The notes under the pieces were generated by a model. That model ran no database searches and was not told the DNA's origin. It saw nothing but the letters and a program-made list of their open reading frames with translations. From Acidobacteriota bacterium (GTDB taxonomy: Bacteria > Acidobacteriota > Vicinamibacteria > Vicinamibacterales > CAVVIG01): a stretch of 64,000 nt of DNA. The position numbers were made by a program, and so were the translations under genes. Position 1 is the stretch's first letter, and every line of letters begins with the position of its first letter. Shown here in pieces: positions 1-64,000 of the stretch. Location of the stretch: NCBI GenBank assembly GCA_023265175.1, contig JAHFUI010000005.1:6862-70861 (forward strand), given 5' to 3'.

Positions 1-1580
1 GTTGAGCCCTGCAGGGCACGGTCTTTAGACCGTGCCCTGCCAGCCAGTTCTGCGCGGAAGCCGCGGGAACGGAGGAAGTCATCAATGCTCCGCGAGAGCG
101 CCTCGGCGGTGATTCCGGTCGCCGGAACCGGGCGGTCGGGCGCCGATGGGTGCCGACTGCCGGCGCCGTCGCCCACCGGCGCGCCGGAGGCCTCGAAGCG
201 ATTGGCCACGGGTGAGACCTCGTAGGCGAGCCGCTTGATGTTGAGCAGGTGGCGCGGAGAAATGTTGTCGGACGTGATGTTTCCCCCGAACCCGCCGCAG
301 CCGAGCGTCATCGCGGGATCCAATCCGGTTGTCAGCCCGATCGACCCATGCGTCGTCGGCGTGTTGACGACAATTCGGAACGCCGGCTTCTTCAGCCCAA
401 ACTCGAGAATGACCGCGTCGTTCTGAGAGTGAATGGACATCGTGTGTCCCATCCCGCCGTACCGCAGAATCTGCTTACAGCGCTCGCAGCCCTCGCGCCA
501 GTCCTTCACGACATAAAAAGACAAAACCGGGCAGAGCTTTTCAATCGAGAGCGGGTAATCCCGGCCGACGCCCTCCAGGGGCGCGATCAGGACTCGCGTT
601 CCCGCCGGCACGGTCAGCCCGCACTTCTCCGCAATCAGAACCGCCGACTTACCGACGAGCGCCGGGTTCGGCAGCCGCTGCGGGGTCACCAGGACTTTCG
701 CGAGTGCCTCCATCTCGGCCTTGGACAGGAAGTATCCCCCTTGAGATACGAACTCGCGCTTGACGTCCTCGGCAATCGGGTCGTCGACGACCACGGAGTT
801 CTCCGACGAACAGAGGACACCGTTGTCGAACGTCTTGCCGGTGACCACGTCGCGTACGGCTTTCTTGACGTTCGCGCTTCGCTCGATGTAAGCGGGCGCA
901 TTTCCGGGACCGACTCCATACGCCGGCTTCCCGGCGCTGTACGCGGCGCGGACCAATCCCATGCCGCCCGTGGCGAGGATGACGGCTACATCGCGATGCT
1001 TCATCAGCTCCTGGGTGCCCTCGAGCGTCACGGTCGTCATCCAGTTGACGGCGCCGGCCGGAGCGCCCGCGCGCCGCGCCGCCTCGTCCATCACCTCCGC
1101 GACACGTGTGATGCACTTGACCGCTGACGGGTGGGGGCTCAGCACGACCGCACAGCGCGCTTTGATCGAAATCAGGATCTTGTAGATCGCGGTCGAGGTG
1201 GGATTTGTCGAGGGGACGACGGCTGCAACCACGCCGAACGGCTCGGCGATCTCGACGACGCGCGTGGCTTCGTGCCGTGCGATGACGCCGACGGTCTTCA
1301 TCGGCCGGATGAAGTCGTAGACCTTCTGCGCGCTGAAGAGGTTCTTCTGAACCTTGTCCGCGACGACGCCGAAGCCGGTTTCTTCGACGGCCAGCACCGC
1401 GAACGCTTCTGCCTGGGCAGCGGCAGCCATCGCCATCGCGTCCACGATGGCGTCGATCCGCGCCTGATCGAACTCGGCCAGTTCGAGCCACGCCTTCTTG
1501 GCACGCTGCGCGAGCGATCGCGCTTCGGCAATCGAGGTCAGATCGCGGTTGGTCTGGTTGGAAGAGCCGGGTTCTGCCAT
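1..1580 (-). CDS. CoA-acylating aldehyde dehydrogenase (PduP/EutE-like, microcompartment-associated); 3' end runs off the window
   Basis: Absent from the ORF track because it has no stop inside the window. My own translation from the ATG (complement of 1578-1580) reads MAEPGSSNQTNRDLTSIAEARSLAQRAKKAW...VVPSTNPTSTAIYK...GGMGLVRAAYSAGKPAYGVGPGNAP...TFDNGVLCSSENSVVV, the catalytic-Cys context of acylating ALDHs. It lies immediately downstream of a BMC-H gene. Confidence 0.85.
   Translation of the reverse strand, partial: MAEPGSSNQTNRDLTSIAEARSLAQRAKKAWLELAEFDQARIDAIVDAMAMAAAAQAEAFAVLAVEETGFGVVADKVQKNLFSAQKVYDFIRPMKTVGVIARHEATRVVEIAEPFGVVAAVVPSTNPTSTAIYKILISIKARCAVVLSPHPSAVKCITRVAEVMDEAARRAGAPAGAVNWMTTVTLEGTQELMKHRDVAVILATGGMGLVRAAYSAGKPAYGVGPGNAPAYIERSANVKKAVRDVVTGKTFDNGVLCSSENSVVVDDPIAEDVKREFVSQGGYFLSKAEMEALAKVLVTPQRLPNPALVGKSAVLIAEKCGLTVPAGTRVLIAPLEGVGRDYPLSIEKLCPVLSFYVVKDWREGCERCKQILRYGGMGHTMSIHSQNDAVILEFGLKKPAFRIVVNTPTTHGSIGLTTGLDPAMTLGCGGFGGNITSDNISPRHLLNIKRLAYEVSPVANRFEASGAPVGDGAGSRHPSAPDRPVPATGITAEALSRSIDDFLRSRGFRAELAGRARSKDRALQGS
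11..40. repeat. REP-like perfect hairpin (13-bp stem, TTTA loop)
   Basis: GCAGGGCACGGTC-TTTA-GACCGTGCCCTGC. It lies inside the still-open reading frame of the aldehyde dehydrogenase. Confidence 0.75.
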
Positions 1581-1588
1581 CGGTGATC

Positions 1589-1661
1589 AACCACAAAGGG
1601 CACAAAGGAGACCAAGGAAGAACCGGTTTTGACCTTTGTGTCCTTCGTGTCCTTTGTGGTG
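1589..1661. repeat. Family A hairpin inside the microcompartment operon
   Basis: AACCACAAAGGGCACAAAGGAGACCAAGGAAG-AACCGGTTTTGA-CCTTTGTGTCCTTCGTGTCCTTTGTGGTG, located between the BMC-H stop and the aldehyde dehydrogenase start. Confidence 0.85.
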
Positions 1662-1668
1662 AAGCAAG

Positions 1669-1947
1669 CTAGGCGCCTTTGGGGAGTATCTTTTCCACTT
1701 CACTGTGCGGCCGCGGAATGACGTGCACGGCAACCAGTTCGCCGACGCGCCGGGCGGCGGCGGCTCCGGCGTCGGTGGCCGCCTTCACGGCGCCGACGTC
1801 ACCGCGAACCATGACGGTGACGTAGCCGGCGCCGATGTACTCCTTGCCGACTAGAACCACGTTGGCGGCCTTGACCATCGCGTCGGCCGCCTCGACTGCT
1901 CCGATCAAGCCTTTGGTCTCGATCATTCCGAGCGCTTCGAGTGACAT
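1669..1947 (-). CDS. Bacterial microcompartment shell protein, BMC-H (PduA/EutM/CcmK family)
   Basis: From the internal Met, ORF 1669..2010 reads [57 protein letters not shown], the canonical BMC-domain signature. The upstream 21 codons look like a spurious extension. Confidence 0.9.
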
Positions 1948-2009
1948 GCGAGGCGACTCTAGCAGATTCCAGGAGACGCTCGCAATGCGATTACGATAAG
2001 CGCAGGCCA

Positions 2010-3419
2010 ATGAAGCCGTTTCGCCTCTTCACGTTCGCGGTACTTGCGGCGGCGATCGTGCCTCGACTCGCGCATCGCGGCATGTTCGTGGACGGTGTGA
2101 CGTACGCGTCGATCGCGCGCAATCTGGCGGAAGGCCGCGGCAGTTTCTGGTCGCCGTCTTACACGGCGACCGTCTACCCCCAATTCCACATGCATCCGGC
2201 GCTCGGTTTGTGGCTGCAATCGCTGTGGTTCCGCGCGCTGGGCGATCACATGGTCGTCGAGCGAGCCTACGCAATCACCGTCGCGCTCGCGACGGCGTTC
2301 TTGATTGGTGCGATATGGCGTCGCCTGCACGAGGGGAACGAGAACCCGAGCTCTGCCCGACAGTTCGAGTGGCTGCCAATCCTGTCATGGATCGCCGTGC
2401 CGGTCGTCTCGTGGTCCATTGTCGGCAACATGCTCGAAACGACCGTCACGTGTTTCATCGCCGGCTCCGTCGCCGCACTCGTGGAAGCCGCGTGGGCCCG
2501 CCCAACCGCGGCGTTCGTGGCGTGGGGCGGCTTGTCCGGGCTGTGCATCATCGCGGCGGCCCTGACAAAGGGACCGGTGGCGCTGTTCGCGCTCGCCGCG
2601 CCCCTCCTCGTGCCAGTCACATCCGATCGACGCGGGCGTTCGCTCTTGGCGGCGGCGCAGTGGACGACCGCCGGGATATGCGCGCTGGGGGTGTTGAGCG
2701 TTCCAGAGGCACGAGCGAGCCTCCTGCAGTATCTGAACGAACAGCTGCTGCCGGCGCTGGACGGCCGCTACGATTCCGATTCGCTCAAGATCGTCAAAGT
2801 GATGCTCGAAGGCGTATGGCTGCCAATGATCGTCGGGGCCGTACTGATTGTGGCGGCTGCACGCGAGCTCGTCGTCCCTTCAAAAGGAGAGCAACGCCAG
2901 GCGATGTCCTTCCTCCTGCTGGGCCTGGCGGGGACGCTTCCGATCCTCGCAAGCAGGAAGCAGATGGGGCACTACCTCGTACCGGCAGTCCCGTTCTTCG
3001 CGATGGCAACGGCCAGTTTCATCGCGCCGACCGTGGCCCGGCTCGTCGGGAGAATCGTCGTCAATCGGCAGGCAGGCGCGATCAGTGCCACAGCGGTCTT
3101 CATCATCTTCGGGACCATCACCGCTTCATTCGTGCCGGCTCTCGATCGCGATCGGCAGCGGCTGGCTGACCTCGACGCGCTGGAGCCGATGGCTCCCCGA
3201 GGCGTGACGGTCGGCATCTGTTACGCGGCGAGTGGCGATTGGGGACTCCACGCGTGGTTCGAGCGTCGCTTCCACGTGAGCCTCGACACGGCGCAGGGAT
3301 CGCGGCGCGATTGGTTTCTCCAGACCGCGCCGCCGGCGGCTGGTTGCCCGCCCGCAACCTGCGCGCCCGCAACGGATCCAAGCCGCCAGCTCATCCTTTT
3401 GAAATGCCGCCGGCCGTGA
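2010..3419 (+). CDS. Polytopic GT-C fold glycosyltransferase (ArnT / PMT family 39/83-like)
   Basis: ORF 1941..3419. Start taken at [42 protein letters not shown] (ATG 2010). It has many predicted TM helices and an N-terminal motif typical of ArnT-like enzymes. Confidence 0.7.
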
Positions 3420-3449
3420 CTAACTGTCAACGGCTCACAGCGTTCGCGG

Positions 3450-3455
3450 TATAAT
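3450..3455 (+). promoter_or_regulatory. Candidate -10 hexamer TATAAT upstream of the lipoprotein gene
   Basis: Exact TATAAT at 3450-3455, followed by a GAAGGTG Shine-Dalgarno-like sequence at 3468-3474 and ATG 3485. The -35 is weak (TGTCAA at 3425-3430, 19-nt spacer). Confidence 0.3.
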
Positions 3456-3484
3456 GCCGTCTCCTTTCGAAGGTGACCGTTTTC

Positions 3485-4369
3485 ATGAAAATCTTCCGGA
3501 TCGCAGTCCTGGCTGCGGCAGCAGCCTCGCTCTGCAGTTGTCGTCACAAGGCACCCCCCGAACCGCCGGTGGCGACGCCAGCGGTGACGCTCGGCCATGA
3601 CAAAGCGCCCCTTGGCAGCCCGATCGAAGTCACGTACCGGTTCGATGTCGCGCCTGATGCGCCGCCCTTCAAAGAGAATTACCGCGTTTTTGTCGGCGTG
3701 GTCGACACGGACCAGGAGCTCATGTGGCACGATGACCACGACCCGCCTATTCCGACGACGCAATGGAAGCCGGGACAGAAGATCGAATACACGCGTACCG
3801 TGTTCATACCGATCTATCCGTACATCGGGGACGCGGCGATCCATATGGGATTGCACTCCACCGTCACGCAAAAGCGTCTGCCGCTGGCGGGCCAGGACGC
3901 CGGTCAGCGCGCCTACAACGTGGGAAAACTGCAGCTGCTTCCGCAGACAGAAAATGTGTTCACCGTCTACAAGGACGGGTGGCACGGCCCCGAAACGCCT
4001 CCGAACAACCCGCATTTCGAGTGGCAATGGACACGGCGGAAAGAGGCGACGATCGACTTCAAGAACCCGAAGAAGGACTGCCTCTTCTACTTCGACATCG
4101 ATAACCCGAGCAGCACCTTTCCTGAGGGCCAGCACGTTCAGGTCAAGTTGGGCGACCATCTCGTCGATGAATTCACGCTGATGCCGGCCCAGCAGGTGTT
4201 GCGAAGAATTCCGTTGACGGCCGCGCAGATGGGCACGGAAGACATGGCCGAGCTGACGATCAATGTGGACAAGACGTTCACGCCAGCGCTCGTGCCTGCG
4301 TCGACGAACAAGGATCCGCGCGAGCTCGGCGTTCGAGTGTTTCACGCGTACATCGAGCCGAAGAAATAA
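3485..4369 (+). CDS. Lipoprotein of unknown function
   Basis: ORF 3473..4369. ATG 3485 gives MKIFRIAVLAAAAASLCSC, a signal peptide with a lipobox Cys. I recognise no catalytic motif. Confidence 0.6.
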   Translation: MKIFRIAVLAAAAASLCSCRHKAPPEPPVATPAVTLGHDKAPLGSPIEVTYRFDVAPDAPPFKENYRVFVGVVDTDQELMWHDDHDPPIPTTQWKPGQKIEYTRTVFIPIYPYIGDAAIHMGLHSTVTQKRLPLAGQDAGQRAYNVGKLQLLPQTENVFTVYKDGWHGPETPPNNPHFEWQWTRRKEATIDFKNPKKDCLFYFDIDNPSSTFPEGQHVQVKLGDHLVDEFTLMPAQQVLRRIPLTAAQMGTEDMAELTINVDKTFTPALVPASTNKDPRELGVRVFHAYIEPKK

Positions 4370-4378
4370 GGAGAAGAC

Positions 4379-5032
4379 ATGCACAACCGCACGGTCAAAG
4401 GAATCTCCGTCGGCGGCTTGCTCCTGGGCCTGTTGGCCATGGCTTTGCCGGCGCACGCCGAGCTGGTGTTTTTTTCTTCGGGGCGGAGCATGTCCGTCAA
4501 GACGGTTCGGATCGACGGTGACTCGCTGGTGCTCGCGCTGCGGGGTGGCGGGGAGATTATCTGCGAGCGCTCGAGTATTGCCCGCATCGAGCCTGACGAG
4601 GTGCCGTATCCGGAATACGTTGCGGCTGCGCCGTTGCCGATCGCGCCAACGGCCACCGCGGTGGTCCCCTACGGCGAAATCATCGACAAGCTCGCAGCGG
4701 AACACAACGTGCCCAGCCGCCTCGTGAAAGCGGTCATCCAGGTCGAATCCGGCTATCAGCATGGCGCACGGTCACGGAAAGGCGCCATCGGCTTGATGCA
4801 GTTGATGCCCGAAACCGCACGTCAATACGCGGTGGCGGATCCCTACGAGCCGCGATCGAACATCGAAGGCGGCGTCAAATATCTGCGATCGCTGCTCGAT
4901 CGCTTCGAAGTGCCGCTGGCGCTCGCGGCCTATAACGCGGGTGAGGCGGCCGTGCGCCGCTTCGGCGGCATTCCTCCCTATCCGGAGACGCGCGCCTACG
5001 TGAAGAGCGTGCTCGCGCTATTCGGCCGCTAA
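4379..5032 (+). CDS. Lytic transglycosylase (SLT domain) with N-terminal signal and extra domain
   Basis: Contains VIQVESGYQ (catalytic Glu-Ser), GLMQLMPETA and AYNAGEAAV, the family-1 SLT motifs. Signal peptide is LLLGLLAMALPAHA. Confidence 0.85.
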   Translation: MHNRTVKGISVGGLLLGLLAMALPAHAELVFFSSGRSMSVKTVRIDGDSLVLALRGGGEIICERSSIARIEPDEVPYPEYVAAAPLPIAPTATAVVPYGEIIDKLAAEHNVPSRLVKAVIQVESGYQHGARSRKGAIGLMQLMPETARQYAVADPYEPRSNIEGGVKYLRSLLDRFEVPLALAAYNAGEAAVRRFGGIPPYPETRAYVKSVLALFGR

Positions 5033-5058
5033 CTGATTTCACACACGAGCCCCGAACG

Positions 5059-6516
5059 TCACGGCCGCCTTTGACCGACTCGCTCCAGCCTTCCGTGTGC
5101 GAGTCTGAACACGAAATCAGGCGTAGAGGGAAGCGGCGGCAGACCGGCGAGCTCGGCTCCGGTCGGAGGTGGTTCGATCCACACACGGACGCGTGATCCG
5201 ACAGTGAGGTCGATTGCCTCCTGCATTAACGTTCCAAACGCGTCATCGAGCGTGGACCTTGCTTGCCGATCATCCCTCACGATGATCTGCAACGGTTTCT
5301 GCGGCATCGAACGGGCGACGTCTGCGAGTTGACCGAGCACCGTGCGGGACAACTCGGCTTCAGAGACCGAGCGCCTGTTTCGCGCGTGATACACGGGCCA
5401 GAGCACGAACGGCAGAATCGCGCACGCGATCAGCGTGACAGCTTGGCGTCGGCTCGAGCTATCTCGCCACACCGCGGTAGTCAGAGCAGCGGCCGCGATC
5501 GCCACGCCGACGGCCGGGAAACAGACATAGAGACTTGATCGCACGGGCAGGAAGATCGTCAGAGCGAACCCGCCGGCGAGCCACAAGATTCCGAACACGA
5601 TCGCGGATCGTTCCTCGGGGTGAAGCCGCAGGCGTTTCGGGCGACACACCACCGCGACCATCAGGAGCAAGGCGACGGCAAAGGTCATCGACCGGTCCGC
5701 GTACGGCGCCAGGTTCGCCAACAAGCGCGCCGGCGACACGCTCAACTGATAATAGGAAGGCGCGCTGCCTGGCGTGAACGCCCCGGACCGAAGCCGCAGG
5801 GGGAAATAGGCGAGCAGCGGACACGCCAACGCCGCCCACGACGCGATCACCTGACGCGGGGATTTCACGGCATCCGCCCGGCGTCCGGTCAGCAGAGACC
5901 AGAGGCCAAGCATCACGGGAAGCGCGACGGCCTCTTCCTTCGACAACATCGCCAGGAAGAGCCAGGTGGCCGATCGAACGTACCGCCCTTTGACGAAGTC
6001 GACGGCCCCAACGACGGCGCAGAGCGTCAACAGGAGAGCGGTTCTGCCGCTGATCCACAAGACGGCCGCATTGATGCCGTGAAAATTGAACGCCCACACG
6101 AACGCCCCGAACACGGCCGCCTGCGGGGGGAGCGACAGCGCCCGCGCCAAAAGCCCAATCGTCCAGGCACACGCGAGCAGCAGCGCAAGATTCGTCAACC
6201 CGTATCCGAGCGGATCAATTCCAAAGAGAAGCCGGTTCACGGCGAAGGACGCCGATACGAGGGGCCGGAAGAAACCGGTTGGCGCGCGAAAGAATTGCGC
6301 GAGGTCGGCCGACAATTGAACCGTGCTGCGCGCGATCCAGACGAAATCGTCTTTGACGAATCCGTGGCCGACGCTGGGCACGTAGATGAATCCAAGTGCA
6401 ACGGCGAGCAATATTGAGAGGATGGCGGGACTTATCGGGGGAGCTGGCGCGACGGGGGAATCCATGGACACAGTATCGGCGGACCCGCCTTTTCGCCGGG
6501 TTGCGTGGTCTAACAA
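5059..6516 (-). CDS. Polytopic membrane protein, GT-C / PMT_2-like glycosyltransferase family
   Basis: ORF of 485 aa with about 10 hydrophobic segments. N-terminus reads VPSVGHGFVKDDFVWIA...FFRPLVSASFAVN, resembling bacterial TMTC/PMT_2-type proteins. The true start may be the internal MDSP (6465). Confidence 0.6.
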   Translation of the reverse strand: MLDHATRRKGGSADTVSMDSPVAPAPPISPAILSILLAVALGFIYVPSVGHGFVKDDFVWIARSTVQLSADLAQFFRAPTGFFRPLVSASFAVNRLLFGIDPLGYGLTNLALLLACAWTIGLLARALSLPPQAAVFGAFVWAFNFHGINAAVLWISGRTALLLTLCAVVGAVDFVKGRYVRSATWLFLAMLSKEEAVALPVMLGLWSLLTGRRADAVKSPRQVIASWAALACPLLAYFPLRLRSGAFTPGSAPSYYQLSVSPARLLANLAPYADRSMTFAVALLLMVAVVCRPKRLRLHPEERSAIVFGILWLAGGFALTIFLPVRSSLYVCFPAVGVAIAAAALTTAVWRDSSSRRQAVTLIACAILPFVLWPVYHARNRRSVSEAELSRTVLGQLADVARSMPQKPLQIIVRDDRQARSTLDDAFGTLMQEAIDLTVGSRVRVWIEPPPTGAELAGLPPLPSTPDFVFRLAHGRLERVGQRRP

Positions 6517-6537
6517 TCTATCTATCGCGGTTCGGGA

Positions 6538-6580
6538 TCAGATCTTGATTCTTGCGCAATCTGCAAAAATCAAGATCTGA
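6538..6580. promoter_or_regulatory. Perfect 13-bp inverted repeat (TCAGATCTTGATT-N17-AATCAAGATCTGA), candidate operator
   Basis: Read directly from the sequence. It sits in the AT-richer divergent region between the GT-C gene (-) and gspF (+), 26 bp upstream of an extended -10. Confidence 0.45.
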
Positions 6581-6605
6581 CCCTAACGAACCCGCGCGAA
6601 AAGGT

Positions 6606-6614
6606 TGGTATAAT
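6606..6614 (+). promoter_or_regulatory. Extended -10 promoter element TGgTATAAT for the secretion/pilus operon
   Basis: TGGTATAAT at 6606-6614, about 85 nt upstream of the GTG start at 6698. No good -35 is present, which is consistent with the extended -10 class. Confidence 0.4.
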
Positions 6615-6697
6615 TTCAAGGGCCGATAATGTCCATTCTGACAATCTCTTGCGGCCGGTTTGCCCTGCGCTCCGCGCCTGGCGAAGGCGCCTGACCC

Positions 6698-7909
6698 GTG
6701 GAATTTCGTTGCCGACTCGCGTCGGCCAACGGCGAAATCGTCGAAGGGGTGTACGTGGCCGAGAGCGAATCCCGGCTGCGCCACGAATTCGAAGAAAAGG
6801 GCCTCTTCGTCCTCTCGCTCCAGCCCAAAGGCGCGATTGGGGGGCTGTCGGTTCAGCTCCCGCAACGACGCGCCGTCAACACGCGCGAGTTCCTCGTGTT
6901 CAACCAGGAACTGGCGACGTTGCTCAAGGCGGGGATGCCGCTCGTGCAATCGCTGGATCTACTCAGGCGGCGGGTCGACTCACCGCTGTTCCGCGGCGTG
7001 CTCGACGATGTCTACGAAAAGGTGCGCTCGGGGACTGCGATGTCCGACGCATTTGCCGCGCACGAGGGGCTGTTCCCGCGCGTGTACACCGCATCGCTGC
7101 TGGCCGGCGAGCGGAGCGGCAACCTTGACGCGGTGCTGAGGCGATACGTCGAGTACACGAAGATCATCGCGACCGTGAAGCGCAAGACCATGTCTGCGCT
7201 GGTCTATCCGGCGATTCTGATCACGCTGGCGCTGGTCCTGGTCTCCATCATCGTCTTGAAGGTGGTGCCGGCCTTTTCCGACTTCTACACCAGTTTCGGC
7301 GCGAACCTGCCGCTCGCGACGCGTGTCATCATGGGCGTGTCGGAGTTTCTTCGCGCGCAGTTCGTGCTGCTGATCGTCATCGCCGGCGTGACCGCGGCGT
7401 TGGTGATCGGATGGATCCGGCAGCCGGGACAGAAAGGGCGCCTCCATCACCTGATCCTCGGCATCCCGATGCTCGGTCAGGTGGCCCGCAAGTTCGCGAC
7501 GTCGCAGATGTCGCGGACGCTCGCGACCTTGCTCGGCGGGGGGTTGCCGCTCGTCAACGCCCTGGACATCGCGGCGCACTCGATCGGCAACCAGTACATG
7601 GCGGGGCAGCTCCAGATCGTGAGCACGCGCGTGCGAGAAGGCGAGTCGTTCGCCGCGGCGCTCGAAGCCCGGCACGCGTTTCCGGAGGTCGCGGTCAAGA
7701 TGGCGGAGGTCGGGGAATCGACCGGCGCGCTGCAGGACATGCTCAACACCGTCGCCGATTTTTACGACGAGGAGATCGCCACCAACATGGAGCGGTTCGT
7801 GACGCTCGTGGAACCGGTGCTGCTCGTCGTCATGGGGATTGTGATCGCCGGCCTGTTGCTGGCGCTCTACATGCCGCTCTTCCAGTTGAGCTCGGTGCTC
7901 GGACAGTAA
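6698..7909 (+). CDS. Type II secretion system F family platform protein (GspF/PilC)
   Basis: 403 aa. MEFRCRLASANGEIVEGVYVAESESRLRHEFEEKGLFVLSL is the typical PilC/GspF N-terminus, with two repeated T2SSF halves and three TM segments. Confidence 0.9.
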   Translation: MEFRCRLASANGEIVEGVYVAESESRLRHEFEEKGLFVLSLQPKGAIGGLSVQLPQRRAVNTREFLVFNQELATLLKAGMPLVQSLDLLRRRVDSPLFRGVLDDVYEKVRSGTAMSDAFAAHEGLFPRVYTASLLAGERSGNLDAVLRRYVEYTKIIATVKRKTMSALVYPAILITLALVLVSIIVLKVVPAFSDFYTSFGANLPLATRVIMGVSEFLRAQFVLLIVIAGVTAALVIGWIRQPGQKGRLHHLILGIPMLGQVARKFATSQMSRTLATLLGGGLPLVNALDIAAHSIGNQYMAGQLQIVSTRVREGESFAAALEARHAFPEVAVKMAEVGESTGALQDMLNTVADFYDEEIATNMERFVTLVEPVLLVVMGIVIAGLLLALYMPLFQLSSVLGQ

Positions 7910-7942
7910 TGGGCAGGTAGGACAGGTGGGGCAGGCAGGGAA

Positions 7943-9592
7943 ATGGCCATAAACACAGCAAACCCGACGCCGGGCTTTCATACGGACTCGCTCGAGATCG
8001 GCACCGACGATCGCCGCGTCGAGCTCGAACAGGCGCGCCGCCTCGCCGGACGGTACCGTCTCGAGTTCGTCGACATGGACACGTTCCGGATTGATCAGGA
8101 GCTCTTTCGATCGATCCCTGCGGACCTGATGCTGCGGTACGGGTTCGTGCCACTGCGCCGCGACGGCAAGACGCTGGCCATCGTCGTCTCGGATCCGAGC
8201 GATCTGCCGATGATCGACGAGCTCGCCGTGCTGCTGTCGGCGCCGATCAAAGTCACCGTCGGCGCGCGATCGGCCATCGAGTCCATTCTGAAGAAGAGCG
8301 AGAGCTCGACGCGCGTGCTCGAAGAGGCGACCGAGAGCTTCCAGCTTCAGCTGCTCAAAGAGGAAGACACCGGCGACGAGAGCCTGACGGTCGAACGCCT
8401 GACGAGCGACATCAGCCCCGTCATCCGGCTCGTGGACTCGACGATCTACACGGCCATCCAGCGCCGCGCGAGCGACATCCACATCGAGACGCAGGACGAT
8501 GCGGTCCACGTGAAGTACCGGATCGACGGCGTGCTGCAGCCGGCCATGCGGCCGATCGCGAAGCAGTTTCATAGCTCGATCATCTCGCGCATCAAGGTGA
8601 TGGCGGAGCTCGACATCGCCGAAAAGCGCGTGCCGCAGGACGGCCGCTTCAGGCTCAAGATGCCTGGCAAGACGATCGACTTCCGCGTGTCGATCATGCC
8701 CAGCGTGCACGGCGAAGACGCGGTCATCCGCATTCTCGACAAGGAATCGATCAGCGAGCAGTTCACGGAGCTGCGGCTCGACATCCTCGGCTTTCCGGAA
8801 GCCGAGCTGAAGCGCTTTCGGAAATACATCGCCGAGCCGTATGGGATGGTGCTCGTGACCGGCCCGACGGGCAGCGGCAAGACGACCACGCTCTACGCGG
8901 CCCTGTCGGAGATCAAGTCGATTGAAGACAAGATCATCACGATCGAGGACCCGGTCGAGTACCAGCTCGCCGGCATCACACAGATCCCGATCAACGAGAA
9001 GAAGGGCCTGACGTTCGCGCGCGGCTTGCGGTCGATTCTCCGGCACGACCCGGACAAGATCATGGTCGGCGAGATCCGCGACTCGGAGACGGCGCAGATT
9101 GCGATCAACTCGGCGCTGACGGGACACCTCGTGTTCACGACCGTCCACGCCAACAACGTGCTCGACGTGCTCGGACGGTTCCTCAACATGGGCGTCGAAG
9201 CGTATCAGTTCGTGTCGGCGCTCAACTGCGTCCTCGCGCAGCGCCTCGTGCGCAACATCTGCTCGCACTGCAAACGCCCGACGAAGGTGACTCGCGCCCT
9301 GCTCGAAGAGTCCGGCCTCGATCTCGCGCTCGAACAGACGCACACCTTCTACGAGGGCATCGGCTGCATCGAGTGCGGCGGCACCGGGTACAAGGGCCGC
9401 ACGGCCATCTGCGAGCTGCTGGATCTCTCCGATCACATCCGCGAGATGATTCTCGAGAAGCGGCCGACGTCGGAAATCAAGAAGGCCGCGCGGGAAGAAG
9501 GGATGCGGTTTCTCCGCGAGTCGGCGGTTGAACGGGTTATGGAAGGCACGACCACGCTGCGCGAGATCAACAAGGTCACCTTCGTCGAATGA
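7943..9592 (+). CDS. GspE/PilB family secretion ATPase
   Basis: T2SSE_N-like N-domain, Walker A GPTGSGKTT, Asp/His boxes, and the tetracysteine motif CSHCK...CIECGGTGYKGR. Confidence 0.95.
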   Translation: MAINTANPTPGFHTDSLEIGTDDRRVELEQARRLAGRYRLEFVDMDTFRIDQELFRSIPADLMLRYGFVPLRRDGKTLAIVVSDPSDLPMIDELAVLLSAPIKVTVGARSAIESILKKSESSTRVLEEATESFQLQLLKEEDTGDESLTVERLTSDISPVIRLVDSTIYTAIQRRASDIHIETQDDAVHVKYRIDGVLQPAMRPIAKQFHSSIISRIKVMAELDIAEKRVPQDGRFRLKMPGKTIDFRVSIMPSVHGEDAVIRILDKESISEQFTELRLDILGFPEAELKRFRKYIAEPYGMVLVTGPTGSGKTTTLYAALSEIKSIEDKIITIEDPVEYQLAGITQIPINEKKGLTFARGLRSILRHDPDKIMVGEIRDSETAQIAINSALTGHLVFTTVHANNVLDVLGRFLNMGVEAYQFVSALNCVLAQRLVRNICSHCKRPTKVTRALLEESGLDLALEQTHTFYEGIGCIECGGTGYKGRTAICELLDLSDHIREMILEKRPTSEIKKAAREEGMRFLRESAVERVMEGTTTLREINKVTFVE

Positions 9593-10560
9593 GCCTCCTG
9601 TCCTCACTCCGCAGCGCGACGGCGCCGCCGGTGGCGGTGGAGATCGCCGCCAGCCGCGTGTCGGCGGCGGCGATCGAGTTCCGTGCGGGGAAGGCGTTGG
9701 TGTCCGCGCACGCCGCGGAGCCGCTGCCCGAGGGAATCCTCGTTCCCTCGCTGGCCACTGCGAACGTCCACGATCGCGCCGCGTTGATCGGCGCACTGGG
9801 CCGCGTGTTCGATCGCCTCGGCGGCCGGCCGAACCGGGTCGGCCTCATCGTGCCCGATCCCGTGGTCAAGGTCTCGCTCGTCCGCTTCGAACAGGTCCCG
9901 CCGCGCCGGCAGGATCTCGATCAGCTCGTGCGCTGGCAGGTGAGAAAGACCGCGCCGTTTCCGATCGAGGACGCGCAGGTCAGTTACGTGCCGGGGCTTC
10001 GCGGCCCGGCCGGGCAGGAATTCATCGTCTCCATGGCCCGGCGCGACGTCGTGTCGGAGTATGAGGGTCTCTGCGAAGAAGTCGGCGCCCATCCGGGCAT
10101 CGTCGATCTCGCGACCTTCAACGTCGTCAACGCCGTCCTTGCGGGATCGGCGCCTCCGGCGGGCGACTGGCTGCTCGTCAACGTGACGGCCGATTACGCA
10201 TCGATCGCCATACTGCGCGGCGAGCATCTGATTTTCTTCCGCAACCGCGCCTCGGACACCGAGGGCACGCTGGCCGATCTGGTCCATCAGACGGCGATGT
10301 ACTACGAGGATCGCCTCGGCGGCGGCGGTTTCAGCCGCGTCCTCCTCGCGGGCGGCGCTGGCGGGGGCGCGCGCCAGACTGCGGAAGTCGATCACGTGCG
10401 TCGCAGCCTCGAAGAACGGCTGACCAGCGCCGTCGAAACCGTCGATCCGCGCACCGCCGCGGCGCTCACCGATCGCATCTCGGTGGCCCCCGCGCTTCTC
10501 GACACGCTGGCCCCGCTCGTCGGCCTGCTGCTTCGCGGTCAGGACGTGCACGTTGACTGA
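9589..10560 (+). CDS. pilM: Pilus/secretion assembly protein PilM (actin-like ATPase fold)
   Basis: 323 aa, with ATGA overlap to the upstream ATPase gene. The VGLIVPDPVVKVSLVRFEQVP...QVRKTAPFPIEDAQVSY pattern is typical of PilM. Confidence 0.85.
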   Translation: MSLLSSLRSATAPPVAVEIAASRVSAAAIEFRAGKALVSAHAAEPLPEGILVPSLATANVHDRAALIGALGRVFDRLGGRPNRVGLIVPDPVVKVSLVRFEQVPPRRQDLDQLVRWQVRKTAPFPIEDAQVSYVPGLRGPAGQEFIVSMARRDVVSEYEGLCEEVGAHPGIVDLATFNVVNAVLAGSAPPAGDWLLVNVTADYASIAILRGEHLIFFRNRASDTEGTLADLVHQTAMYYEDRLGGGGFSRVLLAGGAGGGARQTAEVDHVRRSLEERLTSAVETVDPRTAAALTDRISVAPALLDTLAPLVGLLLRGQDVHVD

Positions 10561-10612
10561 GCGGAACGTCGGTTCACGCAATGCCGAGCGGCGAGGCCGC
10601 GAAGGCACAGGT

Positions 10613-10632
10613 CGTGGGGGTGGGGCCCCACG
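10613..10632. repeat. 20-nt G-rich palindromic motif CGTGGGGGTGGGGCCCCACG, copy 1
   Basis: An identical 20-mer recurs at 36697-36716. It contains the perfect 12-bp palindrome GTGGGGCCCCAC and sits 12 nt upstream of the pilN-like start. Confidence 0.8.
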
Positions 10633-10644
10633 ACAAAGCGATAA

Positions 10645-11235
10645 ATGATTCACACGAACCTGTCGACACGCCCGTTCTACAACGAGCGCGCCGTGCAACT
10701 CGTCCTCGCGGCGGTGGCCGTCGTGGCCGTCGCCGCCACCGTGTTCAACGTCACGCGCATCGTCCAGCTGTCCCGCCGCGACACCCAGCTCGCGACTCAG
10801 GCGTCGCGTGACGAGGCGCGCGCCGCGGATCTCAGGGCGACGGCGGCGCGGCTGCGCGCGACCGTCGATCCGAGGGCGATCGAGCTGGCGTCCGTGGACG
10901 CGCGCCAGGCCAACGACCTCATCGAGCGTCGCACGTTCTCCTGGACCGAGTTGTTCAATCGCTTCGAGATGACGCTCCCAGACGATGTGCGCATTGCCGC
11001 CGTGCGGCCGAAGATCGATCCCAAGCAGGGCATCGTGCTCACGGTCATCGTCATCGCCAAGAGCATCGACGATGTGAATCAGTTCGTCGACAATCTCGAA
11101 GCGACCGGCGCCTTCGCCGCATTGGAAAAGCACGACGAGCACGTCGACGACCAGAATCAGTGGGAGGCGGCGCTGCAGGCGGTCTATATGCCGGCCGCGC
11201 GGCCTGCGGCGGCGGCCGAAGGGACCCGGCGATGA
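10645..11235 (+). CDS. PilN-like bitopic assembly protein
   Basis: MIHTNLSTRPFYNERAVQLVLAAVAVVAVAATVF matches the PilN N-terminal consensus (NLLP-type motif followed by one TM), then a coiled coil. Operon position is after pilM. Confidence 0.7.
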   Translation: MIHTNLSTRPFYNERAVQLVLAAVAVVAVAATVFNVTRIVQLSRRDTQLATQASRDEARAADLRATAARLRATVDPRAIELASVDARQANDLIERRTFSWTELFNRFEMTLPDDVRIAAVRPKIDPKQGIVLTVIVIAKSIDDVNQFVDNLEATGAFAALEKHDEHVDDQNQWEAALQAVYMPAARPAAAAEGTRR

Positions 11236-11807
11236 CGCTTCTGAAGCGGATGTTCGTCGAGAAGCGCGCTGTTGCAGTGCCGCTGCTGCTGGCGCTGCTG
11301 GCCAACGCCCTCGTGTATGCGATCGTCGTGTATCCCAAGGCCCGGAGGGCAGCGGCGGCGGTCGACCGTGCGGCGGCAGCGGCGGACGCGCTGAAGGCCG
11401 CCGAGCGCGATCAGGCTGCGGCCCGGGCGCTGGTCACGGGAAAGGCGCGCGCCGAGGAGGAGCTGGCGACGTTCTTCGACCGCGTGCTGCCGGCCGATCG
11501 CATCGCCGCGCAGCGGATGACCTATTCGCGTGTGCCAGGCCTAGCCCGCAAGGCGAACGTCCGCTACGAAGCGGGGTCGTTTGAGCGGGATCCGGATGTC
11601 AAGGGCGGACGCGTGGGTCGGCTGCACTCCCGCATGGTCCTGCAGTGCGATTACGAAAGCTTCCGCCGCTTCATCTACGAGCTCGACACATCGCCAGAAT
11701 TCCTGATCATCGACAGCGTGGCGATCGCGCAGGGCGAGGTCGGCAAGCCGCTGACGCTCACCCTTGATGTCTCGACCTACTACCGCACGAAGGCCAATGG
11801 GACCTGA
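11232..11807 (+). CDS. PilO-like bitopic assembly protein
   Basis: ATG 11232 overlaps the pilN stop (ATGA). MTLLKRMFVEKRAVAVPLLLALLANALVYAIVVYP gives a single TM followed by a coiled coil. Assignment rests on position and architecture. Confidence 0.6.
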   Translation: MTLLKRMFVEKRAVAVPLLLALLANALVYAIVVYPKARRAAAAVDRAAAAADALKAAERDQAAARALVTGKARAEEELATFFDRVLPADRIAAQRMTYSRVPGLARKANVRYEAGSFERDPDVKGGRVGRLHSRMVLQCDYESFRRFIYELDTSPEFLIIDSVAIAQGEVGKPLTLTLDVSTYYRTKANGT

Positions 11808-12351
11808 CCGCCGCAGGCCGATCCTTCTGGGCGTTTTCGTCGCGCTGGTGGCGTTTGTTGTCTACCGCATGTGGCCGGCCTCGGCCATCGCGCCGCTGCC
11901 GTCGTCTAATGGAAGGACGAGCACCGCGGCGAATCCGGCCCGGCGATCGACGCCGGCGTCCGTCACGGCACTGGACGTTCACCTGGAGGAGCTCGCGGCG
12001 GAACGGCCAAAACCGACAGAGACTGATCGGAACCTGTTCCGGTTCAAGCCGCCGCCACCGCCTTCCCCGGCACCACGAGGGGCGCAGGCGCCGCCGCCAG
12101 TGGTTCCGAGCGGTCCGCCACAGCCGCCTCCGCCGCCGCCGATCACGTTGAAGTTCATCGGGCTGATCGGACCGACGGCGCATCTGCCGAAGATGGCGGT
12201 GTTGAGCGACGGGCGCGGAACGCCCGTGTACGGGAAAGAAGGGGATATCATCCTGGGCCAGTACCGCATCGTGCGCATTGGCGCCGAATCGATTGAGATG
12301 TCGTACCTCGATGGCCGCGGACGCACGACAATCCGGCTATCGGGCAGCTAG
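11797..12351 (+). CDS. PilP-like protein (TM anchor, Pro-rich linker, small beta domain)
   Basis: ATG 11797 overlaps the pilO-like stop. Has a TM segment ILLGVFVALVAFVVY, a Pro-rich stretch, and C-terminal KFIGLIG...AVLSDGRGTPVYGKEGDIILGQYRIVRIGAESIEM, like PilP/GspC HR-type domains. Confidence 0.5.
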   Translation: MGPDRRRPILLGVFVALVAFVVYRMWPASAIAPLPSSNGRTSTAANPARRSTPASVTALDVHLEELAAERPKPTETDRNLFRFKPPPPPSPAPRGAQAPPPVVPSGPPQPPPPPPITLKFIGLIGPTAHLPKMAVLSDGRGTPVYGKEGDIILGQYRIVRIGAESIEMSYLDGRGRTTIRLSGS

Positions 12352-12459
12352 GAGCGTGTCTAAGAAACCGGAACACGCTCCTAGCCGTCTTGAGTCCCAA
12401 AACTTGCACCACATGGGTCAAGTTTTCAGTCAAGACGGCTAGCCCCCGCGAAGCGGGGC
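12347..12459 (+). promoter_or_regulatory. Three consecutive stem-loops between the pilP-like gene and the secretin gene
   Basis: Hairpin 1 has a perfect 13-bp stem (12347-12359 / 12373-12385). Hairpin 2 has a 13-bp outer stem (12381-12393 / 12430-12442) plus an 8-bp inner stem, and shares 5 nt with hairpin 1. Hairpin 3 is CCCCGC-GAA-GCGGGG (12444-12458). Confidence 0.6.
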
Positions 12460-12471
12460 TGTGAGAAAGGT

Positions 12472-12487
12472 GGCACTAGCGAAGCTG
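12472..12487 (+). promoter_or_regulatory. Weak sigma-54-like -24/-12 element (TGGCAC-N5-AAGCT)
   Basis: TGGCACTAGCGAAGCT has the correct GG-to-GC spacing, but the -12 box is AAGC rather than TTGC. It lies 120 nt upstream of the secretin start, and rpoN is present in the window. Confidence 0.3.
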
Positions 12488-12605
12488 CGCCGGGACCGTC
12501 ATGTGTCTCGTTGGTCTGAGGCGCAGCCTCGCTAGTACTTCGCCGGCAAAAACGCCAATGATTTGGAAGGAACGCGCGCGTAGCGCTCCTAGACGAAGGA
12601 GATTC

Positions 12606-15152
12606 GTGACAAAACGGATGAGGGGTATCGGTGTCGTGTTGTCGTTGGCCCTGATTGCGGGCGGGTGCGCCGCCGGCCGGGCGTTTCGCCAGGGCGACTC
12701 GGCCACGCGGGCCGGCGACCTCGACCAGGCGGTCGTGTCGTATCGGCGCGCCGTGCAAGCCGACCCCGATAATCCCCGGTACAAGATCGCACTCGAACGG
12801 GCGATGCAGGCGGCGTCCCGCGCTCATCTCGAACGCGCGCGCCAGTTCGAGCAGCAGGATCAACTCGAAGCGGCGCTCGGCGAATACCGCTTGGCGAGCG
12901 AGTACGACCCGAGCAATCGTGGCGTCGCCGGAAAAGTGGCGTCAGTCGAAAAAACCATTCGCGACCGCATCGAAGCTTCGCGCCCGAAGCCGGCCGGCCA
13001 GCAGTTGCGCGACCGGGCGCGCGCCGCGTCGGCGGAGCCGGTGCTCATCGGCGCGACCACACGCTTTCCGCTGCGTGTCAACAATACCCCGATCAAAGAC
13101 GTGCTCAATGTCATCGCGAACCTGACCGGCATCAACATCACCTACGACCGCGACGTGCCGAACACCGCAATCACGCTCCAATTCGACGATCTGACGGTGG
13201 AACAGGCGCTCAATCAGATCATGTCGATGAGCCAGCTCTCGTACAAGGTCGTCAACGAGCGATCGATCTTCGTGTTCAACGACACCCAGCCGAAGCACGG
13301 CCAGTACGACGAGCAGGTCATTCAGACCTTCCCCATCCAGAACGCCGACGCGACCGAGCTGATGCAGGTGATCAGCAACGTCATCCGGCTGCAGGGCATT
13401 CCGATCCAACCGTTGCTCTTCGGAAACAAGACGGCCAACTCCATCACAGCCCGCGCCAGCACGACCGTCATGCAGATCATCGAGAAGATGATCCGGCAGA
13501 ACGACAAGCCGAGGGCCGAGCTCGTGTTCGACCTGGAGATTCTCGAGGTCGATCGCGAGCGGGCAAAAACCTACGGACTCGACCTCTCGCAGTTCGCGGT
13601 GGGGGCGGTGTTTTCACCGGAAGTCTCGCCGAGCGCCACGACTACGACGAGCGGCGCCGGGACAGGTGCCGGCGCCGGAACGGGCACGACGACCACGACG
13701 ACCCAGACTGGACGGTCGACGGCGCCGGACTCGGTGACATCGCCGCCGGCGTTCAACCTCAATACGCTCTCGCGGGGGATCACGACAGCGGATTTCTATC
13801 TCGCCGTTCCCGCAGCCGTGGTGCGCGCGCTTGAAACCGATACGCGGACGAAACTGCTCGCGAAGCCGCAGCTGCGCGGCGCCGAAGGCAACAAACTGAC
13901 CGTCAACCTCGGCACACAGGTCCCCGTGGTCTCTACGAGCTACACCCCAATCGCTACGGGCGGCGCCGGCGTCAACCCGCTCAACTCGTTCCAGCTCAAG
14001 GATGTCGGCATCAACATCGACCTCACGCCGCGTGTCACGCTGGACGGCGACGTCCTGATTGAGCTCAACGTGGAGAGCAGCGCGCAAGGCCCGGACAAGA
14101 ACGTGGCCGGCACGAACTACCCCTCGTTCACCAGGCGCGCGGTCAACACGCACCTGCGACTGCGCGACGGGGAATCCAATCTGCTCGCGGGGCTGCTGCG
14201 CGAGGACGAAACCAATTCCGTGCGTGGGTTCCCGGGCGCGATTCATGTGCCGTTGCTGAAGCAGGTGTTCTCGTCCAACACCAGCTCGAAGAGCCAGATC
14301 GATTTGATCATGCTGTTGACGCCGCACATCATCCGCACGAACGAGATCACGGAAGACGATCTGAAACCGATCTACATCGGGTCGATCCAGAGTCTCGGCA
14401 TCGGCGGACCGCCACCGCTCATCGCGCTGCCGCCGACGGCCGAGCCGCCGTCGACGACGCCACCGGCCGCCGCGCCGCGATCGCCAGGCACCACACCCGG
14501 CGCGCCGGCGTCGCCGCCGCTCACGCCGCCGGGCACTGTGTTGGCGCCGCCGCCAGGCTCCTCGCCGGTTCCGGGATTGGTCGTCGTGCCGCAGCCACAG
14601 GCGACGCCGCCGCCTCAACCGGCGCAGCCGCCCGCTGCACCGCCACCGACGCCCGCTCCCGCGCCGGCCGCGACAGTCACGCCGCCCGCCACGCCGCCGG
14701 CCGCGGCCCAGCCCGAACCGGTCACGGCGGCGGGCGTCGGATCGGCGCAGGTGATCATTTCACCGCCGGGAACTTCATTCCGGGTCGGCCAGGGACCGTA
14801 CACCGTGCCGCTCTCGGTTGTCGGCGCCTCGCGGCTGTCGACCGTGACGCTGACGTTGACGTTCGATCCGGCGCTGCTACGCGTGCGAACCGTACAGGAC
14901 GGCGGCTTCATGCGTGCGGGTGGCGCGAACGCCACCTTCGCGCAGCAGGTGTCGCCTGGCCGTGTCGACGTCACGATCACGCGCGCCGCCGACGCGACTG
15001 GCGCCACGGGTACGGGTCTTCTGGCCGCAGTGATCTTCGACGCCGTCGCGCCGGGCACCGCGACGCTCACGCTGAGCGGGACCGCCACCGGTCCGGGCGG
15101 CACCGCCATGGGTCTGCAGTTCCGTCCGGTAACAATCACGGTTCAACAGTGA
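12606..15152 (+). CDS. Secretin (GspD/PilQ family) with N-terminal lipoprotein signal and TPR repeats, Pro-rich linker and C-terminal cohesin-like domain
   Basis: ORF 12501..15152. GTG 12606 is preceded by AGGAG. Contains MRGIGVVLSLALIAGGC (lipobox), TPR-like DLDQAVVSYRRAVQADPDNPRYKIALERA, and the secretin core LLAKPQLRGAEGNKLTVNLGTQVPV...GFPGAIHVPLLKQVFS...LIMLLTPHII. About 110 aa of Pro-rich linker follow, then a 136-aa beta-rich domain (nt 14742-15149). Confidence 0.85.
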   Translation: MTKRMRGIGVVLSLALIAGGCAAGRAFRQGDSATRAGDLDQAVVSYRRAVQADPDNPRYKIALERAMQAASRAHLERARQFEQQDQLEAALGEYRLASEYDPSNRGVAGKVASVEKTIRDRIEASRPKPAGQQLRDRARAASAEPVLIGATTRFPLRVNNTPIKDVLNVIANLTGINITYDRDVPNTAITLQFDDLTVEQALNQIMSMSQLSYKVVNERSIFVFNDTQPKHGQYDEQVIQTFPIQNADATELMQVISNVIRLQGIPIQPLLFGNKTANSITARASTTVMQIIEKMIRQNDKPRAELVFDLEILEVDRERAKTYGLDLSQFAVGAVFSPEVSPSATTTTSGAGTGAGAGTGTTTTTTQTGRSTAPDSVTSPPAFNLNTLSRGITTADFYLAVPAAVVRALETDTRTKLLAKPQLRGAEGNKLTVNLGTQVPVVSTSYTPIATGGAGVNPLNSFQLKDVGINIDLTPRVTLDGDVLIELNVESSAQGPDKNVAGTNYPSFTRRAVNTHLRLRDGESNLLAGLLREDETNSVRGFPGAIHVPLLKQVFSSNTSSKSQIDLIMLLTPHIIRTNEITEDDLKPIYIGSIQSLGIGGPPPLIALPPTAEPPSTTPPAAAPRSPGTTPGAPASPPLTPPGTVLAPPPGSSPVPGLVVVPQPQATPPPQPAQPPAAPPPTPAPAPAATVTPPATPPAAAQPEPVTAAGVGSAQVIISPPGTSFRVGQGPYTVPLSVVGASRLSTVTLTLTFDPALLRVRTVQDGGFMRAGGANATFAQQVSPGRVDVTITRAADATGATGTGLLAAVIFDAVAPGTATLTLSGTATGPGGTAMGLQFRPVTITVQQ

Positions 15153-15256
15153 CGAGCGCGCAGCACCCAGCACGCCGCACGCGGCATCCTGCACCGAGCA
15201 CCAGGCGCGTTGAATCCGACACGCGGCCCGCGCCGCCGGGCTCTGCACGTTGCACC

Positions 15257-15724
15257 GTGCAGTCGGGTGCAGGCTACACCTTCATCGAGCTGCTCGTCGT
15301 CTCGACGATCGTGTTGATCCTTGCGTCGGCGATCATGCCGCTGGCGCGGGTCACGTCGACGAGGGCCCGCGAGGCGGAGCTGCATCGCGCGTTGCGCGAG
15401 ATCCGCACGGCAGTCGACAAGTACAAGGACGCCGCCGATCTGGGCAACATCGGGGCGCTCGAGATCAAAGTGGGCAGCGAAGGCTATCCGCCTGACTTGG
15501 AGACGCTCGTCGACGGTGTGCCGGCGGCGAACGACGCCACCGGCCGGAAGCTCAAGTTTCTCCGAAAAATTCCGGTCGATCCGATGACGCACACCACCGA
15601 CTGGGGCCTGCGCTCATATCAGGACAAGCCGGACACGACACATTGGGGCGGCCAGAACGTGTTCGACGTCTATACGACCTTCAACGCCAAGGCTTTGGAT
15701 GGCACGAGCTATAGGGACTGGTAA
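15257..15724 (+). CDS. GspG-like pseudopilin / type IV pilin-like protein 1
   Basis: Prepilin motif G|YTFIELLVVSTIVLILASAI with Glu5, and a GspG-like body (EIRTAVDKYKDAADLG...YPPDLETLV...KIPVDPMT). The start is uncertain; the ORF opens at 15149 and GTG 15257 gives a short leader. Confidence 0.75.
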   Translation: MQSGAGYTFIELLVVSTIVLILASAIMPLARVTSTRAREAELHRALREIRTAVDKYKDAADLGNIGALEIKVGSEGYPPDLETLVDGVPAANDATGRKLKFLRKIPVDPMTHTTDWGLRSYQDKPDTTHWGGQNVFDVYTTFNAKALDGTSYRDW

Positions 15725-15870
15725 ATCTGGTAATTGGGTAATCTGGTAATTAGGTAATCGGATAATTGAATTGTGCGATTGAATGGCGCGTTCCACCGTC
15801 TTCCGCAGCTGGTTCGTGCAATGAGACAATCCGATTACTCGATCACCCGATTACCCGATGACCCGATTTC
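15724..15870. repeat. Family-B-like octamer hairpin (GGTAATCN units), right arm inside the next gene
   Basis: The left arm (15724-15768) starts at the stop codon of pseudopilin 1. The right arm (15827-15870) is its imperfect reverse complement and encodes residues 3-17 of the pseudopilin 2 leader. The spacer contains ATG 15821. Confidence 0.7.
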
Positions 15871-16255
15871 GAGTGAGTCCGGCTTCACCCTCATCGAGCT
15901 CCTCGTGGTGCTGTCGATCATCATCATCCTCGCCTCGGTTGGACTGGCGCAGTACAAGCACAGCGTCGTGTACGCGAGTGAGGCGATCCTGCGGGACGAC
16001 TTGAGCAAGTTGCGCGAGGCCATCGATCAGTATTACGCCGACAAAGGGCAGTATCCGAGCAGTCTCGATGCGCTGGTGTCCGACGGGTATATCCGTAAAG
16101 TCCCCGTCGACCCATTCACGAAGTCATCGACCAGTTGGCAGACAGTGCCCGCCGAGCCCGATCCGAACAACCCCACCGCTCAAGGCGGCGTGTACGACGT
16201 GAAGAGCGGGTCCGATGGGGCCTCGCTGAACGGCGACAAGTACGCGGACTGGTAA
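15821..16255 (+). CDS. gspG: Type II secretion major pseudopilin GspG-like protein 2
   Basis: MRQSDYSITRLPDDPISSESG|FTLIELLVVLSIIIILASVGLAQY with Glu5. LREAIDQYYADKGQYPSSLDALVSDGYIRKVPVDPFT is the classic T2SS-G domain pattern. The leader is unusually long at 21 aa. Confidence 0.85.
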   Translation: MRQSDYSITRLPDDPISSESGFTLIELLVVLSIIIILASVGLAQYKHSVVYASEAILRDDLSKLREAIDQYYADKGQYPSSLDALVSDGYIRKVPVDPFTKSSTSWQTVPAEPDPNNPTAQGGVYDVKSGSDGASLNGDKYADW

Positions 16256-16376
16256 ACAGAACCCGCCCTTCGCGGAACGCCTCGCGATCCACCCCGACTC
16301 ACAGAACGGCTCTTCCAGGCGAGCCGACGATGGTTCTGTTGAACCACGGTCCGTCGGGAATCCACTGCTCGGCGCA

Positions 16377-16403
16377 ATGGGCCGGGCGAGAAGCCCGACC
16401 CAT
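16377..16403. terminator. Stem-loop between convergent genes (candidate bidirectional terminator)
   Basis: ATGGGCCGGGC-GAGAA-GCCCGACCCAT forms an 11-bp stem with one mismatch. There is no U-tract. Confidence 0.35.
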
Positions 16404-16437
16404 GTGCTCGATCGATTCGCAGGCTGAGGTTCGATCG

Positions 16438-18000
16438 CTACGGGGTGATCACCGTGGTATTTGTCGCTGTTCCGCCGGTCGACGTGGTCACGGTCACTCT
16501 CGCCGTCCACGTGTTGGTCCCGTGGGCGTACTGATGCGTGACCTGATTGGTCGTTGTGGTTTGTGGCGGGTCACCGTTGCCAAATTCCCACAGATAGCTG
16601 TTCACGACCGCGTTCCCGAGGCCAGTGACCGTCGCCGTGAACGTCTCGACCGTGGTCACCGTGCCGATAGACGCGGACGCATTGAGTGTGACGCCCAGCG
16701 GCACTTGGGCCTGCACGAAGACAGTGGTGATCGCCGTGCCGACGCCGCCGTTGCTGTCCTGAGCCGTCAAAGTGACGGTATAGGTGCCCGCGTTCTGGTA
16801 GACGTGGTGCAGCGTGATCGTGCCGGTGACCGCGCCAAGATCCAGTCTGCCGCCCGTGTCGCCGTAATCGATCACCACGTCCTGGATGACGGTCCCGGTA
16901 CCTGTCGCCGCAGCCACGGTGGCCGTGAAGGTGATGTCCGTGCCGGCAGTTGGCGTGGCACTGCCGCCAACAACCACCGTAACCACTGGCAGCGGTTTCG
17001 GGTTGACGGTCACCGATATGGAGACCGTCACGACGTTGCCGAAGCTGTCGGTGACCGTGCCGCTGACAACGTACGTGTCGGGTGATCGAAAGACGTGTAC
17101 AACGATGGCGCTGCCGGTCACCGCTCCAAGAGACTGCGTTTGTCCATCGCCCCAGTTGACGGTGAGGTCGCGAACGGGGCTCCCATTGGATGCCGCTGCG
17201 GCCACGGCGAACGTGAACGACGCCGGGAGGCCAGCGCTCGGCGCCGTCGTCGGAGGAGTAATGGTCAGCGTCGGCGCTGCGGACACGGTGACGACGACGG
17301 TGGCCGAGGCCTGGCCCGATGCAGACGGCGTGGTGGAACCGGTGCCGCCGCCACCGGTTGCCGGCGCCTGGGCGCCGACGCTCGCCGTGACCGTCGCCTG
17401 CTGGTTCGTCGTCAGCGTCGTCTTTGCCACGCCGTTCGCGTCAGTCGTCACGGTTGCAGCGGACAAGGTTCCCGCCGTCGTCGAATAGCTCACGGGCGCC
17501 GCACTGAGCATGTTGCCGTTCAGGTCGAAGACGGTCGTCGTAATCGTGGACGTACCGCCGATCGCAGGGACTGAAGCCGGGCTGGCGTTCACAGTCACGC
17601 GGCCGACCGCCGCCGTGCCGACCGCGATCTTGACGGCACCGGCCGAGCCGACATTGGCGCCACCGGACGAGGCGGTGATGACCGCTGTTCCCGAAGCGCT
17701 TCCCGCAATGAACTTCGCGGTGACGCGGCCGTTGATATCCGTTTCCGCGTCTGACGGCTGAATCGAGCCCAGCGTCGTCGTAAATGTCACGAGGGTCCCA
17801 TTGTGCGGCGGCGTTCCCGCCGGCTCGAGCACCTGGGCGACGATGTCCGCCGTGCCGTTAAGGGGCAGGGCGGTCGCCGCAGACGTAATCGTGATGGTCG
17901 ATCCCGACGGCGCCAGCAGCGGCACCTTTTGGCAGGCCATGGCCATCATCCATGCCGCGGCCAGCAGGATGAAAACAGGAATCCGAACGCGTGCTATCAT
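16438..18000 (-). CDS. Surface/periplasmic lipoprotein with bacterial Ig-like (Big) and PKD-like repeats
   Basis: MIARVRIPVFILLAAAWMMAMAC gives a lipobox. N-terminal Big-like repeats (TADIVAQVLEPAGTPPHNGTLVTFTT...NGRVTAKFIAGSASGTAVITAS) are followed by three PKD-like modules with WGDG / YGDTG / FGNGD cores. Confidence 0.75.
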   Translation of the reverse strand: MIARVRIPVFILLAAAWMMAMACQKVPLLAPSGSTITITSAATALPLNGTADIVAQVLEPAGTPPHNGTLVTFTTTLGSIQPSDAETDINGRVTAKFIAGSASGTAVITASSGGANVGSAGAVKIAVGTAAVGRVTVNASPASVPAIGGTSTITTTVFDLNGNMLSAAPVSYSTTAGTLSAATVTTDANGVAKTTLTTNQQATVTASVGAQAPATGGGGTGSTTPSASGQASATVVVTVSAAPTLTITPPTTAPSAGLPASFTFAVAAAASNGSPVRDLTVNWGDGQTQSLGAVTGSAIVVHVFRSPDTYVVSGTVTDSFGNVVTVSISVTVNPKPLPVVTVVVGGSATPTAGTDITFTATVAAATGTGTVIQDVVIDYGDTGGRLDLGAVTGTITLHHVYQNAGTYTVTLTAQDSNGGVGTAITTVFVQAQVPLGVTLNASASIGTVTTVETFTATVTGLGNAVVNSYLWEFGNGDPPQTTTTNQVTHQYAHGTNTWTARVTVTTSTGGTATNTTVITP

Positions 18001-18024
18001 TTGAACGCTAAACATTTTACTTCC

Positions 18025-18777
18025 ATGAAGTTACGGGGTCAACACGGATACGCGATGGTGGCGCTGCTGGTCACCCTGAGCATCATGGCGATCATGATGA
18101 CCGCCGTCATGCCGGTCTGGCGCCAGATGGCCCAGCGCGAAAAGGAGACCGAGCTGGTCTTCCGCGGCGAACAGTACGCGCGTGCCATTGGTCTGTTCCA
18201 GCGCAAGACCGGTCCCGGCGCGCTCCCCCCGAGTATCGACGTATTGGTCGAGCAGCGGTATCTCCGCAAGAAATTCAAAGACCCGATCACGAACGATGAT
18301 TTCGCGCCCGTCCTGCTGGGCGCCGCCGCCCCCGGAGGCACGGCGGGCACCCAACCCGGTTTGCGGACGGGTGGTGCGCAGCCAGGCGGATTCGGACGCA
18401 TCACCTCGCCAGAAGCGGGCACGCCGACGGGCGCCGGCATCACCGGCGTGACGAGCAAGAGCAAAGACAAATCCATTCGCATCTACAAAGGGCGGACTCA
18501 CTATAACGAGTGGCTCTTCACGTTCACGCCACCGGCCCTGACCGCCGGTGCTGGCGGGACTCCGGGGACTGGTGGACCAGGCCAGCGTGGCGGCCGTGGC
18601 AGCCAGGGACCCGGAAATCCGCAAGGTCCGCCGCCGTTTGGCGGCCCGGGCGGTGGACGTGGACCCGGCGGCCCCGCTGGTGGTCGCGGCCCCAACGGGC
18701 CCGGGAATCCGAACGCGCCGAACATCCCGAATGGACCCGGGCGTGGTGGACCAGTATTCGGCCCCCCGGGGCGTTAA
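18025..18777 (+). CDS. Atypical pseudopilin-like protein with Gly/Pro/Arg-rich C-terminal tail
   Basis: ATG 18025 gives MKLRGQHG|YAMVALLVTLSIMAIMMTAV, a prepilin-like hydrophobic helix with Ala instead of Glu at +5. It has a GspG-like core (LPPSIDVLVEQRYLRKKFKDPIT) and about 90 aa of GGRG/PGNP low complexity at the C-terminus. Confidence 0.65.
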   Translation: MKLRGQHGYAMVALLVTLSIMAIMMTAVMPVWRQMAQREKETELVFRGEQYARAIGLFQRKTGPGALPPSIDVLVEQRYLRKKFKDPITNDDFAPVLLGAAAPGGTAGTQPGLRTGGAQPGGFGRITSPEAGTPTGAGITGVTSKSKDKSIRIYKGRTHYNEWLFTFTPPALTAGAGGTPGTGGPGQRGGRGSQGPGNPQGPPPFGGPGGGRGPGGPAGGRGPNGPGNPNAPNIPNGPGRGGPVFGPPGR

Positions 18778-18792
18778 GACGTCGGAAACATG

Positions 18793-18897
18793 AATTTGGT
18801 CATTTGGTTATCTGGTTATCTGGTTATCTGGTTATCTGGTCATTGATTGGTCAATTGAACAATTGAAACATCAATAACCAGATAACCAGATAATCAA
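18793..18897. repeat. Family B octamer hairpin (TGGTTATC x6, loop, AACCAGAT x3)
   Basis: Read directly from the sequence. It lies between convergent genes, and the same unit occurs at 41300-41421. Confidence 0.9.
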
Positions 18898-18899
18898 GT

Positions 18900-19976
18900 T
18901 CAGAGATCGTGCAGTGCGTCGTGAAACGCGCGGCGAAGGGCGCGCATCTGATCCAGCGTGCCGCCCTGGTGCGCGCGGTTGGTCAGCAGGACGAAATAGC
19001 GATCGCGCAGCGGATCGATCCACAGCGACGTGCCGGTGAACCCGACGTGACCGAAGGCGGCGGCCGACATGCGGGTGCCGCACGACGAGGTCGGCAGCAT
19101 CGTGTCCCAGCCGAGCGCCCGCGAGCTCGCAGTCACGGTGCTCCTCGTGATGAATTGCAAGACACGTGAGGGCGACAAGGGTTCCGGCATCGCGCCATCC
19201 CCGTGAGTCGCACGCAGGGCCGCGCGCGCGAACCCGGCGACGCCGGCGGCCGTCCCGAACAACCCCGCATGGCCCGCCACCCCATCGAGCGCAGCGGCGT
19301 ATGTGTCGTGCACGTCACCGACCAGCGTTCGGCCGCGCCGGACGTCGTCGTCCTGCGGCAGCGTCGGCGCCGCCTGGAGTTTCAGAGCGCCGGCCAATCC
19401 GAACGACAACGTCTCGGTTGCCAGCGCGGCTTCTGCGAGCACGAGACGCTGGCGGATCACATCGAATGCCGCGGCCAGCGATCGCCCGGCACGATCCGCC
19501 GCGAGCATGCCCAGCAGGATGAACCCCAGATCGGAATAGATGGAGCGGGTCCGCGGCTCGTATTCGAGCGGCATCGTGCAGATGTCGTGCTCGAACTCGC
19601 GGCGGCCCTCGGGGGGCGGATCGATCAGGCGCGCCGGCAAACCGGACGCATGCTCGAGCAGGTCGCGAACCGAGACCGATTCGCGATCCGCGCCGCGCCA
19701 TTCGGGAAAGGCATCGGCGATCGGCTCGTCGAGACGAAGCGCCGTCGCGTCGACCAGGTCCATCACGACCGTCGTCGTCGCGATCACCTTAGTGAGGGAG
19801 GCGAGATCGAAGGGGGTTGCCTGGGTGACGGGTTCTGATTCAGCCGCGAAGGTCAGCGAGCCGACGGCTTCCCGCCACAGCACGCCGGCACTCGACCCGA
19901 CATCCGCGACGGCCGCTGGAAACACCCGCGCCGCGATCGCGGCGACAAGCACCTGCCGAGCTGCATCGATACTCAC
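18900..19976 (-). CDS. Serine hydrolase, beta-lactamase/transpeptidase-like family (class C-like)
   Basis: SxxK motif in DLASLTKVIATT and a YSD (YxN-like) motif in IYSDLGFILLG. It is co-directional with, and 8 nt downstream of, murQ. Confidence 0.8.
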   Translation of the reverse strand: MSIDAARQVLVAAIAARVFPAAVADVGSSAGVLWREAVGSLTFAAESEPVTQATPFDLASLTKVIATTTVVMDLVDATALRLDEPIADAFPEWRGADRESVSVRDLLEHASGLPARLIDPPPEGRREFEHDICTMPLEYEPRTRSIYSDLGFILLGMLAADRAGRSLAAAFDVIRQRLVLAEAALATETLSFGLAGALKLQAAPTLPQDDDVRRGRTLVGDVHDTYAAALDGVAGHAGLFGTAAGVAGFARAALRATHGDGAMPEPLSPSRVLQFITRSTVTASSRALGWDTMLPTSSCGTRMSAAAFGHVGFTGTSLWIDPLRDRYFVLLTNRAHQGGTLDQMRALRRAFHDALHDL

Positions 19977-19983
19977 CGAAACA

Positions 19984-20928
19984 TTAACTGACAGCCAGCA
20001 ATTCCTTGAGGCGCGCTTCGACGTCCTCGCCGATGGCGTCGCGCACGAAGTCGTGCGCCCGGCGGAGCCGCGTCAGCGCCCGTGGGTAGGCGAGCCCGGA
20101 CTTCTGCATGACGATGGCCGCCTTCACGTTCCAATGGGCGCGCCGCAGCAGCGTGTCCGCGTCGTCGTATTCAAGACCCGTCACGATGGCGATGATGCGT
20201 CGGGCGCGGTCCTTCAGCTTCTCCGAGCCTGTCTGCACGTCGACCATCAGGTTGCCGTACGTCTTGCCGATGCGGATCATCGACGCCGTCGTCAACATGT
20301 TGAGGACGATCTTGGTCGCCGTGCCGGCCTTCAGGCGCGTCGATCCGGCGATGACTTCGGGACCGACCGCCGGCGCGATCGTCAGATCGACGAACGTCTG
20401 CAGTTCGGTGCGCGGATCGCACGTGACGAAGATGATCTTGGCGCCCACGCGCCGGGCTCTGGTGAGCGCGCCGCGGACGAACTGCGTCATGCCGCTCGCC
20501 GACACGCCGATCACCACGTCCTTCCTGGACGGCTTGAGCCGGGTGATCGCGCGCGCGCCTTCTTCGTAGTTGTCGTCAACGCCCTCGCGCGGGCGCATGA
20601 TCGCCCCCTTCCCGCCGGCCATAATCGCCTGCACGAGATCCGGGCTGGTGCCGAAGGTCGGCGGCATCTCGGCTGCTTCGAGGACGCCGAGGCGACCGCT
20701 GGTGCCGGCTCCGATGAGCATCACGCGTCCCCCTTTGCGCAACGCCTGCGTGATGATCTCGACGCCGACGGCAATGCGGTCCTTCTCGCGCTGCACGGCG
20801 GCGAGCATCTTGCGGTCCTCGCTCAACATCCCTTCCACGATGTCGGCGGCGGAGAGCTTGTCAATGGCAAGCGTGTCGGGGTTGATTGCCTCGGTGGGAA
20901 GAGCCTGCCATTTCGAACGAGCAGCCAT
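19984..20928 (-). CDS. murQ: N-acetylmuramic acid 6-phosphate etherase
   Basis: SIS-domain protein. PTEAINPDTLAIDKLS...GRVMLIGAGTSGRLGVLEAAEMPPTFG...GSTRLKAGTATKIVLNMLTT matches the MurQ family pattern. Confidence 0.9.
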   Translation of the reverse strand: MAARSKWQALPTEAINPDTLAIDKLSAADIVEGMLSEDRKMLAAVQREKDRIAVGVEIITQALRKGGRVMLIGAGTSGRLGVLEAAEMPPTFGTSPDLVQAIMAGGKGAIMRPREGVDDNYEEGARAITRLKPSRKDVVIGVSASGMTQFVRGALTRARRVGAKIIFVTCDPRTELQTFVDLTIAPAVGPEVIAGSTRLKAGTATKIVLNMLTTASMIRIGKTYGNLMVDVQTGSEKLKDRARRIIAIVTGLEYDDADTLLRRAHWNVKAAIVMQKSGLAYPRALTRLRRAHDFVRDAIGEDVEARLKELLAVS

Positions 20929-20976
20929 GATGGAACGACCTCACGAACAGGCGGCGGATACTATCATAGTACCTCA

Positions 20977-21852
20977 GTGATTGATCTCTATCTGGATCAC
21001 TTACGGGTCGAACGCCGGCTCGCGGCCCACACGCTGGAGAGTTACGCTCGCGACCTCGGCGCGTTGGCGGCGTTTTCGGCCGGGGTGGCGCGCAAGCCCG
21101 AAGCGCTGGACCGTTCGGCTCTCGAGGCGTTTGTCCGACAGCGCATGGCGAGCGGACTGTCGCCGCGGTCCGTGGCGCGGTCCGTGGCCGCGATTCGGGG
21201 CTTCTACCGCTTCCTCGTCCTCGATCGCCGCCTCGACGAGAGTCCTGCTGACGATCTGACCCCGCCCCGCGCCTGGGCGGCGTTGCCCAAGTTTCTCTCG
21301 ATCGAAGAGGTCGACCAGTTGATCGCGGCGCCCGACGTGTCCACGCCTCGGGGGCTGCGCGACCGCGCCATGATCGAGTTGCTGTATGCGACGGGGATGC
21401 GGGTGTCGGAGCTCATCAGCGTCCGCGCCGTCGATCTCCATCTCGATGAGCATTACCTGACCTGCATCGGCAAGGGCAACAAGGAACGCATCATCCCAGT
21501 CGGCGAGCAGGCGGCCGCCTGGATGCGCCGGTACCAGCGCGATGGGCGTCCGGCAATCTTGAAGGGACGCGCGTCGCCACGACTGTTCGTGAATCTTCGC
21601 GGCGGACCCCTGAGCCGCGTCGGCTACTGGAAAATTCTGAAAGGCCATGGCCAACGTGTCGGTCTCCCGCGATCGCTCAGCCCCCACGTCGTGAGGCACT
21701 CGTTTGCGACACACCTGCTGGAGCGGGGAGCGGATCTGCGCGCGATCCAGATGATGCTCGGCCACGCCGATCTCTCGACGACCCAGATTTACACTCACGT
21801 GCTCGAGGCGCGGTTGCGCACGATCTACGATCGCTTCCACCCACGGGCGTGA
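20977..21852 (+). CDS. xerD: Tyrosine site-specific recombinase XerD (XerC/D family)
   Basis: GTG 20977 gives VIDLYLDHLRVERRLAAHTLESYARDL. C-terminal HVVRHSFATHLLERGADLRAIQMMLGHADLSTTQIYTHV carries the R-H-R-Y catalytic set. The long upstream ORF extension (19540..) is Arg-rich antisense of murQ and was rejected. Confidence 0.8.
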   Translation: MIDLYLDHLRVERRLAAHTLESYARDLGALAAFSAGVARKPEALDRSALEAFVRQRMASGLSPRSVARSVAAIRGFYRFLVLDRRLDESPADDLTPPRAWAALPKFLSIEEVDQLIAAPDVSTPRGLRDRAMIELLYATGMRVSELISVRAVDLHLDEHYLTCIGKGNKERIIPVGEQAAAWMRRYQRDGRPAILKGRASPRLFVNLRGGPLSRVGYWKILKGHGQRVGLPRSLSPHVVRHSFATHLLERGADLRAIQMMLGHADLSTTQIYTHVLEARLRTIYDRFHPRA

Positions 21853-21931
21853 TCTGCTAAACTTAACCGTTTCTGACACTTGCATTTTTCAAAACTAGAA
21901 CCTCCAAACTAGAAGCTAAGGAGCAGTGCGC

Positions 21932-23083
21932 ATGAGCGGTAACGTACGACACCTTTTCACGTCGGAGTCGGTCACCGAAGGCCATCCCGACAAGATCGCC
22001 GATCAAATCTCGGACGCCATTCTCGACGCCCTCATCGCGAAAGACCCGATGAGCCGCGTCGCCTGCGAGACGTTGGTGACGACGGGGCTGGCGATTGTGG
22101 CGGGCGAGATCACGACCAGTGCGGTCATCGACTATCAGGACGTCGTCCGCTCGACGATCAAGGAGATCGGCTACACGCGCGGCAAGTACGGCTACGACGC
22201 CGAGACCTGCGCCGTGCTGTCGGCGATCCACAGCCAGTCGCCCGACATCGCGATGGGCGTGGACACGGGCGGCGCCGGCGACCAGGGGCTGATGTTCGGG
22301 TTTGCCTGCACGGAGACCGAGGAGCTGATGCCGCTCCCGATCATGCTGGCGCACAAGCTGGTGAAGGGGCTCTCGTGCCTGCGCCGCGACGGGACACTGA
22401 CGTACCTGCGTCCGGACGGCAAGTCGCAGGTGACGGTGGAATACGAAGGGACCACACCGGTGCGCGTGGATGCGGTTGTCGTCTCCAGCCAGCACAGCCC
22501 GGATGTCACCAACGAGACGATGCGCCAGGACATCATCGAGAAGATCGTGAAGCCGACGATTCCGCCGGCGATGATGGACAAGAACACGAAGATCTACGTG
22601 AACCCGACGGGGCGCTTCGTGGTGGGCGGGCCGCACGGCGACGCGGGCGTGACCGGCCGCAAGATCATCGTGGACACGTACGGGGGCGCGGCGCCGCACG
22701 GCGGCGGGGCGTTCTCGGGCAAGGATCCCACGAAAGTGGACCGCTCGGCGTGCTACATGGCGCGCTACATCGCGAAGAACGTGGTGGCGGCGGGGCTGGC
22801 GGACCGCGCCTTAGTGCAGCTGGCGTATGCCATCGGCGTGGCGGAGCCGGTATCGGTGATGGTGCGGACGGAAGGCACGGGCCGGATTCCGGAAGACACG
22901 ATCACGGAGCTGGTGCGCGCGAGCTTCAAGCTGACGCCGCGCGGCATCGGGGACGAGCTGAACCTGCGGCGGCCGATCTACAAGAAGACGGCGGCGTTCG
23001 GTCATTTCGGCCGCACGGAGCCGGAATTCACCTGGGAGCGCACCGATAAGGCGGCGGCACTCAAGGCCGGGGCCAAGCTCTAG
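21932..23083 (+). CDS. metK: S-adenosylmethionine synthetase
   Basis: [33 protein letters not shown]...[12 protein letters not shown]...[17 protein letters not shown], fully canonical for MetK. Confidence 0.95.
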
Positions 23084-23089
23084 ACATCG

Positions 23090-23153
23090 GTGAGTGCAAG
23101 ATGCAAAATGCCTAATGCACACTTGCATTTTGCATTGAGCATTTTGCATCGAT
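23090..23153. repeat. Family D heptamer hairpin (TGCAAxA units / TGCATTT units)
   Basis: GTGAGTGCAAGATGCAAAATGCCTAATGCACACTTGCATTTTGCATTGAGCATTTTGCATCGATC fills the whole metK-to-next-gene gap. Confidence 0.8.
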
Positions 23154-23154
23154 C

Positions 23155-24861
23155 GTGAAAAAGTTCCTGTTCCTGACGGCGGCCATCGTGGCCGCCGTCG
23201 CCGTTTTGGTGGCTGTCAGCCTGCCTTTCGCCCGCCTCAGGCTCGAGTCGCCCTTCGCCGACGGCACGGTTCCCGGGATCATCCACGTCCATACGAATCG
23301 TTCCGATGGTCTCAGCGCGCCCGATGGTGTGGCCGCTGCGGCCGCCCGCGCGGGGCTGAAGTTCGTCGTGTTCACCGATCACGGCGACGCAACGCGTACG
23401 CCCGATCCGCCCGTGTACCGATCGGGCGTCCTCTGTCTCGATGCGGTCGAGATCAGCACCACCGGCGGTCACTATCTGGCGATCGACATGCCGGCGGCGC
23501 CGTATCCGCTGGCCGGCGAGGCGCGCGACGTCGTCGACGATGTGAGACGGCTGGGAGGGTTCGGCGTCGTGGCGCATCCCAACTCGCCGAAGCTTGCGCT
23601 CAGTTGGCGCGACTGGAACGCCCCGTTCGACGCCGTCGAGTGGCTGAACCCGGACACGAGCTGGCGCATCAGGATGCGTGAGCCGGGATGGCGGGCGCGC
23701 TGGAACATCGTGGCGGCGCTTGCCAGCTACCCGCTCCGATCGCCCGAAACGATCGCGCGCCTGCTCTACGACACCGGACTCGGCATCGATCGCTGGGAAT
23801 TGTTTGCCCACAAACGACGCGTCGTGCTGCTTGCCGGCGCGGATGCGCACGCGAAGCTGGCGTTGGCGAACGTGGACCCTGGCGACAACAGCTTCGCGCT
23901 GCCGATTCCCGGTTACGAGGCGTCGTTTCGGACCTTGTCTGTCCACGTCCGGCCGGAGCGGCCGCTCACGGGCGACGCGGTCCGCGACGCCACGACGGTC
24001 GCGCAGGCTCTGCGCCGCGGTCACGCGTATGTCGCGATTGATGGCCTCGCTTCGCCGCCGGCGTTCCAGTTCACGGCCATGAATGCGCGTGGGACCGCGA
24101 GCGAAGGCGACCAACTGGATGCCGGCGGACCGGTGACTCTGCACGTCCGCAGCAACGCCCCAACCTCATTCGTCACGATCATCTGGCGGGACCACGAACC
24201 ACTGGCACGCGTTCGGGATCAAGCGGACATCACGCGGGCCGTGACCGACGTGCCAGGAATGTATCGTGTGGAAATCACCGCGCCGCCGGAACAGGGATCG
24301 ATCCCGTGGATCATCAGCAACCCGATCTACGTCGGGATCACGTTTCCCGCAGCGGCGGCAGAACGCCACGCGGCATCCGAATCACGTCCGTTGTTCGACG
24401 GGCGGACGACGACCAGGTGGCGGATCGAGCCGGATGCGACATCGGTCGCCGCGCTCGACCTCGTGCCGCAGACCGGCGGGGCAGAGCTGCGGCTGCGGTA
24501 CGGACTGTCGGGCGGCGCGGCCGCAGGGCAGTATGTCGCGCTTGCCGTCGAGCTTCCCGACGGCGCGGCGCCAGGCGACCGGGTCACGTTCACCGCGCGG
24601 GCGGATCATCCGTTGCGGATGTCGGTGCAATTCCGCACGCTCCATGGCGCGGCACAACGATGGCAGCGGTCCGCGTACGTCGACGAAGTCGGACGCGAGC
24701 AGACCGTCCACTTCAACGATGTAACTCCCATCGGCGTCACGCGCACGCCGTATCCGGCGGCCAAGGACATCCACGACATCCTGTTCGTGGTCGAAACCAC
24801 GAACACCAAGCCGGGCTCATCGGGGCGACTGTGGATTCGACGGGTGGATCTCCAGCGATAA
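23155..24861 (+). CDS. PHP-domain (CehA/McbA-like) metallohydrolase with N-terminal membrane anchor
   Basis: MKKFLFLTAAIVAAVAVLVAVSL anchor. GIIHVHTNRSDGLSAP...FVVFTDHGD is the PHP metal-binding motif. The C-terminal half is uncharacterised. Confidence 0.6.
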   Translation: MKKFLFLTAAIVAAVAVLVAVSLPFARLRLESPFADGTVPGIIHVHTNRSDGLSAPDGVAAAAARAGLKFVVFTDHGDATRTPDPPVYRSGVLCLDAVEISTTGGHYLAIDMPAAPYPLAGEARDVVDDVRRLGGFGVVAHPNSPKLALSWRDWNAPFDAVEWLNPDTSWRIRMREPGWRARWNIVAALASYPLRSPETIARLLYDTGLGIDRWELFAHKRRVVLLAGADAHAKLALANVDPGDNSFALPIPGYEASFRTLSVHVRPERPLTGDAVRDATTVAQALRRGHAYVAIDGLASPPAFQFTAMNARGTASEGDQLDAGGPVTLHVRSNAPTSFVTIIWRDHEPLARVRDQADITRAVTDVPGMYRVEITAPPEQGSIPWIISNPIYVGITFPAAAAERHAASESRPLFDGRTTTRWRIEPDATSVAALDLVPQTGGAELRLRYGLSGGAAAGQYVALAVELPDGAAPGDRVTFTARADHPLRMSVQFRTLHGAAQRWQRSAYVDEVGREQTVHFNDVTPIGVTRTPYPAAKDIHDILFVVETTNTKPGSSGRLWIRRVDLQR

Positions 24862-24901
24862 GCGCGTCGGAATACACTCCCAGGACGCTGCCGTCACGCG
24901 T

Positions 24902-27292
24902 TCATGTCCGGACCGTCAGAATCATGTACGCCGCGGCGGCGGCAAAAAGAATGTTCGGCGCCCAGGCGGCGAGCGAGGGTGAGATCAGCCCTCCCGCACC
25001 CACTGCGCCGAACACGCTCTGCATGGTCCAGTACACGATCGCCAGCACGATGCCAGCGCCAATGCCGTAGAGGGCGCCGCGCCGGCCCGTGCTGGCGGCG
25101 AAGGGAACGGCGAGCAGCGTCATGATCAGCGTGACGAAGGGAAACGCCACCTTCCGCTGCAGTTGCACCACGTAGGGGACGACATGGAATCCGCTGGCCT
25201 TCAGGCCGACGATGTAGCGCTGGAGTTGCTCGTACGACATGCGGTCGGGTTCCGGCTCGTCGGTCTTGAAGTAGCTGGGGGGCTCGAGCGGCAGCGTCTG
25301 GGCGGCAAAAGGCGCGTAGGTGACGCGGGGCTTCAGGGCGCCGCCGCGCCGCTGGGTCGAAAAGGTCCGGCTCCACCCTTGACGGCCCTGCCACACGAAC
25401 AGGTGATCTTCGTCGGCGCCCGGGCGCGGGACGAGCACGACATCCCGCGCGTGGGTGAGGGAGGCAAGCCGCCACGCTTGCGTGTCGAGATGGTAGACGG
25501 TCAGGCGATTGAACCGATTGATTCGAGGATCGAAGTTCTCGTAGTGATACATGTCCCCCGTGCTGCCGATGATCCACTGCCGATCGAGCGTGCCGAAGGT
25601 TTGCGCCGGAAACCCGCGCATCACGTGCCGCACGGCTTCAGCCTTGCGGTGCCACTCGGGAACGACCCGCTCCTGAAGCCCGAACATGGCGGCGCTGAGC
25701 GCGATGGCGAAGAGCACTAACGGCACCGCCGACCGATACAGGCTGACGCCGCAGGCGCGCATCACGATGAGCTCGCTGTTCTTCGTCAGGACGCCAATCA
25801 CCACCAGCGTGGAGATGAGCGCGGCCAGTGGGATGAGAAAGGTCACGAATCGCGGCGTGTCGAAGTAGAGATTCTGCAGCAGCATGCCGGTGTTCGCGGA
25901 ACCGCGAAACAGGTACGTAGCCGAGTCGGTCAACGTTGCGATGTAGAAGATGCCGAGCAGCGCCACGCTCGCCACGCCAAAAATCCGGACCCACTGACGC
26001 GCAACGTAGAGATCGAGCAGGCGCGGGCGCGGCAGATTGACATGCGGGATCCTAATGACAACCCTGATCACCCGTCGTCGCGGCCGCGCTCCCGGATGAC
26101 TCGTGTCCGGTTCACGTGTGGAGTTCGGCTCGAGCCGGATTGCCGACCTGCGCCCCCACAGAAAAGCCGGCAGGATGACGTGGATCGGTTGATCGGTCGA
26201 TCCGGCCCGCCACAAGAGGACGACGATGCCGGCGGCGCCGGTCGCGATGTTGGGAATCCACGGTGCCATTCCGGGCGACATCCGTCCACTGAGCGCCATC
26301 GCGCGACATGTCCACAAGAGCAGGTAGTAGACGAAAATCACGCCGAACCCGAGGACGAAGCTCGCCAACTTGCCGTCCTTTCGGTTGGTGACGCCAAGTC
26401 CCAGGCCGATGAGCGCGAGCACGAGGCAGGCGACTGGAAGCGAAAACTTCAGCTGAATGAAATACGGACCGTACGACGGGATGCGATGCTTCGCGGCCTC
26501 GGCGTCCTTGGCCCGCAGCTCGGCGATCGTCATCTCGGTATCGCCCTTGAGCAGCGAGGTGCGCCGAAAGACCGCCGCGGCGTCCATGCTGAGGACCAGG
26601 CGATCGAACGAGCTGCCGTCGTGCTTGTCTGGACTGGCCAGGAATGTGGTGTGAAGGCTGCCGTCTTCCAGGAACAGCTCCACCGTCTTCTTGGTGCGAT
26701 CGACAATCAATCGGCCCTGCCTGGCGAAATACACCGTCGTGTGATCGGGGTTCGTCGAGTCGGCCATGAACACGTCGCGCAAGCCGCCGGTGGGCGGCAC
26801 GTCGCGCACGAAGATCGCCTGTTTCGGGAACTCCTCGAAGAAGACGCGCGGCTTGACGTCGCTCTCGGCGGCGACCGCCACCACGTTGAAGGTGATCTCC
26901 CGGAACGTCTGGTTGGCGTTCGGGATCAAGACGACCATGACGTAGCCGGTGGCGACGGCCGCGGGGATCGCGAGCCACGCCATGGGCCGCAGGATCCGGA
27001 AGATGCTGACGGCGCATGCCTGCAGCGCCACGAACTCGCGATCGGCCGACAACCGGCCGAGGCCTATCAGGACGCCCAGCAGCAACGCCATGGGGATCGT
27101 CACGCCGAGGGCCTGGGGGACCAACGTGACCAGGAGGCGGATGACCGTCGGCCACGCCACTCCCTTCTCGATGAATTGCTCGCCGTACTCGATCATCGGC
27201 GGCATCATCAGGAGGAACGTGAACACCGCCAGCCCGAGGAAGAAGGGCGGCAGGATCTCACGGATGATGTAGCGGTCCAGGATCTTCAACAT
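24902..27292 (-). CDS. Fused LptF-LptG lipopolysaccharide export permease (YjgP/YjgQ family, two modules in one polypeptide)
   Basis: The N-terminal module begins MLKILDRYIIREILPPFFLGLAVFTFLL. The second module begins LLDLYVARQWVRIFGVASVALLGIFYIATL. Each has the 6-TM plus periplasmic beta-jellyroll layout; total length is 796 aa. Confidence 0.8.
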   Translation of the reverse strand: MLKILDRYIIREILPPFFLGLAVFTFLLMMPPMIEYGEQFIEKGVAWPTVIRLLVTLVPQALGVTIPMALLLGVLIGLGRLSADREFVALQACAVSIFRILRPMAWLAIPAAVATGYVMVVLIPNANQTFREITFNVVAVAAESDVKPRVFFEEFPKQAIFVRDVPPTGGLRDVFMADSTNPDHTTVYFARQGRLIVDRTKKTVELFLEDGSLHTTFLASPDKHDGSSFDRLVLSMDAAAVFRRTSLLKGDTEMTIAELRAKDAEAAKHRIPSYGPYFIQLKFSLPVACLVLALIGLGLGVTNRKDGKLASFVLGFGVIFVYYLLLWTCRAMALSGRMSPGMAPWIPNIATGAAGIVVLLWRAGSTDQPIHVILPAFLWGRRSAIRLEPNSTREPDTSHPGARPRRRVIRVVIRIPHVNLPRPRLLDLYVARQWVRIFGVASVALLGIFYIATLTDSATYLFRGSANTGMLLQNLYFDTPRFVTFLIPLAALISTLVVIGVLTKNSELIVMRACGVSLYRSAVPLVLFAIALSAAMFGLQERVVPEWHRKAEAVRHVMRGFPAQTFGTLDRQWIIGSTGDMYHYENFDPRINRFNRLTVYHLDTQAWRLASLTHARDVVLVPRPGADEDHLFVWQGRQGWSRTFSTQRRGGALKPRVTYAPFAAQTLPLEPPSYFKTDEPEPDRMSYEQLQRYIVGLKASGFHVVPYVVQLQRKVAFPFVTLIMTLLAVPFAASTGRRGALYGIGAGIVLAIVYWTMQSVFGAVGAGGLISPSLAAWAPNILFAAAAAYMILTVRT

Positions 27293-27328
27293 GACGGTTG
27301 CGCGCTTGCGCTGATCCCTCGCTGAACT

Positions 27329-27419
27329 GCCACAATGGACACAAAGGACACCAAGGAAGAGACCGGGTCAGCTTTTCTGAAGACGTCTTGCCCTGGTGTC
27401 CATCGTGTCCTTTGTGGTG
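27329..27419. repeat. Family A hairpin (CCACAAAGGACAC-type 8-9 nt units)
   Basis: GCCACAATGGACACAAAGGACACCAAGGAAG ... CTTGCCCTGGTGTCCATCGTGTCCTTTGTGGTGA, located in the divergent lptFG / GH57 gap. Confidence 0.85.
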
Positions 27420-27459
27420 ACTCGGCGCATCGATTCAGCTAAGACTAAGACTAACACCC

Positions 27460-29670
27460 ATGACCCGCGTTGCCATCCTGTGGCACATGCACCAGCCGTT
27501 CTATGAAGACCTGGTCACGCACGAGCACATCCTGCCGTGGGTGCGGCTGCACGCGCTGAAGGATTACTACGGCATGGCGGCGGTCCTGCGGGAATTTCCG
27601 GACGTCCGTGTCACCTTCAACCTGGTGCCCTCACTGCTGGTCCAGATCGAGGCGTTCGCCGAAAACCGCGCGCGGGACCGTTTCCTGGATCTGAGCCTCA
27701 AACCCGCGACCGACCTGACCGACGCCGACGTCGCCTTCGTCCTGGACAACTTCTTCCACGCCCAGCGGCAGCGCATGATCGACATCTATCCGCGGTACGC
27801 GGAGCTGCTGGCGCGGCGGGGCGGTACGTTGCCGACCGCCGCCGCGGCGCTCGCCGCGGCGCGCCGGTTCAGCCGCGACGACCTGCGTGATCTGCAGGTG
27901 TGGCACAAGCTCGCCTGGCTCGATCCCTCGTATCTGGAGCGTGACGCGCGCGTGCGCGGCCTGATCGCCAAAGGCCGCGGCTTCACCGAAGACGACAAAC
28001 TGCTGCTGCGGACCGTGGAGCTCGAGATCCTCAACCAGGTGATTCCGGAGTACCGCGCGGCCGCCGGCCGCGGGCAAGTCGAGCTGTCGACCTCGCCGTT
28101 CTACCACCCGATCCTGCCGCTGCTGTGCGATACAGATGTCTACCTGCGGACGCATCCGGACTCACCAATGCCGCGGCAACGATTCACTCACACGGAGGAC
28201 GCGTCCGAGCAGTTGACGCGCGCGGCCGCGCTCCACGGGCGCCTGTTTGGACGCACGCCCGTGGGCCTCTGGCCGTCCGAAGGCTCGGTGTCGGACGCCA
28301 TGGTTCCGCTTGCGGCCGCCGCCGGGTTCACATGGATGGCGACCGACGAGCTGATTCTGGCTCGCACGCTCGGCCTGACGTTCGGCCGCGACGGCGAGGG
28401 CCATCTCGATCATCCTGAACGCCTGTATGCGCCGTACCGCGTGAGGGCGGGACGAGGATCGATCGCGTGCGCGTTTCGCGACCATTACCTGTCGGATCTC
28501 ATCGGCTTCACCTACGCGGGCTGGCCGGCTGATGCGGCCGCCGATCATTTCGTGTCGCGACTAGTCGAGGCCGGGCGCCGGTACGCGGCGCGCGCCGGCG
28601 GGGAAGAGGCGCTCATCAGCGTCATCCTGGACGGCGAGAACGCGTGGGAGCATTTCGAGGGCGGCGGCCGCCCGTTCCTGCGCGCGTTGTACGGCCGGCT
28701 GTCGTCGAACCCCGAGTTGCGGACGGTCACGATGGCCGAGGCGTGCGCCACACCACGACACGAGCTCACGAGCATTTTTCCGGGCTCGTGGATCGACGCC
28801 AATTTCTATATCTGGATCGGCCATCGCGACGACCAGCGGGCCTGGAGTCAGCTCGCCGACGCGCGGCGCGCGCTCGACGAGGTGTCGGGCATCGAGGGCG
28901 CCGACCTGGCGCGCGCGCGCGAAGAGGTCCTGATTGCCGAAGGCAGCGACTGGTTCTGGTGGTACGGCGACGACCACTCGTCAGCGCACGATCCGGAATT
29001 CGACGACCTGTTCCGCCGGCACCTGCGCAACGTGTACACGCTGCTGCGGAAACCGGTTCCCGATGAGCTGTTCGTGAGCAACATGTCGACCGGCACGCAG
29101 GCCGTGGCTGAAACGCCGCCGTCCGGCTTCTTCACCCCGACGCTCGACGGCGAGGAAACGAGCTACTTCGAGTGGCTCGGCGCGGGTACGCTCGAGATCC
29201 GCGATGGTGCGGGGGCCATGCACCGCGTCGACCGGGGGCCATCCCTGCTGACCCTCGTGCAGTTCGGATTCGACCGCGAGTGTTTGTACGTCCGCCTCGA
29301 TTCGGGGGGACGCGCGGCGGATCTGCTCGCCGACGGCTACGAGTTCTCGCTCACGTTCCTGCAGCCAGCCGGCGTTCGGTTCGTCGTGCGACAGACGCTT
29401 GAGCGGCTGATCGGGTCGTTCCGGGATCGACAAGGCGACGACCGGGAGTGGGTCGAGCGCGGTATCGGGCGCGCGCGGGTTGCGGCGGGTACGATCATCG
29501 AGGTCGCCTTGTCGTTGTCCGATCTCGGCGTTCGCGCTGGCGCGTCCTGTTCATTTTTCGTGGCGGTATCCGACGCAGACCGCCACGAAGTCGAGCGCCA
29601 TCCGGACACCCGACCGTTGGAGCTGACGGTGCCGGACGAGCGGTTCGAAGCGCGGAACTGGACCGCGTAG
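27460..29670 (+). CDS. Glycoside hydrolase family 57 protein (alpha-glucan-active enzyme)
   Basis: Carries GH57 signature blocks WHMHQPFY, STSPFYHPILPLL, WPSEGSVS (nucleophile Glu) and ILDGENAWEHF. Confidence 0.85.
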   Translation: MTRVAILWHMHQPFYEDLVTHEHILPWVRLHALKDYYGMAAVLREFPDVRVTFNLVPSLLVQIEAFAENRARDRFLDLSLKPATDLTDADVAFVLDNFFHAQRQRMIDIYPRYAELLARRGGTLPTAAAALAAARRFSRDDLRDLQVWHKLAWLDPSYLERDARVRGLIAKGRGFTEDDKLLLRTVELEILNQVIPEYRAAAGRGQVELSTSPFYHPILPLLCDTDVYLRTHPDSPMPRQRFTHTEDASEQLTRAAALHGRLFGRTPVGLWPSEGSVSDAMVPLAAAAGFTWMATDELILARTLGLTFGRDGEGHLDHPERLYAPYRVRAGRGSIACAFRDHYLSDLIGFTYAGWPADAAADHFVSRLVEAGRRYAARAGGEEALISVILDGENAWEHFEGGGRPFLRALYGRLSSNPELRTVTMAEACATPRHELTSIFPGSWIDANFYIWIGHRDDQRAWSQLADARRALDEVSGIEGADLARAREEVLIAEGSDWFWWYGDDHSSAHDPEFDDLFRRHLRNVYTLLRKPVPDELFVSNMSTGTQAVAETPPSGFFTPTLDGEETSYFEWLGAGTLEIRDGAGAMHRVDRGPSLLTLVQFGFDRECLYVRLDSGGRAADLLADGYEFSLTFLQPAGVRFVVRQTLERLIGSFRDRQGDDREWVERGIGRARVAAGTIIEVALSLSDLGVRAGASCSFFVAVSDADRHEVERHPDTRPLELTVPDERFEARNWTA

Positions 29671-29856
29671 CCTAGCAGCCCGTGGCGAACGTCTGGCTGC
29701 ATTCGGGGCAACGCGGCAGCCGCGTTGGGGATCCCGGTGCTCGCTGCGTTGCTCCTCCGTCAAATTCGCCGTGGTTAGGTTAACATAATATCCATTATCA
29801 GACTCACGTGGAATAGCCTCAAAAGGCGCGCTCCTCGCCGAGTCACCGCTCTTTCC

Positions 29857-29885
29857 CTTGGTGTCCTTTTCGTCCATTGTGGTAG
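29857..29885. repeat. Solo half (right arm only) of a family A hairpin
   Basis: CTTGGTGTCCTTTTCGTCCATTGTGGTAG has no matching left arm upstream. Confidence 0.6.
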
Positions 29886-29917
29886 TTCAGCAAGGGCATG
29901 AGCAAGCGCCAGGCGCG

Positions 29918-29982
29918 GGTTCAGCCGCAACGACCTGCGCGATCTGCAGGTGTGGCACAAGCTCGCCTGGCTTGATCCCTCG
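29918..29982 (+). pseudogene. 65-nt fragment duplicating an internal piece of the GH57 gene (27866-27930)
   Basis: Direct comparison gives 62/65 identical bases on the same strand. It would encode RFSRNDLRDLQVWHKLAWLDPS versus RFSRDDLRDLQVWHKLAWLDPS in the gene. Similarity stops abruptly on both sides. Confidence 0.8.
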
Positions 29983-30002
29983 ACAGGCGCTGGATCTGTT
30001 GT

Positions 30003-30824
30003 CTACGATTTCTTGCGCAGGTCGCGGAGGATGGCTTCGAGCGCGTTGATGATCTCGTCCCGCGTCGCCCGGCTCTTCGCGAACGACAGCTTCAGATTGA
30101 ACGCCTTGGTCGGCGGCCGGAAGGCGAAGACGTAATGCTTCGGGCGCCCCGCCCTGGGCTTCGCCGTCGCCGCGCGGAGCTGCTGACGGGTCGCGCCGCC
30201 CTGGCTGGCGATCTGTTCGACGAGCGCGGTCATTTTTTCGGGCGTGTCTTGCCTAACGACCTGTAATAGCAGGGACTTGGAGGAAATGTCGGCCAGCCGA
30301 CAGAGCGTGCGAATCTCCTCGGGCATGCTGGCGAGCGTCAGCGACTCGGTGACCGACGTCCGCGACTTCCCGAGGCGGCGCGCCAGATCCTCATGCGTGT
30401 AGCCGCACCGCTCGGCCAGGCCGTGGAGCGCCTCCGCCTCTTCGAACGGCGTGAGATCCTTGCGCTGCAGGTTCTCAATCAGCGCCAGCTCCAGCATCTC
30501 CGTCTCGTCGGCGTCGCGGATGACGACCGGCAGCTCCCGGAGTCCCACCTGCACGGCCGCCTGATAACGCCGCTCGCCGGCGACAATCTGAAACCGGTCG
30601 CCGCGCTGTCGCACGACGAGCGGCTCGAGAACCCCTTTCTCGGCAATCGACGCCATCAGCTCCGACAGATCCCCCATGACCTGCCGCGGCTGGTTCGGAT
30701 TGGGGTCGATCTGCTCGATCGAAATCAGGCGCCCGATCGGGGCGCCGGCCGACGCCGCGAGCGCCTCCACGTAATGTTGGTCGTGCCGCATCCCGATGGT
30801 CTCCGGCAGCCCTCGTCTAGGCAC
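30003..30824 (-). CDS. parB: ParB/Spo0J family partition protein
   Basis: IEQIDPNPNQPR, LMASIAEKGVLEPLVV, IVAGERRYQAA (GERRxRA box) and an HTH at LGKSRTSVTESLTLASMP. The start is ambiguous: GTG 30824 overlaps the parA stop, and ATG 30791 is an alternative. Confidence 0.8.
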   Translation of the reverse strand: MPRRGLPETIGMRHDQHYVEALAASAGAPIGRLISIEQIDPNPNQPRQVMGDLSELMASIAEKGVLEPLVVRQRGDRFQIVAGERRYQAAVQVGLRELPVVIRDADETEMLELALIENLQRKDLTPFEEAEALHGLAERCGYTHEDLARRLGKSRTSVTESLTLASMPEEIRTLCRLADISSKSLLLQVVRQDTPEKMTALVEQIASQGGATRQQLRAATAKPRAGRPKHYVFAFRPPTKAFNLKLSFAKSRATRDEIINALEAILRDLRKKS

Positions 30825-31572
30825 GGTCGATGACCTCCTCACACAGGCTGTAATACTCGGTCGCACCGGTTGAATCGGGCGCGAAGGTGAAAATCGATTC
30901 CTTGTACGCCGGGCTCTCTTCGAGCCGCACGCTCTTGGTGATCACCGTCTTGAAAACCTTTCCGCCGAAGACCTTCTGGATCTGCGCCCGGATGTCGCGC
31001 GCCAGCGCCGTCCGCTTGTCGTGCATCGTGATGACGACCCCCAGAATCCGCAGCGCCGGGTTGGGGCGCGCGCGGACCTTCTCGATCGTCTCGAGCAGAT
31101 CGTCGGTCCCTTCGAGCGCGAAGTACGACGACTGGATCGGAATCAGCAGGTGCGTGGCGGCGACCAGCGCGTTCACGGTGAGCAGGCCCAAGGTCGGCGG
31201 ACAGTCGATGACGATCTGCGGGTAGTCGCGCCGGATCGGCTCGATCTTGTCCTTCAGGCGGAAGTGCGCGTCCATCTCTCCCACCAGCTTCGCTTCCAGC
31301 TTGGCGAGAGCGATGCGCGACGGCGCGATGGCCAGCTTCTCGAGCGGCGACGGCACAATGACGTCGGCGAGCGCCACCCCCGGATCGGCGACGGCATCGT
31401 AGACGCTCTTGGCCACCTGCGACATGTCCAGAAACGACATCGTGCTGTTGGCCTGCGGATCCAGGTCGATGAGCAGCGTCCGCTTGCCGCGCAGGGCAAG
31501 AGCGGCCGCCAGATTGATGGCCGTCGTGGTCTTCCCCACGCCGCCCTTCTGGTTGGCGATGGCAACGATCAT
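30817..31572 (-). CDS. parA: ParA/Soj family chromosome partitioning ATPase
   Basis: MIVAIANQKGGVGKTTTAINLAAALA carries the deviant Walker A. 251 aa, immediately upstream of parB. Confidence 0.9.
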   Translation of the reverse strand: MIVAIANQKGGVGKTTTAINLAAALALRGKRTLLIDLDPQANSTMSFLDMSQVAKSVYDAVADPGVALADVIVPSPLEKLAIAPSRIALAKLEAKLVGEMDAHFRLKDKIEPIRRDYPQIVIDCPPTLGLLTVNALVAATHLLIPIQSSYFALEGTDDLLETIEKVRARPNPALRILGVVITMHDKRTALARDIRAQIQKVFGGKVFKTVITKSVRLEESPAYKESIFTFAPDSTGATEYYSLCEEVIDRA

Positions 31573-31626
31573 TCGGAAAGTCGGCGGGGGGATTCTAACA
31601 GGAATCTCGAAGAAGTGAGGATGTCC

Positions 31627-32112
31627 TTACATCTTGTATTTCCCCAGGTCGTCCGGATCCAGGCTCTCGAGCCACTTCTGCAGCCGATCGGAATCGGCCT
31701 GCTCCGAGGACAAATCCACCGTCTTCGCGTGGTCGATGACCTCGTCCTCCACGAAGATCGGCGCCCGCGTGCGCAGCGCCAGCGCAATGGCGTCGCTCGG
31801 CCGCGCGTCGATGGCGACCGTCTCGCCGTCGAGCGACAGGTAGATCAGCGCGTAGAACGTGTTCTCCTGCAGATCGCAGACGACAATCTTCTGGACCGAG
31901 GCGTTGAGGTCGTGGATGACGTTGCGCAGCAGATCGTGCGTCATCGGACGCGGCGTGGAGACGTTCTCGATCTGGAGCGCGATGGCGTTGGCCTCGAAAA
32001 TCCCCACCCAGATCGGCAGAACCTTCTGCCCCTCTTTGTCGCGCAGGATGATGATCGGCGAGTTCGTGATCGGATCCACCATCAGCCCCTTGATCATCAT
32101 CTCGATTTGCAT
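31627..32112 (-). CDS. Bifunctional nuclease family protein (DUF151/BFN)
   Basis: MQIEMMIKGLMVDPITNSPIIILRDKEGQKVLPIWVGIFEANAIA...RPMTHDL...ARPSDAIALALR is the characteristic DUF151 pattern. Confidence 0.75.
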   Translation of the reverse strand: MQIEMMIKGLMVDPITNSPIIILRDKEGQKVLPIWVGIFEANAIALQIENVSTPRPMTHDLLRNVIHDLNASVQKIVVCDLQENTFYALIYLSLDGETVAIDARPSDAIALALRTRAPIFVEDEVIDHAKTVDLSSEQADSDRLQKWLESLDPDDLGKYKM

Positions 32113-32121
32113 GGCACCCAC

Positions 32122-33444
32122 CTAAACTTCCCGTCCCCAGACGCTGTGCGGACCCGCGCGCTCCACCCGCACGCGGACCGTCTGCCCAATCCGCGCCGCC
32201 GGCCCCGGCAGATTGACCACCACGTTGGTACTGGTCCGGCCGGAGAGCTCGGTCTCGCGCCGGCGGCTCGCCGCGTCGACCAGCACCTCGATCTCCTGGC
32301 CCACCAGCCGCGCATTGAGCTTCGACTGGATCTCCCGCTGCAGCGCCTGCAGCGCCACGATCCGCCTCGTCTTCTCCTCGTCCGCCACATCGTCGGGCAG
32401 ACGCTTGTCGGCGAGCGTGTTCGGCCGCGGCGAGTACTTGAACGAGAACATGCTGTGATACCCGACGGCGGCCGTCAGCGAGAGCGTGGCCTCGAAATCC
32501 GCCTCCGTCTCGCCCGGGAACCCGACGATCATATCGGTCGACAGCGCGACGTCCGGCAGCGTGCCGCGGATCTTCGCGACGAGATCGAGGTAGCTCTCTC
32601 GCGTGTACCGCCGGCGCATGTCCGACAGCACTCGCGTCGACCCGGACTGCACCGGCAGGTGCAGGTGACGACAGATCTTGGACAGCCGCGTCATCGCGCC
32701 GAGAAAGCGGTCCGTGACGTGACGCGGGTGGGGACTCGCGAACCGGATCCGCTCGATCCCCGGCACGTCGTGGATCGCTTCCAGCAGGCCCGTGAAGTCG
32801 CAGCTGGGATCGTCGGGCGCCGTGTAGTGGTTCACGATCTGGCCGAGCATCTGGATTTCGCGGTGGCCGCTGCCGGCAGCGTCGCGGACCTCCGCCAGGA
32901 TGTCGGCCTTCGGCCGCATCCGTTCGTGGCCACGCGTGTAGGGCACCACACAGAAGCTGCAGAACTCGTTGCACCCTTCGATGATCGTGACGTAGGCCTT
33001 CACCGGGTCGGCCCGCCGCGTCACGCCGAGGGGAAACGACACGTCTTCGTACAGCGTGAGATCGACCAGCGGCCGCCGTTCCATCGCGGCACGGTCCACC
33101 AGCATCGGCAGGCGCCGGATGGCGTGCGTGCCGATGATGAGGTCAGCGACGCCGGGTGACCGGCGGAGCAACGCGTCGCCTTCCTGCTGCGCGACGCAGC
33201 CGGCGACCGCCACGATCGGATCGTGACCCTGCTCGCTGGCCAACTGCCGCAGCTCGCCAAGCCGCGTGTAGAGCTTGTCCTCCGCACGCTCGCGCACGCT
33301 GCACGTGTTGATCACGACGATGTCGGCGTCGGCGGCGGCGTCTGTGGCTTCGAAGCCAGCCTGCTCGAGCAGGCCCGCCATGCGCTCGGAGTCGTGCGCG
33401 TTCATCTGGCAGCCAAACGTTTCGATGAGGTACTTGCGAGCCAT
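32122..33444 (-). CDS. miaB: tRNA (N6-isopentenyl adenosine(37)-C2)-methylthiotransferase
   Basis: MARKYLIETFGCQMNAHDSE (UPF0004 domain), the radical-SAM motif CNEFCSFCVVP, and a C-terminal TRAM domain. Confidence 0.9.
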   Translation of the reverse strand: MARKYLIETFGCQMNAHDSERMAGLLEQAGFEATDAAADADIVVINTCSVRERAEDKLYTRLGELRQLASEQGHDPIVAVAGCVAQQEGDALLRRSPGVADLIIGTHAIRRLPMLVDRAAMERRPLVDLTLYEDVSFPLGVTRRADPVKAYVTIIEGCNEFCSFCVVPYTRGHERMRPKADILAEVRDAAGSGHREIQMLGQIVNHYTAPDDPSCDFTGLLEAIHDVPGIERIRFASPHPRHVTDRFLGAMTRLSKICRHLHLPVQSGSTRVLSDMRRRYTRESYLDLVAKIRGTLPDVALSTDMIVGFPGETEADFEATLSLTAAVGYHSMFSFKYSPRPNTLADKRLPDDVADEEKTRRIVALQALQREIQSKLNARLVGQEIEVLVDAASRRRETELSGRTSTNVVVNLPGPAARIGQTVRVRVERAGPHSVWGREV

Positions 33445-33449
33445 CGGTA

Positions 33450-35243
33450 CTAGGTTAGCTCCTTTGTGCCCTTGGGGCCTTCCTTCGCGTTCCTGCTCGC
33501 TGCCGGCGCCTTCGCTTTCGCCCTTTCGCTTTCGCCTTTCGATATAGATTCGCCTCTCCGGGCGGCCGTCGTGCCGATCGCGCCGCGGCCGAGAAGCATT
33601 TCCCGCGCCGAGGCGCGCAGGCCTTCGGTGATCGCCTCGCCGCCGAGCATGCGCGCGAGCTCATCGACGCGGCCTGCTTCGTCGAGCCTGCCGACGCGCG
33701 TCAGCGTTCGCCCGCCATCGACGCGCTTCTCGATGAGAAAATGCGCGTCGGCGTACGCGGCAACCTGGGGCAAGTGCGTGATGCAGAGGACCTGAAACGC
33801 AGATCCGAGCGCCCGAAGCTTCTGGCCGACCGACGCGGCGGCTCGCCCGCCGATTCCGGCATCGACTTCGTCGAACACCAACCCTGGCGTGGCGCCACTC
33901 GGCGGCCGGGTGTCTGCGTCGCTGAACCCATGCCGGCTGGTCGCGGTCAGCGTCTTGATCGCCAACATGATTCGCGACAGCTCCCCGCCCGAGACGATGC
34001 GCGCGAGCGGCCGGAGATCTTCGCCAGGATTCGGTGAGACGAAGAACTCTGCCGCGTCGACACCGCCCATCGTCCAGGCCGATTCAGGGAGCGGCTCGGT
34101 ATTGAAGCGTGCCTCGAACTTGGTCCGTTCCATCGCGAGATCGCCGAGAAGCCGCTCGATGCGCCGCGCAAAATCGGGGGCGGACGCCCTCCGCGCATCG
34201 GACAACCGTCGTGCGGCCTCCAGATACCGGCTGCGAGCCGCCTCGTGTTCGCGCTCCAGCTCGACGCGCCGTTCATCGCCGCAATCGAGATCGGCCAATT
34301 CCCTCCGCAGCCGGTCGCGGCGCGCAAGGAGGTCGGCCAGCGTCGGGCCGTATTTCCGCTTGAGACGTTCGAGCAGCGCCAGCCGTTCTTCGACCTGCTG
34401 CAGCCGTGCGGGCGATGCCTCGATCCCCTCGGCATAGCGGTGAAGAAAGAGCGCGAGATCTTCGAGTTGAGGCTTGATCGCGTCTCGCGCCTCGAGGTAC
34501 GGTTGAAACTGCGGATCGAGCGACGCCAGTTCCCCCACGCGGCGCCAGACGCCCCCGAGATGCGCCAGCACGGCTTCGTCGCTCTCGTAGAGCGCAGTGT
34601 ACCCCTCCGTGCAGAGCCGTTCGACGCGTTCCGCGTTGGCCAACACCTGGCGCGTTGCGGTCAATTCCTCGTCTTCGTCAGGCTTGAGAGCCGCCCGATC
34701 GAGCTCGGCCAACTGAAACGCGAGCAGTTCCTGCCTCGCATCACGATCCGCGGCGTCGCGACAGACGCGTCCGAGCTTCTCCGCCGACGCGCGCATCACC
34801 TCACATGCGGTCGCCACAGGTATTGTCAGGGGATCGAGGCCGGCGAAGGCGTCGAGGACCGCAAGGTGGGTTGACGGATCGAGCAGCGTGTGGTGCTCGT
34901 GCTGGCCGTGCAATTCGATCAGCCGCGCCGACAGGTCCTTGAGTGCTCCGGCGGTTGCCAGCTCGCCGTTGATGAACGCCCGGCTGCGGCCCTGCGCCGT
35001 CACTTCGCGGCGCACCAGGATCTCGCCCCCGCCGCTTTCGAAGATTGCTTCGATCGTTGCGGCGTCCTCGCCCGTCCGAACCAGGTCGCCCGACGCGCGG
35101 CCGCCCAGCAGGAGGCCGACCGCCTCGACAAGGATGGACTTGCCGGCTCCTGTTTCGCCGGTGAGCACGTTCAGGCCGGGGCCGAATTCGACCTCGACGG
35201 CGTCAATCACCGCGAGACGTTTGATGCTGAGGAACCGGAGCAT
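33450..35243 (-). CDS. recN: DNA repair protein RecN
   Basis: MLRFLSIKRLAVIDAVEVEFGPGLNVLTGETGAGKSILVEA with an SMC-like coiled coil. The Lys/Ala/Glu-rich C-terminal tail is encoded by repeat-like DNA. Confidence 0.9.
   Translation of the reverse strand: MLRFLSIKRLAVIDAVEVEFGPGLNVLTGETGAGKSILVEAVGLLLGGRASGDLVRTGEDAATIEAIFESGGGEILVRREVTAQGRSRAFINGELATAGALKDLSARLIELHGQHEHHTLLDPSTHLAVLDAFAGLDPLTIPVATACEVMRASAEKLGRVCRDAADRDARQELLAFQLAELDRAALKPDEDEELTATRQVLANAERVERLCTEGYTALYESDEAVLAHLGGVWRRVGELASLDPQFQPYLEARDAIKPQLEDLALFLHRYAEGIEASPARLQQVEERLALLERLKRKYGPTLADLLARRDRLRRELADLDCGDERRVELEREHEAARSRYLEAARRLSDARRASAPDFARRIERLLGDLAMERTKFEARFNTEPLPESAWTMGGVDAAEFFVSPNPGEDLRPLARIVSGGELSRIMLAIKTLTATSRHGFSDADTRPPSGATPGLVFDEVDAGIGGRAAASVGQKLRALGSAFQVLCITHLPQVAAYADAHFLIEKRVDGGRTLTRVGRLDEAGRVDELARMLGGEAITEGLRASAREMLLGRGAIGTTAARRGESISKGESERAKAKAPAASRNAKEGPKGTKELT
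33459..33541. repeat. Family-A-like arm plus CTTTCGC tandem units embedded in the recN 3' end
   Basis: CTCCTTTGTGCCCTTGGGGCCTTCCTTCG (33459-33487) resembles family A right arms. TTCGCTTTCGCCCTTTCGCTTTCGCCTTTCG (33511-33541) is a short-unit tandem. No partner arm is present. Confidence 0.55.
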
Positions 35244-35275
35244 GGAAGAGAGGGAACTCCAATCCTAACATAGGT

Positions 35276-35304
35276 TTGACAGCCGTTGCGCACCGTGATA
35301 CAGT
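35276..35304 (+). promoter_or_regulatory. Sigma-70-type promoter candidate for the tol-pal operon (TTGACA-N17-TACAGT with TGn)
   Basis: TTGACA at 35276-35281, a 17-nt spacer ending in TGA, and TACAGT at 35299-35304. It sits in the recN/tolQ divergent gap. Confidence 0.45.
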
Positions 35305-35437
35305 TCTGCGCACCCGGCGTGGACCCACCGTCCATCCGGTGGCGCTGTCCCAGCGGCGCACTCGCGATGCCTCGGAGGACCGTTTGCACACGCTTGGAAG
35401 CTTGGTCCTTGCCCTGCAGACGCAGGGTGGGCCTGGG

Positions 35438-36148
35438 GTGGAAAGCTCGTCTGGAGGGATCGTCGCTCGCGTCGCCGGATCGTCCTACATCGCCCAGAGC
35501 GTTCTCCTGATTCTCGTGATGCTCTCGATCGCATCCTGGGGCATCTTCCTCTACAAGTGGTGGACGTTTCGGCGCGCGGTCCGGCAGTCCGCACAGTTTC
35601 TCGACGTGTTTCGTCGCAGCAATAAGTTCTCGGAAGTGCAATCGGTCTGCCGGTCGCTCGAGGACAGCCCGCTCGTGGGTCTTTTCCAATCCGGTTACGC
35701 CGAGTTGACCGCCCAGCTCCGTCAAATCTCGCCGGACGTCGCCAACGGACCCAATCCAGCGGGGCCCGCCGCTCGTCCTACTCTCAAGAGCTTGACGGCG
35801 GTCGACCGGGCGCTGCTGCGCGCGTCGGTGGTCGAGGTGAACAAGTTGGAACATCGCGTCTCGTTTCTGGCGACCACGGCGAGCATCTCGCCGTTCATCG
35901 GCCTCTTCGGCACAGTCTGGGGAATCATGCTCGCCTTCGAAGGAATCGCCCGCACCGGATCGACCAATCTCGGAGCGGTCGCGCCGGGCATCGCCGAGGC
36001 GCTGATTACGACCGCGGCCGGTCTGGCGGCCGCCATCCCGGCGGTGCTCTTCTACAACTCCCTGACGCAGCGCGCGAAGCTGTTCGCGGCCGACATGGAC
36101 GACTTCTCGATGGAATTTCTCAACATCGCGGAACGCAACTTCACCTAA
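35438..36148 (+). CDS. tolQ: Tol-Pal system protein TolQ (MotA/TolQ/ExbB proton channel family)
   Basis: SYIAQSVLLILVMLSIASWGIFLYKWW...ISPFIGLFGTVWGIMLAFEGI...GIAEALITTAAGLAAAIPAVLFYN. The start is uncertain: GTG 35438, with TTG 35402 as an alternative. Confidence 0.8.
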   Translation: MESSSGGIVARVAGSSYIAQSVLLILVMLSIASWGIFLYKWWTFRRAVRQSAQFLDVFRRSNKFSEVQSVCRSLEDSPLVGLFQSGYAELTAQLRQISPDVANGPNPAGPAARPTLKSLTAVDRALLRASVVEVNKLEHRVSFLATTASISPFIGLFGTVWGIMLAFEGIARTGSTNLGAVAPGIAEALITTAAGLAAAIPAVLFYNSLTQRAKLFAADMDDFSMEFLNIAERNFT

Positions 36149-36610
36149 ATGGCGAAGCTCCATATGGCAGCCGATGCGAGCCTTCGACGCGCGGGACGCG
36201 GTCGCCGCGTCGCGAGCTCGCTCAGCGAGATCAACGTCGTGCCGCTGGTGGACGTGATGCTGGTGCTGCTCGTCATCTTCATGGTGACGGCGCCGATGAT
36301 TCAGCGCGGCATCGACGTGAATCTCCCGGCCGCGCGGCGCGCGGGTGCCGTGGTGGGGGAACGCGTCGAGGTCACGGTTCCACTCGAGTACCGGCAGACG
36401 CACATGGTGTACCTCGGCCGCGAGCGCATTCGCGCCGACGTTCTGCAGGAACGCGTGCGGCAGAAGATGGAAACGACGACGCAGAAGGACGTGTACTTGC
36501 GCGGCGACGGAGCCGTCCAGCTTCAGGAAGTCATCGAGATCACCGACAAGCTGAAGGACGCCGGCGTCGAACACGTCGCCTTCGTGACGAAGATGCCCGG
36601 GGAGCGATGA
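36149..36610 (+). CDS. tolR: Tol-Pal system protein TolR (ExbD/TolR family)
   Basis: LSEINVVPLVDVMLVLLVIFMVTAPM contains the conserved Asp-containing TM. The start abuts the tolQ stop. Confidence 0.8.
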   Translation: MAKLHMAADASLRRAGRGRRVASSLSEINVVPLVDVMLVLLVIFMVTAPMIQRGIDVNLPAARRAGAVVGERVEVTVPLEYRQTHMVYLGRERIRADVLQERVRQKMETTTQKDVYLRGDGAVQLQEVIEITDKLKDAGVEHVAFVTKMPGER

Positions 36611-36696
36611 GTGCCGAAGAAGCGAGCGCTTCCCCCTTTCACGCGAGGCCGAGAGTCGACGCTCGAGGCCGAGCGGACGCGTTAGATTGGCAGGCG

Positions 36697-36716
36697 CGTG
36701 GGGGTGGGGCCCCACG
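36697..36716. repeat. 20-nt G-rich palindromic motif CGTGGGGGTGGGGCCCCACG, copy 2
   Basis: Identical to 10613-10632, and sits 11 nt upstream of the tolA-like ATG. Confidence 0.8.
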
Positions 36717-36727
36717 CGAGGTAAGTA

Positions 36728-37513
36728 ATGGACGTCACTGACATCCTCCGCGATCGGATGCGCGAGCCCGCCGGGCTGCAGCGGATGGTCAGCGTGTCCC
36801 TCCTTCTGCACGGCATCTTGTTTGCCGGCCTGCTGCTCGCACCGCAGGGATTACTGAGACGTGCGAACGATACGCCACGCGCGATCATGACGATCACGCT
36901 GGGCGGCGGCGGAGCCGGTCCGTTGACCGGTGGGATGACGTCAGTTGGCGGACGTGCCGTCCAGGTACAGACGCCGCCGGAAGAAGCGCCGAAGCGTGAA
37001 GCGCCCCGCCCGCCCGCGGCGAAAACACCGGAAATGACGGTGCCGGCGCCGGGAGCCAAGACCGCGAAGGCGTCCGTGCCGGTCAAGCAGGCACCGGACG
37101 AAGCGCGCAGCCGGACGCCGACCCGCGGCGCCGACGCCCGATCGGGGAGCGCGATTGTCGAGACCGGGGCACGCGGGCTGGGCTTCGGGCTGGCGACCGG
37201 CGGCGGTCCCGGCGCCGGTTCCACGCTTGACGTGGCGAATTTCTGTTGCCCGCAATATCTCGTGGAGATGATTGAGACGATCCGCAGGAACTGGGTGCAA
37301 CAAGCGGAAGTTGCCGCGACGGTCATCGTGAAATTCACGATCGAACGTGACGGAACGTTGACGCAGATCACGACTGAAAAGCCCAGCGGGAATCCGCCGC
37401 TCGACAGCCAAGCGGAGCGCGCCGTCGTCCTCGCGAAGCGATTGCGGCCGCTGCCCCCGGAGTTTCCGAACCCCACGTTAACCGTGCATTTGAATTTCCA
37501 GTATCAACGATGA
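36728..37513 (+). CDS. TolA-like protein (N-terminal TM, Pro/Ala-rich spacer, TonB-family C-terminal domain)
   Basis: TM segment VSVSLLLHGILFAGLLL. C-terminal VIVKFTIERDGTLTQITTEKPSGNPPLDSQAERAV is TonB_C-like. Its position lies between tolR and tolB. Confidence 0.65.
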   Translation: MDVTDILRDRMREPAGLQRMVSVSLLLHGILFAGLLLAPQGLLRRANDTPRAIMTITLGGGGAGPLTGGMTSVGGRAVQVQTPPEEAPKREAPRPPAAKTPEMTVPAPGAKTAKASVPVKQAPDEARSRTPTRGADARSGSAIVETGARGLGFGLATGGGPGAGSTLDVANFCCPQYLVEMIETIRRNWVQQAEVAATVIVKFTIERDGTLTQITTEKPSGNPPLDSQAERAVVLAKRLRPLPPEFPNPTLTVHLNFQYQR

Positions 37514-38922
37514 CCGGAACCTTTCACACCATGTGCGCCGTCGGGGTTTCCGCAGGGCTCGCCGTCGTCGCGCTGTCGGCTCGGCCACAAACGCCCGCGC
37601 GACAACCGCCGGCCTCACAGCAGCCCGCTCCCCAGCAGCCGAGCGAGCTCAGTACCGTCATTACCGCCGACGCCGGCGCCCCGCCGCGCATGGCCGTGCC
37701 CGATTTCATTGTGCTGTCAAACGACGCGGAGACGGTGGCCATCGCGCAGGCCATCGCGCAGGTGCTCTACGACGACCTGAGCTTCGAGCGCGAGTTCGCG
37801 CTGATTCCGCGCGACACCTACGCGACGATTCCGGCGGCGAAGTCGTTCGAGGACGTCCCCTTCGCTCGATGGCACGAGTTGAACGCGGACGCCGTGCTCA
37901 TCGGGACCGTGCAAAAGACCGGTGCCGGCATTCTCGTGCAGGTTCGCCTGTTCGACGTGCGCCGGCCCGACGGCCACCCGCAGGCGTTCGGAAAGGAATA
38001 CTCCGGGTCCGCCGCGAACCCTCGCAGCTATGCGCACGCGATTTCCGACGAGATCCATGAAAAGCAGCGAGCGCTGCACGGCGTGGCCCGCACCAAGCTG
38101 ACGTTCGACACCGATCGCGACGGCGAACGGATGGGCGGCACCATCGAAAGTCGGAGCATCAAGGAGATCTACATCGCGGATTACGATGGCGCGAACCAGA
38201 GGCGCGTCACGACCGGACGGTCGTTGAGTATCAATCCCAGATGGTCACCCGACGCCCGGTCGATTGCGTACACCTCGTACCGCCGTCAGTTCCCCAATAT
38301 CTTCATCTCGAACATCTACCAGGGCACGCTCGAGGAGCTGACGAAGAATCCGCCGGCCGGGGAAAGTGTTCTGCCCGCATGGTCACCCGACGGGACGCAG
38401 CTCTGTTTCGCATCGACGCGAGATCACCCCGGTAACTTCGAGCTGTACGTCGTCAATCGTGACGGATCGAATCTGCGACGCCTGACGAATAGCTCGGGCG
38501 CCGACATCACGCCGACGTGGTCGCCGTCGGGGACCCGGATCGCCTTCACGTCGGATCGCACCGGTACCCCGCAGATCTACGAGATCGGGGTTGATGGTCT
38601 CGGGCTTCGGAAAGTGACGTCGGAGTCTTACGCTGATCGGCCGACGTGGTCGCCGGCGCCGTTCAACGAGATCGCGTTCGCGTCGCGCACCGGCCCGGGC
38701 CAGGACATCAAGGTGATGGACCTCGCCTCGGGTCACGTGCGCCAGCTCACGTTCGGCGAGGGCACCAACGAAAGCCCGGCCTGGTCACCGAACGGCCGCC
38801 ACCTCACGTTCACGTCGACGCGGTCCGGCAAGTCTCAGGTGTTCGTCATGGATCGATTTGGGAAGAACCTGAAGCAGATTACGAAGGACGGGAACAACTA
38901 CCAGCCCGACTGGTCGAAATGA
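37510..38922 (+). CDS. tolB: Tol-Pal system beta-propeller protein TolB
   Basis: Repeated PxWSPDG blades (PRWSPDARSIAY, PAWSPDGTQLCF, PTWSPSGTRIAF, PAWSPNGRHLTF). ATGA overlap with the tolA-like gene. Confidence 0.85.
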   Translation: MTGTFHTMCAVGVSAGLAVVALSARPQTPARQPPASQQPAPQQPSELSTVITADAGAPPRMAVPDFIVLSNDAETVAIAQAIAQVLYDDLSFEREFALIPRDTYATIPAAKSFEDVPFARWHELNADAVLIGTVQKTGAGILVQVRLFDVRRPDGHPQAFGKEYSGSAANPRSYAHAISDEIHEKQRALHGVARTKLTFDTDRDGERMGGTIESRSIKEIYIADYDGANQRRVTTGRSLSINPRWSPDARSIAYTSYRRQFPNIFISNIYQGTLEELTKNPPAGESVLPAWSPDGTQLCFASTRDHPGNFELYVVNRDGSNLRRLTNSSGADITPTWSPSGTRIAFTSDRTGTPQIYEIGVDGLGLRKVTSESYADRPTWSPAPFNEIAFASRTGPGQDIKVMDLASGHVRQLTFGEGTNESPAWSPNGRHLTFTSTRSGKSQVFVMDRFGKNLKQITKDGNNYQPDWSK

Positions 38923-38991
38923 GGGTTCTGGGACGTTAGCACTTTCGTTCGCACTGTCCGGCTGTGGCCGGACCTAGCATGGAGACACACG

Positions 38992-39582
38992 ATGGTGATG
39001 CGATCGGCGGTTGCGCGAACCGCGCTTGTTGTTCTGGTGTTGGTGGCAGCCGCGGCCTGCGGAAAGAAGACGCCGCCCGTGGCGCGGGCGGTGCCACCAC
39101 CACCACCACCGCCGCCGCCCGCCTCGACGGCGGTCCCACGCCCACCGGCCCCACCGACGCCGGTGGCCGAGCCGACGGTGGTGCCGCCCGAACCGGTGCG
39201 CGACGACAGCATCGCGTCCGCCTCGCTCGACGACATCAATCGCAATTCGCCGTTGAAGCCGGTGTTCTTCGAGTACGACAGCAGCGAGATCGCCGACGAC
39301 GCGCGGGGCGTGCTCGACGCCAACGCCGCGGGGCTGAAGAAGTACCCAGCCTGGACCGTGACCATTGAAGGCCACTGCGACGAGCGCGGAACCCCCGAGT
39401 ACAATCTGGCATTGGGCGAGCGCCGCGCCGTCGCCGCTCGCGCGTACCTGGTGTCGCTCGGCATCTCCGCCGATCGGCTCCGTACCGTGAGCTACGGCAA
39501 GGAATTTCCGTTCGAGCCGGGTCACGATGAAGCCGCGTACGCCAAGAACCGGCGCGCACACTTCGTCATCACCGCGAAATGA
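38992..39582 (+). CDS. pal: Peptidoglycan-associated lipoprotein Pal (OmpA family)
   Basis: Lipobox LVLVAAAAC and an OmpA_C domain: [10 protein letters not shown]...[22 protein letters not shown]...RTVSYGKE. Confidence 0.85.
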
Positions 39583-39583
39583 G

Positions 39584-40477
39584 ATGGTTATGAAGCCGAC
39601 ACTCACCCGCGCGCTCATCGCGCTCGCACTCGCCGCCGCGATTGCGCGGCCGGCGGCCGCGGCCAACAAAGAGCATCAGCAGCTCATGGCGGATATCCGG
39701 ATGCTCCAGGAGCAGGCGCAGCAGCTGCAGAATCTCATCGGCTCGATGAACACGGCGCTCACCGAGGCGTTCAAAGCCGTCAACGCCCGGCTCGACGAGC
39801 AGACCAGCGGCACGCGCAAGTCGTTCGCCGATCAGAAGCTGGTCATCGACACGCTGTCGAGCGACCTTCGCGTCGTGCGCGAGAAGGTCGACGACAACAA
39901 CGTGCGGATTGGCTCGCTGTCGCAGGAAGTCGACGCCTTGCGGCAGGCGCTCCAGCAGCAGACAATCTCCCGGGCGACGTCCGAGTCGTCGCAAGCCACC
40001 TCCCCGGCAGCCGGCGGCCCTTTGTCCGATGCCCCCACCGGACCAACCGGCACGTCGGCGGCTGCGGCGCCTCTGCCAGTCGGCGTGTCGCCGCAGCGCA
40101 TGTTCGATGAGGCGCGCTCCGATTACACGTCCGGTCTGTACGATCTGGCCATCAAGGGCTTCGAGGCATATATCCGCAGTTTTCCAACATCGCCGGATGC
40201 CGACGATGCGCAGGTGTTCATCGGTCACGCGTACGCACAGCAGGGCAAGAACCAGCAAGCGGTGGACGCCTACGACAAGGCGATCCGCGCCTATCCGGCC
40301 GGCAACGCGATTCCCGAGGCGTACTACAAGAAAGGCGTCGCGCTGAAGGATCTCAAGCAGCTGGATCTCGCGCGCGAAGCCTTCGAGACCGTCGCGACCA
40401 AGTACCCCGACAGCGACGCGGGACGCCTCGCGAAGCAGGCGCTCATGCAGTTCAGTACGCCTCTGCGGAAACCTTGA
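39584..40477 (+). CDS. cpoB: Cell division coordinator CpoB/YbgF (coiled coil plus TPR)
   Basis: Signal peptide, an N-terminal coiled coil ([19 protein letters not shown]), and a C-terminal TPR-like region [32 protein letters not shown]. It is the last gene of the tol-pal cluster. ATG 39590 is an alternative start. Confidence 0.8.
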
Positions 40478-40505
40478 CGCTCGCGACGATGTAGAATGTC
40501 TCCGT

Positions 40506-40943
40506 ATGGGAAGCGTCAACAAAGTGATTCTCGTCGGCAATCTCGGACGCGATGCCGAGTTGCGCTACACACCTGGCGGCGCCGCGGTGGCGACGATCAA
40601 CATGGCGACCACGGAAGTGTGGAACGACAAAGCGGGCCAACGGCAGGAAAAGACCGAATGGCACCGCGTCGTGTTGTGGGGCAAGTCCGCTGAGTCGCTC
40701 GCCGAATATCTCACCAAAGGCAGGCAGATCTACGTCGAGGGCCGTCTTCAGACGCGGCAGTGGGACGACAAGGACGGCAACAAGCGCTACACGACCGAGA
40801 TTCGCGGCGACCGGATCGTCTTACTCGGCGGCGGCGGCGGCCGAGGCGGAGCGGCGACCGATCGCGGCGACGCCGGTGCCGCTCACGCGCCAGGCCCGGA
40901 GGCGTCGGCCGCGCCGCTCACCGACGACGACATACCTTTCTAA
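40506..40943 (+). CDS. ssb: Single-stranded DNA-binding protein
   Basis: [35 protein letters not shown]...[11 protein letters not shown] fold, a Gly-rich linker, and the acidic tip DDDIPF. Confidence 0.95.
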
Positions 40944-41287
40944 CGTCCGTATCTGTCTTCCAGCCTCACCACGTCGTGAAGCTCCGGCGTCGACACCTCG
41001 AAGATGTCGCTGTCCTCGATGGCCGTCATCCTGTGGATGGTCTTCGGCGTGATGTGGACGCGCTCGCCGGGGTGCATTTCTCTCGTCACGCGGTTCGCAC
41101 CCTCCTGAATCTCGAACAGCAGACGCCCCGCGTGCAGGTAAATCGTCTCGTCCTTGATGTTGTGGTACTGCAGGCTCAACGCGTGGCCGGCGTTGACGTG
41201 GATCAGTTTTCCGACGTAGCGATCCGTCTTCGCCCAATGGAGCTCGTAGCCCCACGGCTTTTCCACGCGCGTCACATCGTCCGCCAT
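40940..41287 (-). CDS. Cupin domain protein (mannose-6-phosphate isomerase type II C-terminal-like)
   Basis: [43 protein letters not shown]...HRM matches cupin motifs 1 and 2. Confidence 0.7.
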
Positions 41288-41299
41288 CCGGGCTCCTCT

Positions 41300-41421
41300 A
41301 TTTGGTCATCTGGTTATTTGGTTATCTAATCATTGAAGGAACCCAATGACCAGATAACCAGACAACCAGATAACCAGATAACCAGATAACCAGATAACCA
41401 GATAATCAAATAACCAGATTC
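41300..41421. repeat. Family B octamer hairpin (TGGTTATN x4, loop, AACCAGAT x9-10)
   Basis: Read directly from the sequence. It fills the cupin-start / ptsI-stop gap and uses the same unit as 18793-18897. Confidence 0.9.
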
Positions 41422-41422
41422 A

Positions 41423-43189
41423 CTATTCCCCAGCGTGCGACAGCCGCGCGAGCGCGGAGAACAATTCGCGTTCGATCTCGTCGACGGTCGCCATCCGCAG
41501 AATCCGGCGCGCCATCGCCCGCAGCTCGCCGCTGTGCGCCTCGGCAAGTACCTGCTTCGCGATGGGAATCGCGCCCGGCGTCATGCTGAGCTCCCGCAAC
41601 CCCAGTCCCACGAGCAGCGCCAGCAGCGCCGGGTCTGACGCCATTTCGCCGCACAGCGACACCGGAATCCGGTGACGCGCGGCCGCTCTTCGCACCATCA
41701 CAATCATCCGGAGGATGGCCGGATGCAGCGGCTGGTACAGTCTCGACACGCGCTCGTCGGCGCGGTCGACGGCCAGGCAATACTGAATCAAGTCGTTTGT
41801 GCCGATGGTGAAGAAGTCGACCTCACGCGCGAGGAGGTCGGCCGTGTAGGCGGCGGCCGGCACCTCGATCATCACGCCGATTGGCACCGGTGGCACCGAT
41901 TCGCCGCGTCGCGCGAGCTCGGCGGCGGTCTCGGTCACGAGACGGCGCGCGTCGCGCACCTGCTCAACGCCCGACACGAACGGAAACATGATCCGCAGCG
42001 CACCGTGACCGGCGGCGCGGAGCAAGGCGCGCAATTGCACCTGAAACAGCTCGGGGCGCGAAAGGCTCAGGCGCAAGCCGCGCAGACCCTGCCGGCTGCC
42101 CCGATCTTCTTTCGCCGCCCACGCGCTGACGTCTCTGTTCGCCACGTATGACGCGAGCTGATCTTCGTCGACGTCGAACGTCCGAATCGTGACCGACCCG
42201 GGCGCCATGCCGGCGAGCATCCCCCGGTAGATCTCGTATTGCTGATCTTCGTCGGCGATGTCGCACGCGGCGCTCGTGAAGAGAAACTCGGATCGATACA
42301 GCCCGATGCCCTCGGCGCCGGCGTAACGCGCGGCGGCCAGATCGTCGGGAAACTCGATGTTCGCGTCGAGCCGCACGCGCACTCCGTCGGCCGTCGTCGC
42401 CGGCCGTCGCCGCTCCGCGTCCACGTTGACGGCCGGCCGTCGATCGTCGGCGTGACGCGCGACTCCCGCCAGCACTTCATCGCTCGGATCCACGATCAGC
42501 TCATTGCCGCTGCCATCGACCACCACCAGCTGCCCGGCTTCGATCGATCGGCTCGCGTTGTGCAATCCGACCACGGCCGGCACTTCGAGAGACCGCGCGA
42601 GAATCGCCGTGTGATACGTGCGGCTGCCGGCGTCGGTCGCGAAGCCGCGGACCTTGGTCCAATCGACCTGCGCCGCGAGCGAAGGCGTGAGCTCGTCGGC
42701 GATGAGCACCGACGATTCGTCGAGCTCGCGCAACAGGTCGCGCGGCGTCTCGAGACCCTGCCGGAGATTCATGTTCAGCCGGCCGACCAGATCGGCGATC
42801 TCGCCGCGCCGCTCTCGAAGATACGGATCGGCCACCTCATCGAACACCGCGCTGAGCTCGTGGAACACCTGCTGCACGGCCCATTCGGCGTTGACCCGTT
42901 GGTTGCGGATGATTTCGGCGGCACGAGGAATGACCATCGGGTCGTCGAGCATGAGGAACTGCGCGTCGAACAGCGAGGCCAGCTTGCGGCCGCGGCGCCG
43001 CGCCAGGCTCTCGCGGATGTCGGCCAGCTGCTGCCGCGAGCGGCTCCGGCTCTGCTCCAGACGTGAGATCTCATGCTCCATGCGTCCCGGCGGGATCTGA
43101 TAGCGAAGAACCTGCGCGCGCTGGATCATGATGACCGCGCGCCCGACGACGATGCCGGGAGACACGCCGATGCCGGTCAGGCGCCGCAT
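41423..43189 (-). CDS. ptsI: Phosphoenolpyruvate-protein phosphotransferase (PTS Enzyme I)
   Basis: MRRLTGIGVSPGIVVGRAVI, the active-site region DAGSRTYHTAILARSLEVPAVVG, and a C-terminal PEP-utilising TIM barrel (FFTIGTNDLIQY). Confidence 0.9.
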   Translation of the reverse strand: MRRLTGIGVSPGIVVGRAVIMIQRAQVLRYQIPPGRMEHEISRLEQSRSRSRQQLADIRESLARRRGRKLASLFDAQFLMLDDPMVIPRAAEIIRNQRVNAEWAVQQVFHELSAVFDEVADPYLRERRGEIADLVGRLNMNLRQGLETPRDLLRELDESSVLIADELTPSLAAQVDWTKVRGFATDAGSRTYHTAILARSLEVPAVVGLHNASRSIEAGQLVVVDGSGNELIVDPSDEVLAGVARHADDRRPAVNVDAERRRPATTADGVRVRLDANIEFPDDLAAARYAGAEGIGLYRSEFLFTSAACDIADEDQQYEIYRGMLAGMAPGSVTIRTFDVDEDQLASYVANRDVSAWAAKEDRGSRQGLRGLRLSLSRPELFQVQLRALLRAAGHGALRIMFPFVSGVEQVRDARRLVTETAAELARRGESVPPVPIGVMIEVPAAAYTADLLAREVDFFTIGTNDLIQYCLAVDRADERVSRLYQPLHPAILRMIVMVRRAAARHRIPVSLCGEMASDPALLALLVGLGLRELSMTPGAIPIAKQVLAEAHSGELRAMARRILRMATVDEIERELFSALARLSHAGE

Positions 43190-43458
43190 GCCGTGTCCTC
43201 GCCGAAACCGGATTGCACCAGTGCCGTCAGCGCGTCGACGGCGTCCCGTTCGTCCGCGCCCTCGGCAGTGATGGTGATCGTCGACCCGCAGGCAGCCGCG
43301 AGCAGGAGAATCCCCATGATGCTCTTGCCGTCCATCTGCCGCGCGTCACGCGCCACGCGCACGTGTGACTGAAACCGGGTCGCCAGATGGACGAATTTCG
43401 CCGCCGCGCGCGCGTGCATGCCCAATTGATTGACGACCGTGACGCTCCGCGAGGTCAT
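43177..43458 (-). CDS. ptsH: Phosphocarrier protein HPr
   Basis: 93 aa. His15 in NQLGMHARAAAKF and Ser46 in DGKSIMGIL are both present. Confidence 0.85.
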   Translation of the reverse strand: MTSRSVTVVNQLGMHARAAAKFVHLATRFQSHVRVARDARQMDGKSIMGILLLAAACGSTITITAEGADERDAVDALTALVQSGFGEDTACGA

Positions 43459-43868
43459 GAGCCGGTTCTTTCTCCGCGGAGAAGATCCGACGCCACCCAG
43501 ATCGCGTTCCGGCCATGATCGCGCATCTCGCGGGCGACGCCGAGCAGATCCGACGAGCTCCGCAGGCCGGCAAGCTTGATGAGCATCGGCAGGTTGACGC
43601 CCGTAATCACTTCGACGCGATCCTTCGCCAGGAACGTCATCCCAAGGTTCGACGGCGTGCCGCCGAACATGTCGGTCAACACGAGGACCCCCGCGTCCCC
43701 GTCCACCCGTTCAATCGCCTGGGCGATCTCCTCGCTCGCATCGTTGACATCGTCGTGCCAGCCGATGGAGACCGCCGTGAATCTGGGCAGATCGCCGACG
43801 ATCATTTCGGCGGCATTGACCAGCTCGGTGGCCAGTTGGCCGTGGGTAACCACGACGACCCCTATCAT
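43455..43868 (-). CDS. PTS EIIA component, mannose/fructose family
   Basis: MIGVVVVTHGQLATELVNAAEMIVG (His10 motif) and LVLTDMFGGTPSN. Start taken at ATG 43868; the upstream ORF part lies in a hairpin repeat. Confidence 0.8.
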   Translation of the reverse strand: MIGVVVVTHGQLATELVNAAEMIVGDLPRFTAVSIGWHDDVNDASEEIAQAIERVDGDAGVLVLTDMFGGTPSNLGMTFLAKDRVEVITGVNLPMLIKLAGLRSSSDLLGVAREMRDHGRNAIWVASDLLRGERTGS

Positions 43869-43885
43869 GGCGCGCTCGACGATTG

Positions 43886-43962
43886 AACCACAAAGCACAC
43901 GAAGACCACAAAGAAGCCTGTGTCTGCTCCGCATTCTTTGTGGCCTTTGTGGCCTTCGTGGT
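43886..43962. repeat. Family A hairpin
   Basis: AACCACAAAGCACACGAAGACCACAAAGAAG ... CATTCTTTGTGGCCTTTGTGGCCTTCGTGGTT, located between the EIIA start and the rapZ stop. Confidence 0.85.
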
Positions 43963-44904
43963 TCATGAATGCCCGATGTCCCGGTGTCGGACGCGCACCC
44001 GCACCCCGACATTCGCCAGCGAACGGCGCAGGCGCTCCGCGATCATGACCGATCGGTGCCGGCCGCCCGTGCAGCCAATCGCAATCGTCAGATAGCTCTT
44101 CCCTTCGGCGACATAGTGCGGCACGAGGTACCGCAGATACTCCTCGAGCCGGTCGATGAACTCGCGCGTCGCCGCGTCGCGCTCCATGAACGCCGCCACG
44201 GCGCGGTCACGCCCCGTACGGCGACGCAGCGCGGGGACGAAGTGCGGATTGGGCAGGCACCGCGCGTCGAAGACCAGGTCGGCATCGACGGGAACTCCAT
44301 GCTTGTACCCGAAGCTGAGGAGCGTGATCACAAGCCGTCCGCGCGAGCCGCGCGACAACGCCATGAAGGACTGGCGCAGCTCGTGGACCGTCATGTCGGA
44401 GGTATCGATGATCTGGTCGGCGAGCTGCCGCACGGGCATAATGCGCGCGCGTTCTTCGCGGATGCCTTCGCGTACCGACCGGTCCGGCGCGAGCGGATGG
44501 GGACGCCGGGTCTCGCTGAAACGCCGGACGAGCGCGGCTGTGCTGGCTTCGAGAAAGATCAGGACTGGATTGAGCCCGCCCGTCTTGCGCAAGCGGTTGA
44601 AGACTTTCGGGAACTGCGACAGAAAATTCCGTTCCCGCACGTCGACGACGATGGCGACCTTCTCGATGCCGTCACCGCGCAGCGAGAGCTGGGCCAGCGT
44701 TGGGATCAGCGTCGTGGGCAGGTTGTCGACGCAAAAATATCCGAGGTCTTCCAGCGCGCGGATGGCCTGGGACTTCCCGGAGCCCGACAAACCGGTCAGT
44801 ACGATGAACGGTTGCCGGGCTTTCGGGCCTTTCACGGCCACCCTGCCCTTCCAGTTGGTCTTTCTACGATTCCCGCGGGGCACGGCTTTCGTCCGGGGCG
44901 TCAC
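43963..44904 (-). CDS. rapZ: RNase adapter / nucleotide-binding protein RapZ (YvcJ family)
   Basis: FIVLTGLSGSGKSQAIRALEDLGYFCVDNLP and C-terminal IAIGCTGGRHRSV. The GTG start overlaps the hprK stop (GTGA). Confidence 0.85.
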   Translation of the reverse strand: MTPRTKAVPRGNRRKTNWKGRVAVKGPKARQPFIVLTGLSGSGKSQAIRALEDLGYFCVDNLPTTLIPTLAQLSLRGDGIEKVAIVVDVRERNFLSQFPKVFNRLRKTGGLNPVLIFLEASTAALVRRFSETRRPHPLAPDRSVREGIREERARIMPVRQLADQIIDTSDMTVHELRQSFMALSRGSRGRLVITLLSFGYKHGVPVDADLVFDARCLPNPHFVPALRRRTGRDRAVAAFMERDAATREFIDRLEEYLRYLVPHYVAEGKSYLTIAIGCTGGRHRSVMIAERLRRSLANVGVRVRVRHRDIGHS

Positions 44905-45989
44905 CTCTGTCCCCCGGGCTCGAGATCTTCCTCTTCTTCATCCGGTGACGGCACACGCGTATCGTCCCTCGGCACAGCTCGCGCTTCGAGGGCCTCAAAG
45001 CGTTCTGAGCCTGTCGAAGGGCGGGACAACCCTGAGCCCGTCGAGGGATCCCGCAGCGTCCGCTCCAGCCTGGCGGCGAGCTCGCGCGCGGCATGATGCC
45101 CGCGCGATCGCACCAGCTGGTTCCGCGCGGCGACTTCGACGAGGATGGCGACACTTCGTCCCGGCGCCACCGGCATGCGGATCAGCGGCACGCGCAGTCC
45201 GAGAATCTCGTGGAACTCATCGTCCAGTCCGAGGCGTTCGTATTCCCGTGTGGGATCCCACCGCTCGAGCTGTACCACGAGCTCCACGCGCTTGCTGGAG
45301 CGCGTCGAGGCGATGCCGAACAGATCCTTCACGTTGATCAGGCCGAGCCCGCGCAGCTCCATGTGATGTTGCGTGAGCTCCGGACAGGTCCCAATCAGGA
45401 TCGACTCGGCTCGGCGCCGAATGTCGACCGTGTCGTCGGCGACCAGCCGATGGCCGCGGACGATGAGGTCGAGCGCACACTCGCTCTTGCCGATGCCACT
45501 TTCACCCACGATGAGCACGCCGAGGCCAAGAATGTCCATCAGGACGGCGTGCGTCACCGTGTGTTCGGCCAGCCAGTCCTCGAGGATCGTCGTGAGCTTG
45601 GCGATCGCGGTGGGCGTGGCGATCGACGTCTTGAGCAGCGGAAGCTTGGCGCGCTCGGCCTCGAGGACGACTTCCGCCGGCGGGGTGAAGCCGCCGGTGA
45701 TGAGGACGCAGGGAAAATCGAGCGTGAGCGCGAGGCGAAGCGAGTTGATGCGCGCCGAGGTTTCCAGGCTTTCGAGGTAGCGAATCTCGCTTTCGCCGAA
45801 AATCAGCACGCGTCCGGGCTTCAAATATTCATGAAAGCCCGCCAGCGCAAGGCCGGTCTTCTGGATGTAGGGGCTCGTGATGCGTCGGTCGAGCCCGGAA
45901 GCGCCGGCGAGCACCTCGAAGGGCAGACCGAAGACCTCGGGCCGGCTGCCCAGCAGCGCGCCGACGGTGACGCCTGGACTCGGAGACAT
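44901..45989 (-). CDS. hprK: HPr kinase/phosphorylase
   Basis: Walker A in GVLIVGESGIGKSECALDLIVRGHRLVADD, and LRGLGLINVKDLFG. It has a roughly 55-aa disordered acidic C-terminal extension. Confidence 0.9.
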   Translation of the reverse strand: MSPSPGVTVGALLGSRPEVFGLPFEVLAGASGLDRRITSPYIQKTGLALAGFHEYLKPGRVLIFGESEIRYLESLETSARINSLRLALTLDFPCVLITGGFTPPAEVVLEAERAKLPLLKTSIATPTAIAKLTTILEDWLAEHTVTHAVLMDILGLGVLIVGESGIGKSECALDLIVRGHRLVADDTVDIRRRAESILIGTCPELTQHHMELRGLGLINVKDLFGIASTRSSKRVELVVQLERWDPTREYERLGLDDEFHEILGLRVPLIRMPVAPGRSVAILVEVAARNQLVRSRGHHAARELAARLERTLRDPSTGSGLSRPSTGSERFEALEARAVPRDDTRVPSPDEEEEDLEPGGQR

Positions 45990-45992
45990 ATG

Positions 45993-46075
45993 TCAGTCGA
46001 CAGTCGTCAGTCGACAGTCGTCAGTCGACAGTCGTCGGTCGACAGTCGTCGGTCGACAGTCGTTAGTCGACAGCG
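45993..46075. repeat. Tandem array of six 14-nt units (TCAGTCGACAGTCG)
   Basis: Direct reading: three exact units, two TCGG variants and one TTAG variant. Each unit contains the GTCGAC palindrome. Confidence 0.9.
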
Positions 46076-46103
46076 CAGGGCACGATCTTTAGACCCTACC
46101 CTG
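46076..46103. repeat. REP-like hairpin, degenerate copy of the element at 11-40
   Basis: CAGGGCACGATCTTTAGACCCTACCCTG compared with CAGGGCACGGTCTTTAGACCGTGCCCTG at the window start. Confidence 0.6.
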
Positions 46104-46109
46104 TCGCTT

Positions 46110-46676
46110 TCACGCTTCGGTCTCAATCAGCGTCAGCTCGCCGTTCTGCTGGCGGTAAAGGACGCTGACCGACGCACGCTCGGGATCGTGGAAGATGACG
46201 CAGCCCTCGCGCCGCGCGTCCAACTCGCGCGCCGCCTCGGTCACCGACATCGACTTGATCGCCTGACGCGACGAGCGAAAAATCCGAGGCATGCGCGGTG
46301 TCTCGCGCGGGGTCGGGCGCGCCGGCGCCGCGCCCGGCGCGAGAACCTCACCCGCCGCGGCGGCAGTCCTGACGCCGCGGCGCTTCCGCTCCTGCCACTT
46401 CCCTTTCACCTTCTGCGCCTGCTGCGAGATCTTCTCGATGGCCTGGGTCAACGAGGTCTCCCACGCGGTCGACGTGCTGACGCCGTGCAGGAACTTTTCG
46501 CCGCGGGCGTGCAGCGTGATCTCGGCGCGCAGACGATACTTCTCGCGCGTCAGCACCGCCTGCGCAGAGACGGCGCTGTCATTCAGCATCCGCTCCAGCT
46601 TGGCGAGTTTGGCGTCGACGAGGCGCCGCAGGGTGGGGGTGATGTCAACGTGTCGGCCGGTCAATTCGAGTCGCAT
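46110..46676 (-). CDS. hpf: Ribosome hibernation promoting factor (long HPF/RaiA family)
   Basis: MRLELTGRHVDITPTLRRLVDAKLAKLERML...AEITLHARGEKFLHG, plus a C-terminal domain MSVTEAARELDARREGCVIFHDPERASVSVLYRQQNGELTLIE. The upstream part of ORF 46110..47525 is antisense of rpoN and was rejected. Confidence 0.85.
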   Translation of the reverse strand: MRLELTGRHVDITPTLRRLVDAKLAKLERMLNDSAVSAQAVLTREKYRLRAEITLHARGEKFLHGVSTSTAWETSLTQAIEKISQQAQKVKGKWQERKRRGVRTAAAAGEVLAPGAAPARPTPRETPRMPRIFRSSRQAIKSMSVTEAARELDARREGCVIFHDPERASVSVLYRQQNGELTLIETEA

Positions 46677-46681
46677 CTGGT

Positions 46682-48112
46682 TCAGTAGAGAACTTTGCGT
46701 TGATTCGATGTCGGGATCTTGAGCTCTTCGCGGTACTTCGCGATCGTGCGCCGCGCGAGCATCAAGCCTTCCCGCTGCAGGATGCTCACGATCTTCGAAT
46801 CGCTCAACGGCTTTCGCGCGTCCTCGTTCTCGATGATCTTGCGGATGCGCTGCTTGATGGTCACCGACGAGACGCTCTCGCCGTACGAGCTGCTGATCCC
46901 GCTGTGGAAGAAGTATTTCATCTCGAACACGCCCTGCGGCGTGTGCATGTACTTGTTGGTGACCACGCGGCTGACCGTCGACTCGTGCATCCCGATGTCG
47001 TTGGCCACGTCGCGCAGCACCAGCGGGCGCAGGTGCTCGATGCCGTGATCGAGGAAGTCGCGCTGAAAATTGATGATGCTGTTGGCGACCTTGTGGATCG
47101 TCTTCTGCCGCTGCTCCACCGACTTGATCAGCCACAACGCCGATCGGAACTTGTCCTTCACGTACGCGCGCGTCTCGTCGGTGTTGTCCGCGGCGCTTTT
47201 GTCGAGGAGCCGCCGGTAGACCGGGCTGATCCGCAGCTGCGGCAGGCCGTCTTCGTTGAGCACCGCGACATACTGGTCCTCGACCTTGATCACGTACACG
47301 TCCGGGATGACGTACTGCGACTGGGTCGGGTTGTATCGGCTCCCGGGCTTCGGATCGAGATGACGGATGATCTCGATGTGTTCCTTGAGATCGTCGATGG
47401 TCAGGCCCAGCTTGCGCGCAATTTCCGGGACCTGGTGGTTCTGGAGCAGGCGGAGGTGGTCGGCGACGATCTTCTCGGTCGGCGTTCCCTCGAGGCCCAG
47501 ATGCCGGAGCTGCAGCAGCAGGCATTCCTGCAAGTCGCGGGCGGCCACCCCGGTCGGATCGAAGCTCTGGATCAGCCGAAGCGCGCGCTCGACGTCAGAC
47601 ACCGGCCACGGCCCCATCGCCGCGAGCTCGTCGAACGACGCGACCAGATACCCGTCGTCGTCCAGGTTGCCGACGATCGCCGATCCGATCTCGCGCATGA
47701 GCGGTTCGTCGGTCTGCATCGACAACTGCCACATCAGGTGATCGGACAGCGAGCTGGCGGTCGAGAGCGTGTTCTCGATCGGCGGCAGCTCTTTGATCTC
47801 CTGCGGCGCGCGCGGCCGATAGCCGTCATCGAGATAATCGCCGAAGAAGTACTCGTAGTCCTGGTCGTCCCACGTGTCGGTCTTGTCGACCTTCTCCTCG
47901 GCGTCGCTCTTTTCCGGCGCCGCCACCGCGTCGGCCGGCTGCAGTTCCTCGGTCGGTACCTCCTCGAGCATCGGGTTTTCGACCATCTCCTGATTGAGCA
48001 GGTCGGACAGTTCGAGCGTCGACATCGGCAGCAGCTTAATCGCCTGCTGTAGCGAGGGCGTAAGGATTAGCTTCTGGACGAGCTTGGTGTGGAGTTTCTG
48101 CTGAATGCCCAT
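46682..48112 (-). CDS. rpoN: RNA polymerase sigma-54 factor
   Basis: MGIQQKLHTKLVQKLILTPSLQQAIKLLPMSTLEL (region I) and the RpoN box ARRTIAKYR. Confidence 0.95.
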   Translation of the reverse strand: MGIQQKLHTKLVQKLILTPSLQQAIKLLPMSTLELSDLLNQEMVENPMLEEVPTEELQPADAVAAPEKSDAEEKVDKTDTWDDQDYEYFFGDYLDDGYRPRAPQEIKELPPIENTLSTASSLSDHLMWQLSMQTDEPLMREIGSAIVGNLDDDGYLVASFDELAAMGPWPVSDVERALRLIQSFDPTGVAARDLQECLLLQLRHLGLEGTPTEKIVADHLRLLQNHQVPEIARKLGLTIDDLKEHIEIIRHLDPKPGSRYNPTQSQYVIPDVYVIKVEDQYVAVLNEDGLPQLRISPVYRRLLDKSAADNTDETRAYVKDKFRSALWLIKSVEQRQKTIHKVANSIINFQRDFLDHGIEHLRPLVLRDVANDIGMHESTVSRVVTNKYMHTPQGVFEMKYFFHSGISSSYGESVSSVTIKQRIRKIIENEDARKPLSDSKIVSILQREGLMLARRTIAKYREELKIPTSNQRKVLY

Positions 48113-48231
48113 GGAGCGGTTGCGCGTCAGCTAAGTTGTTGTCGCGACGACGGTTGCACGAAGCGAACGCGGCCGCCTCAATCAAGAGAATGTGACACCG
48201 CGCTTCAGCGATGCAATTCCCAGGCCTCATT

Positions 48232-48957
48232 TTAGTCCAAGCGGAACTCAGTCCCCAAATAAATCCGCCGCACGTCATCGTCGGCGGCGAGGGTGTCGGG
48301 CGTGCCGCTTTTGAAGATCCCTCCGTCGTGCACGATGTAGGCGCGGTCCGTGATGCGCAGCGTCTCGCGGACGTTGTGGTCGGTGACGAGCACGCCGATG
48401 CCGCGAGCCTTGAGGTGAAAGATGATCTTCTGGATATCAGTGAGCGCGATGGGGTCGATGCCGGCGAACGGCTCGTCGAGCAGGATGAACTTCGGCGAGA
48501 TGACCAGCGCGCGCGTGATCTCGACGCGGCGCCGCTCGCCGCCCGACAACGTATACGCCGGGGCGCGCGCGAGCGGTGTCAGGTTCAGCTCGGCCAGCAG
48601 ATCGCGCAGGCGCACTCGACGCGTCGCCCCGTCGAGGCCCATCGTCTCGAGGATGGCGAGAATGTTCTGCTCGACCGTCAGACCGCGGAAGATCGACGGT
48701 TCCTGCGGCAGGTACCCGATCCCCTTGCGCGCGCGGACGTACATTGGATCGTCGGTGACGTCGCGTCCATCGAGGATCACGCGGCCGGCATCCGGCGCCG
48801 TGAGACCGACGGTCATGTAGAAGGTGGTGGTCTTGCCGGCGCCATTGGGGCCGAGCAGCCCGACGATCTCGCCGGACGCCACATCGAGGTTGACGCCTCG
48901 AACGACCGTGCGCCCGCCGTACGATTTGGTGAGGCCCTCGGTGCGGAGGGTCGACAT
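48232..48957 (-). CDS. lptB: LPS export ABC transporter ATP-binding protein LptB
   Basis: [48 protein letters not shown], the [11 protein letters not shown] signature, and its position upstream of rpoN. Confidence 0.9.
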
Positions 48958-48975
48958 CACATCTTCTCGAAGCAC

Positions 48976-49056
48976 TCACCACCAAGGACACGAAGGACAC
49001 AAAGGAAAGAACTTACAGCTCTTCGCCGTTGTGTCCATCGTGTTCTTTGTGGTGGT
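48976..49056. repeat. Family A hairpin
   Basis: TCACCACCAAGGACACGAAGGACACAAAGG ... CCGTTGTGTCCATCGTGTTCTTTGTGGTGG, located between the lptB start and the lptC/A-like stop. Confidence 0.85.
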
Positions 49057-49093
49057 TCAGCGCCGGAAAGAAGCAAGGCAACCGTGATCTCGG

Positions 49094-51193
49094 TCACGAA
49101 CACTTCCCGCTGCCTTTCGTTTGCGTGCGAATCTGGCCGCCGCCATCGAGGTTGACCGTATCGGTCGACTGGACAAACGTCAGTTTCTGCCCCACGCTTT
49201 CGCCGCCGCACTGGTCGACGATCGCGACCGGCGCGCCGGTGATGACGTAGGTGTCATTCGAGGTCGTGTAGGTCAATCGCGCTCCGGTCGTTTTCCGGTT
49301 CTGCTCGCGAAGCGTCAGTGCGCCGTACGCTTCGGCGCGATCGATCTCATCGCCCGCAGGCTTCAGGTACAGCTCGATCTTGTCGGAGATCATGTCACCC
49401 TGCGGGCCGCTGAGGTGCGCCTCGCCGGTGTAGGTGGCGCGGCGCAGCGATTCTTCGTACTTGAAGTCTTCCGATTTGCCAATCGACCGGACGCGGTCCC
49501 GCGGGGTTTTCGTCTTGTCGCCCTGCACCAGCATCGTGCTCGTCAGCGCGGAGCCGGACGCGACCAGGTCGCCATTCTTGTTGTCGATGACGATCGTCGC
49601 CCCCGTAATCGTCGTCTCCGTCTGCCAGAGCCTGGCGTTTCCTGAATACGACGCACGAGACACGTCGCCGTCGTAGTCCAGCTCCTCGGCGACGATGTTC
49701 ACCGGCTTGTCGCCCTTGAGCATGGAGGGCATCTTCGTGTCCTTCGACTTGGGGTCCTTCTTGGGCGGCTGCAGGGCGCTGGCGACCTCGCCGCGCGCCA
49801 TGAGTTTCGGCCCCGCGAGCGTGACATCCATCCGCGCCGAATCGACCCAGATGTGCTCGGTGGTCATATGGGGGCGAGGCGCCCCCGGCTCGGTCCCGCT
49901 CAATTCGAGCGTGCCCGTGTCGAGCACGTATCGCGCCAGCGCGGCGACGGCAAAGAAGCCGCCTTCGGAAGCAAAGCGTGCGTTGCGCGCGAATGTCGCT
50001 TCAGCAATTGAGCTCATGCCCGGCTTCAGCACGACGTCCATCGTGCCGGCTTTGGCCACGCGGTCCACCGAACCGCCCTTCTCGCGAAAGTCGACCTCTC
50101 CGGTGAACCGGGCATTCGTCAGTCCCTTCTTGGCTTCACCGTGTGCGTCGAGGCTCGCCGCCTTGATCGTGCGCGCCGCGGCGCCGGGTTCTGCGGGAAA
50201 GGTCAATTGCACGGCTTCACGGCCGAGGAGCGCGACCGGTGTGGTGCCGTCAGGCGCGAGCGCGATGTCCAGCGTGGTGGCCGCAATCTGGCGGCCGGGC
50301 GAGCCTTTCTGCCCCGCGATTTGCAGCACGGCCTCGCCGACGACGATCGCGTGCTCGAGTGTTTCTCCATCAGACGCGTATTTCAGCTCCATCTCGTGGC
50401 CCGTCAGTGACTGCAGCGTGCCGGGATCTGCATTGGATCCGGTGATCCTCGCGTTGCCCTGCAGCTCGACCCGCTCGACGCGCTCCTCATCGTCGCTGAG
50501 ATGAGCGACGCCGCTGTCGGCCTCGACGACCTGGCCAGCGCGCAATGACTTGATGCCGCGTTCGAAGCGGATGAATTTGTCGCGCCGCGCCACGATCGCG
50601 CTCGGCGACGTGAGATCGGTGGCGCCGTCATTCCTGTCGGTTTCAATGCGGACGTGAGCTTGATCGAGGATGACGAGGACATCCTGGTTCTTGTCGTAGG
50701 TCATGCCCACGCCCGAACCGGAGAGGCGCCTGCGCGAAAACTCCACCGGACCCGGCGCACGGGCCGTCCCGTCCGCCTCTGTGTAGGTGGCGTGTTCGGT
50801 GCGCACGATCAAGCCGTCGCTCGCCATCAACGTGACGGCGCCGTTGATCGTGATCGCCGATTCATTCTGACCGACAACGCCCTCTTTGCCGGTCACGGTA
50901 AACGTCCGGCTGCCGTGACGCTCCGTGCTGATGATTTTGACGCCCACGAGGCGCGTCGAGCCGTCTTTATACGTGTCCTGTTTGTCGTAGGCGATGCTCA
51001 CGTCCTCGTGAGCGCCGTTGAACCGAAACGTCTGGCCGGTGGTGCTTTCGACGACCGAGTCGGGATCGGTTCGACCGGCCGGCACGGGCGGTGCCGCCGG
51101 CCCGCGGTGCTTGAAGGCAAACACCAGCATAACCGCGAACGCGACGGCGAACACGGCGACAAGCAGGCGCGCTCTCCGCTGCCACTTGGTCAT
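49094..51193 (-). CDS. Large LptC/LptA-like protein (TM anchor followed by multiple OstA-type beta-jellyroll modules)
   Basis: ATG 51193 gives MTKWQRRARLLVAVFAVAFAVMLVFAF. Repeated OstA_N-like segments include AEELDYDGDVSRASYSGNARLWQTETTITGATIVID and FKYEESLRRATYTGEAHLSGPQGDMISDKIELY...AEAYGALTL. It occupies the lptC-lptA position upstream of lptB. The upstream ORF extension lies in a repeat arm. Confidence 0.65.
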   Translation of the reverse strand: MTKWQRRARLLVAVFAVAFAVMLVFAFKHRGPAAPPVPAGRTDPDSVVESTTGQTFRFNGAHEDVSIAYDKQDTYKDGSTRLVGVKIISTERHGSRTFTVTGKEGVVGQNESAITINGAVTLMASDGLIVRTEHATYTEADGTARAPGPVEFSRRRLSGSGVGMTYDKNQDVLVILDQAHVRIETDRNDGATDLTSPSAIVARRDKFIRFERGIKSLRAGQVVEADSGVAHLSDDEERVERVELQGNARITGSNADPGTLQSLTGHEMELKYASDGETLEHAIVVGEAVLQIAGQKGSPGRQIAATTLDIALAPDGTTPVALLGREAVQLTFPAEPGAAARTIKAASLDAHGEAKKGLTNARFTGEVDFREKGGSVDRVAKAGTMDVVLKPGMSSIAEATFARNARFASEGGFFAVAALARYVLDTGTLELSGTEPGAPRPHMTTEHIWVDSARMDVTLAGPKLMARGEVASALQPPKKDPKSKDTKMPSMLKGDKPVNIVAEELDYDGDVSRASYSGNARLWQTETTITGATIVIDNKNGDLVASGSALTSTMLVQGDKTKTPRDRVRSIGKSEDFKYEESLRRATYTGEAHLSGPQGDMISDKIELYLKPAGDEIDRAEAYGALTLREQNRKTTGARLTYTTSNDTYVITGAPVAIVDQCGGESVGQKLTFVQSTDTVNLDGGGQIRTQTKGSGKCS

Positions 51194-51202
51194 CGGAATC
51201 CG

Positions 51203-51374
51203 TGAGATCTGAGGATGTAAGGAGCTGAGGATGTAAGGATGTGAGAATGTGAGGATGTAAAGCGGTGAGGATGTGAGGACGTAGCGACGCAGACGTGCCG
51301 GCACATTCTCAGATCCTCACTTCCTAACATTCTCACTTCTTCACTTCTTCACTTCCTCACTTCCTCACTTCTCT
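51203..51374. repeat. Family C octamer hairpin (GTGAGGAT/GTAAGGAG units, loop, CACTTCCT units)
   Basis: Left arm 51203-51280, loop 51281-51303, right arm 51304-51374. The right arm contains the recJ stop codon and its last 8 sense codons. Confidence 0.9.
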
Positions 51375-53076
51375 TGAGGCCTGCAAGGGTCAGCTCGACG
51401 TATGTCTCCCCATTGTATTGGTTCTGCTCGAGGGAGAAGGCGACGTCCAGGGCGGCCTTGTGCTCGGTGAGATAGTCGTGCTGTTCGGCGGCGCGCCAGG
51501 CGACCGCGCGGAAGATGCGGCCCTCCTGCTTGAGGGCCATCTTGAGGTGCCGTTCCTTCAGCTTTCGCGGGCCATCGACGATCTCCACGCGCCGCGCCGC
51601 GAACACCGGGCGCGGATTGCCAGCCCCAAACGGCGCCAACGATGCGACCCCCGCGGCGACGCCACCGGTGATGCTCCGAAACATGAGGTCGCCGTCGACG
51701 CGCAGCCGCGGCATGAGGTCGTCCGGGCCAAGTGTTTCGTCCGCCACGTCGTTGACGGCCGCGCGTAGCTCATTGATTCGCCCGGCGTCCAGCGTGATCC
51801 CCGCCGCCTGCCGGTGGCCACCGAACCGGGTGAGCAGATGCGCCGAGCGCTCGAGCGCCGCCAGCATGTCGAAGCGGTGGATGCTGCGGCACGACCCATG
51901 CGCGACGCCGTCTTCGATCGACAAGACGATCGCCGGCCGGTGGAACGCGTCCACCAGCTTCGACGCGACGATGCCGACGACCCCGCGATGCCACCCTTCG
52001 CCGGCAACCACGAGAACGGACCGCGCGCCGATGTCCGGATCGGTCGTCACGATCTTCTTCGCGGCCGCGAGCGCCGCCGCTTCCTCTTCCTGCCGGCGCA
52101 CGTTCTCGCCGTCGAGTTGCAGCGCGAGGGCCCGCACCTGGTCGCCCATGGCTTCATCGCTCGCCAGCAACAAGCGCGTGGCGATGTCCGGCGTGCTCAT
52201 GCGGCCGGCGGCGTTGACTCGCGGGGCGAGCATGAACGAGATGTGGTAACTGTCGATGGTCTTCCCGCTCAGCCCTGAGATGTCGAGCAGCGCGCGCAGG
52301 CCGATTTTATGAGGGCCTCGCGACAGCAGGTCCAGTCCCAGCTTCGCGATCACGCGGTTCTCGCCGACGAGCGGCACGACGTCGGCGAGCGTGCCGATGG
52401 CGGCGATCTTGATGAAACCGGGCAGCCAGCTCTCGCGCCCCGCCGCGTGGCAGAGCGCCTGGACCAATTTCAGCGCGACACCCACGCCCGCGAGGTACTT
52501 GTCGGGATACGCGCAGTCCGTGCGCTTGGGATTGATGACGGCGAGCGCGGCGGGCAGCTCCGCGTCGGGCTCGTGGTGGTCGGTGATGATCAGATCCACT
52601 CCGAGCCCACGCGCGCGTCGCGCCGCCTCGGCGCCGCGAATGCCGCAGTCCACCGACACGATCAGCGCCACGCCGGCCGCGTGCAGCCGCTCGATCGCCA
52701 CCGGCTGCAGCCCGTAGCCGTCGCGCAACCGCTCGGGAATGAAGTGCACGACGTCGGCGCCGAGCAATTCCAGCGCGCGGCGGAGGATGACGGTCGACGT
52801 GACGCCGTCCACATCGTAGTCGCCGTGGATGGCAATCCGCTCGCGCCGCGCGATGGCGCCGAAGATCCGATCGACCGCGATCCGCATGTCGGCGAGCAAC
52901 ATCGGATCGTGCAGATGATCGAGCGACGGATTCAGGAAACGGTTCGCGAGCTCAGGATCGCCGAGCCCGCGCTGGCAGAGCAGCCGCGCGACAACCGGTT
53001 CCAATCCGAGCGCCAAGGCAAGCGTCGCCGAGGCGGCTTCGTCGCACGATTGGTGGTCCCAGCGGGGAGGGATCAC
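51349..53076 (-). CDS. recJ: Single-stranded-DNA-specific exonuclease RecJ
   Basis: DHH family motifs IAIHGDYDVDGVTS, VSVDCG and ITDHHEP, with DHHA1 GGHRQAAG. Confidence 0.9.
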   Translation of the reverse strand: MIPPRWDHQSCDEAASATLALALGLEPVVARLLCQRGLGDPELANRFLNPSLDHLHDPMLLADMRIAVDRIFGAIARRERIAIHGDYDVDGVTSTVILRRALELLGADVVHFIPERLRDGYGLQPVAIERLHAAGVALIVSVDCGIRGAEAARRARGLGVDLIITDHHEPDAELPAALAVINPKRTDCAYPDKYLAGVGVALKLVQALCHAAGRESWLPGFIKIAAIGTLADVVPLVGENRVIAKLGLDLLSRGPHKIGLRALLDISGLSGKTIDSYHISFMLAPRVNAAGRMSTPDIATRLLLASDEAMGDQVRALALQLDGENVRRQEEEAAALAAAKKIVTTDPDIGARSVLVVAGEGWHRGVVGIVASKLVDAFHRPAIVLSIEDGVAHGSCRSIHRFDMLAALERSAHLLTRFGGHRQAAGITLDAGRINELRAAVNDVADETLGPDDLMPRLRVDGDLMFRSITGGVAAGVASLAPFGAGNPRPVFAARRVEIVDGPRKLKERHLKMALKQEGRIFRAVAWRAAEQHDYLTEHKAALDVAFSLEQNQYNGETYVELTLAGLKRSEEVRK

Positions 53077-53121
53077 GCAGTCCTCAGCCGATGGCGCGCA
53101 CGTTGCTTCAGCAACACTGAA

Positions 53122-53150
53122 TCACCACAAAGGACACCAAGGACACAAAG
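53122..53150. repeat. Family A hairpin, left arm, separated from its right arm by the GxxExxY gene
   Basis: TCACCACAAAGGACACCAAGGACACAAAG is the near-perfect reverse complement of 53563-53591. Confidence 0.85.
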
Positions 53151-53161
53151 CTTAAGCCCGT

Positions 53162-53551
53162 ATGCGTCCGAACGAAACCAGCCACGCCGTAATCGCTGCT
53201 GCGATGAACGTACACACCGCGATCGGGGCAGGCGCCCTTGAAAGCACGTATGACGCCTGCATGTTCTACGAGCTCAATGCCGCCGGATTGCATGTTGAAC
53301 ACCAGGTCCGTCTACCGCTCGTCTACAAGCAGATTCAACTACCGGTCGCCTATCGGGTCGACTTCATTGTCGAAAACTGCCTCATCGTCGAGATCAAGTG
53401 TGTGGAGAAACTGCTATCTGTCCATCTCGCCCAAGTGCTGTCGTACCTAAGACTGAGCGACCTTCGGCTCGGGCTGCTGATCAACTTCAACGTGCCGCAT
53501 CTGCGCCAAGGAATCCGCCGCGTGATCAACGGTCCAGAGTCCGAGCTGTAG
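53162..53551 (+). CDS. GxxExxY protein (PD-(D/E)xK nuclease superfamily, PDDEXK_3-like)
   Basis: 129 aa. GALESTY matches GxxExxY and DFIVENCLIVEIK carries the D...ExK motif. The gene has lower GC than its surroundings and is the only plus-strand gene in a 19-kb minus-strand array. Confidence 0.85.
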   Translation: MRPNETSHAVIAAAMNVHTAIGAGALESTYDACMFYELNAAGLHVEHQVRLPLVYKQIQLPVAYRVDFIVENCLIVEIKCVEKLLSVHLAQVLSYLRLSDLRLGLLINFNVPHLRQGIRRVINGPESEL

Positions 53552-53562
53552 AAGGTATAGCC

Positions 53563-53591
53563 CTTTGTGTCCCTGGTGTCCTTTGTGGTGG
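53563..53591. repeat. Family A hairpin, right arm
   Basis: CTTTGTGTCCCTGGTGTCCTTTGTGGTGG. A further degenerate piece, GAACCACCGAAGACACGAAGG, follows at 53601-53621. Confidence 0.85.
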
Positions 53592-53655
53592 CTCAGCGAT
53601 GAACCACCGAAGACACGAAGGCGGTCGGCGTCTTCTGCTTCCCCTGCGTCCTCCG

Positions 53656-54624
53656 CTACTCGGCGTCAACGAAATCGATTCCGATCTTCCCCATCCCCCG
53701 AAACTTCTCGTACCGAAGCCGCAGCCGGGTCTCGCGGTCGAGGCTGGTGACCTCTCCCAGCACGCGCTCCAGCACATCGTCCATGAGGCGCGCGGCGGCG
53801 GCGGGATCGGTGTGCGCCCCGCCGACCGGTTCGGGCACGATCTCGTCGATGATGCCGGCCTTGAGCAGATCGGGCGCGGTGAGCTTCAGCGCCTCGGCCG
53901 CGTCGATCTTCTTGGACGCGTCCCGCCACAAGATGGCCGCGCACCCTTCGGGCGGGATGACGCTGTAGATCGCGAACTCCTGCATCAGCACGCGATCGCC
54001 GACGGCGATGCCGAGCGCGCCGCCGCTGCCGCCTTCGCCGCTGACGAGCACCACAATCGACGTGTCGAGCACCATCATCTCGCGCAGGTTGACCGCGATC
54101 GCCTCGGCCACGCCGCGCTCTTCGGACTCGATCCCGGGGTACGCGGCCGGTGTGTCGACGAAGATGATGATCGGCCGGCCGAATTTCTCGGCCAGGCGCA
54201 TCGCGCGCAAGGCCTTCCGGTACCCCTCCGGTCGCGCGTAACCGAAGTTCCGGTAGATCTTCTCCTTCGTGTCGCCGCCCTTGACGTGGCCGACGAGCAG
54301 GACCGGCTGCCCCTTGTACTCGGCAAAGCCGGTCATGATCGCGTGATCGTCGGCAAACCGGCGGTCACCGTGGATCTCGACGAACCCGGTGAACAACAGC
54401 TTGACGAAGTCCTCGAGAGACGGTCTGGCGGGATGGCGGGCGACGAGCACACGTTGCCACGGCGTCAGCGAAGCATAGAGCGCGGCGCGCACCGTCTGGA
54501 TCCTGCGTTGGAGCGCCTCGATCTGCCGGTCGCGCGCATCGGTCGGCGGCAGCTGATTGAGGGCGTCGATCTCCCTCAGGACCGCCGCGATCGGTTCCTC
54601 GAATTCCAGCGTTTCCGGCGCCAT
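53656..54624 (-). CDS. accA: Acetyl-CoA carboxylase carboxyltransferase subunit alpha
   Basis: LTPWQRVLVARHPARPS...FVDTPAAYPGIESEERGVAEAIA...SGEGGSGGAL, canonical for AccA. Confidence 0.95.
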   Translation of the reverse strand: MAPETLEFEEPIAAVLREIDALNQLPPTDARDRQIEALQRRIQTVRAALYASLTPWQRVLVARHPARPSLEDFVKLLFTGFVEIHGDRRFADDHAIMTGFAEYKGQPVLLVGHVKGGDTKEKIYRNFGYARPEGYRKALRAMRLAEKFGRPIIIFVDTPAAYPGIESEERGVAEAIAVNLREMMVLDTSIVVLVSGEGGSGGALGIAVGDRVLMQEFAIYSVIPPEGCAAILWRDASKKIDAAEALKLTAPDLLKAGIIDEIVPEPVGGAHTDPAAAARLMDDVLERVLGEVTSLDRETRLRLRYEKFRGMGKIGIDFVDAE

Positions 54625-54644
54625 AGGTTCTTCAATGGCTCCTG

Positions 54645-54707
54645 ATCACGAAGGCACGAAGGTACACGAAAAAGAAATGCTTCTTCGTGCTTTCGTGTTT
54701 TCGTGGC
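54645..54707. repeat. Family A variant hairpin (CACGAAGG units)
   Basis: ATCACGAAGGCACGAAGGTACACGAAAAAG-AAATG-CTTCTTCGTGCTTTCGTGTTTTCGTGGC, located between the accA start and the dnaE stop. Confidence 0.85.
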
Positions 54708-54729
54708 AGGCAAGCGCGGCTGGTCGACC

Positions 54730-57700
54730 TCATCGCAGCGATACGGCCCCCTGGCCGACAATCTGCTCGACCTCCGCGATCAACGTCGACGACGGCCGCA
54801 CGCGGATGTGCGCCGGCAGGTCCGCCTTCACGCGCAGCGGCTTGGGTGTCGACCCCAGCTCGATCTCCAACGACACGCGGCGATCGCCGCGATGCCTGGA
54901 GAAGACCTCACCCAGTGCCTCGAAGACACGGCGACCGGCGGGCATTCTGACCCGAATCGCCACTTCCCGGGCGAGGCGTTCGCGTACGCTGTCTATGCCG
55001 GCGATCTCCGACGCCAGTATCCGCGCCGACTCATCGTCGCGTTCGAGTTTCCCGCGCACGAGCACCATCGTGCCGGTTTCGAGCAGGGCGACGCTGCGCT
55101 GATACGTCTCGGGAAACGCAATCACTTCGACGCCGCCTTGTGAATCCTCCAGCGTGAACACCGCCATGCGATCGCCTTTGCGCGTCTTCAACTGGCGGCA
55201 GGCGGCGACGATGCCGCCGATGCTGGTGTCGGGTTCGATCGGTTTCGGGCCGCCAGCCCCCCACGCGTCGGTGCGCGAGCCGTTGACTGGCACATCGGCG
55301 AGCTCGCCGGTCGACCGCGCACCGAGCGCCTTGAGCTCGGCCGTGTATCGGTCCACGGGATGGCCGCTCCAGTACAACCCCAGCGTTTCTTTCTCGAAGG
55401 CGAGCTGTTCGGTCTCGGTCCACGGCTTAACGTCCGGTAGCGGCACGCTCTTAAGACCGCGCCTCACGGAGGCAGGGTCGGCGTCCTCAGCCGCGTTGTC
55501 GGCATCGCCAAAAGCACTGAACAGCTGCGCCTGCCCTTCGTTCTTGTCCCGTTGATGGCGCGCGCCGTGCTCGCAGGCCGCGTCGATCGCCGCAAAGAGT
55601 CTGGCGCGCAGCGCTGCCCCGGACAACGCTGGCGAGGACGGTCTTGAGCCCGTCCCGTTTCCTGCGTCAGCTGTCGCACCGAGCGAATCGAACGCGCCGG
55701 CCTTCGTCAGGCTTTCGAACACCCGCTTGTTGACGAGGCGGAGATCCACATCCTCGCACAGGGCGTGCAGCGACGCGATCCGTCCCTGCTTTTTGCGTAC
55801 CTCGATGAGCGATTCGACGGCGCCTTCCCCGACGTTCTTGATGGCGGTCAACCCGAACCGCACGCCTTTTCCCGATTCCACCGTGAAGCGGAGCTCGCTT
55901 TCATTGATGTCGGCCGCCAGCAGCGGGATGCCGCGCTCCCGGCACTCGCCGAGGTACAGGGCGAGCTTGTCCGTGTTCTGCGCCTCGATGGTCAGCAGCG
56001 CCGCGGCAAAGTGCCAGGGGTAGTTCGCCTTCAGATAGGCGGTCTGGTACGCCAGGAGCGCGTACGTGGTGGAGTGCGCCTTCGGAAACCCGTAGCCGGC
56101 GAAATGCTCCATCAGCTCGAAGATGCGCGCCGCCTTCTTCTCGTTGACGCCGCGCTTCCTCGCGCCCTCGAGAAACTTGCCGCGCTGGGCCTGCATGGCC
56201 TCGACTTTCTTCTTCCCCATCGCATAACGGAGGCTGTCGGCTTCGCCCAGCGTGAACCCCGCAATCACGTTCGAGATGCGCATCACCTGTTCCTGATAGG
56301 CGATCACGCCGTAGGTCTCGGCCAGGATCGGCTCGAGCTCGGGCAGCTCGTACTTGACGTCGGTCTTCCCCTGCTTGCGCGCGACGAAGTCGTCCACCAT
56401 GCCGCTGCGGAGTGGGCCGGGGCGGTACAGCGCGTTCAACGCGATCAGGTCGTCGAGCCGCTGCGGCTTGGCCTTGCGCAGGATGTCGCGCATGCCGCTC
56501 GACTCGAACTGGAAGATGCCGTAGGTCTGGGCCTCCTGGAAGATCTGATACGTCTTCGGATCGTCGAGCGGCACGTGATCGATGTCGAGCCGTTCGCCCG
56601 TCGTCCGCTCGATCTCCTTGACCGCATCGTCGATGAGCGTCAGCGTGCTCAGCCCCAGGAAATCCATTTTCAGGAGGCCGACGCGATCGATCTCCTTCAT
56701 CGACCACTGGGTGACGATCTCGTCGTGCGCGCCTTTGTAGAGTGGCGCGTACTCCGTGATGGCCCTCGGCGCGATGACGACGCCCGCGGCGTGCACCGAG
56801 GCGTGGCGGGTCATCCCTTCAAGACGGCGCGCGACGCTCAAGAGCTCCCTGACCTTCGGGTCGTTCTGCTCCATCTGGCGCAGCGGCTCGCTCTCCTCGA
56901 GTGCCTTGTCGAGCGTCATGTCGAGCGCGGGAGGAATCAGTTTCGCGACCTTGTCGACATCGGCGTAGGGCATCTCGAGCACACGGCCGACGTCTCGCAC
57001 GACGGCCTTCGCCTTCATCGTCCCGAACGTGATGATCTGGGCCACTTTGTCGCGGCCGTACTTCGCCGTGACGTACTCGATGACTTCGCCGCGACGCCGC
57101 TCGCAGAAATCGATGTCGATGTCCGGCAGTGACACGCGCTCGGGGTTCAGGAAGCGTTCGAAGATGAGATTGAAGTCCAGCGGATCGACGTCGGTGATGC
57201 GCAGACAATAGGCGACCAGACTGCCGGCGGCCGAACCGCGACCCGGGCCGACGGGAATCGCCCGCTCCCGCGCGTAGCGGATGAAGTCCCACACGATCAA
57301 GAAGTACCCTGGGTACTTCATCTGCTTGATCATGTCGATCTCGTACGAGAGCCGGCGCTCGTACTCGTCGATCGTGTGGCGCAGCGCGCCCGATGCCGCC
57401 AGTTGTTGCAGCCGCGTCAGACGCTCCTTGAATCCTTCCCGGACCCTATGCTCGAAGTAGTCGTCGAGGGTGAAGCCCGCCGGCACGTCGAAATTCGGCA
57501 GGTAGTTCTCGCCCTGCGGGAGCACGACGTTGCAGCGTTCGGCGATCCGCACCGTATTGGCGAGCGCGTCAGGGAAGTCCTTGAAGACCTCCGCCATCTC
57601 CTCGGCGGTCTTCAGGAAGAACTGTTTCGCGTCGTAGCGCAGGCGTTTGGGATCGCTGAACGCCTTCCCCGTGCCGATGCATAACAGCACGTCGTGAGGG

Positions 57701-58347
57701 TGCGCGTCGGCCTCACGCAGGTAATGCACGTCGTTCGTGCAAATCAGCGGCAGGCCAAGGTCGCGCGCGATCGCCGGCAGCCCGTTGTTGACGACCCGCT
57801 GATCCTCGATGCCGTGCCATTGCATCTCGAGGAAGAAGTTGCCCGGTCCCAGGATGTCGCGATACGCCGCCGCCGCTTCGATCGCTCTGTTGCGCTGCTG
57901 ATGCGAGAGGCCTTCGGCCACTTCGCCTTTCAGGCAACTGCTCGATCCGATCAGCCCCTTCGAATACTGCGCGAGCAATTCCTTGTCGATGCGCGGCTTG
58001 TAGTAGAAGCCCTCGGTGTAACCGGCCGAGACCAGCTTGATCAGGTTGTGGTATCCCTCGTTGGTTTCCGCCAGGAGCACCAGATGGTTCGCCGTCTCAC
58101 CGGGATTCCCGTTCTTGGCATGCCGGCTGCCGGGCGCCACGTACACTTCGCAGCCGAGAATCGGTTTCACACCACGCTGCCGCGCGTGGTCGTGAAAGAT
58201 CACCGACGAGAACAGGTTCCCGTGCTCGGTCACGGCGATGGCCGGCATCTTCAACTTCGCCGCATGGTCGAGCAGCTCATCAATCCGGCACGCCCCGTCG
58301 AGGAGCGAATATTCGGTGTGTAGGTGCAGGTGGACGAATTCAGACAT
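54730..58347 (-). CDS. dnaE: DNA polymerase III subunit alpha
   Basis: 1205 aa. MSEFVHLHLHTEYSLLDGA is the PHP domain, followed by the polymerase core, an OB fold and a C-terminal tail. Confidence 0.95.
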   Translation of the reverse strand: MSEFVHLHLHTEYSLLDGACRIDELLDHAAKLKMPAIAVTEHGNLFSSVIFHDHARQRGVKPILGCEVYVAPGSRHAKNGNPGETANHLVLLAETNEGYHNLIKLVSAGYTEGFYYKPRIDKELLAQYSKGLIGSSSCLKGEVAEGLSHQQRNRAIEAAAAYRDILGPGNFFLEMQWHGIEDQRVVNNGLPAIARDLGLPLICTNDVHYLREADAHPHDVLLCIGTGKAFSDPKRLRYDAKQFFLKTAEEMAEVFKDFPDALANTVRIAERCNVVLPQGENYLPNFDVPAGFTLDDYFEHRVREGFKERLTRLQQLAASGALRHTIDEYERRLSYEIDMIKQMKYPGYFLIVWDFIRYARERAIPVGPGRGSAAGSLVAYCLRITDVDPLDFNLIFERFLNPERVSLPDIDIDFCERRRGEVIEYVTAKYGRDKVAQIITFGTMKAKAVVRDVGRVLEMPYADVDKVAKLIPPALDMTLDKALEESEPLRQMEQNDPKVRELLSVARRLEGMTRHASVHAAGVVIAPRAITEYAPLYKGAHDEIVTQWSMKEIDRVGLLKMDFLGLSTLTLIDDAVKEIERTTGERLDIDHVPLDDPKTYQIFQEAQTYGIFQFESSGMRDILRKAKPQRLDDLIALNALYRPGPLRSGMVDDFVARKQGKTDVKYELPELEPILAETYGVIAYQEQVMRISNVIAGFTLGEADSLRYAMGKKKVEAMQAQRGKFLEGARKRGVNEKKAARIFELMEHFAGYGFPKAHSTTYALLAYQTAYLKANYPWHFAAALLTIEAQNTDKLALYLGECRERGIPLLAADINESELRFTVESGKGVRFGLTAIKNVGEGAVESLIEVRKKQGRIASLHALCEDVDLRLVNKRVFESLTKAGAFDSLGATADAGNGTGSRPSSPALSGAALRARLFAAIDAACEHGARHQRDKNEGQAQLFSAFGDADNAAEDADPASVRRGLKSVPLPDVKPWTETEQLAFEKETLGLYWSGHPVDRYTAELKALGARSTGELADVPVNGSRTDAWGAGGPKPIEPDTSIGGIVAACRQLKTRKGDRMAVFTLEDSQGGVEVIAFPETYQRSVALLETGTMVLVRGKLERDDESARILASEIAGIDSVRERLAREVAIRVRMPAGRRVFEALGEVFSRHRGDRRVSLEIELGSTPKPLRVKADLPAHIRVRPSSTLIAEVEQIVGQGAVSLR

Positions 58348-58358
58348 GGACCACCACT

Positions 58359-58470
58359 GGAAAGTGAGGAAGTCAGGAAGTGAGGAAGTAAGGAAGTACT
58401 GCTCGGACTGCCAACAGGCGCGTCAGGTCCTCACTTCCTAACTTCCTCACTTCCTCACTTCCTAACATCT
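58359..58470. repeat. Family C octamer hairpin (GTGAGGAA units, loop, TTCCTCAC units)
   Basis: Left arm 58359-58398, loop 58399-58427, right arm 58428-58470. It lies between the dnaE start and the guaA stop. Confidence 0.9.
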
Positions 58471-58482
58471 TCATGTTCACTG

Positions 58483-60027
<1,545 letters not shown>

Positions 60028-60060
60028 TGAAGCGAGAAGAATTAAGACTATTATAGCGGG

Positions 60061-61263
60061 GTGGAGTCGCGCTGGACCACAAGATGTTGTAGTGCACTTG
60101 CCCTCATGGTCGCGTGCTCCCTCATGATTGTCGGGCTGCGCGCGCAGTCTCCGGCGGGTCGTCCGCCCAAGCAATCGTCCTCCACAAAAATCTCGCCACT
60201 GTCACCGTTCCCGGGTGAAACGCGGTGGACGCTCGCGCTCAACAACGCGCTGGTCGCTCCGCCCGCCTACGAGGTGTCGACCGGATACTTTCCGATAGCC
60301 GACGACCGGATCGCGGCGTACGACGTGGCGACCGGCACGCTGCTCTGGATCGTGTCCGCGCGGCCGCGGTCGGCGCCGATCGCTGGCGATGGTTTGTTGT
60401 TCATCGAGCAGAACGACGGGATCGCGGCGTTGAGGGCGAGCGATGGATCGGTCGCATGGCGGGGTGCGCTGTCCGAGAAGCTCGCCGTGCCCTTGGCTTG
60501 GAACAGCGGCCGGCTTCTCGCCGCGACCGCGACTGCCGCCCTGGCATTCCGCGCGTCCGACGGCTCCCTACTGTGGCGCCACGACCTCGGCGCGACGACG
60601 CACGCGTCCCCGGCGCTCGCCGGCGATCGCGTGTTCATCCCGACCGAGGATGGCCGCGTCATTGCGTTGCGGGCCGACACTGGCGAGATGCTGTGGGAGC
60701 ATCGGCTCGGCGCAGCGGCCAACGAGATCCTGGCGGCCGACGAGTGGTTGTTCGTCGGCTCGAACGACAATTATTTGTACTGTCTGAATGCGCAGGACGG
60801 AGAGAAACGGTGGCGCGCGCGAACGGGGGCCGATGTCGTGAGCAGGCCGATCGTGGACGGGCACCGCGTGTACTTCCTCTCGCTCGACAACGTCTTGCGG
60901 GCGCTGAACCGCAGCAACGGCGTCCTGCAGTGGAAAAAACCGCTGACGTTCCGCCCGGCGTGGGGTCCCGTCAAAGCGTTCGACGCCGTGATCGTGACCA
61001 GCATTCAGGGACCGCTGCGCGCGTTTTTTCTGAAGGACGGCACGCCCGCCGGTGAAATGCCCACGGGCGCCGACGAGCTCGCGGCGCCGGTGTTCACGTT
61101 CGAGGCGGCGGAAACGCTCAGCCTCACGATGGTGAAGGTGACGCGCAATCTCGCCACTGGCGCGAAGGTCACGGCGGCGATCCGCTCGTTCGATCCGCCG
61201 ATCCTCGAGTCCGTGGCGCCACTGCCTGGCGTGGTGCCGGTCGTGGGTCCGATCGAGCGATAA
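60061..61263 (+). CDS. PQQ-like beta-propeller repeat protein (BamB-like) with signal peptide
   Basis: Repeated motifs [41 protein letters not shown] and RSNGVLQW at about 40-aa spacing. Confidence 0.75.
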
Positions 61264-61301
61264 ACGCGTCTCTCAGGCGGGTTTGTTCAGACGGTCGGCG
61301 C

Positions 61302-62291
61302 TCACTCGCCTGTGGTCGGCTTCGGCTGCAAGCGGCGCGACGTGGCGTGATAGAGCGACGCGTAGGCGGCGAGCGCGGTCAGCCCGATGTACTGGAACAC
61401 GAGGCCGCGCAGCAGCAGCGCGGCGATCTGGAGCGGAAACACCGCCAGACCGACGAGCGGCACGAAGGCGATGAGTCCCACACCCGACCACGCCAGCGCG
61501 GACGCGAGAGTGGCCGCCAACACGAGCGCGAAGATGACCCCGAAGATTCCGGCGACGCCGCGAAACGCTCCACAAACGAAGCGCGCAGCGCGCGCGCATC
61601 CCGCCGCGACCCCGACGTCTTCCGCGGCCACGACGATTTGCACCAGCAGGTACATCCAGTTCACCAGCGTGATCCAGATCACCAGGACGCCCGCGGCCAG
61701 CGCCGCGATGAACGTCCAGCCAATGATGAACAGGCGCCCGCCGCCGGCAGCGGCCCGGTAGCCGTAGATGACAAACATGAGATACGCGCCGCCCGATGCG
61801 CCGTAGACGACCATCAGCGCCACGCCGAGCGCGAGGTAACGCCGGAACAGCCGGCGGCAGCCGGCGATGAACCGTTCCACCGTGAATCGTGACGCGTGAC
61901 GGATCGTCGTGTCATAGGTCAGCGCGTCGTGCTCGATCGGTCCGGTCGCGAGCTCGGCCGCCAGCAGCACTTCGACGGTCCCGCCCTTGACCAGAAACAT
62001 CAGCACCGATCCGCCGAGCAGCACGAGGCTGAACGCCGTCATGAACGCCACGAGCGCGGCAGGCTCGGACAGGAGCGCGCCGGCAATCGTCGTGAACATC
62101 TCGCGCAAGCTGCCCCGCAGCAGCTCCGCGAGATCGCCGCCGACCAGCGCCGCCACGAGCACCGCGGCGCCGACGATTGGAACGGCGAGCAGCATCTGAA
62201 ATGTCGTCTGGGCGGCAAACTGAATAGCGATGGTCGGCCAGTTGGCTGCGGCGAGGAGCGCGCCGCGTTTGAGCAGGAGCTTGAGGTTCAA
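61302..62291 (-). CDS. Polytopic membrane protein of unknown function
   Basis: ORF 61302..62366 has about 7 hydrophobic segments. The start is uncertain: TTG 62291 avoids overlap with the divergent gene at 62339, while GTG 62345 and GTG 62366 are alternatives. Confidence 0.5.
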   Translation of the reverse strand: MNLKLLLKRGALLAAANWPTIAIQFAAQTTFQMLLAVPIVGAAVLVAALVGGDLAELLRGSLREMFTTIAGALLSEPAALVAFMTAFSLVLLGGSVLMFLVKGGTVEVLLAAELATGPIEHDALTYDTTIRHASRFTVERFIAGCRRLFRRYLALGVALMVVYGASGGAYLMFVIYGYRAAAGGGRLFIIGWTFIAALAAGVLVIWITLVNWMYLLVQIVVAAEDVGVAAGCARAARFVCGAFRGVAGIFGVIFALVLAATLASALAWSGVGLIAFVPLVGLAVFPLQIAALLLRGLVFQYIGLTALAAYASLYHATSRRLQPKPTTGE

Positions 62292-62338
62292 ATCTGTTTT
62301 ACTGATTGTATGCTCTCTTGAGTGCCCAGCTGGTCCTG

Positions 62339-64000
62339 ATGCCACACACCATGTGGCGCGTCGCACGCGCCGGTCTCGCGGCGGCCCTCATCGTCGCCGC
62401 GGCGAGTTGGGCGATCGAGCGCGCCCGCTTCGGATCGTCCGACCAGGACGCGGTCGCGCGCATCGAACGCGAGCTGCGCCAACGCTTCGCCGAAAGCGCC
62501 GATGCGCTGGGCCGCATCGCGGCGCGTGTCGTCACCCGACGGAACAACATCACACCAGCCGCCCGCGGTCAGGTCCCGGCCGGCTTCCTCTTCGACGCGG
62601 TGAGCGCTGCGCTGCCCGACGAGGAAACGGGCCGTACCGGCATCACCGTGTACGACCTGCTCGATGCACCAATCGCCTGGGCCGGGCGAACGTCCGAGCT
62701 CTCCAAGGATCGCATCAACGGACCGGCCGTGTTGCTGGTCGCGCCCGGCTCGCTCGGCCCGCGACTGGTTCGCACCGAACCAGTCATAGATCCCAGTCGT
62801 CCCACATCGGCGCGTGTGGCCACTGTTGTCGTCGAGCAGCAGCTTGGCCCGGTGCACGGCACGCCCGGCGTGGCCGACACGTTCATCATGTCGGACGCGC
62901 TCGTGCCCGTCTCGCTGCGTGTCCGGCTCGGCGACGTGTCGCCGCAAGGGGCGTACACGTTCGTCATCCCATCGCCCAGCGGCGGTCCATTGGTCGACGC
63001 CGAAGTCTCGCCGGCAGATCTCGCCGCAGCGCGAGCGCGATGGGAGGGCGGCACCTGGGCGGTTGTGCTGTCGATTGTCGGCATCACGTTGCTGCTGTCG
63101 GCCGGTCCGCTGGTCGAACGGCGCCGTCGGGCGCGCGACACGCGCGTCTTCGTCGCGGCCAGCCTCGGTCTGATCGGCGCGATCCTGATGGCCCGTGTCG
63201 TCTTCTGGTTCGCGGCGTCGCCAATCCTCGGCCGCCGCGCGCCGACGTCGCCGCTCGATCTGCTCCTGACGGCGCTCGCGTTCACAGCGATTGTGTGGAT
63301 CACGCTCGACAGCGTCGAGCGCTGGCGGCTGGCTGGGCCTCGACCTCGCCTGCTGCTCGGCGCTGCCGAGGTCCTGACGTGGGTCGCGCTGGCATACGTC
63401 GCCGCCGGCATTGCCGTGACAACGATCGTGTGGGTGTACGAGCGTGTGCTGCAGACGGTCGTATCGCAGACGACGATCGATCTGCTGCAGTTTTCGCTCC
63501 ACCCGCTCAACGGCGTCCGGATCGCGCTCGCCTTCGCGCTCTTACTGCTCCACGCCAGCGTCATCTGGAGCGCCGTGGGCGCGACGCGGCTCCCGAGCCT
63601 CTGGAGAACGCGCCGCGGGTTCGGCCGACAGGTCGCCCTGGCAGCGTGGATGCTTGGGGTTCTGATCGCCGTCAGCCTCGTGCGCTTGAACGATCCGGCG
63701 CTGCCGATCGCGCCGCTGCTCGTCGCCATCACCGCGGCTGGCGTCGGCGCGGTCGCCCTGGCGGCGCTCCGGCGGCGCACGCGCCGCGCCTCACAGGCGG
63801 TTCGGTTATGGGCGCTGTTCCTCGCTCTGCTGGCGCCGGCCATCGCGATGTATCCGTCGCTGCTCGCCTTCACGACGGCCGCCAAAGAGCGGCTCGTGGC
63901 GACCGAGTACGGCCCGCTGGCGCTCGGTCAGCGAAAAGAGCTGCAGAACGGTCTGGACGCGGCGCTCGCCGAGATCGATGCCCGTCCGGCGCTGGCCGAT
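62339..64000 (+). CDS. Large multi-pass membrane protein, N-terminal part only (possibly a sensor-type protein); runs off the window
   Basis: Not in the ORF track because it has no stop. My own translation from ATG 62339 is MPHTMWRVARAGLAAALIVAAASWAIERARFG...; it stays open for 554 codons to the window end, with codon usage like neighbouring genes, a periplasmic-like segment, and at least 6 TM helices. Confidence 0.55.
   Translation, partial: MPHTMWRVARAGLAAALIVAAASWAIERARFGSSDQDAVARIERELRQRFAESADALGRIAARVVTRRNNITPAARGQVPAGFLFDAVSAALPDEETGRTGITVYDLLDAPIAWAGRTSELSKDRINGPAVLLVAPGSLGPRLVRTEPVIDPSRPTSARVATVVVEQQLGPVHGTPGVADTFIMSDALVPVSLRVRLGDVSPQGAYTFVIPSPSGGPLVDAEVSPADLAAARARWEGGTWAVVLSIVGITLLLSAGPLVERRRRARDTRVFVAASLGLIGAILMARVVFWFAASPILGRRAPTSPLDLLLTALAFTAIVWITLDSVERWRLAGPRPRLLLGAAEVLTWVALAYVAAGIAVTTIVWVYERVLQTVVSQTTIDLLQFSLHPLNGVRIALAFALLLLHASVIWSAVGATRLPSLWRTRRGFGRQVALAAWMLGVLIAVSLVRLNDPALPIAPLLVAITAAGVGAVALAALRRRTRRASQAVRLWALFLALLAPAIAMYPSLLAFTTAAKERLVATEYGPLALGQRKELQNGLDAALAEIDARPALAD

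Follow-up and report, generated by a model that had tools for sequence, protein, structure and literature searches.

Tandem-unit hairpins between protein-coding genes of a soil Vicinamibacterales acidobacterium share the architecture of 23S rRNA intervening-sequence stem-loops

Introduction

The 23S rRNA genes of Coxiella, Leptospira, Azospirillum and others contain intervening sequences (IVS) with an open reading frame (ORF) for S23p, a four-helix-bundle protein. Among short genomic palindromes, REPs are fixed in sequence, measure 20-40 nt, bear a GTAG head and are associated with a RAYT, while MITEs are marked by a conserved interior and target-site duplications. The Coxiella IVS forms a 28-bp stem interrupted by a single mismatch and a single bulge, contains tandem GACAGAT heptamers in strain-variable number, and holds the S23p ORF, its stem being cleaved in the middle by RNase III (PMC4990558). 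Paired convergent arrays of the heptamer GGGAATC, capable of forming a stem-loop, were described in Xanthomonas campestris and X. citri (Rehm et al., 2015, PMC4692102). These arrays are 89-93% intergenic, are transcribed, occur in a GC-rich host, and form G-quadruplexes in vitro; their length differs between related species while the single or pair type is kept (PMC4692102). In the TAACTGA repeats of Beggiatoaceae, only 1 of 170 sets is inverted, and orientation to start codons matters in Beggiatoa (PMC4679880).

Here we analyze intergenic hairpins in a 64,000-nucleotide stretch of DNA (the window) from a Vicinamibacterales acidobacterium from soil, in which an initial annotation had noticed hairpins built of short tandem units at nearly every boundary of a gene array.

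Results

Hairpins at the junctions of the gene array

The initial annotation listed eight junctions between cupin/ptsI and dnaE/guaA, and all eight carry the described structures at the places given; the gene names of the array were confirmed by NCBIfam. Over this range, a hairpin is held by 8 of the 9 non-overlapping junctions, as a single-arm array in one case. The further statement that element-free junctions are all overlapping or abutting requires correction, as the lptB/rpoN gap (48113-48231, 119 nt) is also without an element. The proposed architecture of n units, a loop and n complementary units stands with regard to the tandem units of 7-9 nt, but the two arms often contain unequal numbers of units, and complementary arms are not found in every element, as the hprK/hpf array lacks a complementary partner array.

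A family B hairpin (41299-41419; units TGGTTATC / GATAACCA, z = -7.8) spans the whole cupin/ptsI gap, from the ptsI stop codon to the cupin Shine-Dalgarno sequence, with approximately 3.4 versus 8.9 units per arm (TRF). Family A has the consensus units CACRAAGGA/TCCTTYGTG. Its hairpin in the rapZ/EIIA gap (43884-43965; CACRAAGNN x3 / complement, z = -7.6) includes the rapZ stop codon in its outer arm and is identical in contigs L162 and L164. Another family A hairpin lies in the lptC-A/lptB gap (48977-49054; z = -7.3), a junction that also holds an A-type hairpin, with CACGGAGGA units, in L003 and L004. The dnaE/accA gap contains a family A variant with CACGAAGG units (54647-54707; z = -7.1), which stops 5 nt short of the accA Shine-Dalgarno sequence, is identical in contig L001 and has an orthologous element in L003.

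Family C (units GTGAGGAW/TCCTCACT) is present at two sites. In the recJ/lptC-A gap (51202-51373; GTGAGGAT x9.9 / TCCTCACT x7.2, dG -86 kcal/mol), the right arm of the hairpin encodes the last ~8 codons of recJ. The second site (58360-58478; AAGTGAGG x4.5 / CCTCACTT x4.5, z = -9.8) occupies the entire gap from the guaA stop codon to the dnaE start and has an ortholog in L020, a hairpin with GAAGTAGG units. The hpf/hprK gap contains the single-arm tandem array (45992-46073; GTCAGTCGACAGTC x5.9, z = -4.6), whose 14-mer unit consists of two 7-mers, GTCGACA/GTCGTCA. It is adjoined by a small REP-like hairpin (46074-46108; CAGGG...CTTTAGACCCTACCCTG), and resembling CTTTAG/CTAAAG hairpins were found in L003, L004 and L019.

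Five further elements are located outside the array, two of them in divergent (promoter-side) gaps: family A hairpins at 1590-1660 and 27331-27416, both in divergent gaps, a family D hairpin at 15723-15869 (GGTAATYG / CGATTACC), another family B hairpin, between convergent genes, at 18791-18902, and a heptamer hairpin at 23095-23149 (TGCAARA / TTTGCAT). Within the window, family A thus occurs at 7 loci, B at 2 and C at 2. The seven family A loci consist of a single full cassette and, the CACGAAGG variant counted, six A-type hairpins without cargo; a search for a cargo form of families B, C and D found none.

Folding and position

The hairpins have RNA fold z-scores of -7.1 to -9.8, with 0 of 200 shuffles equally stable, and fold equally well on both strands. 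Their stems of 25-70 bp (36-52% GC) close each element as terminal inverted repeats. The unit period is regular, at 7-9 nt, and at least five unrelated units coexist. A scan for gapless hairpins across the window recovered 8 long hairpins, 7 of them above the periodicity cut-off for tandem units; the eighth, the family A hairpin at 43884-43965, falls just under it.

The elements are concentrated in non-coding DNA: 97% of element bases are non-coding, versus 7.2% of the window, and the elements make up 26.5% of all its non-coding bases. They begin no more than a few bases away from a stop codon, and 5-12 nt separate their other end from the following start codon or Shine-Dalgarno sequence. When gaps of at least 50 nt were counted, with the cargo junction entered as two gaps, an element was present in 9 of 10 in the array region versus 5 of 20 elsewhere (Fisher p = 0.0014).

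Gain, loss and replacement among relatives

Gene order is kept in the relatives, most of which have gaps of 0-40 nt and no element at these junctions. In the relatives that have one, it is often built of an unrelated unit, which indicates that elements are gained, lost and replaced. The guaA/dnaE junction across the Vicinamibacterales exists as an overlap, a plain spacer, an array of heptamers with one arm only, a palindrome of one unit, or a full hairpin, for which four unrelated units were found. At dnaE/accA, lptC-A/lptB and guaA/dnaE, two or three species have kept an element in place, and in such orthologous elements the arms are kept and the loops are not. Array length varies between related genomes, and family A variants at different loci are genome-specific (CACAAAGGA in the window, CACGGAGGA in L003). 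Periodic hairpins number 1.1 per 10 kb in the window, 0.16 in related Vicinamibacterales loci, 0.34 in other Acidobacteriota and 0.01 in other phyla (878 kb), where the hairpins are classic terminators with a GC stem and a T-run.

Family A arms flank a GxxExxY nuclease gene

At the accA/recJ junction, the two family A arms (53112-53150, CACCAC AAAGGACAC CAAGGACAC AAAG; and 53563-53601, CTTTGTGTCCCTGGTGTCCTTTGTGGTG) are 87% complementary and enclose 412 nt of cargo. The cargo gene (53162-53551, plus strand), antisense to accA and recJ, encodes a 129-aa protein of the GxxExxY / PDDEXK_3 nuclease family (E = 6e-41), matching TIGR04256 with 139 bits against a cut-off of 35 and Pfam PDDEXK_3 (PF13366) with 137 bits. 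The D...E.K catalytic residues are kept, with D67, E77 and K79 invariant across phyla. The same junction is occupied by a GxxExxY gene in 6 genome loci and 62 soil contigs; at this shared site the nuclease is 35-86% identical, versus ~80% for its neighbors.

Inverted CAC-NN-AGGA arrays flank about 72 of 77 testable GxxExxY homologues. Family A arms surround the gene in Acidobacteriota and Bacteroidota (Bacteroides finegoldii, Bernardetia), and in Gemmatimonadota (Gemmatirosa) the gene is directly followed on its 3' side by an A-type hairpin; the termini of family A, CCAC...GTGG, are conserved. Family A supplies the arms of a cassette that carries the GxxExxY gene and occurs in several phyla, a relationship that the initial annotation had missed.

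The cassette arms pair at 89.5% of positions, with both sides changed in 19 of 34 pairs, while slid registers pair at only 38-53%. Arm covariation amounted to 135 compensatory cells versus 54 ± 6 in shuffles (0 of 500), in a set dominated by one orthologous locus, as the accA/recJ junction contributes 62 of 80 soil contigs. This covariation could come from hairpin-templated gene conversion without selection on structure. Because both strands fold equally well, selection on RNA structure is inseparable from arm copying at the DNA level.

S23p genes within heptamer arrays

A second link to a cargo gene was found for S23p (TIGR02436), a 125-aa helical-bundle protein, whose genes lie inside inverted arrays of heptamer units, from unit families other than A, in L105 and L053. 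S23p genes of Nostoc, Leptolyngbya, Riemerella and Stanieria are likewise located within inverted heptamer-unit arrays, and the fetched cyanobacterial S23p genes are flanked by heptamers of the STRR kind. In L105, L053, Nostoc and Riemerella the gene sits outside rRNA. A genuine helix-45 23S IVS of Azospirillum has arms of tandem GACRGAG units and an S23p gene.

Discussion

Origin of the elements

The reading that we favor, with moderate confidence, is that the elements are a lineage-wide population of dispensable, IVS-like palindromic intergenic stem-loop repeats, built of complementary arrays of 7-9 nt units. The initial interpretation was upheld in part: a common generating process acting on unrelated units is supported by the many states of the guaA/dnaE junction, the proposed terminator or insulator role is not borne out, and the supposed absence of a prior description holds to a degree only, since partial ones exist for the Coxiella IVS (PMC4990558) and the Xanthomonas pairs (PMC4692102).

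In the process that we envisage, replication slippage would gain or lose units within one arm, as slippage predicts the unequal arm lengths often observed within an element. Arm complementarity would be maintained by copying within the hairpin or by selection for pairing. With slippage and this upkeep together, a short palindrome could grow to a stem of 25-70 bp, while its unit sequence drifts or is replaced. Slippage alone is insufficient for family A, which occurs at seven loci in 64 kb and in genome-specific variants. The presence of one family at several loci implies exchange between them, through recombination or some mobility. Elements would persist in the host because their landing sites are confined to the handful of bases separating a stop codon from the following ribosome-binding site. 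The far higher number of elements in the window than in relatives is not accounted for by this explanation.

A broader and tentative proposal, which we consider rather doubtful, is that IVS, STRR arrays, Xanthomonas pairs and tandem-unit hairpins form one widespread class of mobile stem-loop cassettes, whose gene product cuts or recognizes its own hairpin or cruciform arms and promotes homing into empty hairpins. If so, full-length members would carry either a GxxExxY PD-(D/E)XK nuclease or an S23p/Avd-like helical bundle, homing would use the repeated arms as homology to copy the cassette into empty hairpins, and the cargo-less hairpins of the array would be targets or deletion products. The proposal fits the findings that A-type arms or hairpins accompany GxxExxY across three phyla, that the A variant is genome-specific, and that the nuclease is far more divergent than its neighbors at the accA/recJ site.

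Possible roles and other explanations

A transcript of either strand would fold into a long duplex of mostly A-U and G-C pairs that is interrupted by mismatches at regular intervals. Cleavage of such a transcribed stem by RNase III would be expected from the example of the rRNA intervening sequences; it would divide polycistronic transcripts at the junction and could shift the stability of the flanking messages. A role as an RNase target, that is, as an RNase III cleavage site rather than a barrier, is plausible on this analogy, and the elements are probably neutral for the host or have a mild modulatory effect.

The hairpins are unlikely to be functional punctuation between cistrons that is under selection and sets the relative expression of neighboring genes, be it as factor-independent terminators, attenuators or 3'-exonuclease barriers. 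Their very stable stems occupy precisely the space that separates a stop codon from the following ribosome-binding site, two or three species have kept some of them in place, and a scan found no convincing canonical terminators in the array region, so that another structure might serve in that role. However, every element lacks a T/U tract after the stem, those at 1590 and 27331 lie between divergently transcribed genes, and most relatives with identical gene order have near-zero gaps and no element. Unit families at one junction are also unrelated between species, and the rewriting of the last recJ codons suggests an insertion accident over design. The absence of T-runs, the element-free relatives of the same gene order and the two divergent-gap elements likewise speak against a conserved terminator or insulator function. 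As intrinsic (Rho-independent) terminators the hairpins were rejected, their stems being 36-52% GC without a T-run, while the control loci show the classic form.

Mobilization in trans of MITEs or REP-like elements by a transposase encoded elsewhere in the genome (for example a RAYT or a hairpin-recognizing IS200/IS605-type enzyme) is similarly improbable. It would explain the presence of one family at several loci, differences in presence between species, the confinement to intergenic DNA, and the conserved CCAC...GTGG termini of family A. Yet members of one family do not resemble each other in their loops and internal sequences, and unit numbers differ both between copies and between the arms of one copy. 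No transposase gene is present in the window, and the only cargo genes encode the 129-aa nuclease and the 125-aa helical bundle, neither of which is a known transposase. Assignment to the MITE class was rejected on the unrelated loops and on target-site duplications, none of which is visible at the compared junctions, where the divergence of the relatives limits the comparison.

Far less probable is an action of the arrays as DNA, whether as sites for nucleoid or regulatory proteins or as cruciforms or G-quadruplexes affecting replication or supercoiling. The symmetric folding, the regular 7-9 nt period and the quadruplexes made in vitro by Xanthomonas arrays (PMC4692102) would agree with it, but the family units are unrelated and hence offer no single binding motif, G-tracts of three or more are lacking in families A to E, and the presence of elements is not conserved between relatives. 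Although mis-joins at repeats are common with short-read assemblers, and short-read contigs of the source organism break at the elements, an assembly artefact has a negligible probability and was refuted by independent assemblies, as three other sequencing samples give contigs that are 99.8-100% identical across the elements or broken exactly there, and elements of this kind are also present in genome bins from long reads and in plasmids of isolates from other phyla.

Comparison with known systems

REP/BIME elements and MITEs resemble the window elements in being short, multi-copy intergenic palindromes of strain-variable presence, but the latter have variable-length tandem arrays as arms, rather than a fixed palindrome, and an interior that is not conserved. 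Cyanobacterial STRR repeats and the TAACTGA repeats (PMC4679880) likewise consist of heptamers in tandem, lie between genes and differ in copy number, but most form one direct array, unlike the paired arrays of the window. The Xanthomonas pairs share with the window elements two convergent arrays of the same unit, close together, intergenic and length-variable, and a GC-rich host. Those genomes contain a single G-rich unit, read as quadruplex-forming, whereas the window has at least five unrelated units without G-tracts, and no run of three G occurs in the units of families A to E. The Xanthomonas work (PMC4692102) drew no link to cargo genes, whereas family A has one.

The 23S IVS share with the window elements a long stem formed by an inverted repeat and a loop that can hold a small ORF, and they share with the Coxiella type a stem region of tandem short units in variable number, the window arrays having a period of 7-9 in both arms (TRF). 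The IVS sit in rRNA helices 9, 25 or 45, whereas the window elements sit in spacers between protein genes; an Rfam scan found no rRNA in the window. The ORF of the IVS loop is S23p, whereas the window elements mostly have no ORF, the sole cargo being the GxxExxY nuclease. Excision by RNase III has been shown for IVS and is predicted by analogy for the window elements. The elements of the window thus share their architecture with the stem-loops of 23S rRNA intervening sequences, but lie between protein-coding genes.

Tandem-unit stem-loops between the cistrons of a conserved gene array

Complementary arrays of 7-9 nt units, identified by Tandem Repeats Finder, an inverted-repeat finder and direct reading, form hairpin arms at junctions throughout the region of minus-strand genes from the cupin gene to guaA. 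The gene names in this region were confirmed with NCBIfam and Pfam as cupin-like, ptsI, ptsH, EIIA-Man, rapZ, hprK, hpf, rpoN, lptB, a fused lptC-lptA, recJ, accA, dnaE, and guaA. The fused gene (49094-51304, minus strand) is a single ORF of ~700 aa with LptC (TIGR04409, residues 47-219) and LptA (TIGR03002, residues 611-724) domains, and the fusion is kept across Vicinamibacterales loci. The RNA folding energies of the elements range from -28 to -86 kcal/mol, with z-scores of -7.1 to -9.8, a stability matched by 0 of 200 shuffles, and their GC content is 36-52% compared to 65% for the window, in agreement with the AT-richness that the initial annotation had ascribed to them. The hairpins that it had listed, from cupin/ptsI to dnaE/guaA, are thus real and more extensive than it had claimed, with some corrections to its description. 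Nearly every boundary was said to be occupied, and the named junctions do carry elements, but the lptB/rpoN gap has none; the tandem array at hprK/hpf is present, but without a complementary partner; and the proposed plan of n units, a loop and n complementary units holds for the complementary arrays, whereas the unit numbers of the two arms are often unequal.

A gapless hairpin scan returned eight long hairpins in the 64 kb, seven of them above the cut-off for tandem-unit periodicity and the eighth, a family A element (unit CACRAAGGA/TCCTTYGTG) at 43884-43965, slightly under it. After curation, the list contains one array with a single arm and 13 elements with two paired arms. Non-coding DNA makes up just 7.2% of the window but holds 97% of the element bases, and 26.5%, or about a quarter, of all non-coding bases belong to elements. 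Their position is thus strongly biased, and within the region 9 of the 10 gaps of at least 50 nt hold an element, compared to 5 of 20 elsewhere in the window (p = 0.0014), where convergent and divergent gaps are among those that hold one. Neither the tRNA scan nor the Rfam scan at gathering thresholds gave a match in the window. Folding was compared by strand with regard to RNA-level versus DNA-level selection, and no consistent difference was found; both strands fold equally well, so the two kinds of constraint are not separable here.

Contigs from three other samples are either 99.8-100% identical over the elements or terminate exactly at the start of a repeated arm, indicating that the elements are not artefacts of one assembly. 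Exact-protein look-ups for close strains returned either matches 99.8-100% identical to the window or none. The short-read contigs of the same organism (L001, L163, L164, and ERZ27297709) have ends that fall exactly at repeated arms. The elements thus interrupt the short-read assembly of a soil lineage that is dominant, and are likely to be a cause of the fragmentation of Vicinamibacterales bins. An element has also changed the end of at least one gene, recJ: its last ~8 codons (51352-51378, encoding LKRSEEVRK and the stop) are made of family C arm units (GTGAGGAW), showing that the element took the place of the former 3' terminus and stop codon.

Conserved gene order and variable junctions in related genomes

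The nearest relatives by accA (83% identity) belong to the Vicinamibacterales, Acidobacteriota subdivision 6, and ~20 species-level genomes share the arrangement of genes that runs from dnaE to ptsI. The junctions measure 0-40 nt in most relatives compared to 80-170 nt in the window, and relatives that have an element at a junction usually have a different unit, these units including TTGGTCG, GGTGGGGCA, TTGGGTGC, GATTGCC, GCTCAKG, GAAGTAGG, and AACGTTCGACA. The guaA/dnaE junction has seven states among the compared loci: overlapping stop and start codons (L006), a plain 50-nt spacer (L002 and L005), a single-arm GACTGGN array (L008), a palindrome of one family C-like unit (L004), a hairpin orthologous to the family C hairpin of the window with drifted units (L020), and hairpins of unrelated units in L014 and in L017. 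Periodic hairpins occur at 1.1 per 10 kb in the window, 0.16 in related Vicinamibacterales loci, 0.34 in other Acidobacteriota, and 0.01 across 878 kb of sequence around accA in other phyla, where the long hairpins are ordinary terminators with a GC-stem and a T-run. Together, the density contrast, the variable junctions and the differing units demonstrate that the elements are lineage-enriched, dispensable and subject to fast turnover.

Two further observations concern other hairpins. In a bin labelled Pseudomonadota, which may be mis-assigned, locus L045 has at 12286-12365 a hairpin of CACGAAT-type units (ACCACGAATGACACGAAT...ATTCGTG...), the sole one with repeated short units among the 13 long hairpins of the 878 kb control loci; its periodicity of 0.54 is below the cut-off of 0.6, and the single 'periodic' control count may be another locus. 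A second, non-periodic type with a CTTTAG/CTAAAG core (e.g., GGGTCTTTAGACCC and GGACTAAAGTCC) is located in intergenic gaps of several Vicinamibacterales, namely at 46074-46108 of the window and in the related loci L019 (9868-9994), L003 (2226-2322), and L004 (19667-19717).

A role as intercistronic terminators, one of the functions put forward in the initial annotation, is unlikely because the elements are devoid of T-runs, some of them are located in divergent gaps, and most relatives lack them. Assignment to MITE or REP sequences is improbable, as the element interiors are not conserved and target duplications are not visible.

Family A arms and the GxxExxY nuclease cassette

The recJ/accA junction holds a gene (53162-53551, plus strand) between two family A arms (53112-53150 and 53563-53601), which encodes a 129-aa GxxExxY protein (TIGR04256, Pfam PDDEXK_3) and is antisense to its neighbours. 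A GxxExxY gene is present at this junction in six related genomes, one copy being frameshifted; in the latter (L007, 2728-3067) the arms are intact, which suggests that the arms can outlast their gene. Immediately outside the right arm of the window cassette, a short extra stretch of A-variant units (CACCGAAGACACGAAGG ... GTCTTC, 53602-53640) may be the leftover of an older hairpin.

A metagenome scan identified 80 GxxExxY homologues with 55-84% identity, and inverted arrays of the form [CTC]CACCAC-(RRAGGACAC)n ... (GTGTCCTYY)n-GTGGTG[GAG] bracket ~72 of the 77 that have enough flank. The possibility that these 80 soil loci represent independent insertions was rejected, since 62 are one junction, accA/recJ, in different Vicinamibacterales and are therefore orthologues. 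GxxExxY genes also occur in at least five other genomic contexts.

To assess arm covariation, both arms of 36 GxxExxY cassettes were aligned and the pairs were counted. Paired cells amounted to 89.5%, compared to 38-53% in slid register, and changes on both sides were found at 19 of 34 pairs. There were 135 compensatory cells versus 54 ± 6 in shuffles, a count reached in 0 of 500. In 21 of the 36 cassettes, the middle unit has a mismatch at its first variable base (columns 20 and 59 of alignment A2).

The GxxExxY gene keeps the same arm sequence in other phyla. In the AT-rich genome of Bacteroides finegoldii the arms are TTCACCACAGAGGACGCAGAGGACACGGAGG and CTCTGTGACCTCTGTGTCCTCTGTGGTGAA, in Bernardetia they have a degenerate form, and in Gemmatirosa an A-type hairpin adjoins the gene; the nuclease-motif residues D67, E77, and K79 are invariant throughout. 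This association across phyla indicates that the six cargo-less A-type hairpins of the window, including the CACGAAGG variant, are copies of the cassette arms. The A variant recurs unchanged across the loci of one genome (the window uses CACAAAGGA, L003 CACGGAGGA), which implies exchange between loci. When the cargo-less A loops were compared with the GxxExxY gene as a test for deletion remnants, only a single 8-nt match turned up (GAGCTGTA, within the loop of the hairpin at 48977); a weak AAGAAC motif is common to these loops. Elsewhere, GxxExxY genes are squeezed into tight gaps between housekeeping genes, namely fabD/fabG, radA/FAD-dependent protein and ade/mannose-1-phosphate guanylyltransferase, in L168 (a Sphingomonas parapaucimobilis plasmid), L165 and L167 from other phyla. 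PDDEXK_3 is listed as 'function unknown' (PMC3424549), and our literature search for GxxExxY and PDDEXK_3 returned only this description.

S23p genes within tandem-unit arms

Genes for the four-helix-bundle protein S23p (TIGR02436) have a comparable setting. Two comparison loci each have a ~125-aa gene of this family inside inverted heptamer arrays with unrelated units, AAATTGC in L105 and GTTGTCG in L053. A tblastn search of plasmids revealed further S23p genes in inverted arrays in Nostoc (unit AGTCAGGA), Leptolyngbya (GGGGAGA), Riemerella (AAGGTTYA), and Stanieria (GGCAGAA). In Azospirillum lipoferum, the S23p gene is located in helix 45 of 23S rRNA, and is thus a classical intervening sequence (IVS), with arms of tandem GACRGAG units. 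Beside some S23p/GxxExxY genes the units are direct rather than inverted, as in L176 of Gemmatirosa (CTCCTGCC), L175 of Nostoc PCC 7120 (ACTTCAA and CTGCCCT), and L169 of Prevotella (ACAAATMG), demonstrating that the stem-forming arrangement is not universal.

Proposed turnover and function of the elements

The elements share one architecture and are confined to the bases that separate a stop codon from the ribosome-binding site after it; they are gained and lost rapidly, their units turn over, their arms are unequal yet covary, and they are linked to cargo genes. Replication slippage could add and remove units, with the complementarity of the arms kept by templated copying within the hairpin, selection for pairing, or both, and copies would spread among loci via recombination or some mobility step. 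As to function, we infer that transcripts of either strand would form long double-stranded stems and be cleaved by RNase III, as in the rRNA IVS, and that this cleavage would divide polycistronic messages at the junction. The elements would thereby introduce sites for this enzyme at the junctions of essential genes (dnaE, accA, recJ, and the lpt genes among them).

To our knowledge, the origin of the rRNA IVS and the role of the S23p/GxxExxY proteins have been a standing question since ~1990. The same stem-loop architecture is abundant beyond rRNA, in cargo-bearing as well as cargo-less form, and its arms covary strongly; it thus provides a tractable system to study the spread of such elements and a possible action of the small proteins on them.

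Comparison with known elements

The initial annotation knew of no description of this element class; however, related structures have been published. In the 23S IVS of Coxiella burnetii, the terminal stem measures 28 bp, is interrupted by a single mismatch and a single bulge, and is cut by RNase III in its middle; the IVS contains three tandem GACAGAT heptamers, a number that varies with the strain, and carries an S23p ORF; its origin was termed unknown and possibly selfish (PMC4990558). The recurrent mid-stem mismatch of the GxxExxY cassettes resembles the single mismatch of this stem. Xanthomonas campestris and X. citri have ~70 convergent pairs of GGGAATC heptamer arrays, ~90% intergenic, variable in length, transcribed, and read as quadruplex-forming (PMC4692102), whereas the heptamer arrays of cyanobacteria (STRR) and Beggiatoaceae are single and direct (PMC4679880). 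In the literature searched, we found nothing connecting the IVS, the paired heptamer arrays and the cassette observations made here, no link of GxxExxY genes to tandem-unit arms, and no description of such elements in Acidobacteriota. The elements of the window are therefore a variant of an already described family that includes the IVS and the paired heptamer arrays. What is new is their abundance in the operon spacers of a major soil lineage, the presence of several unit families side by side, and the tie of one family to a nuclease gene cassette common to several phyla.
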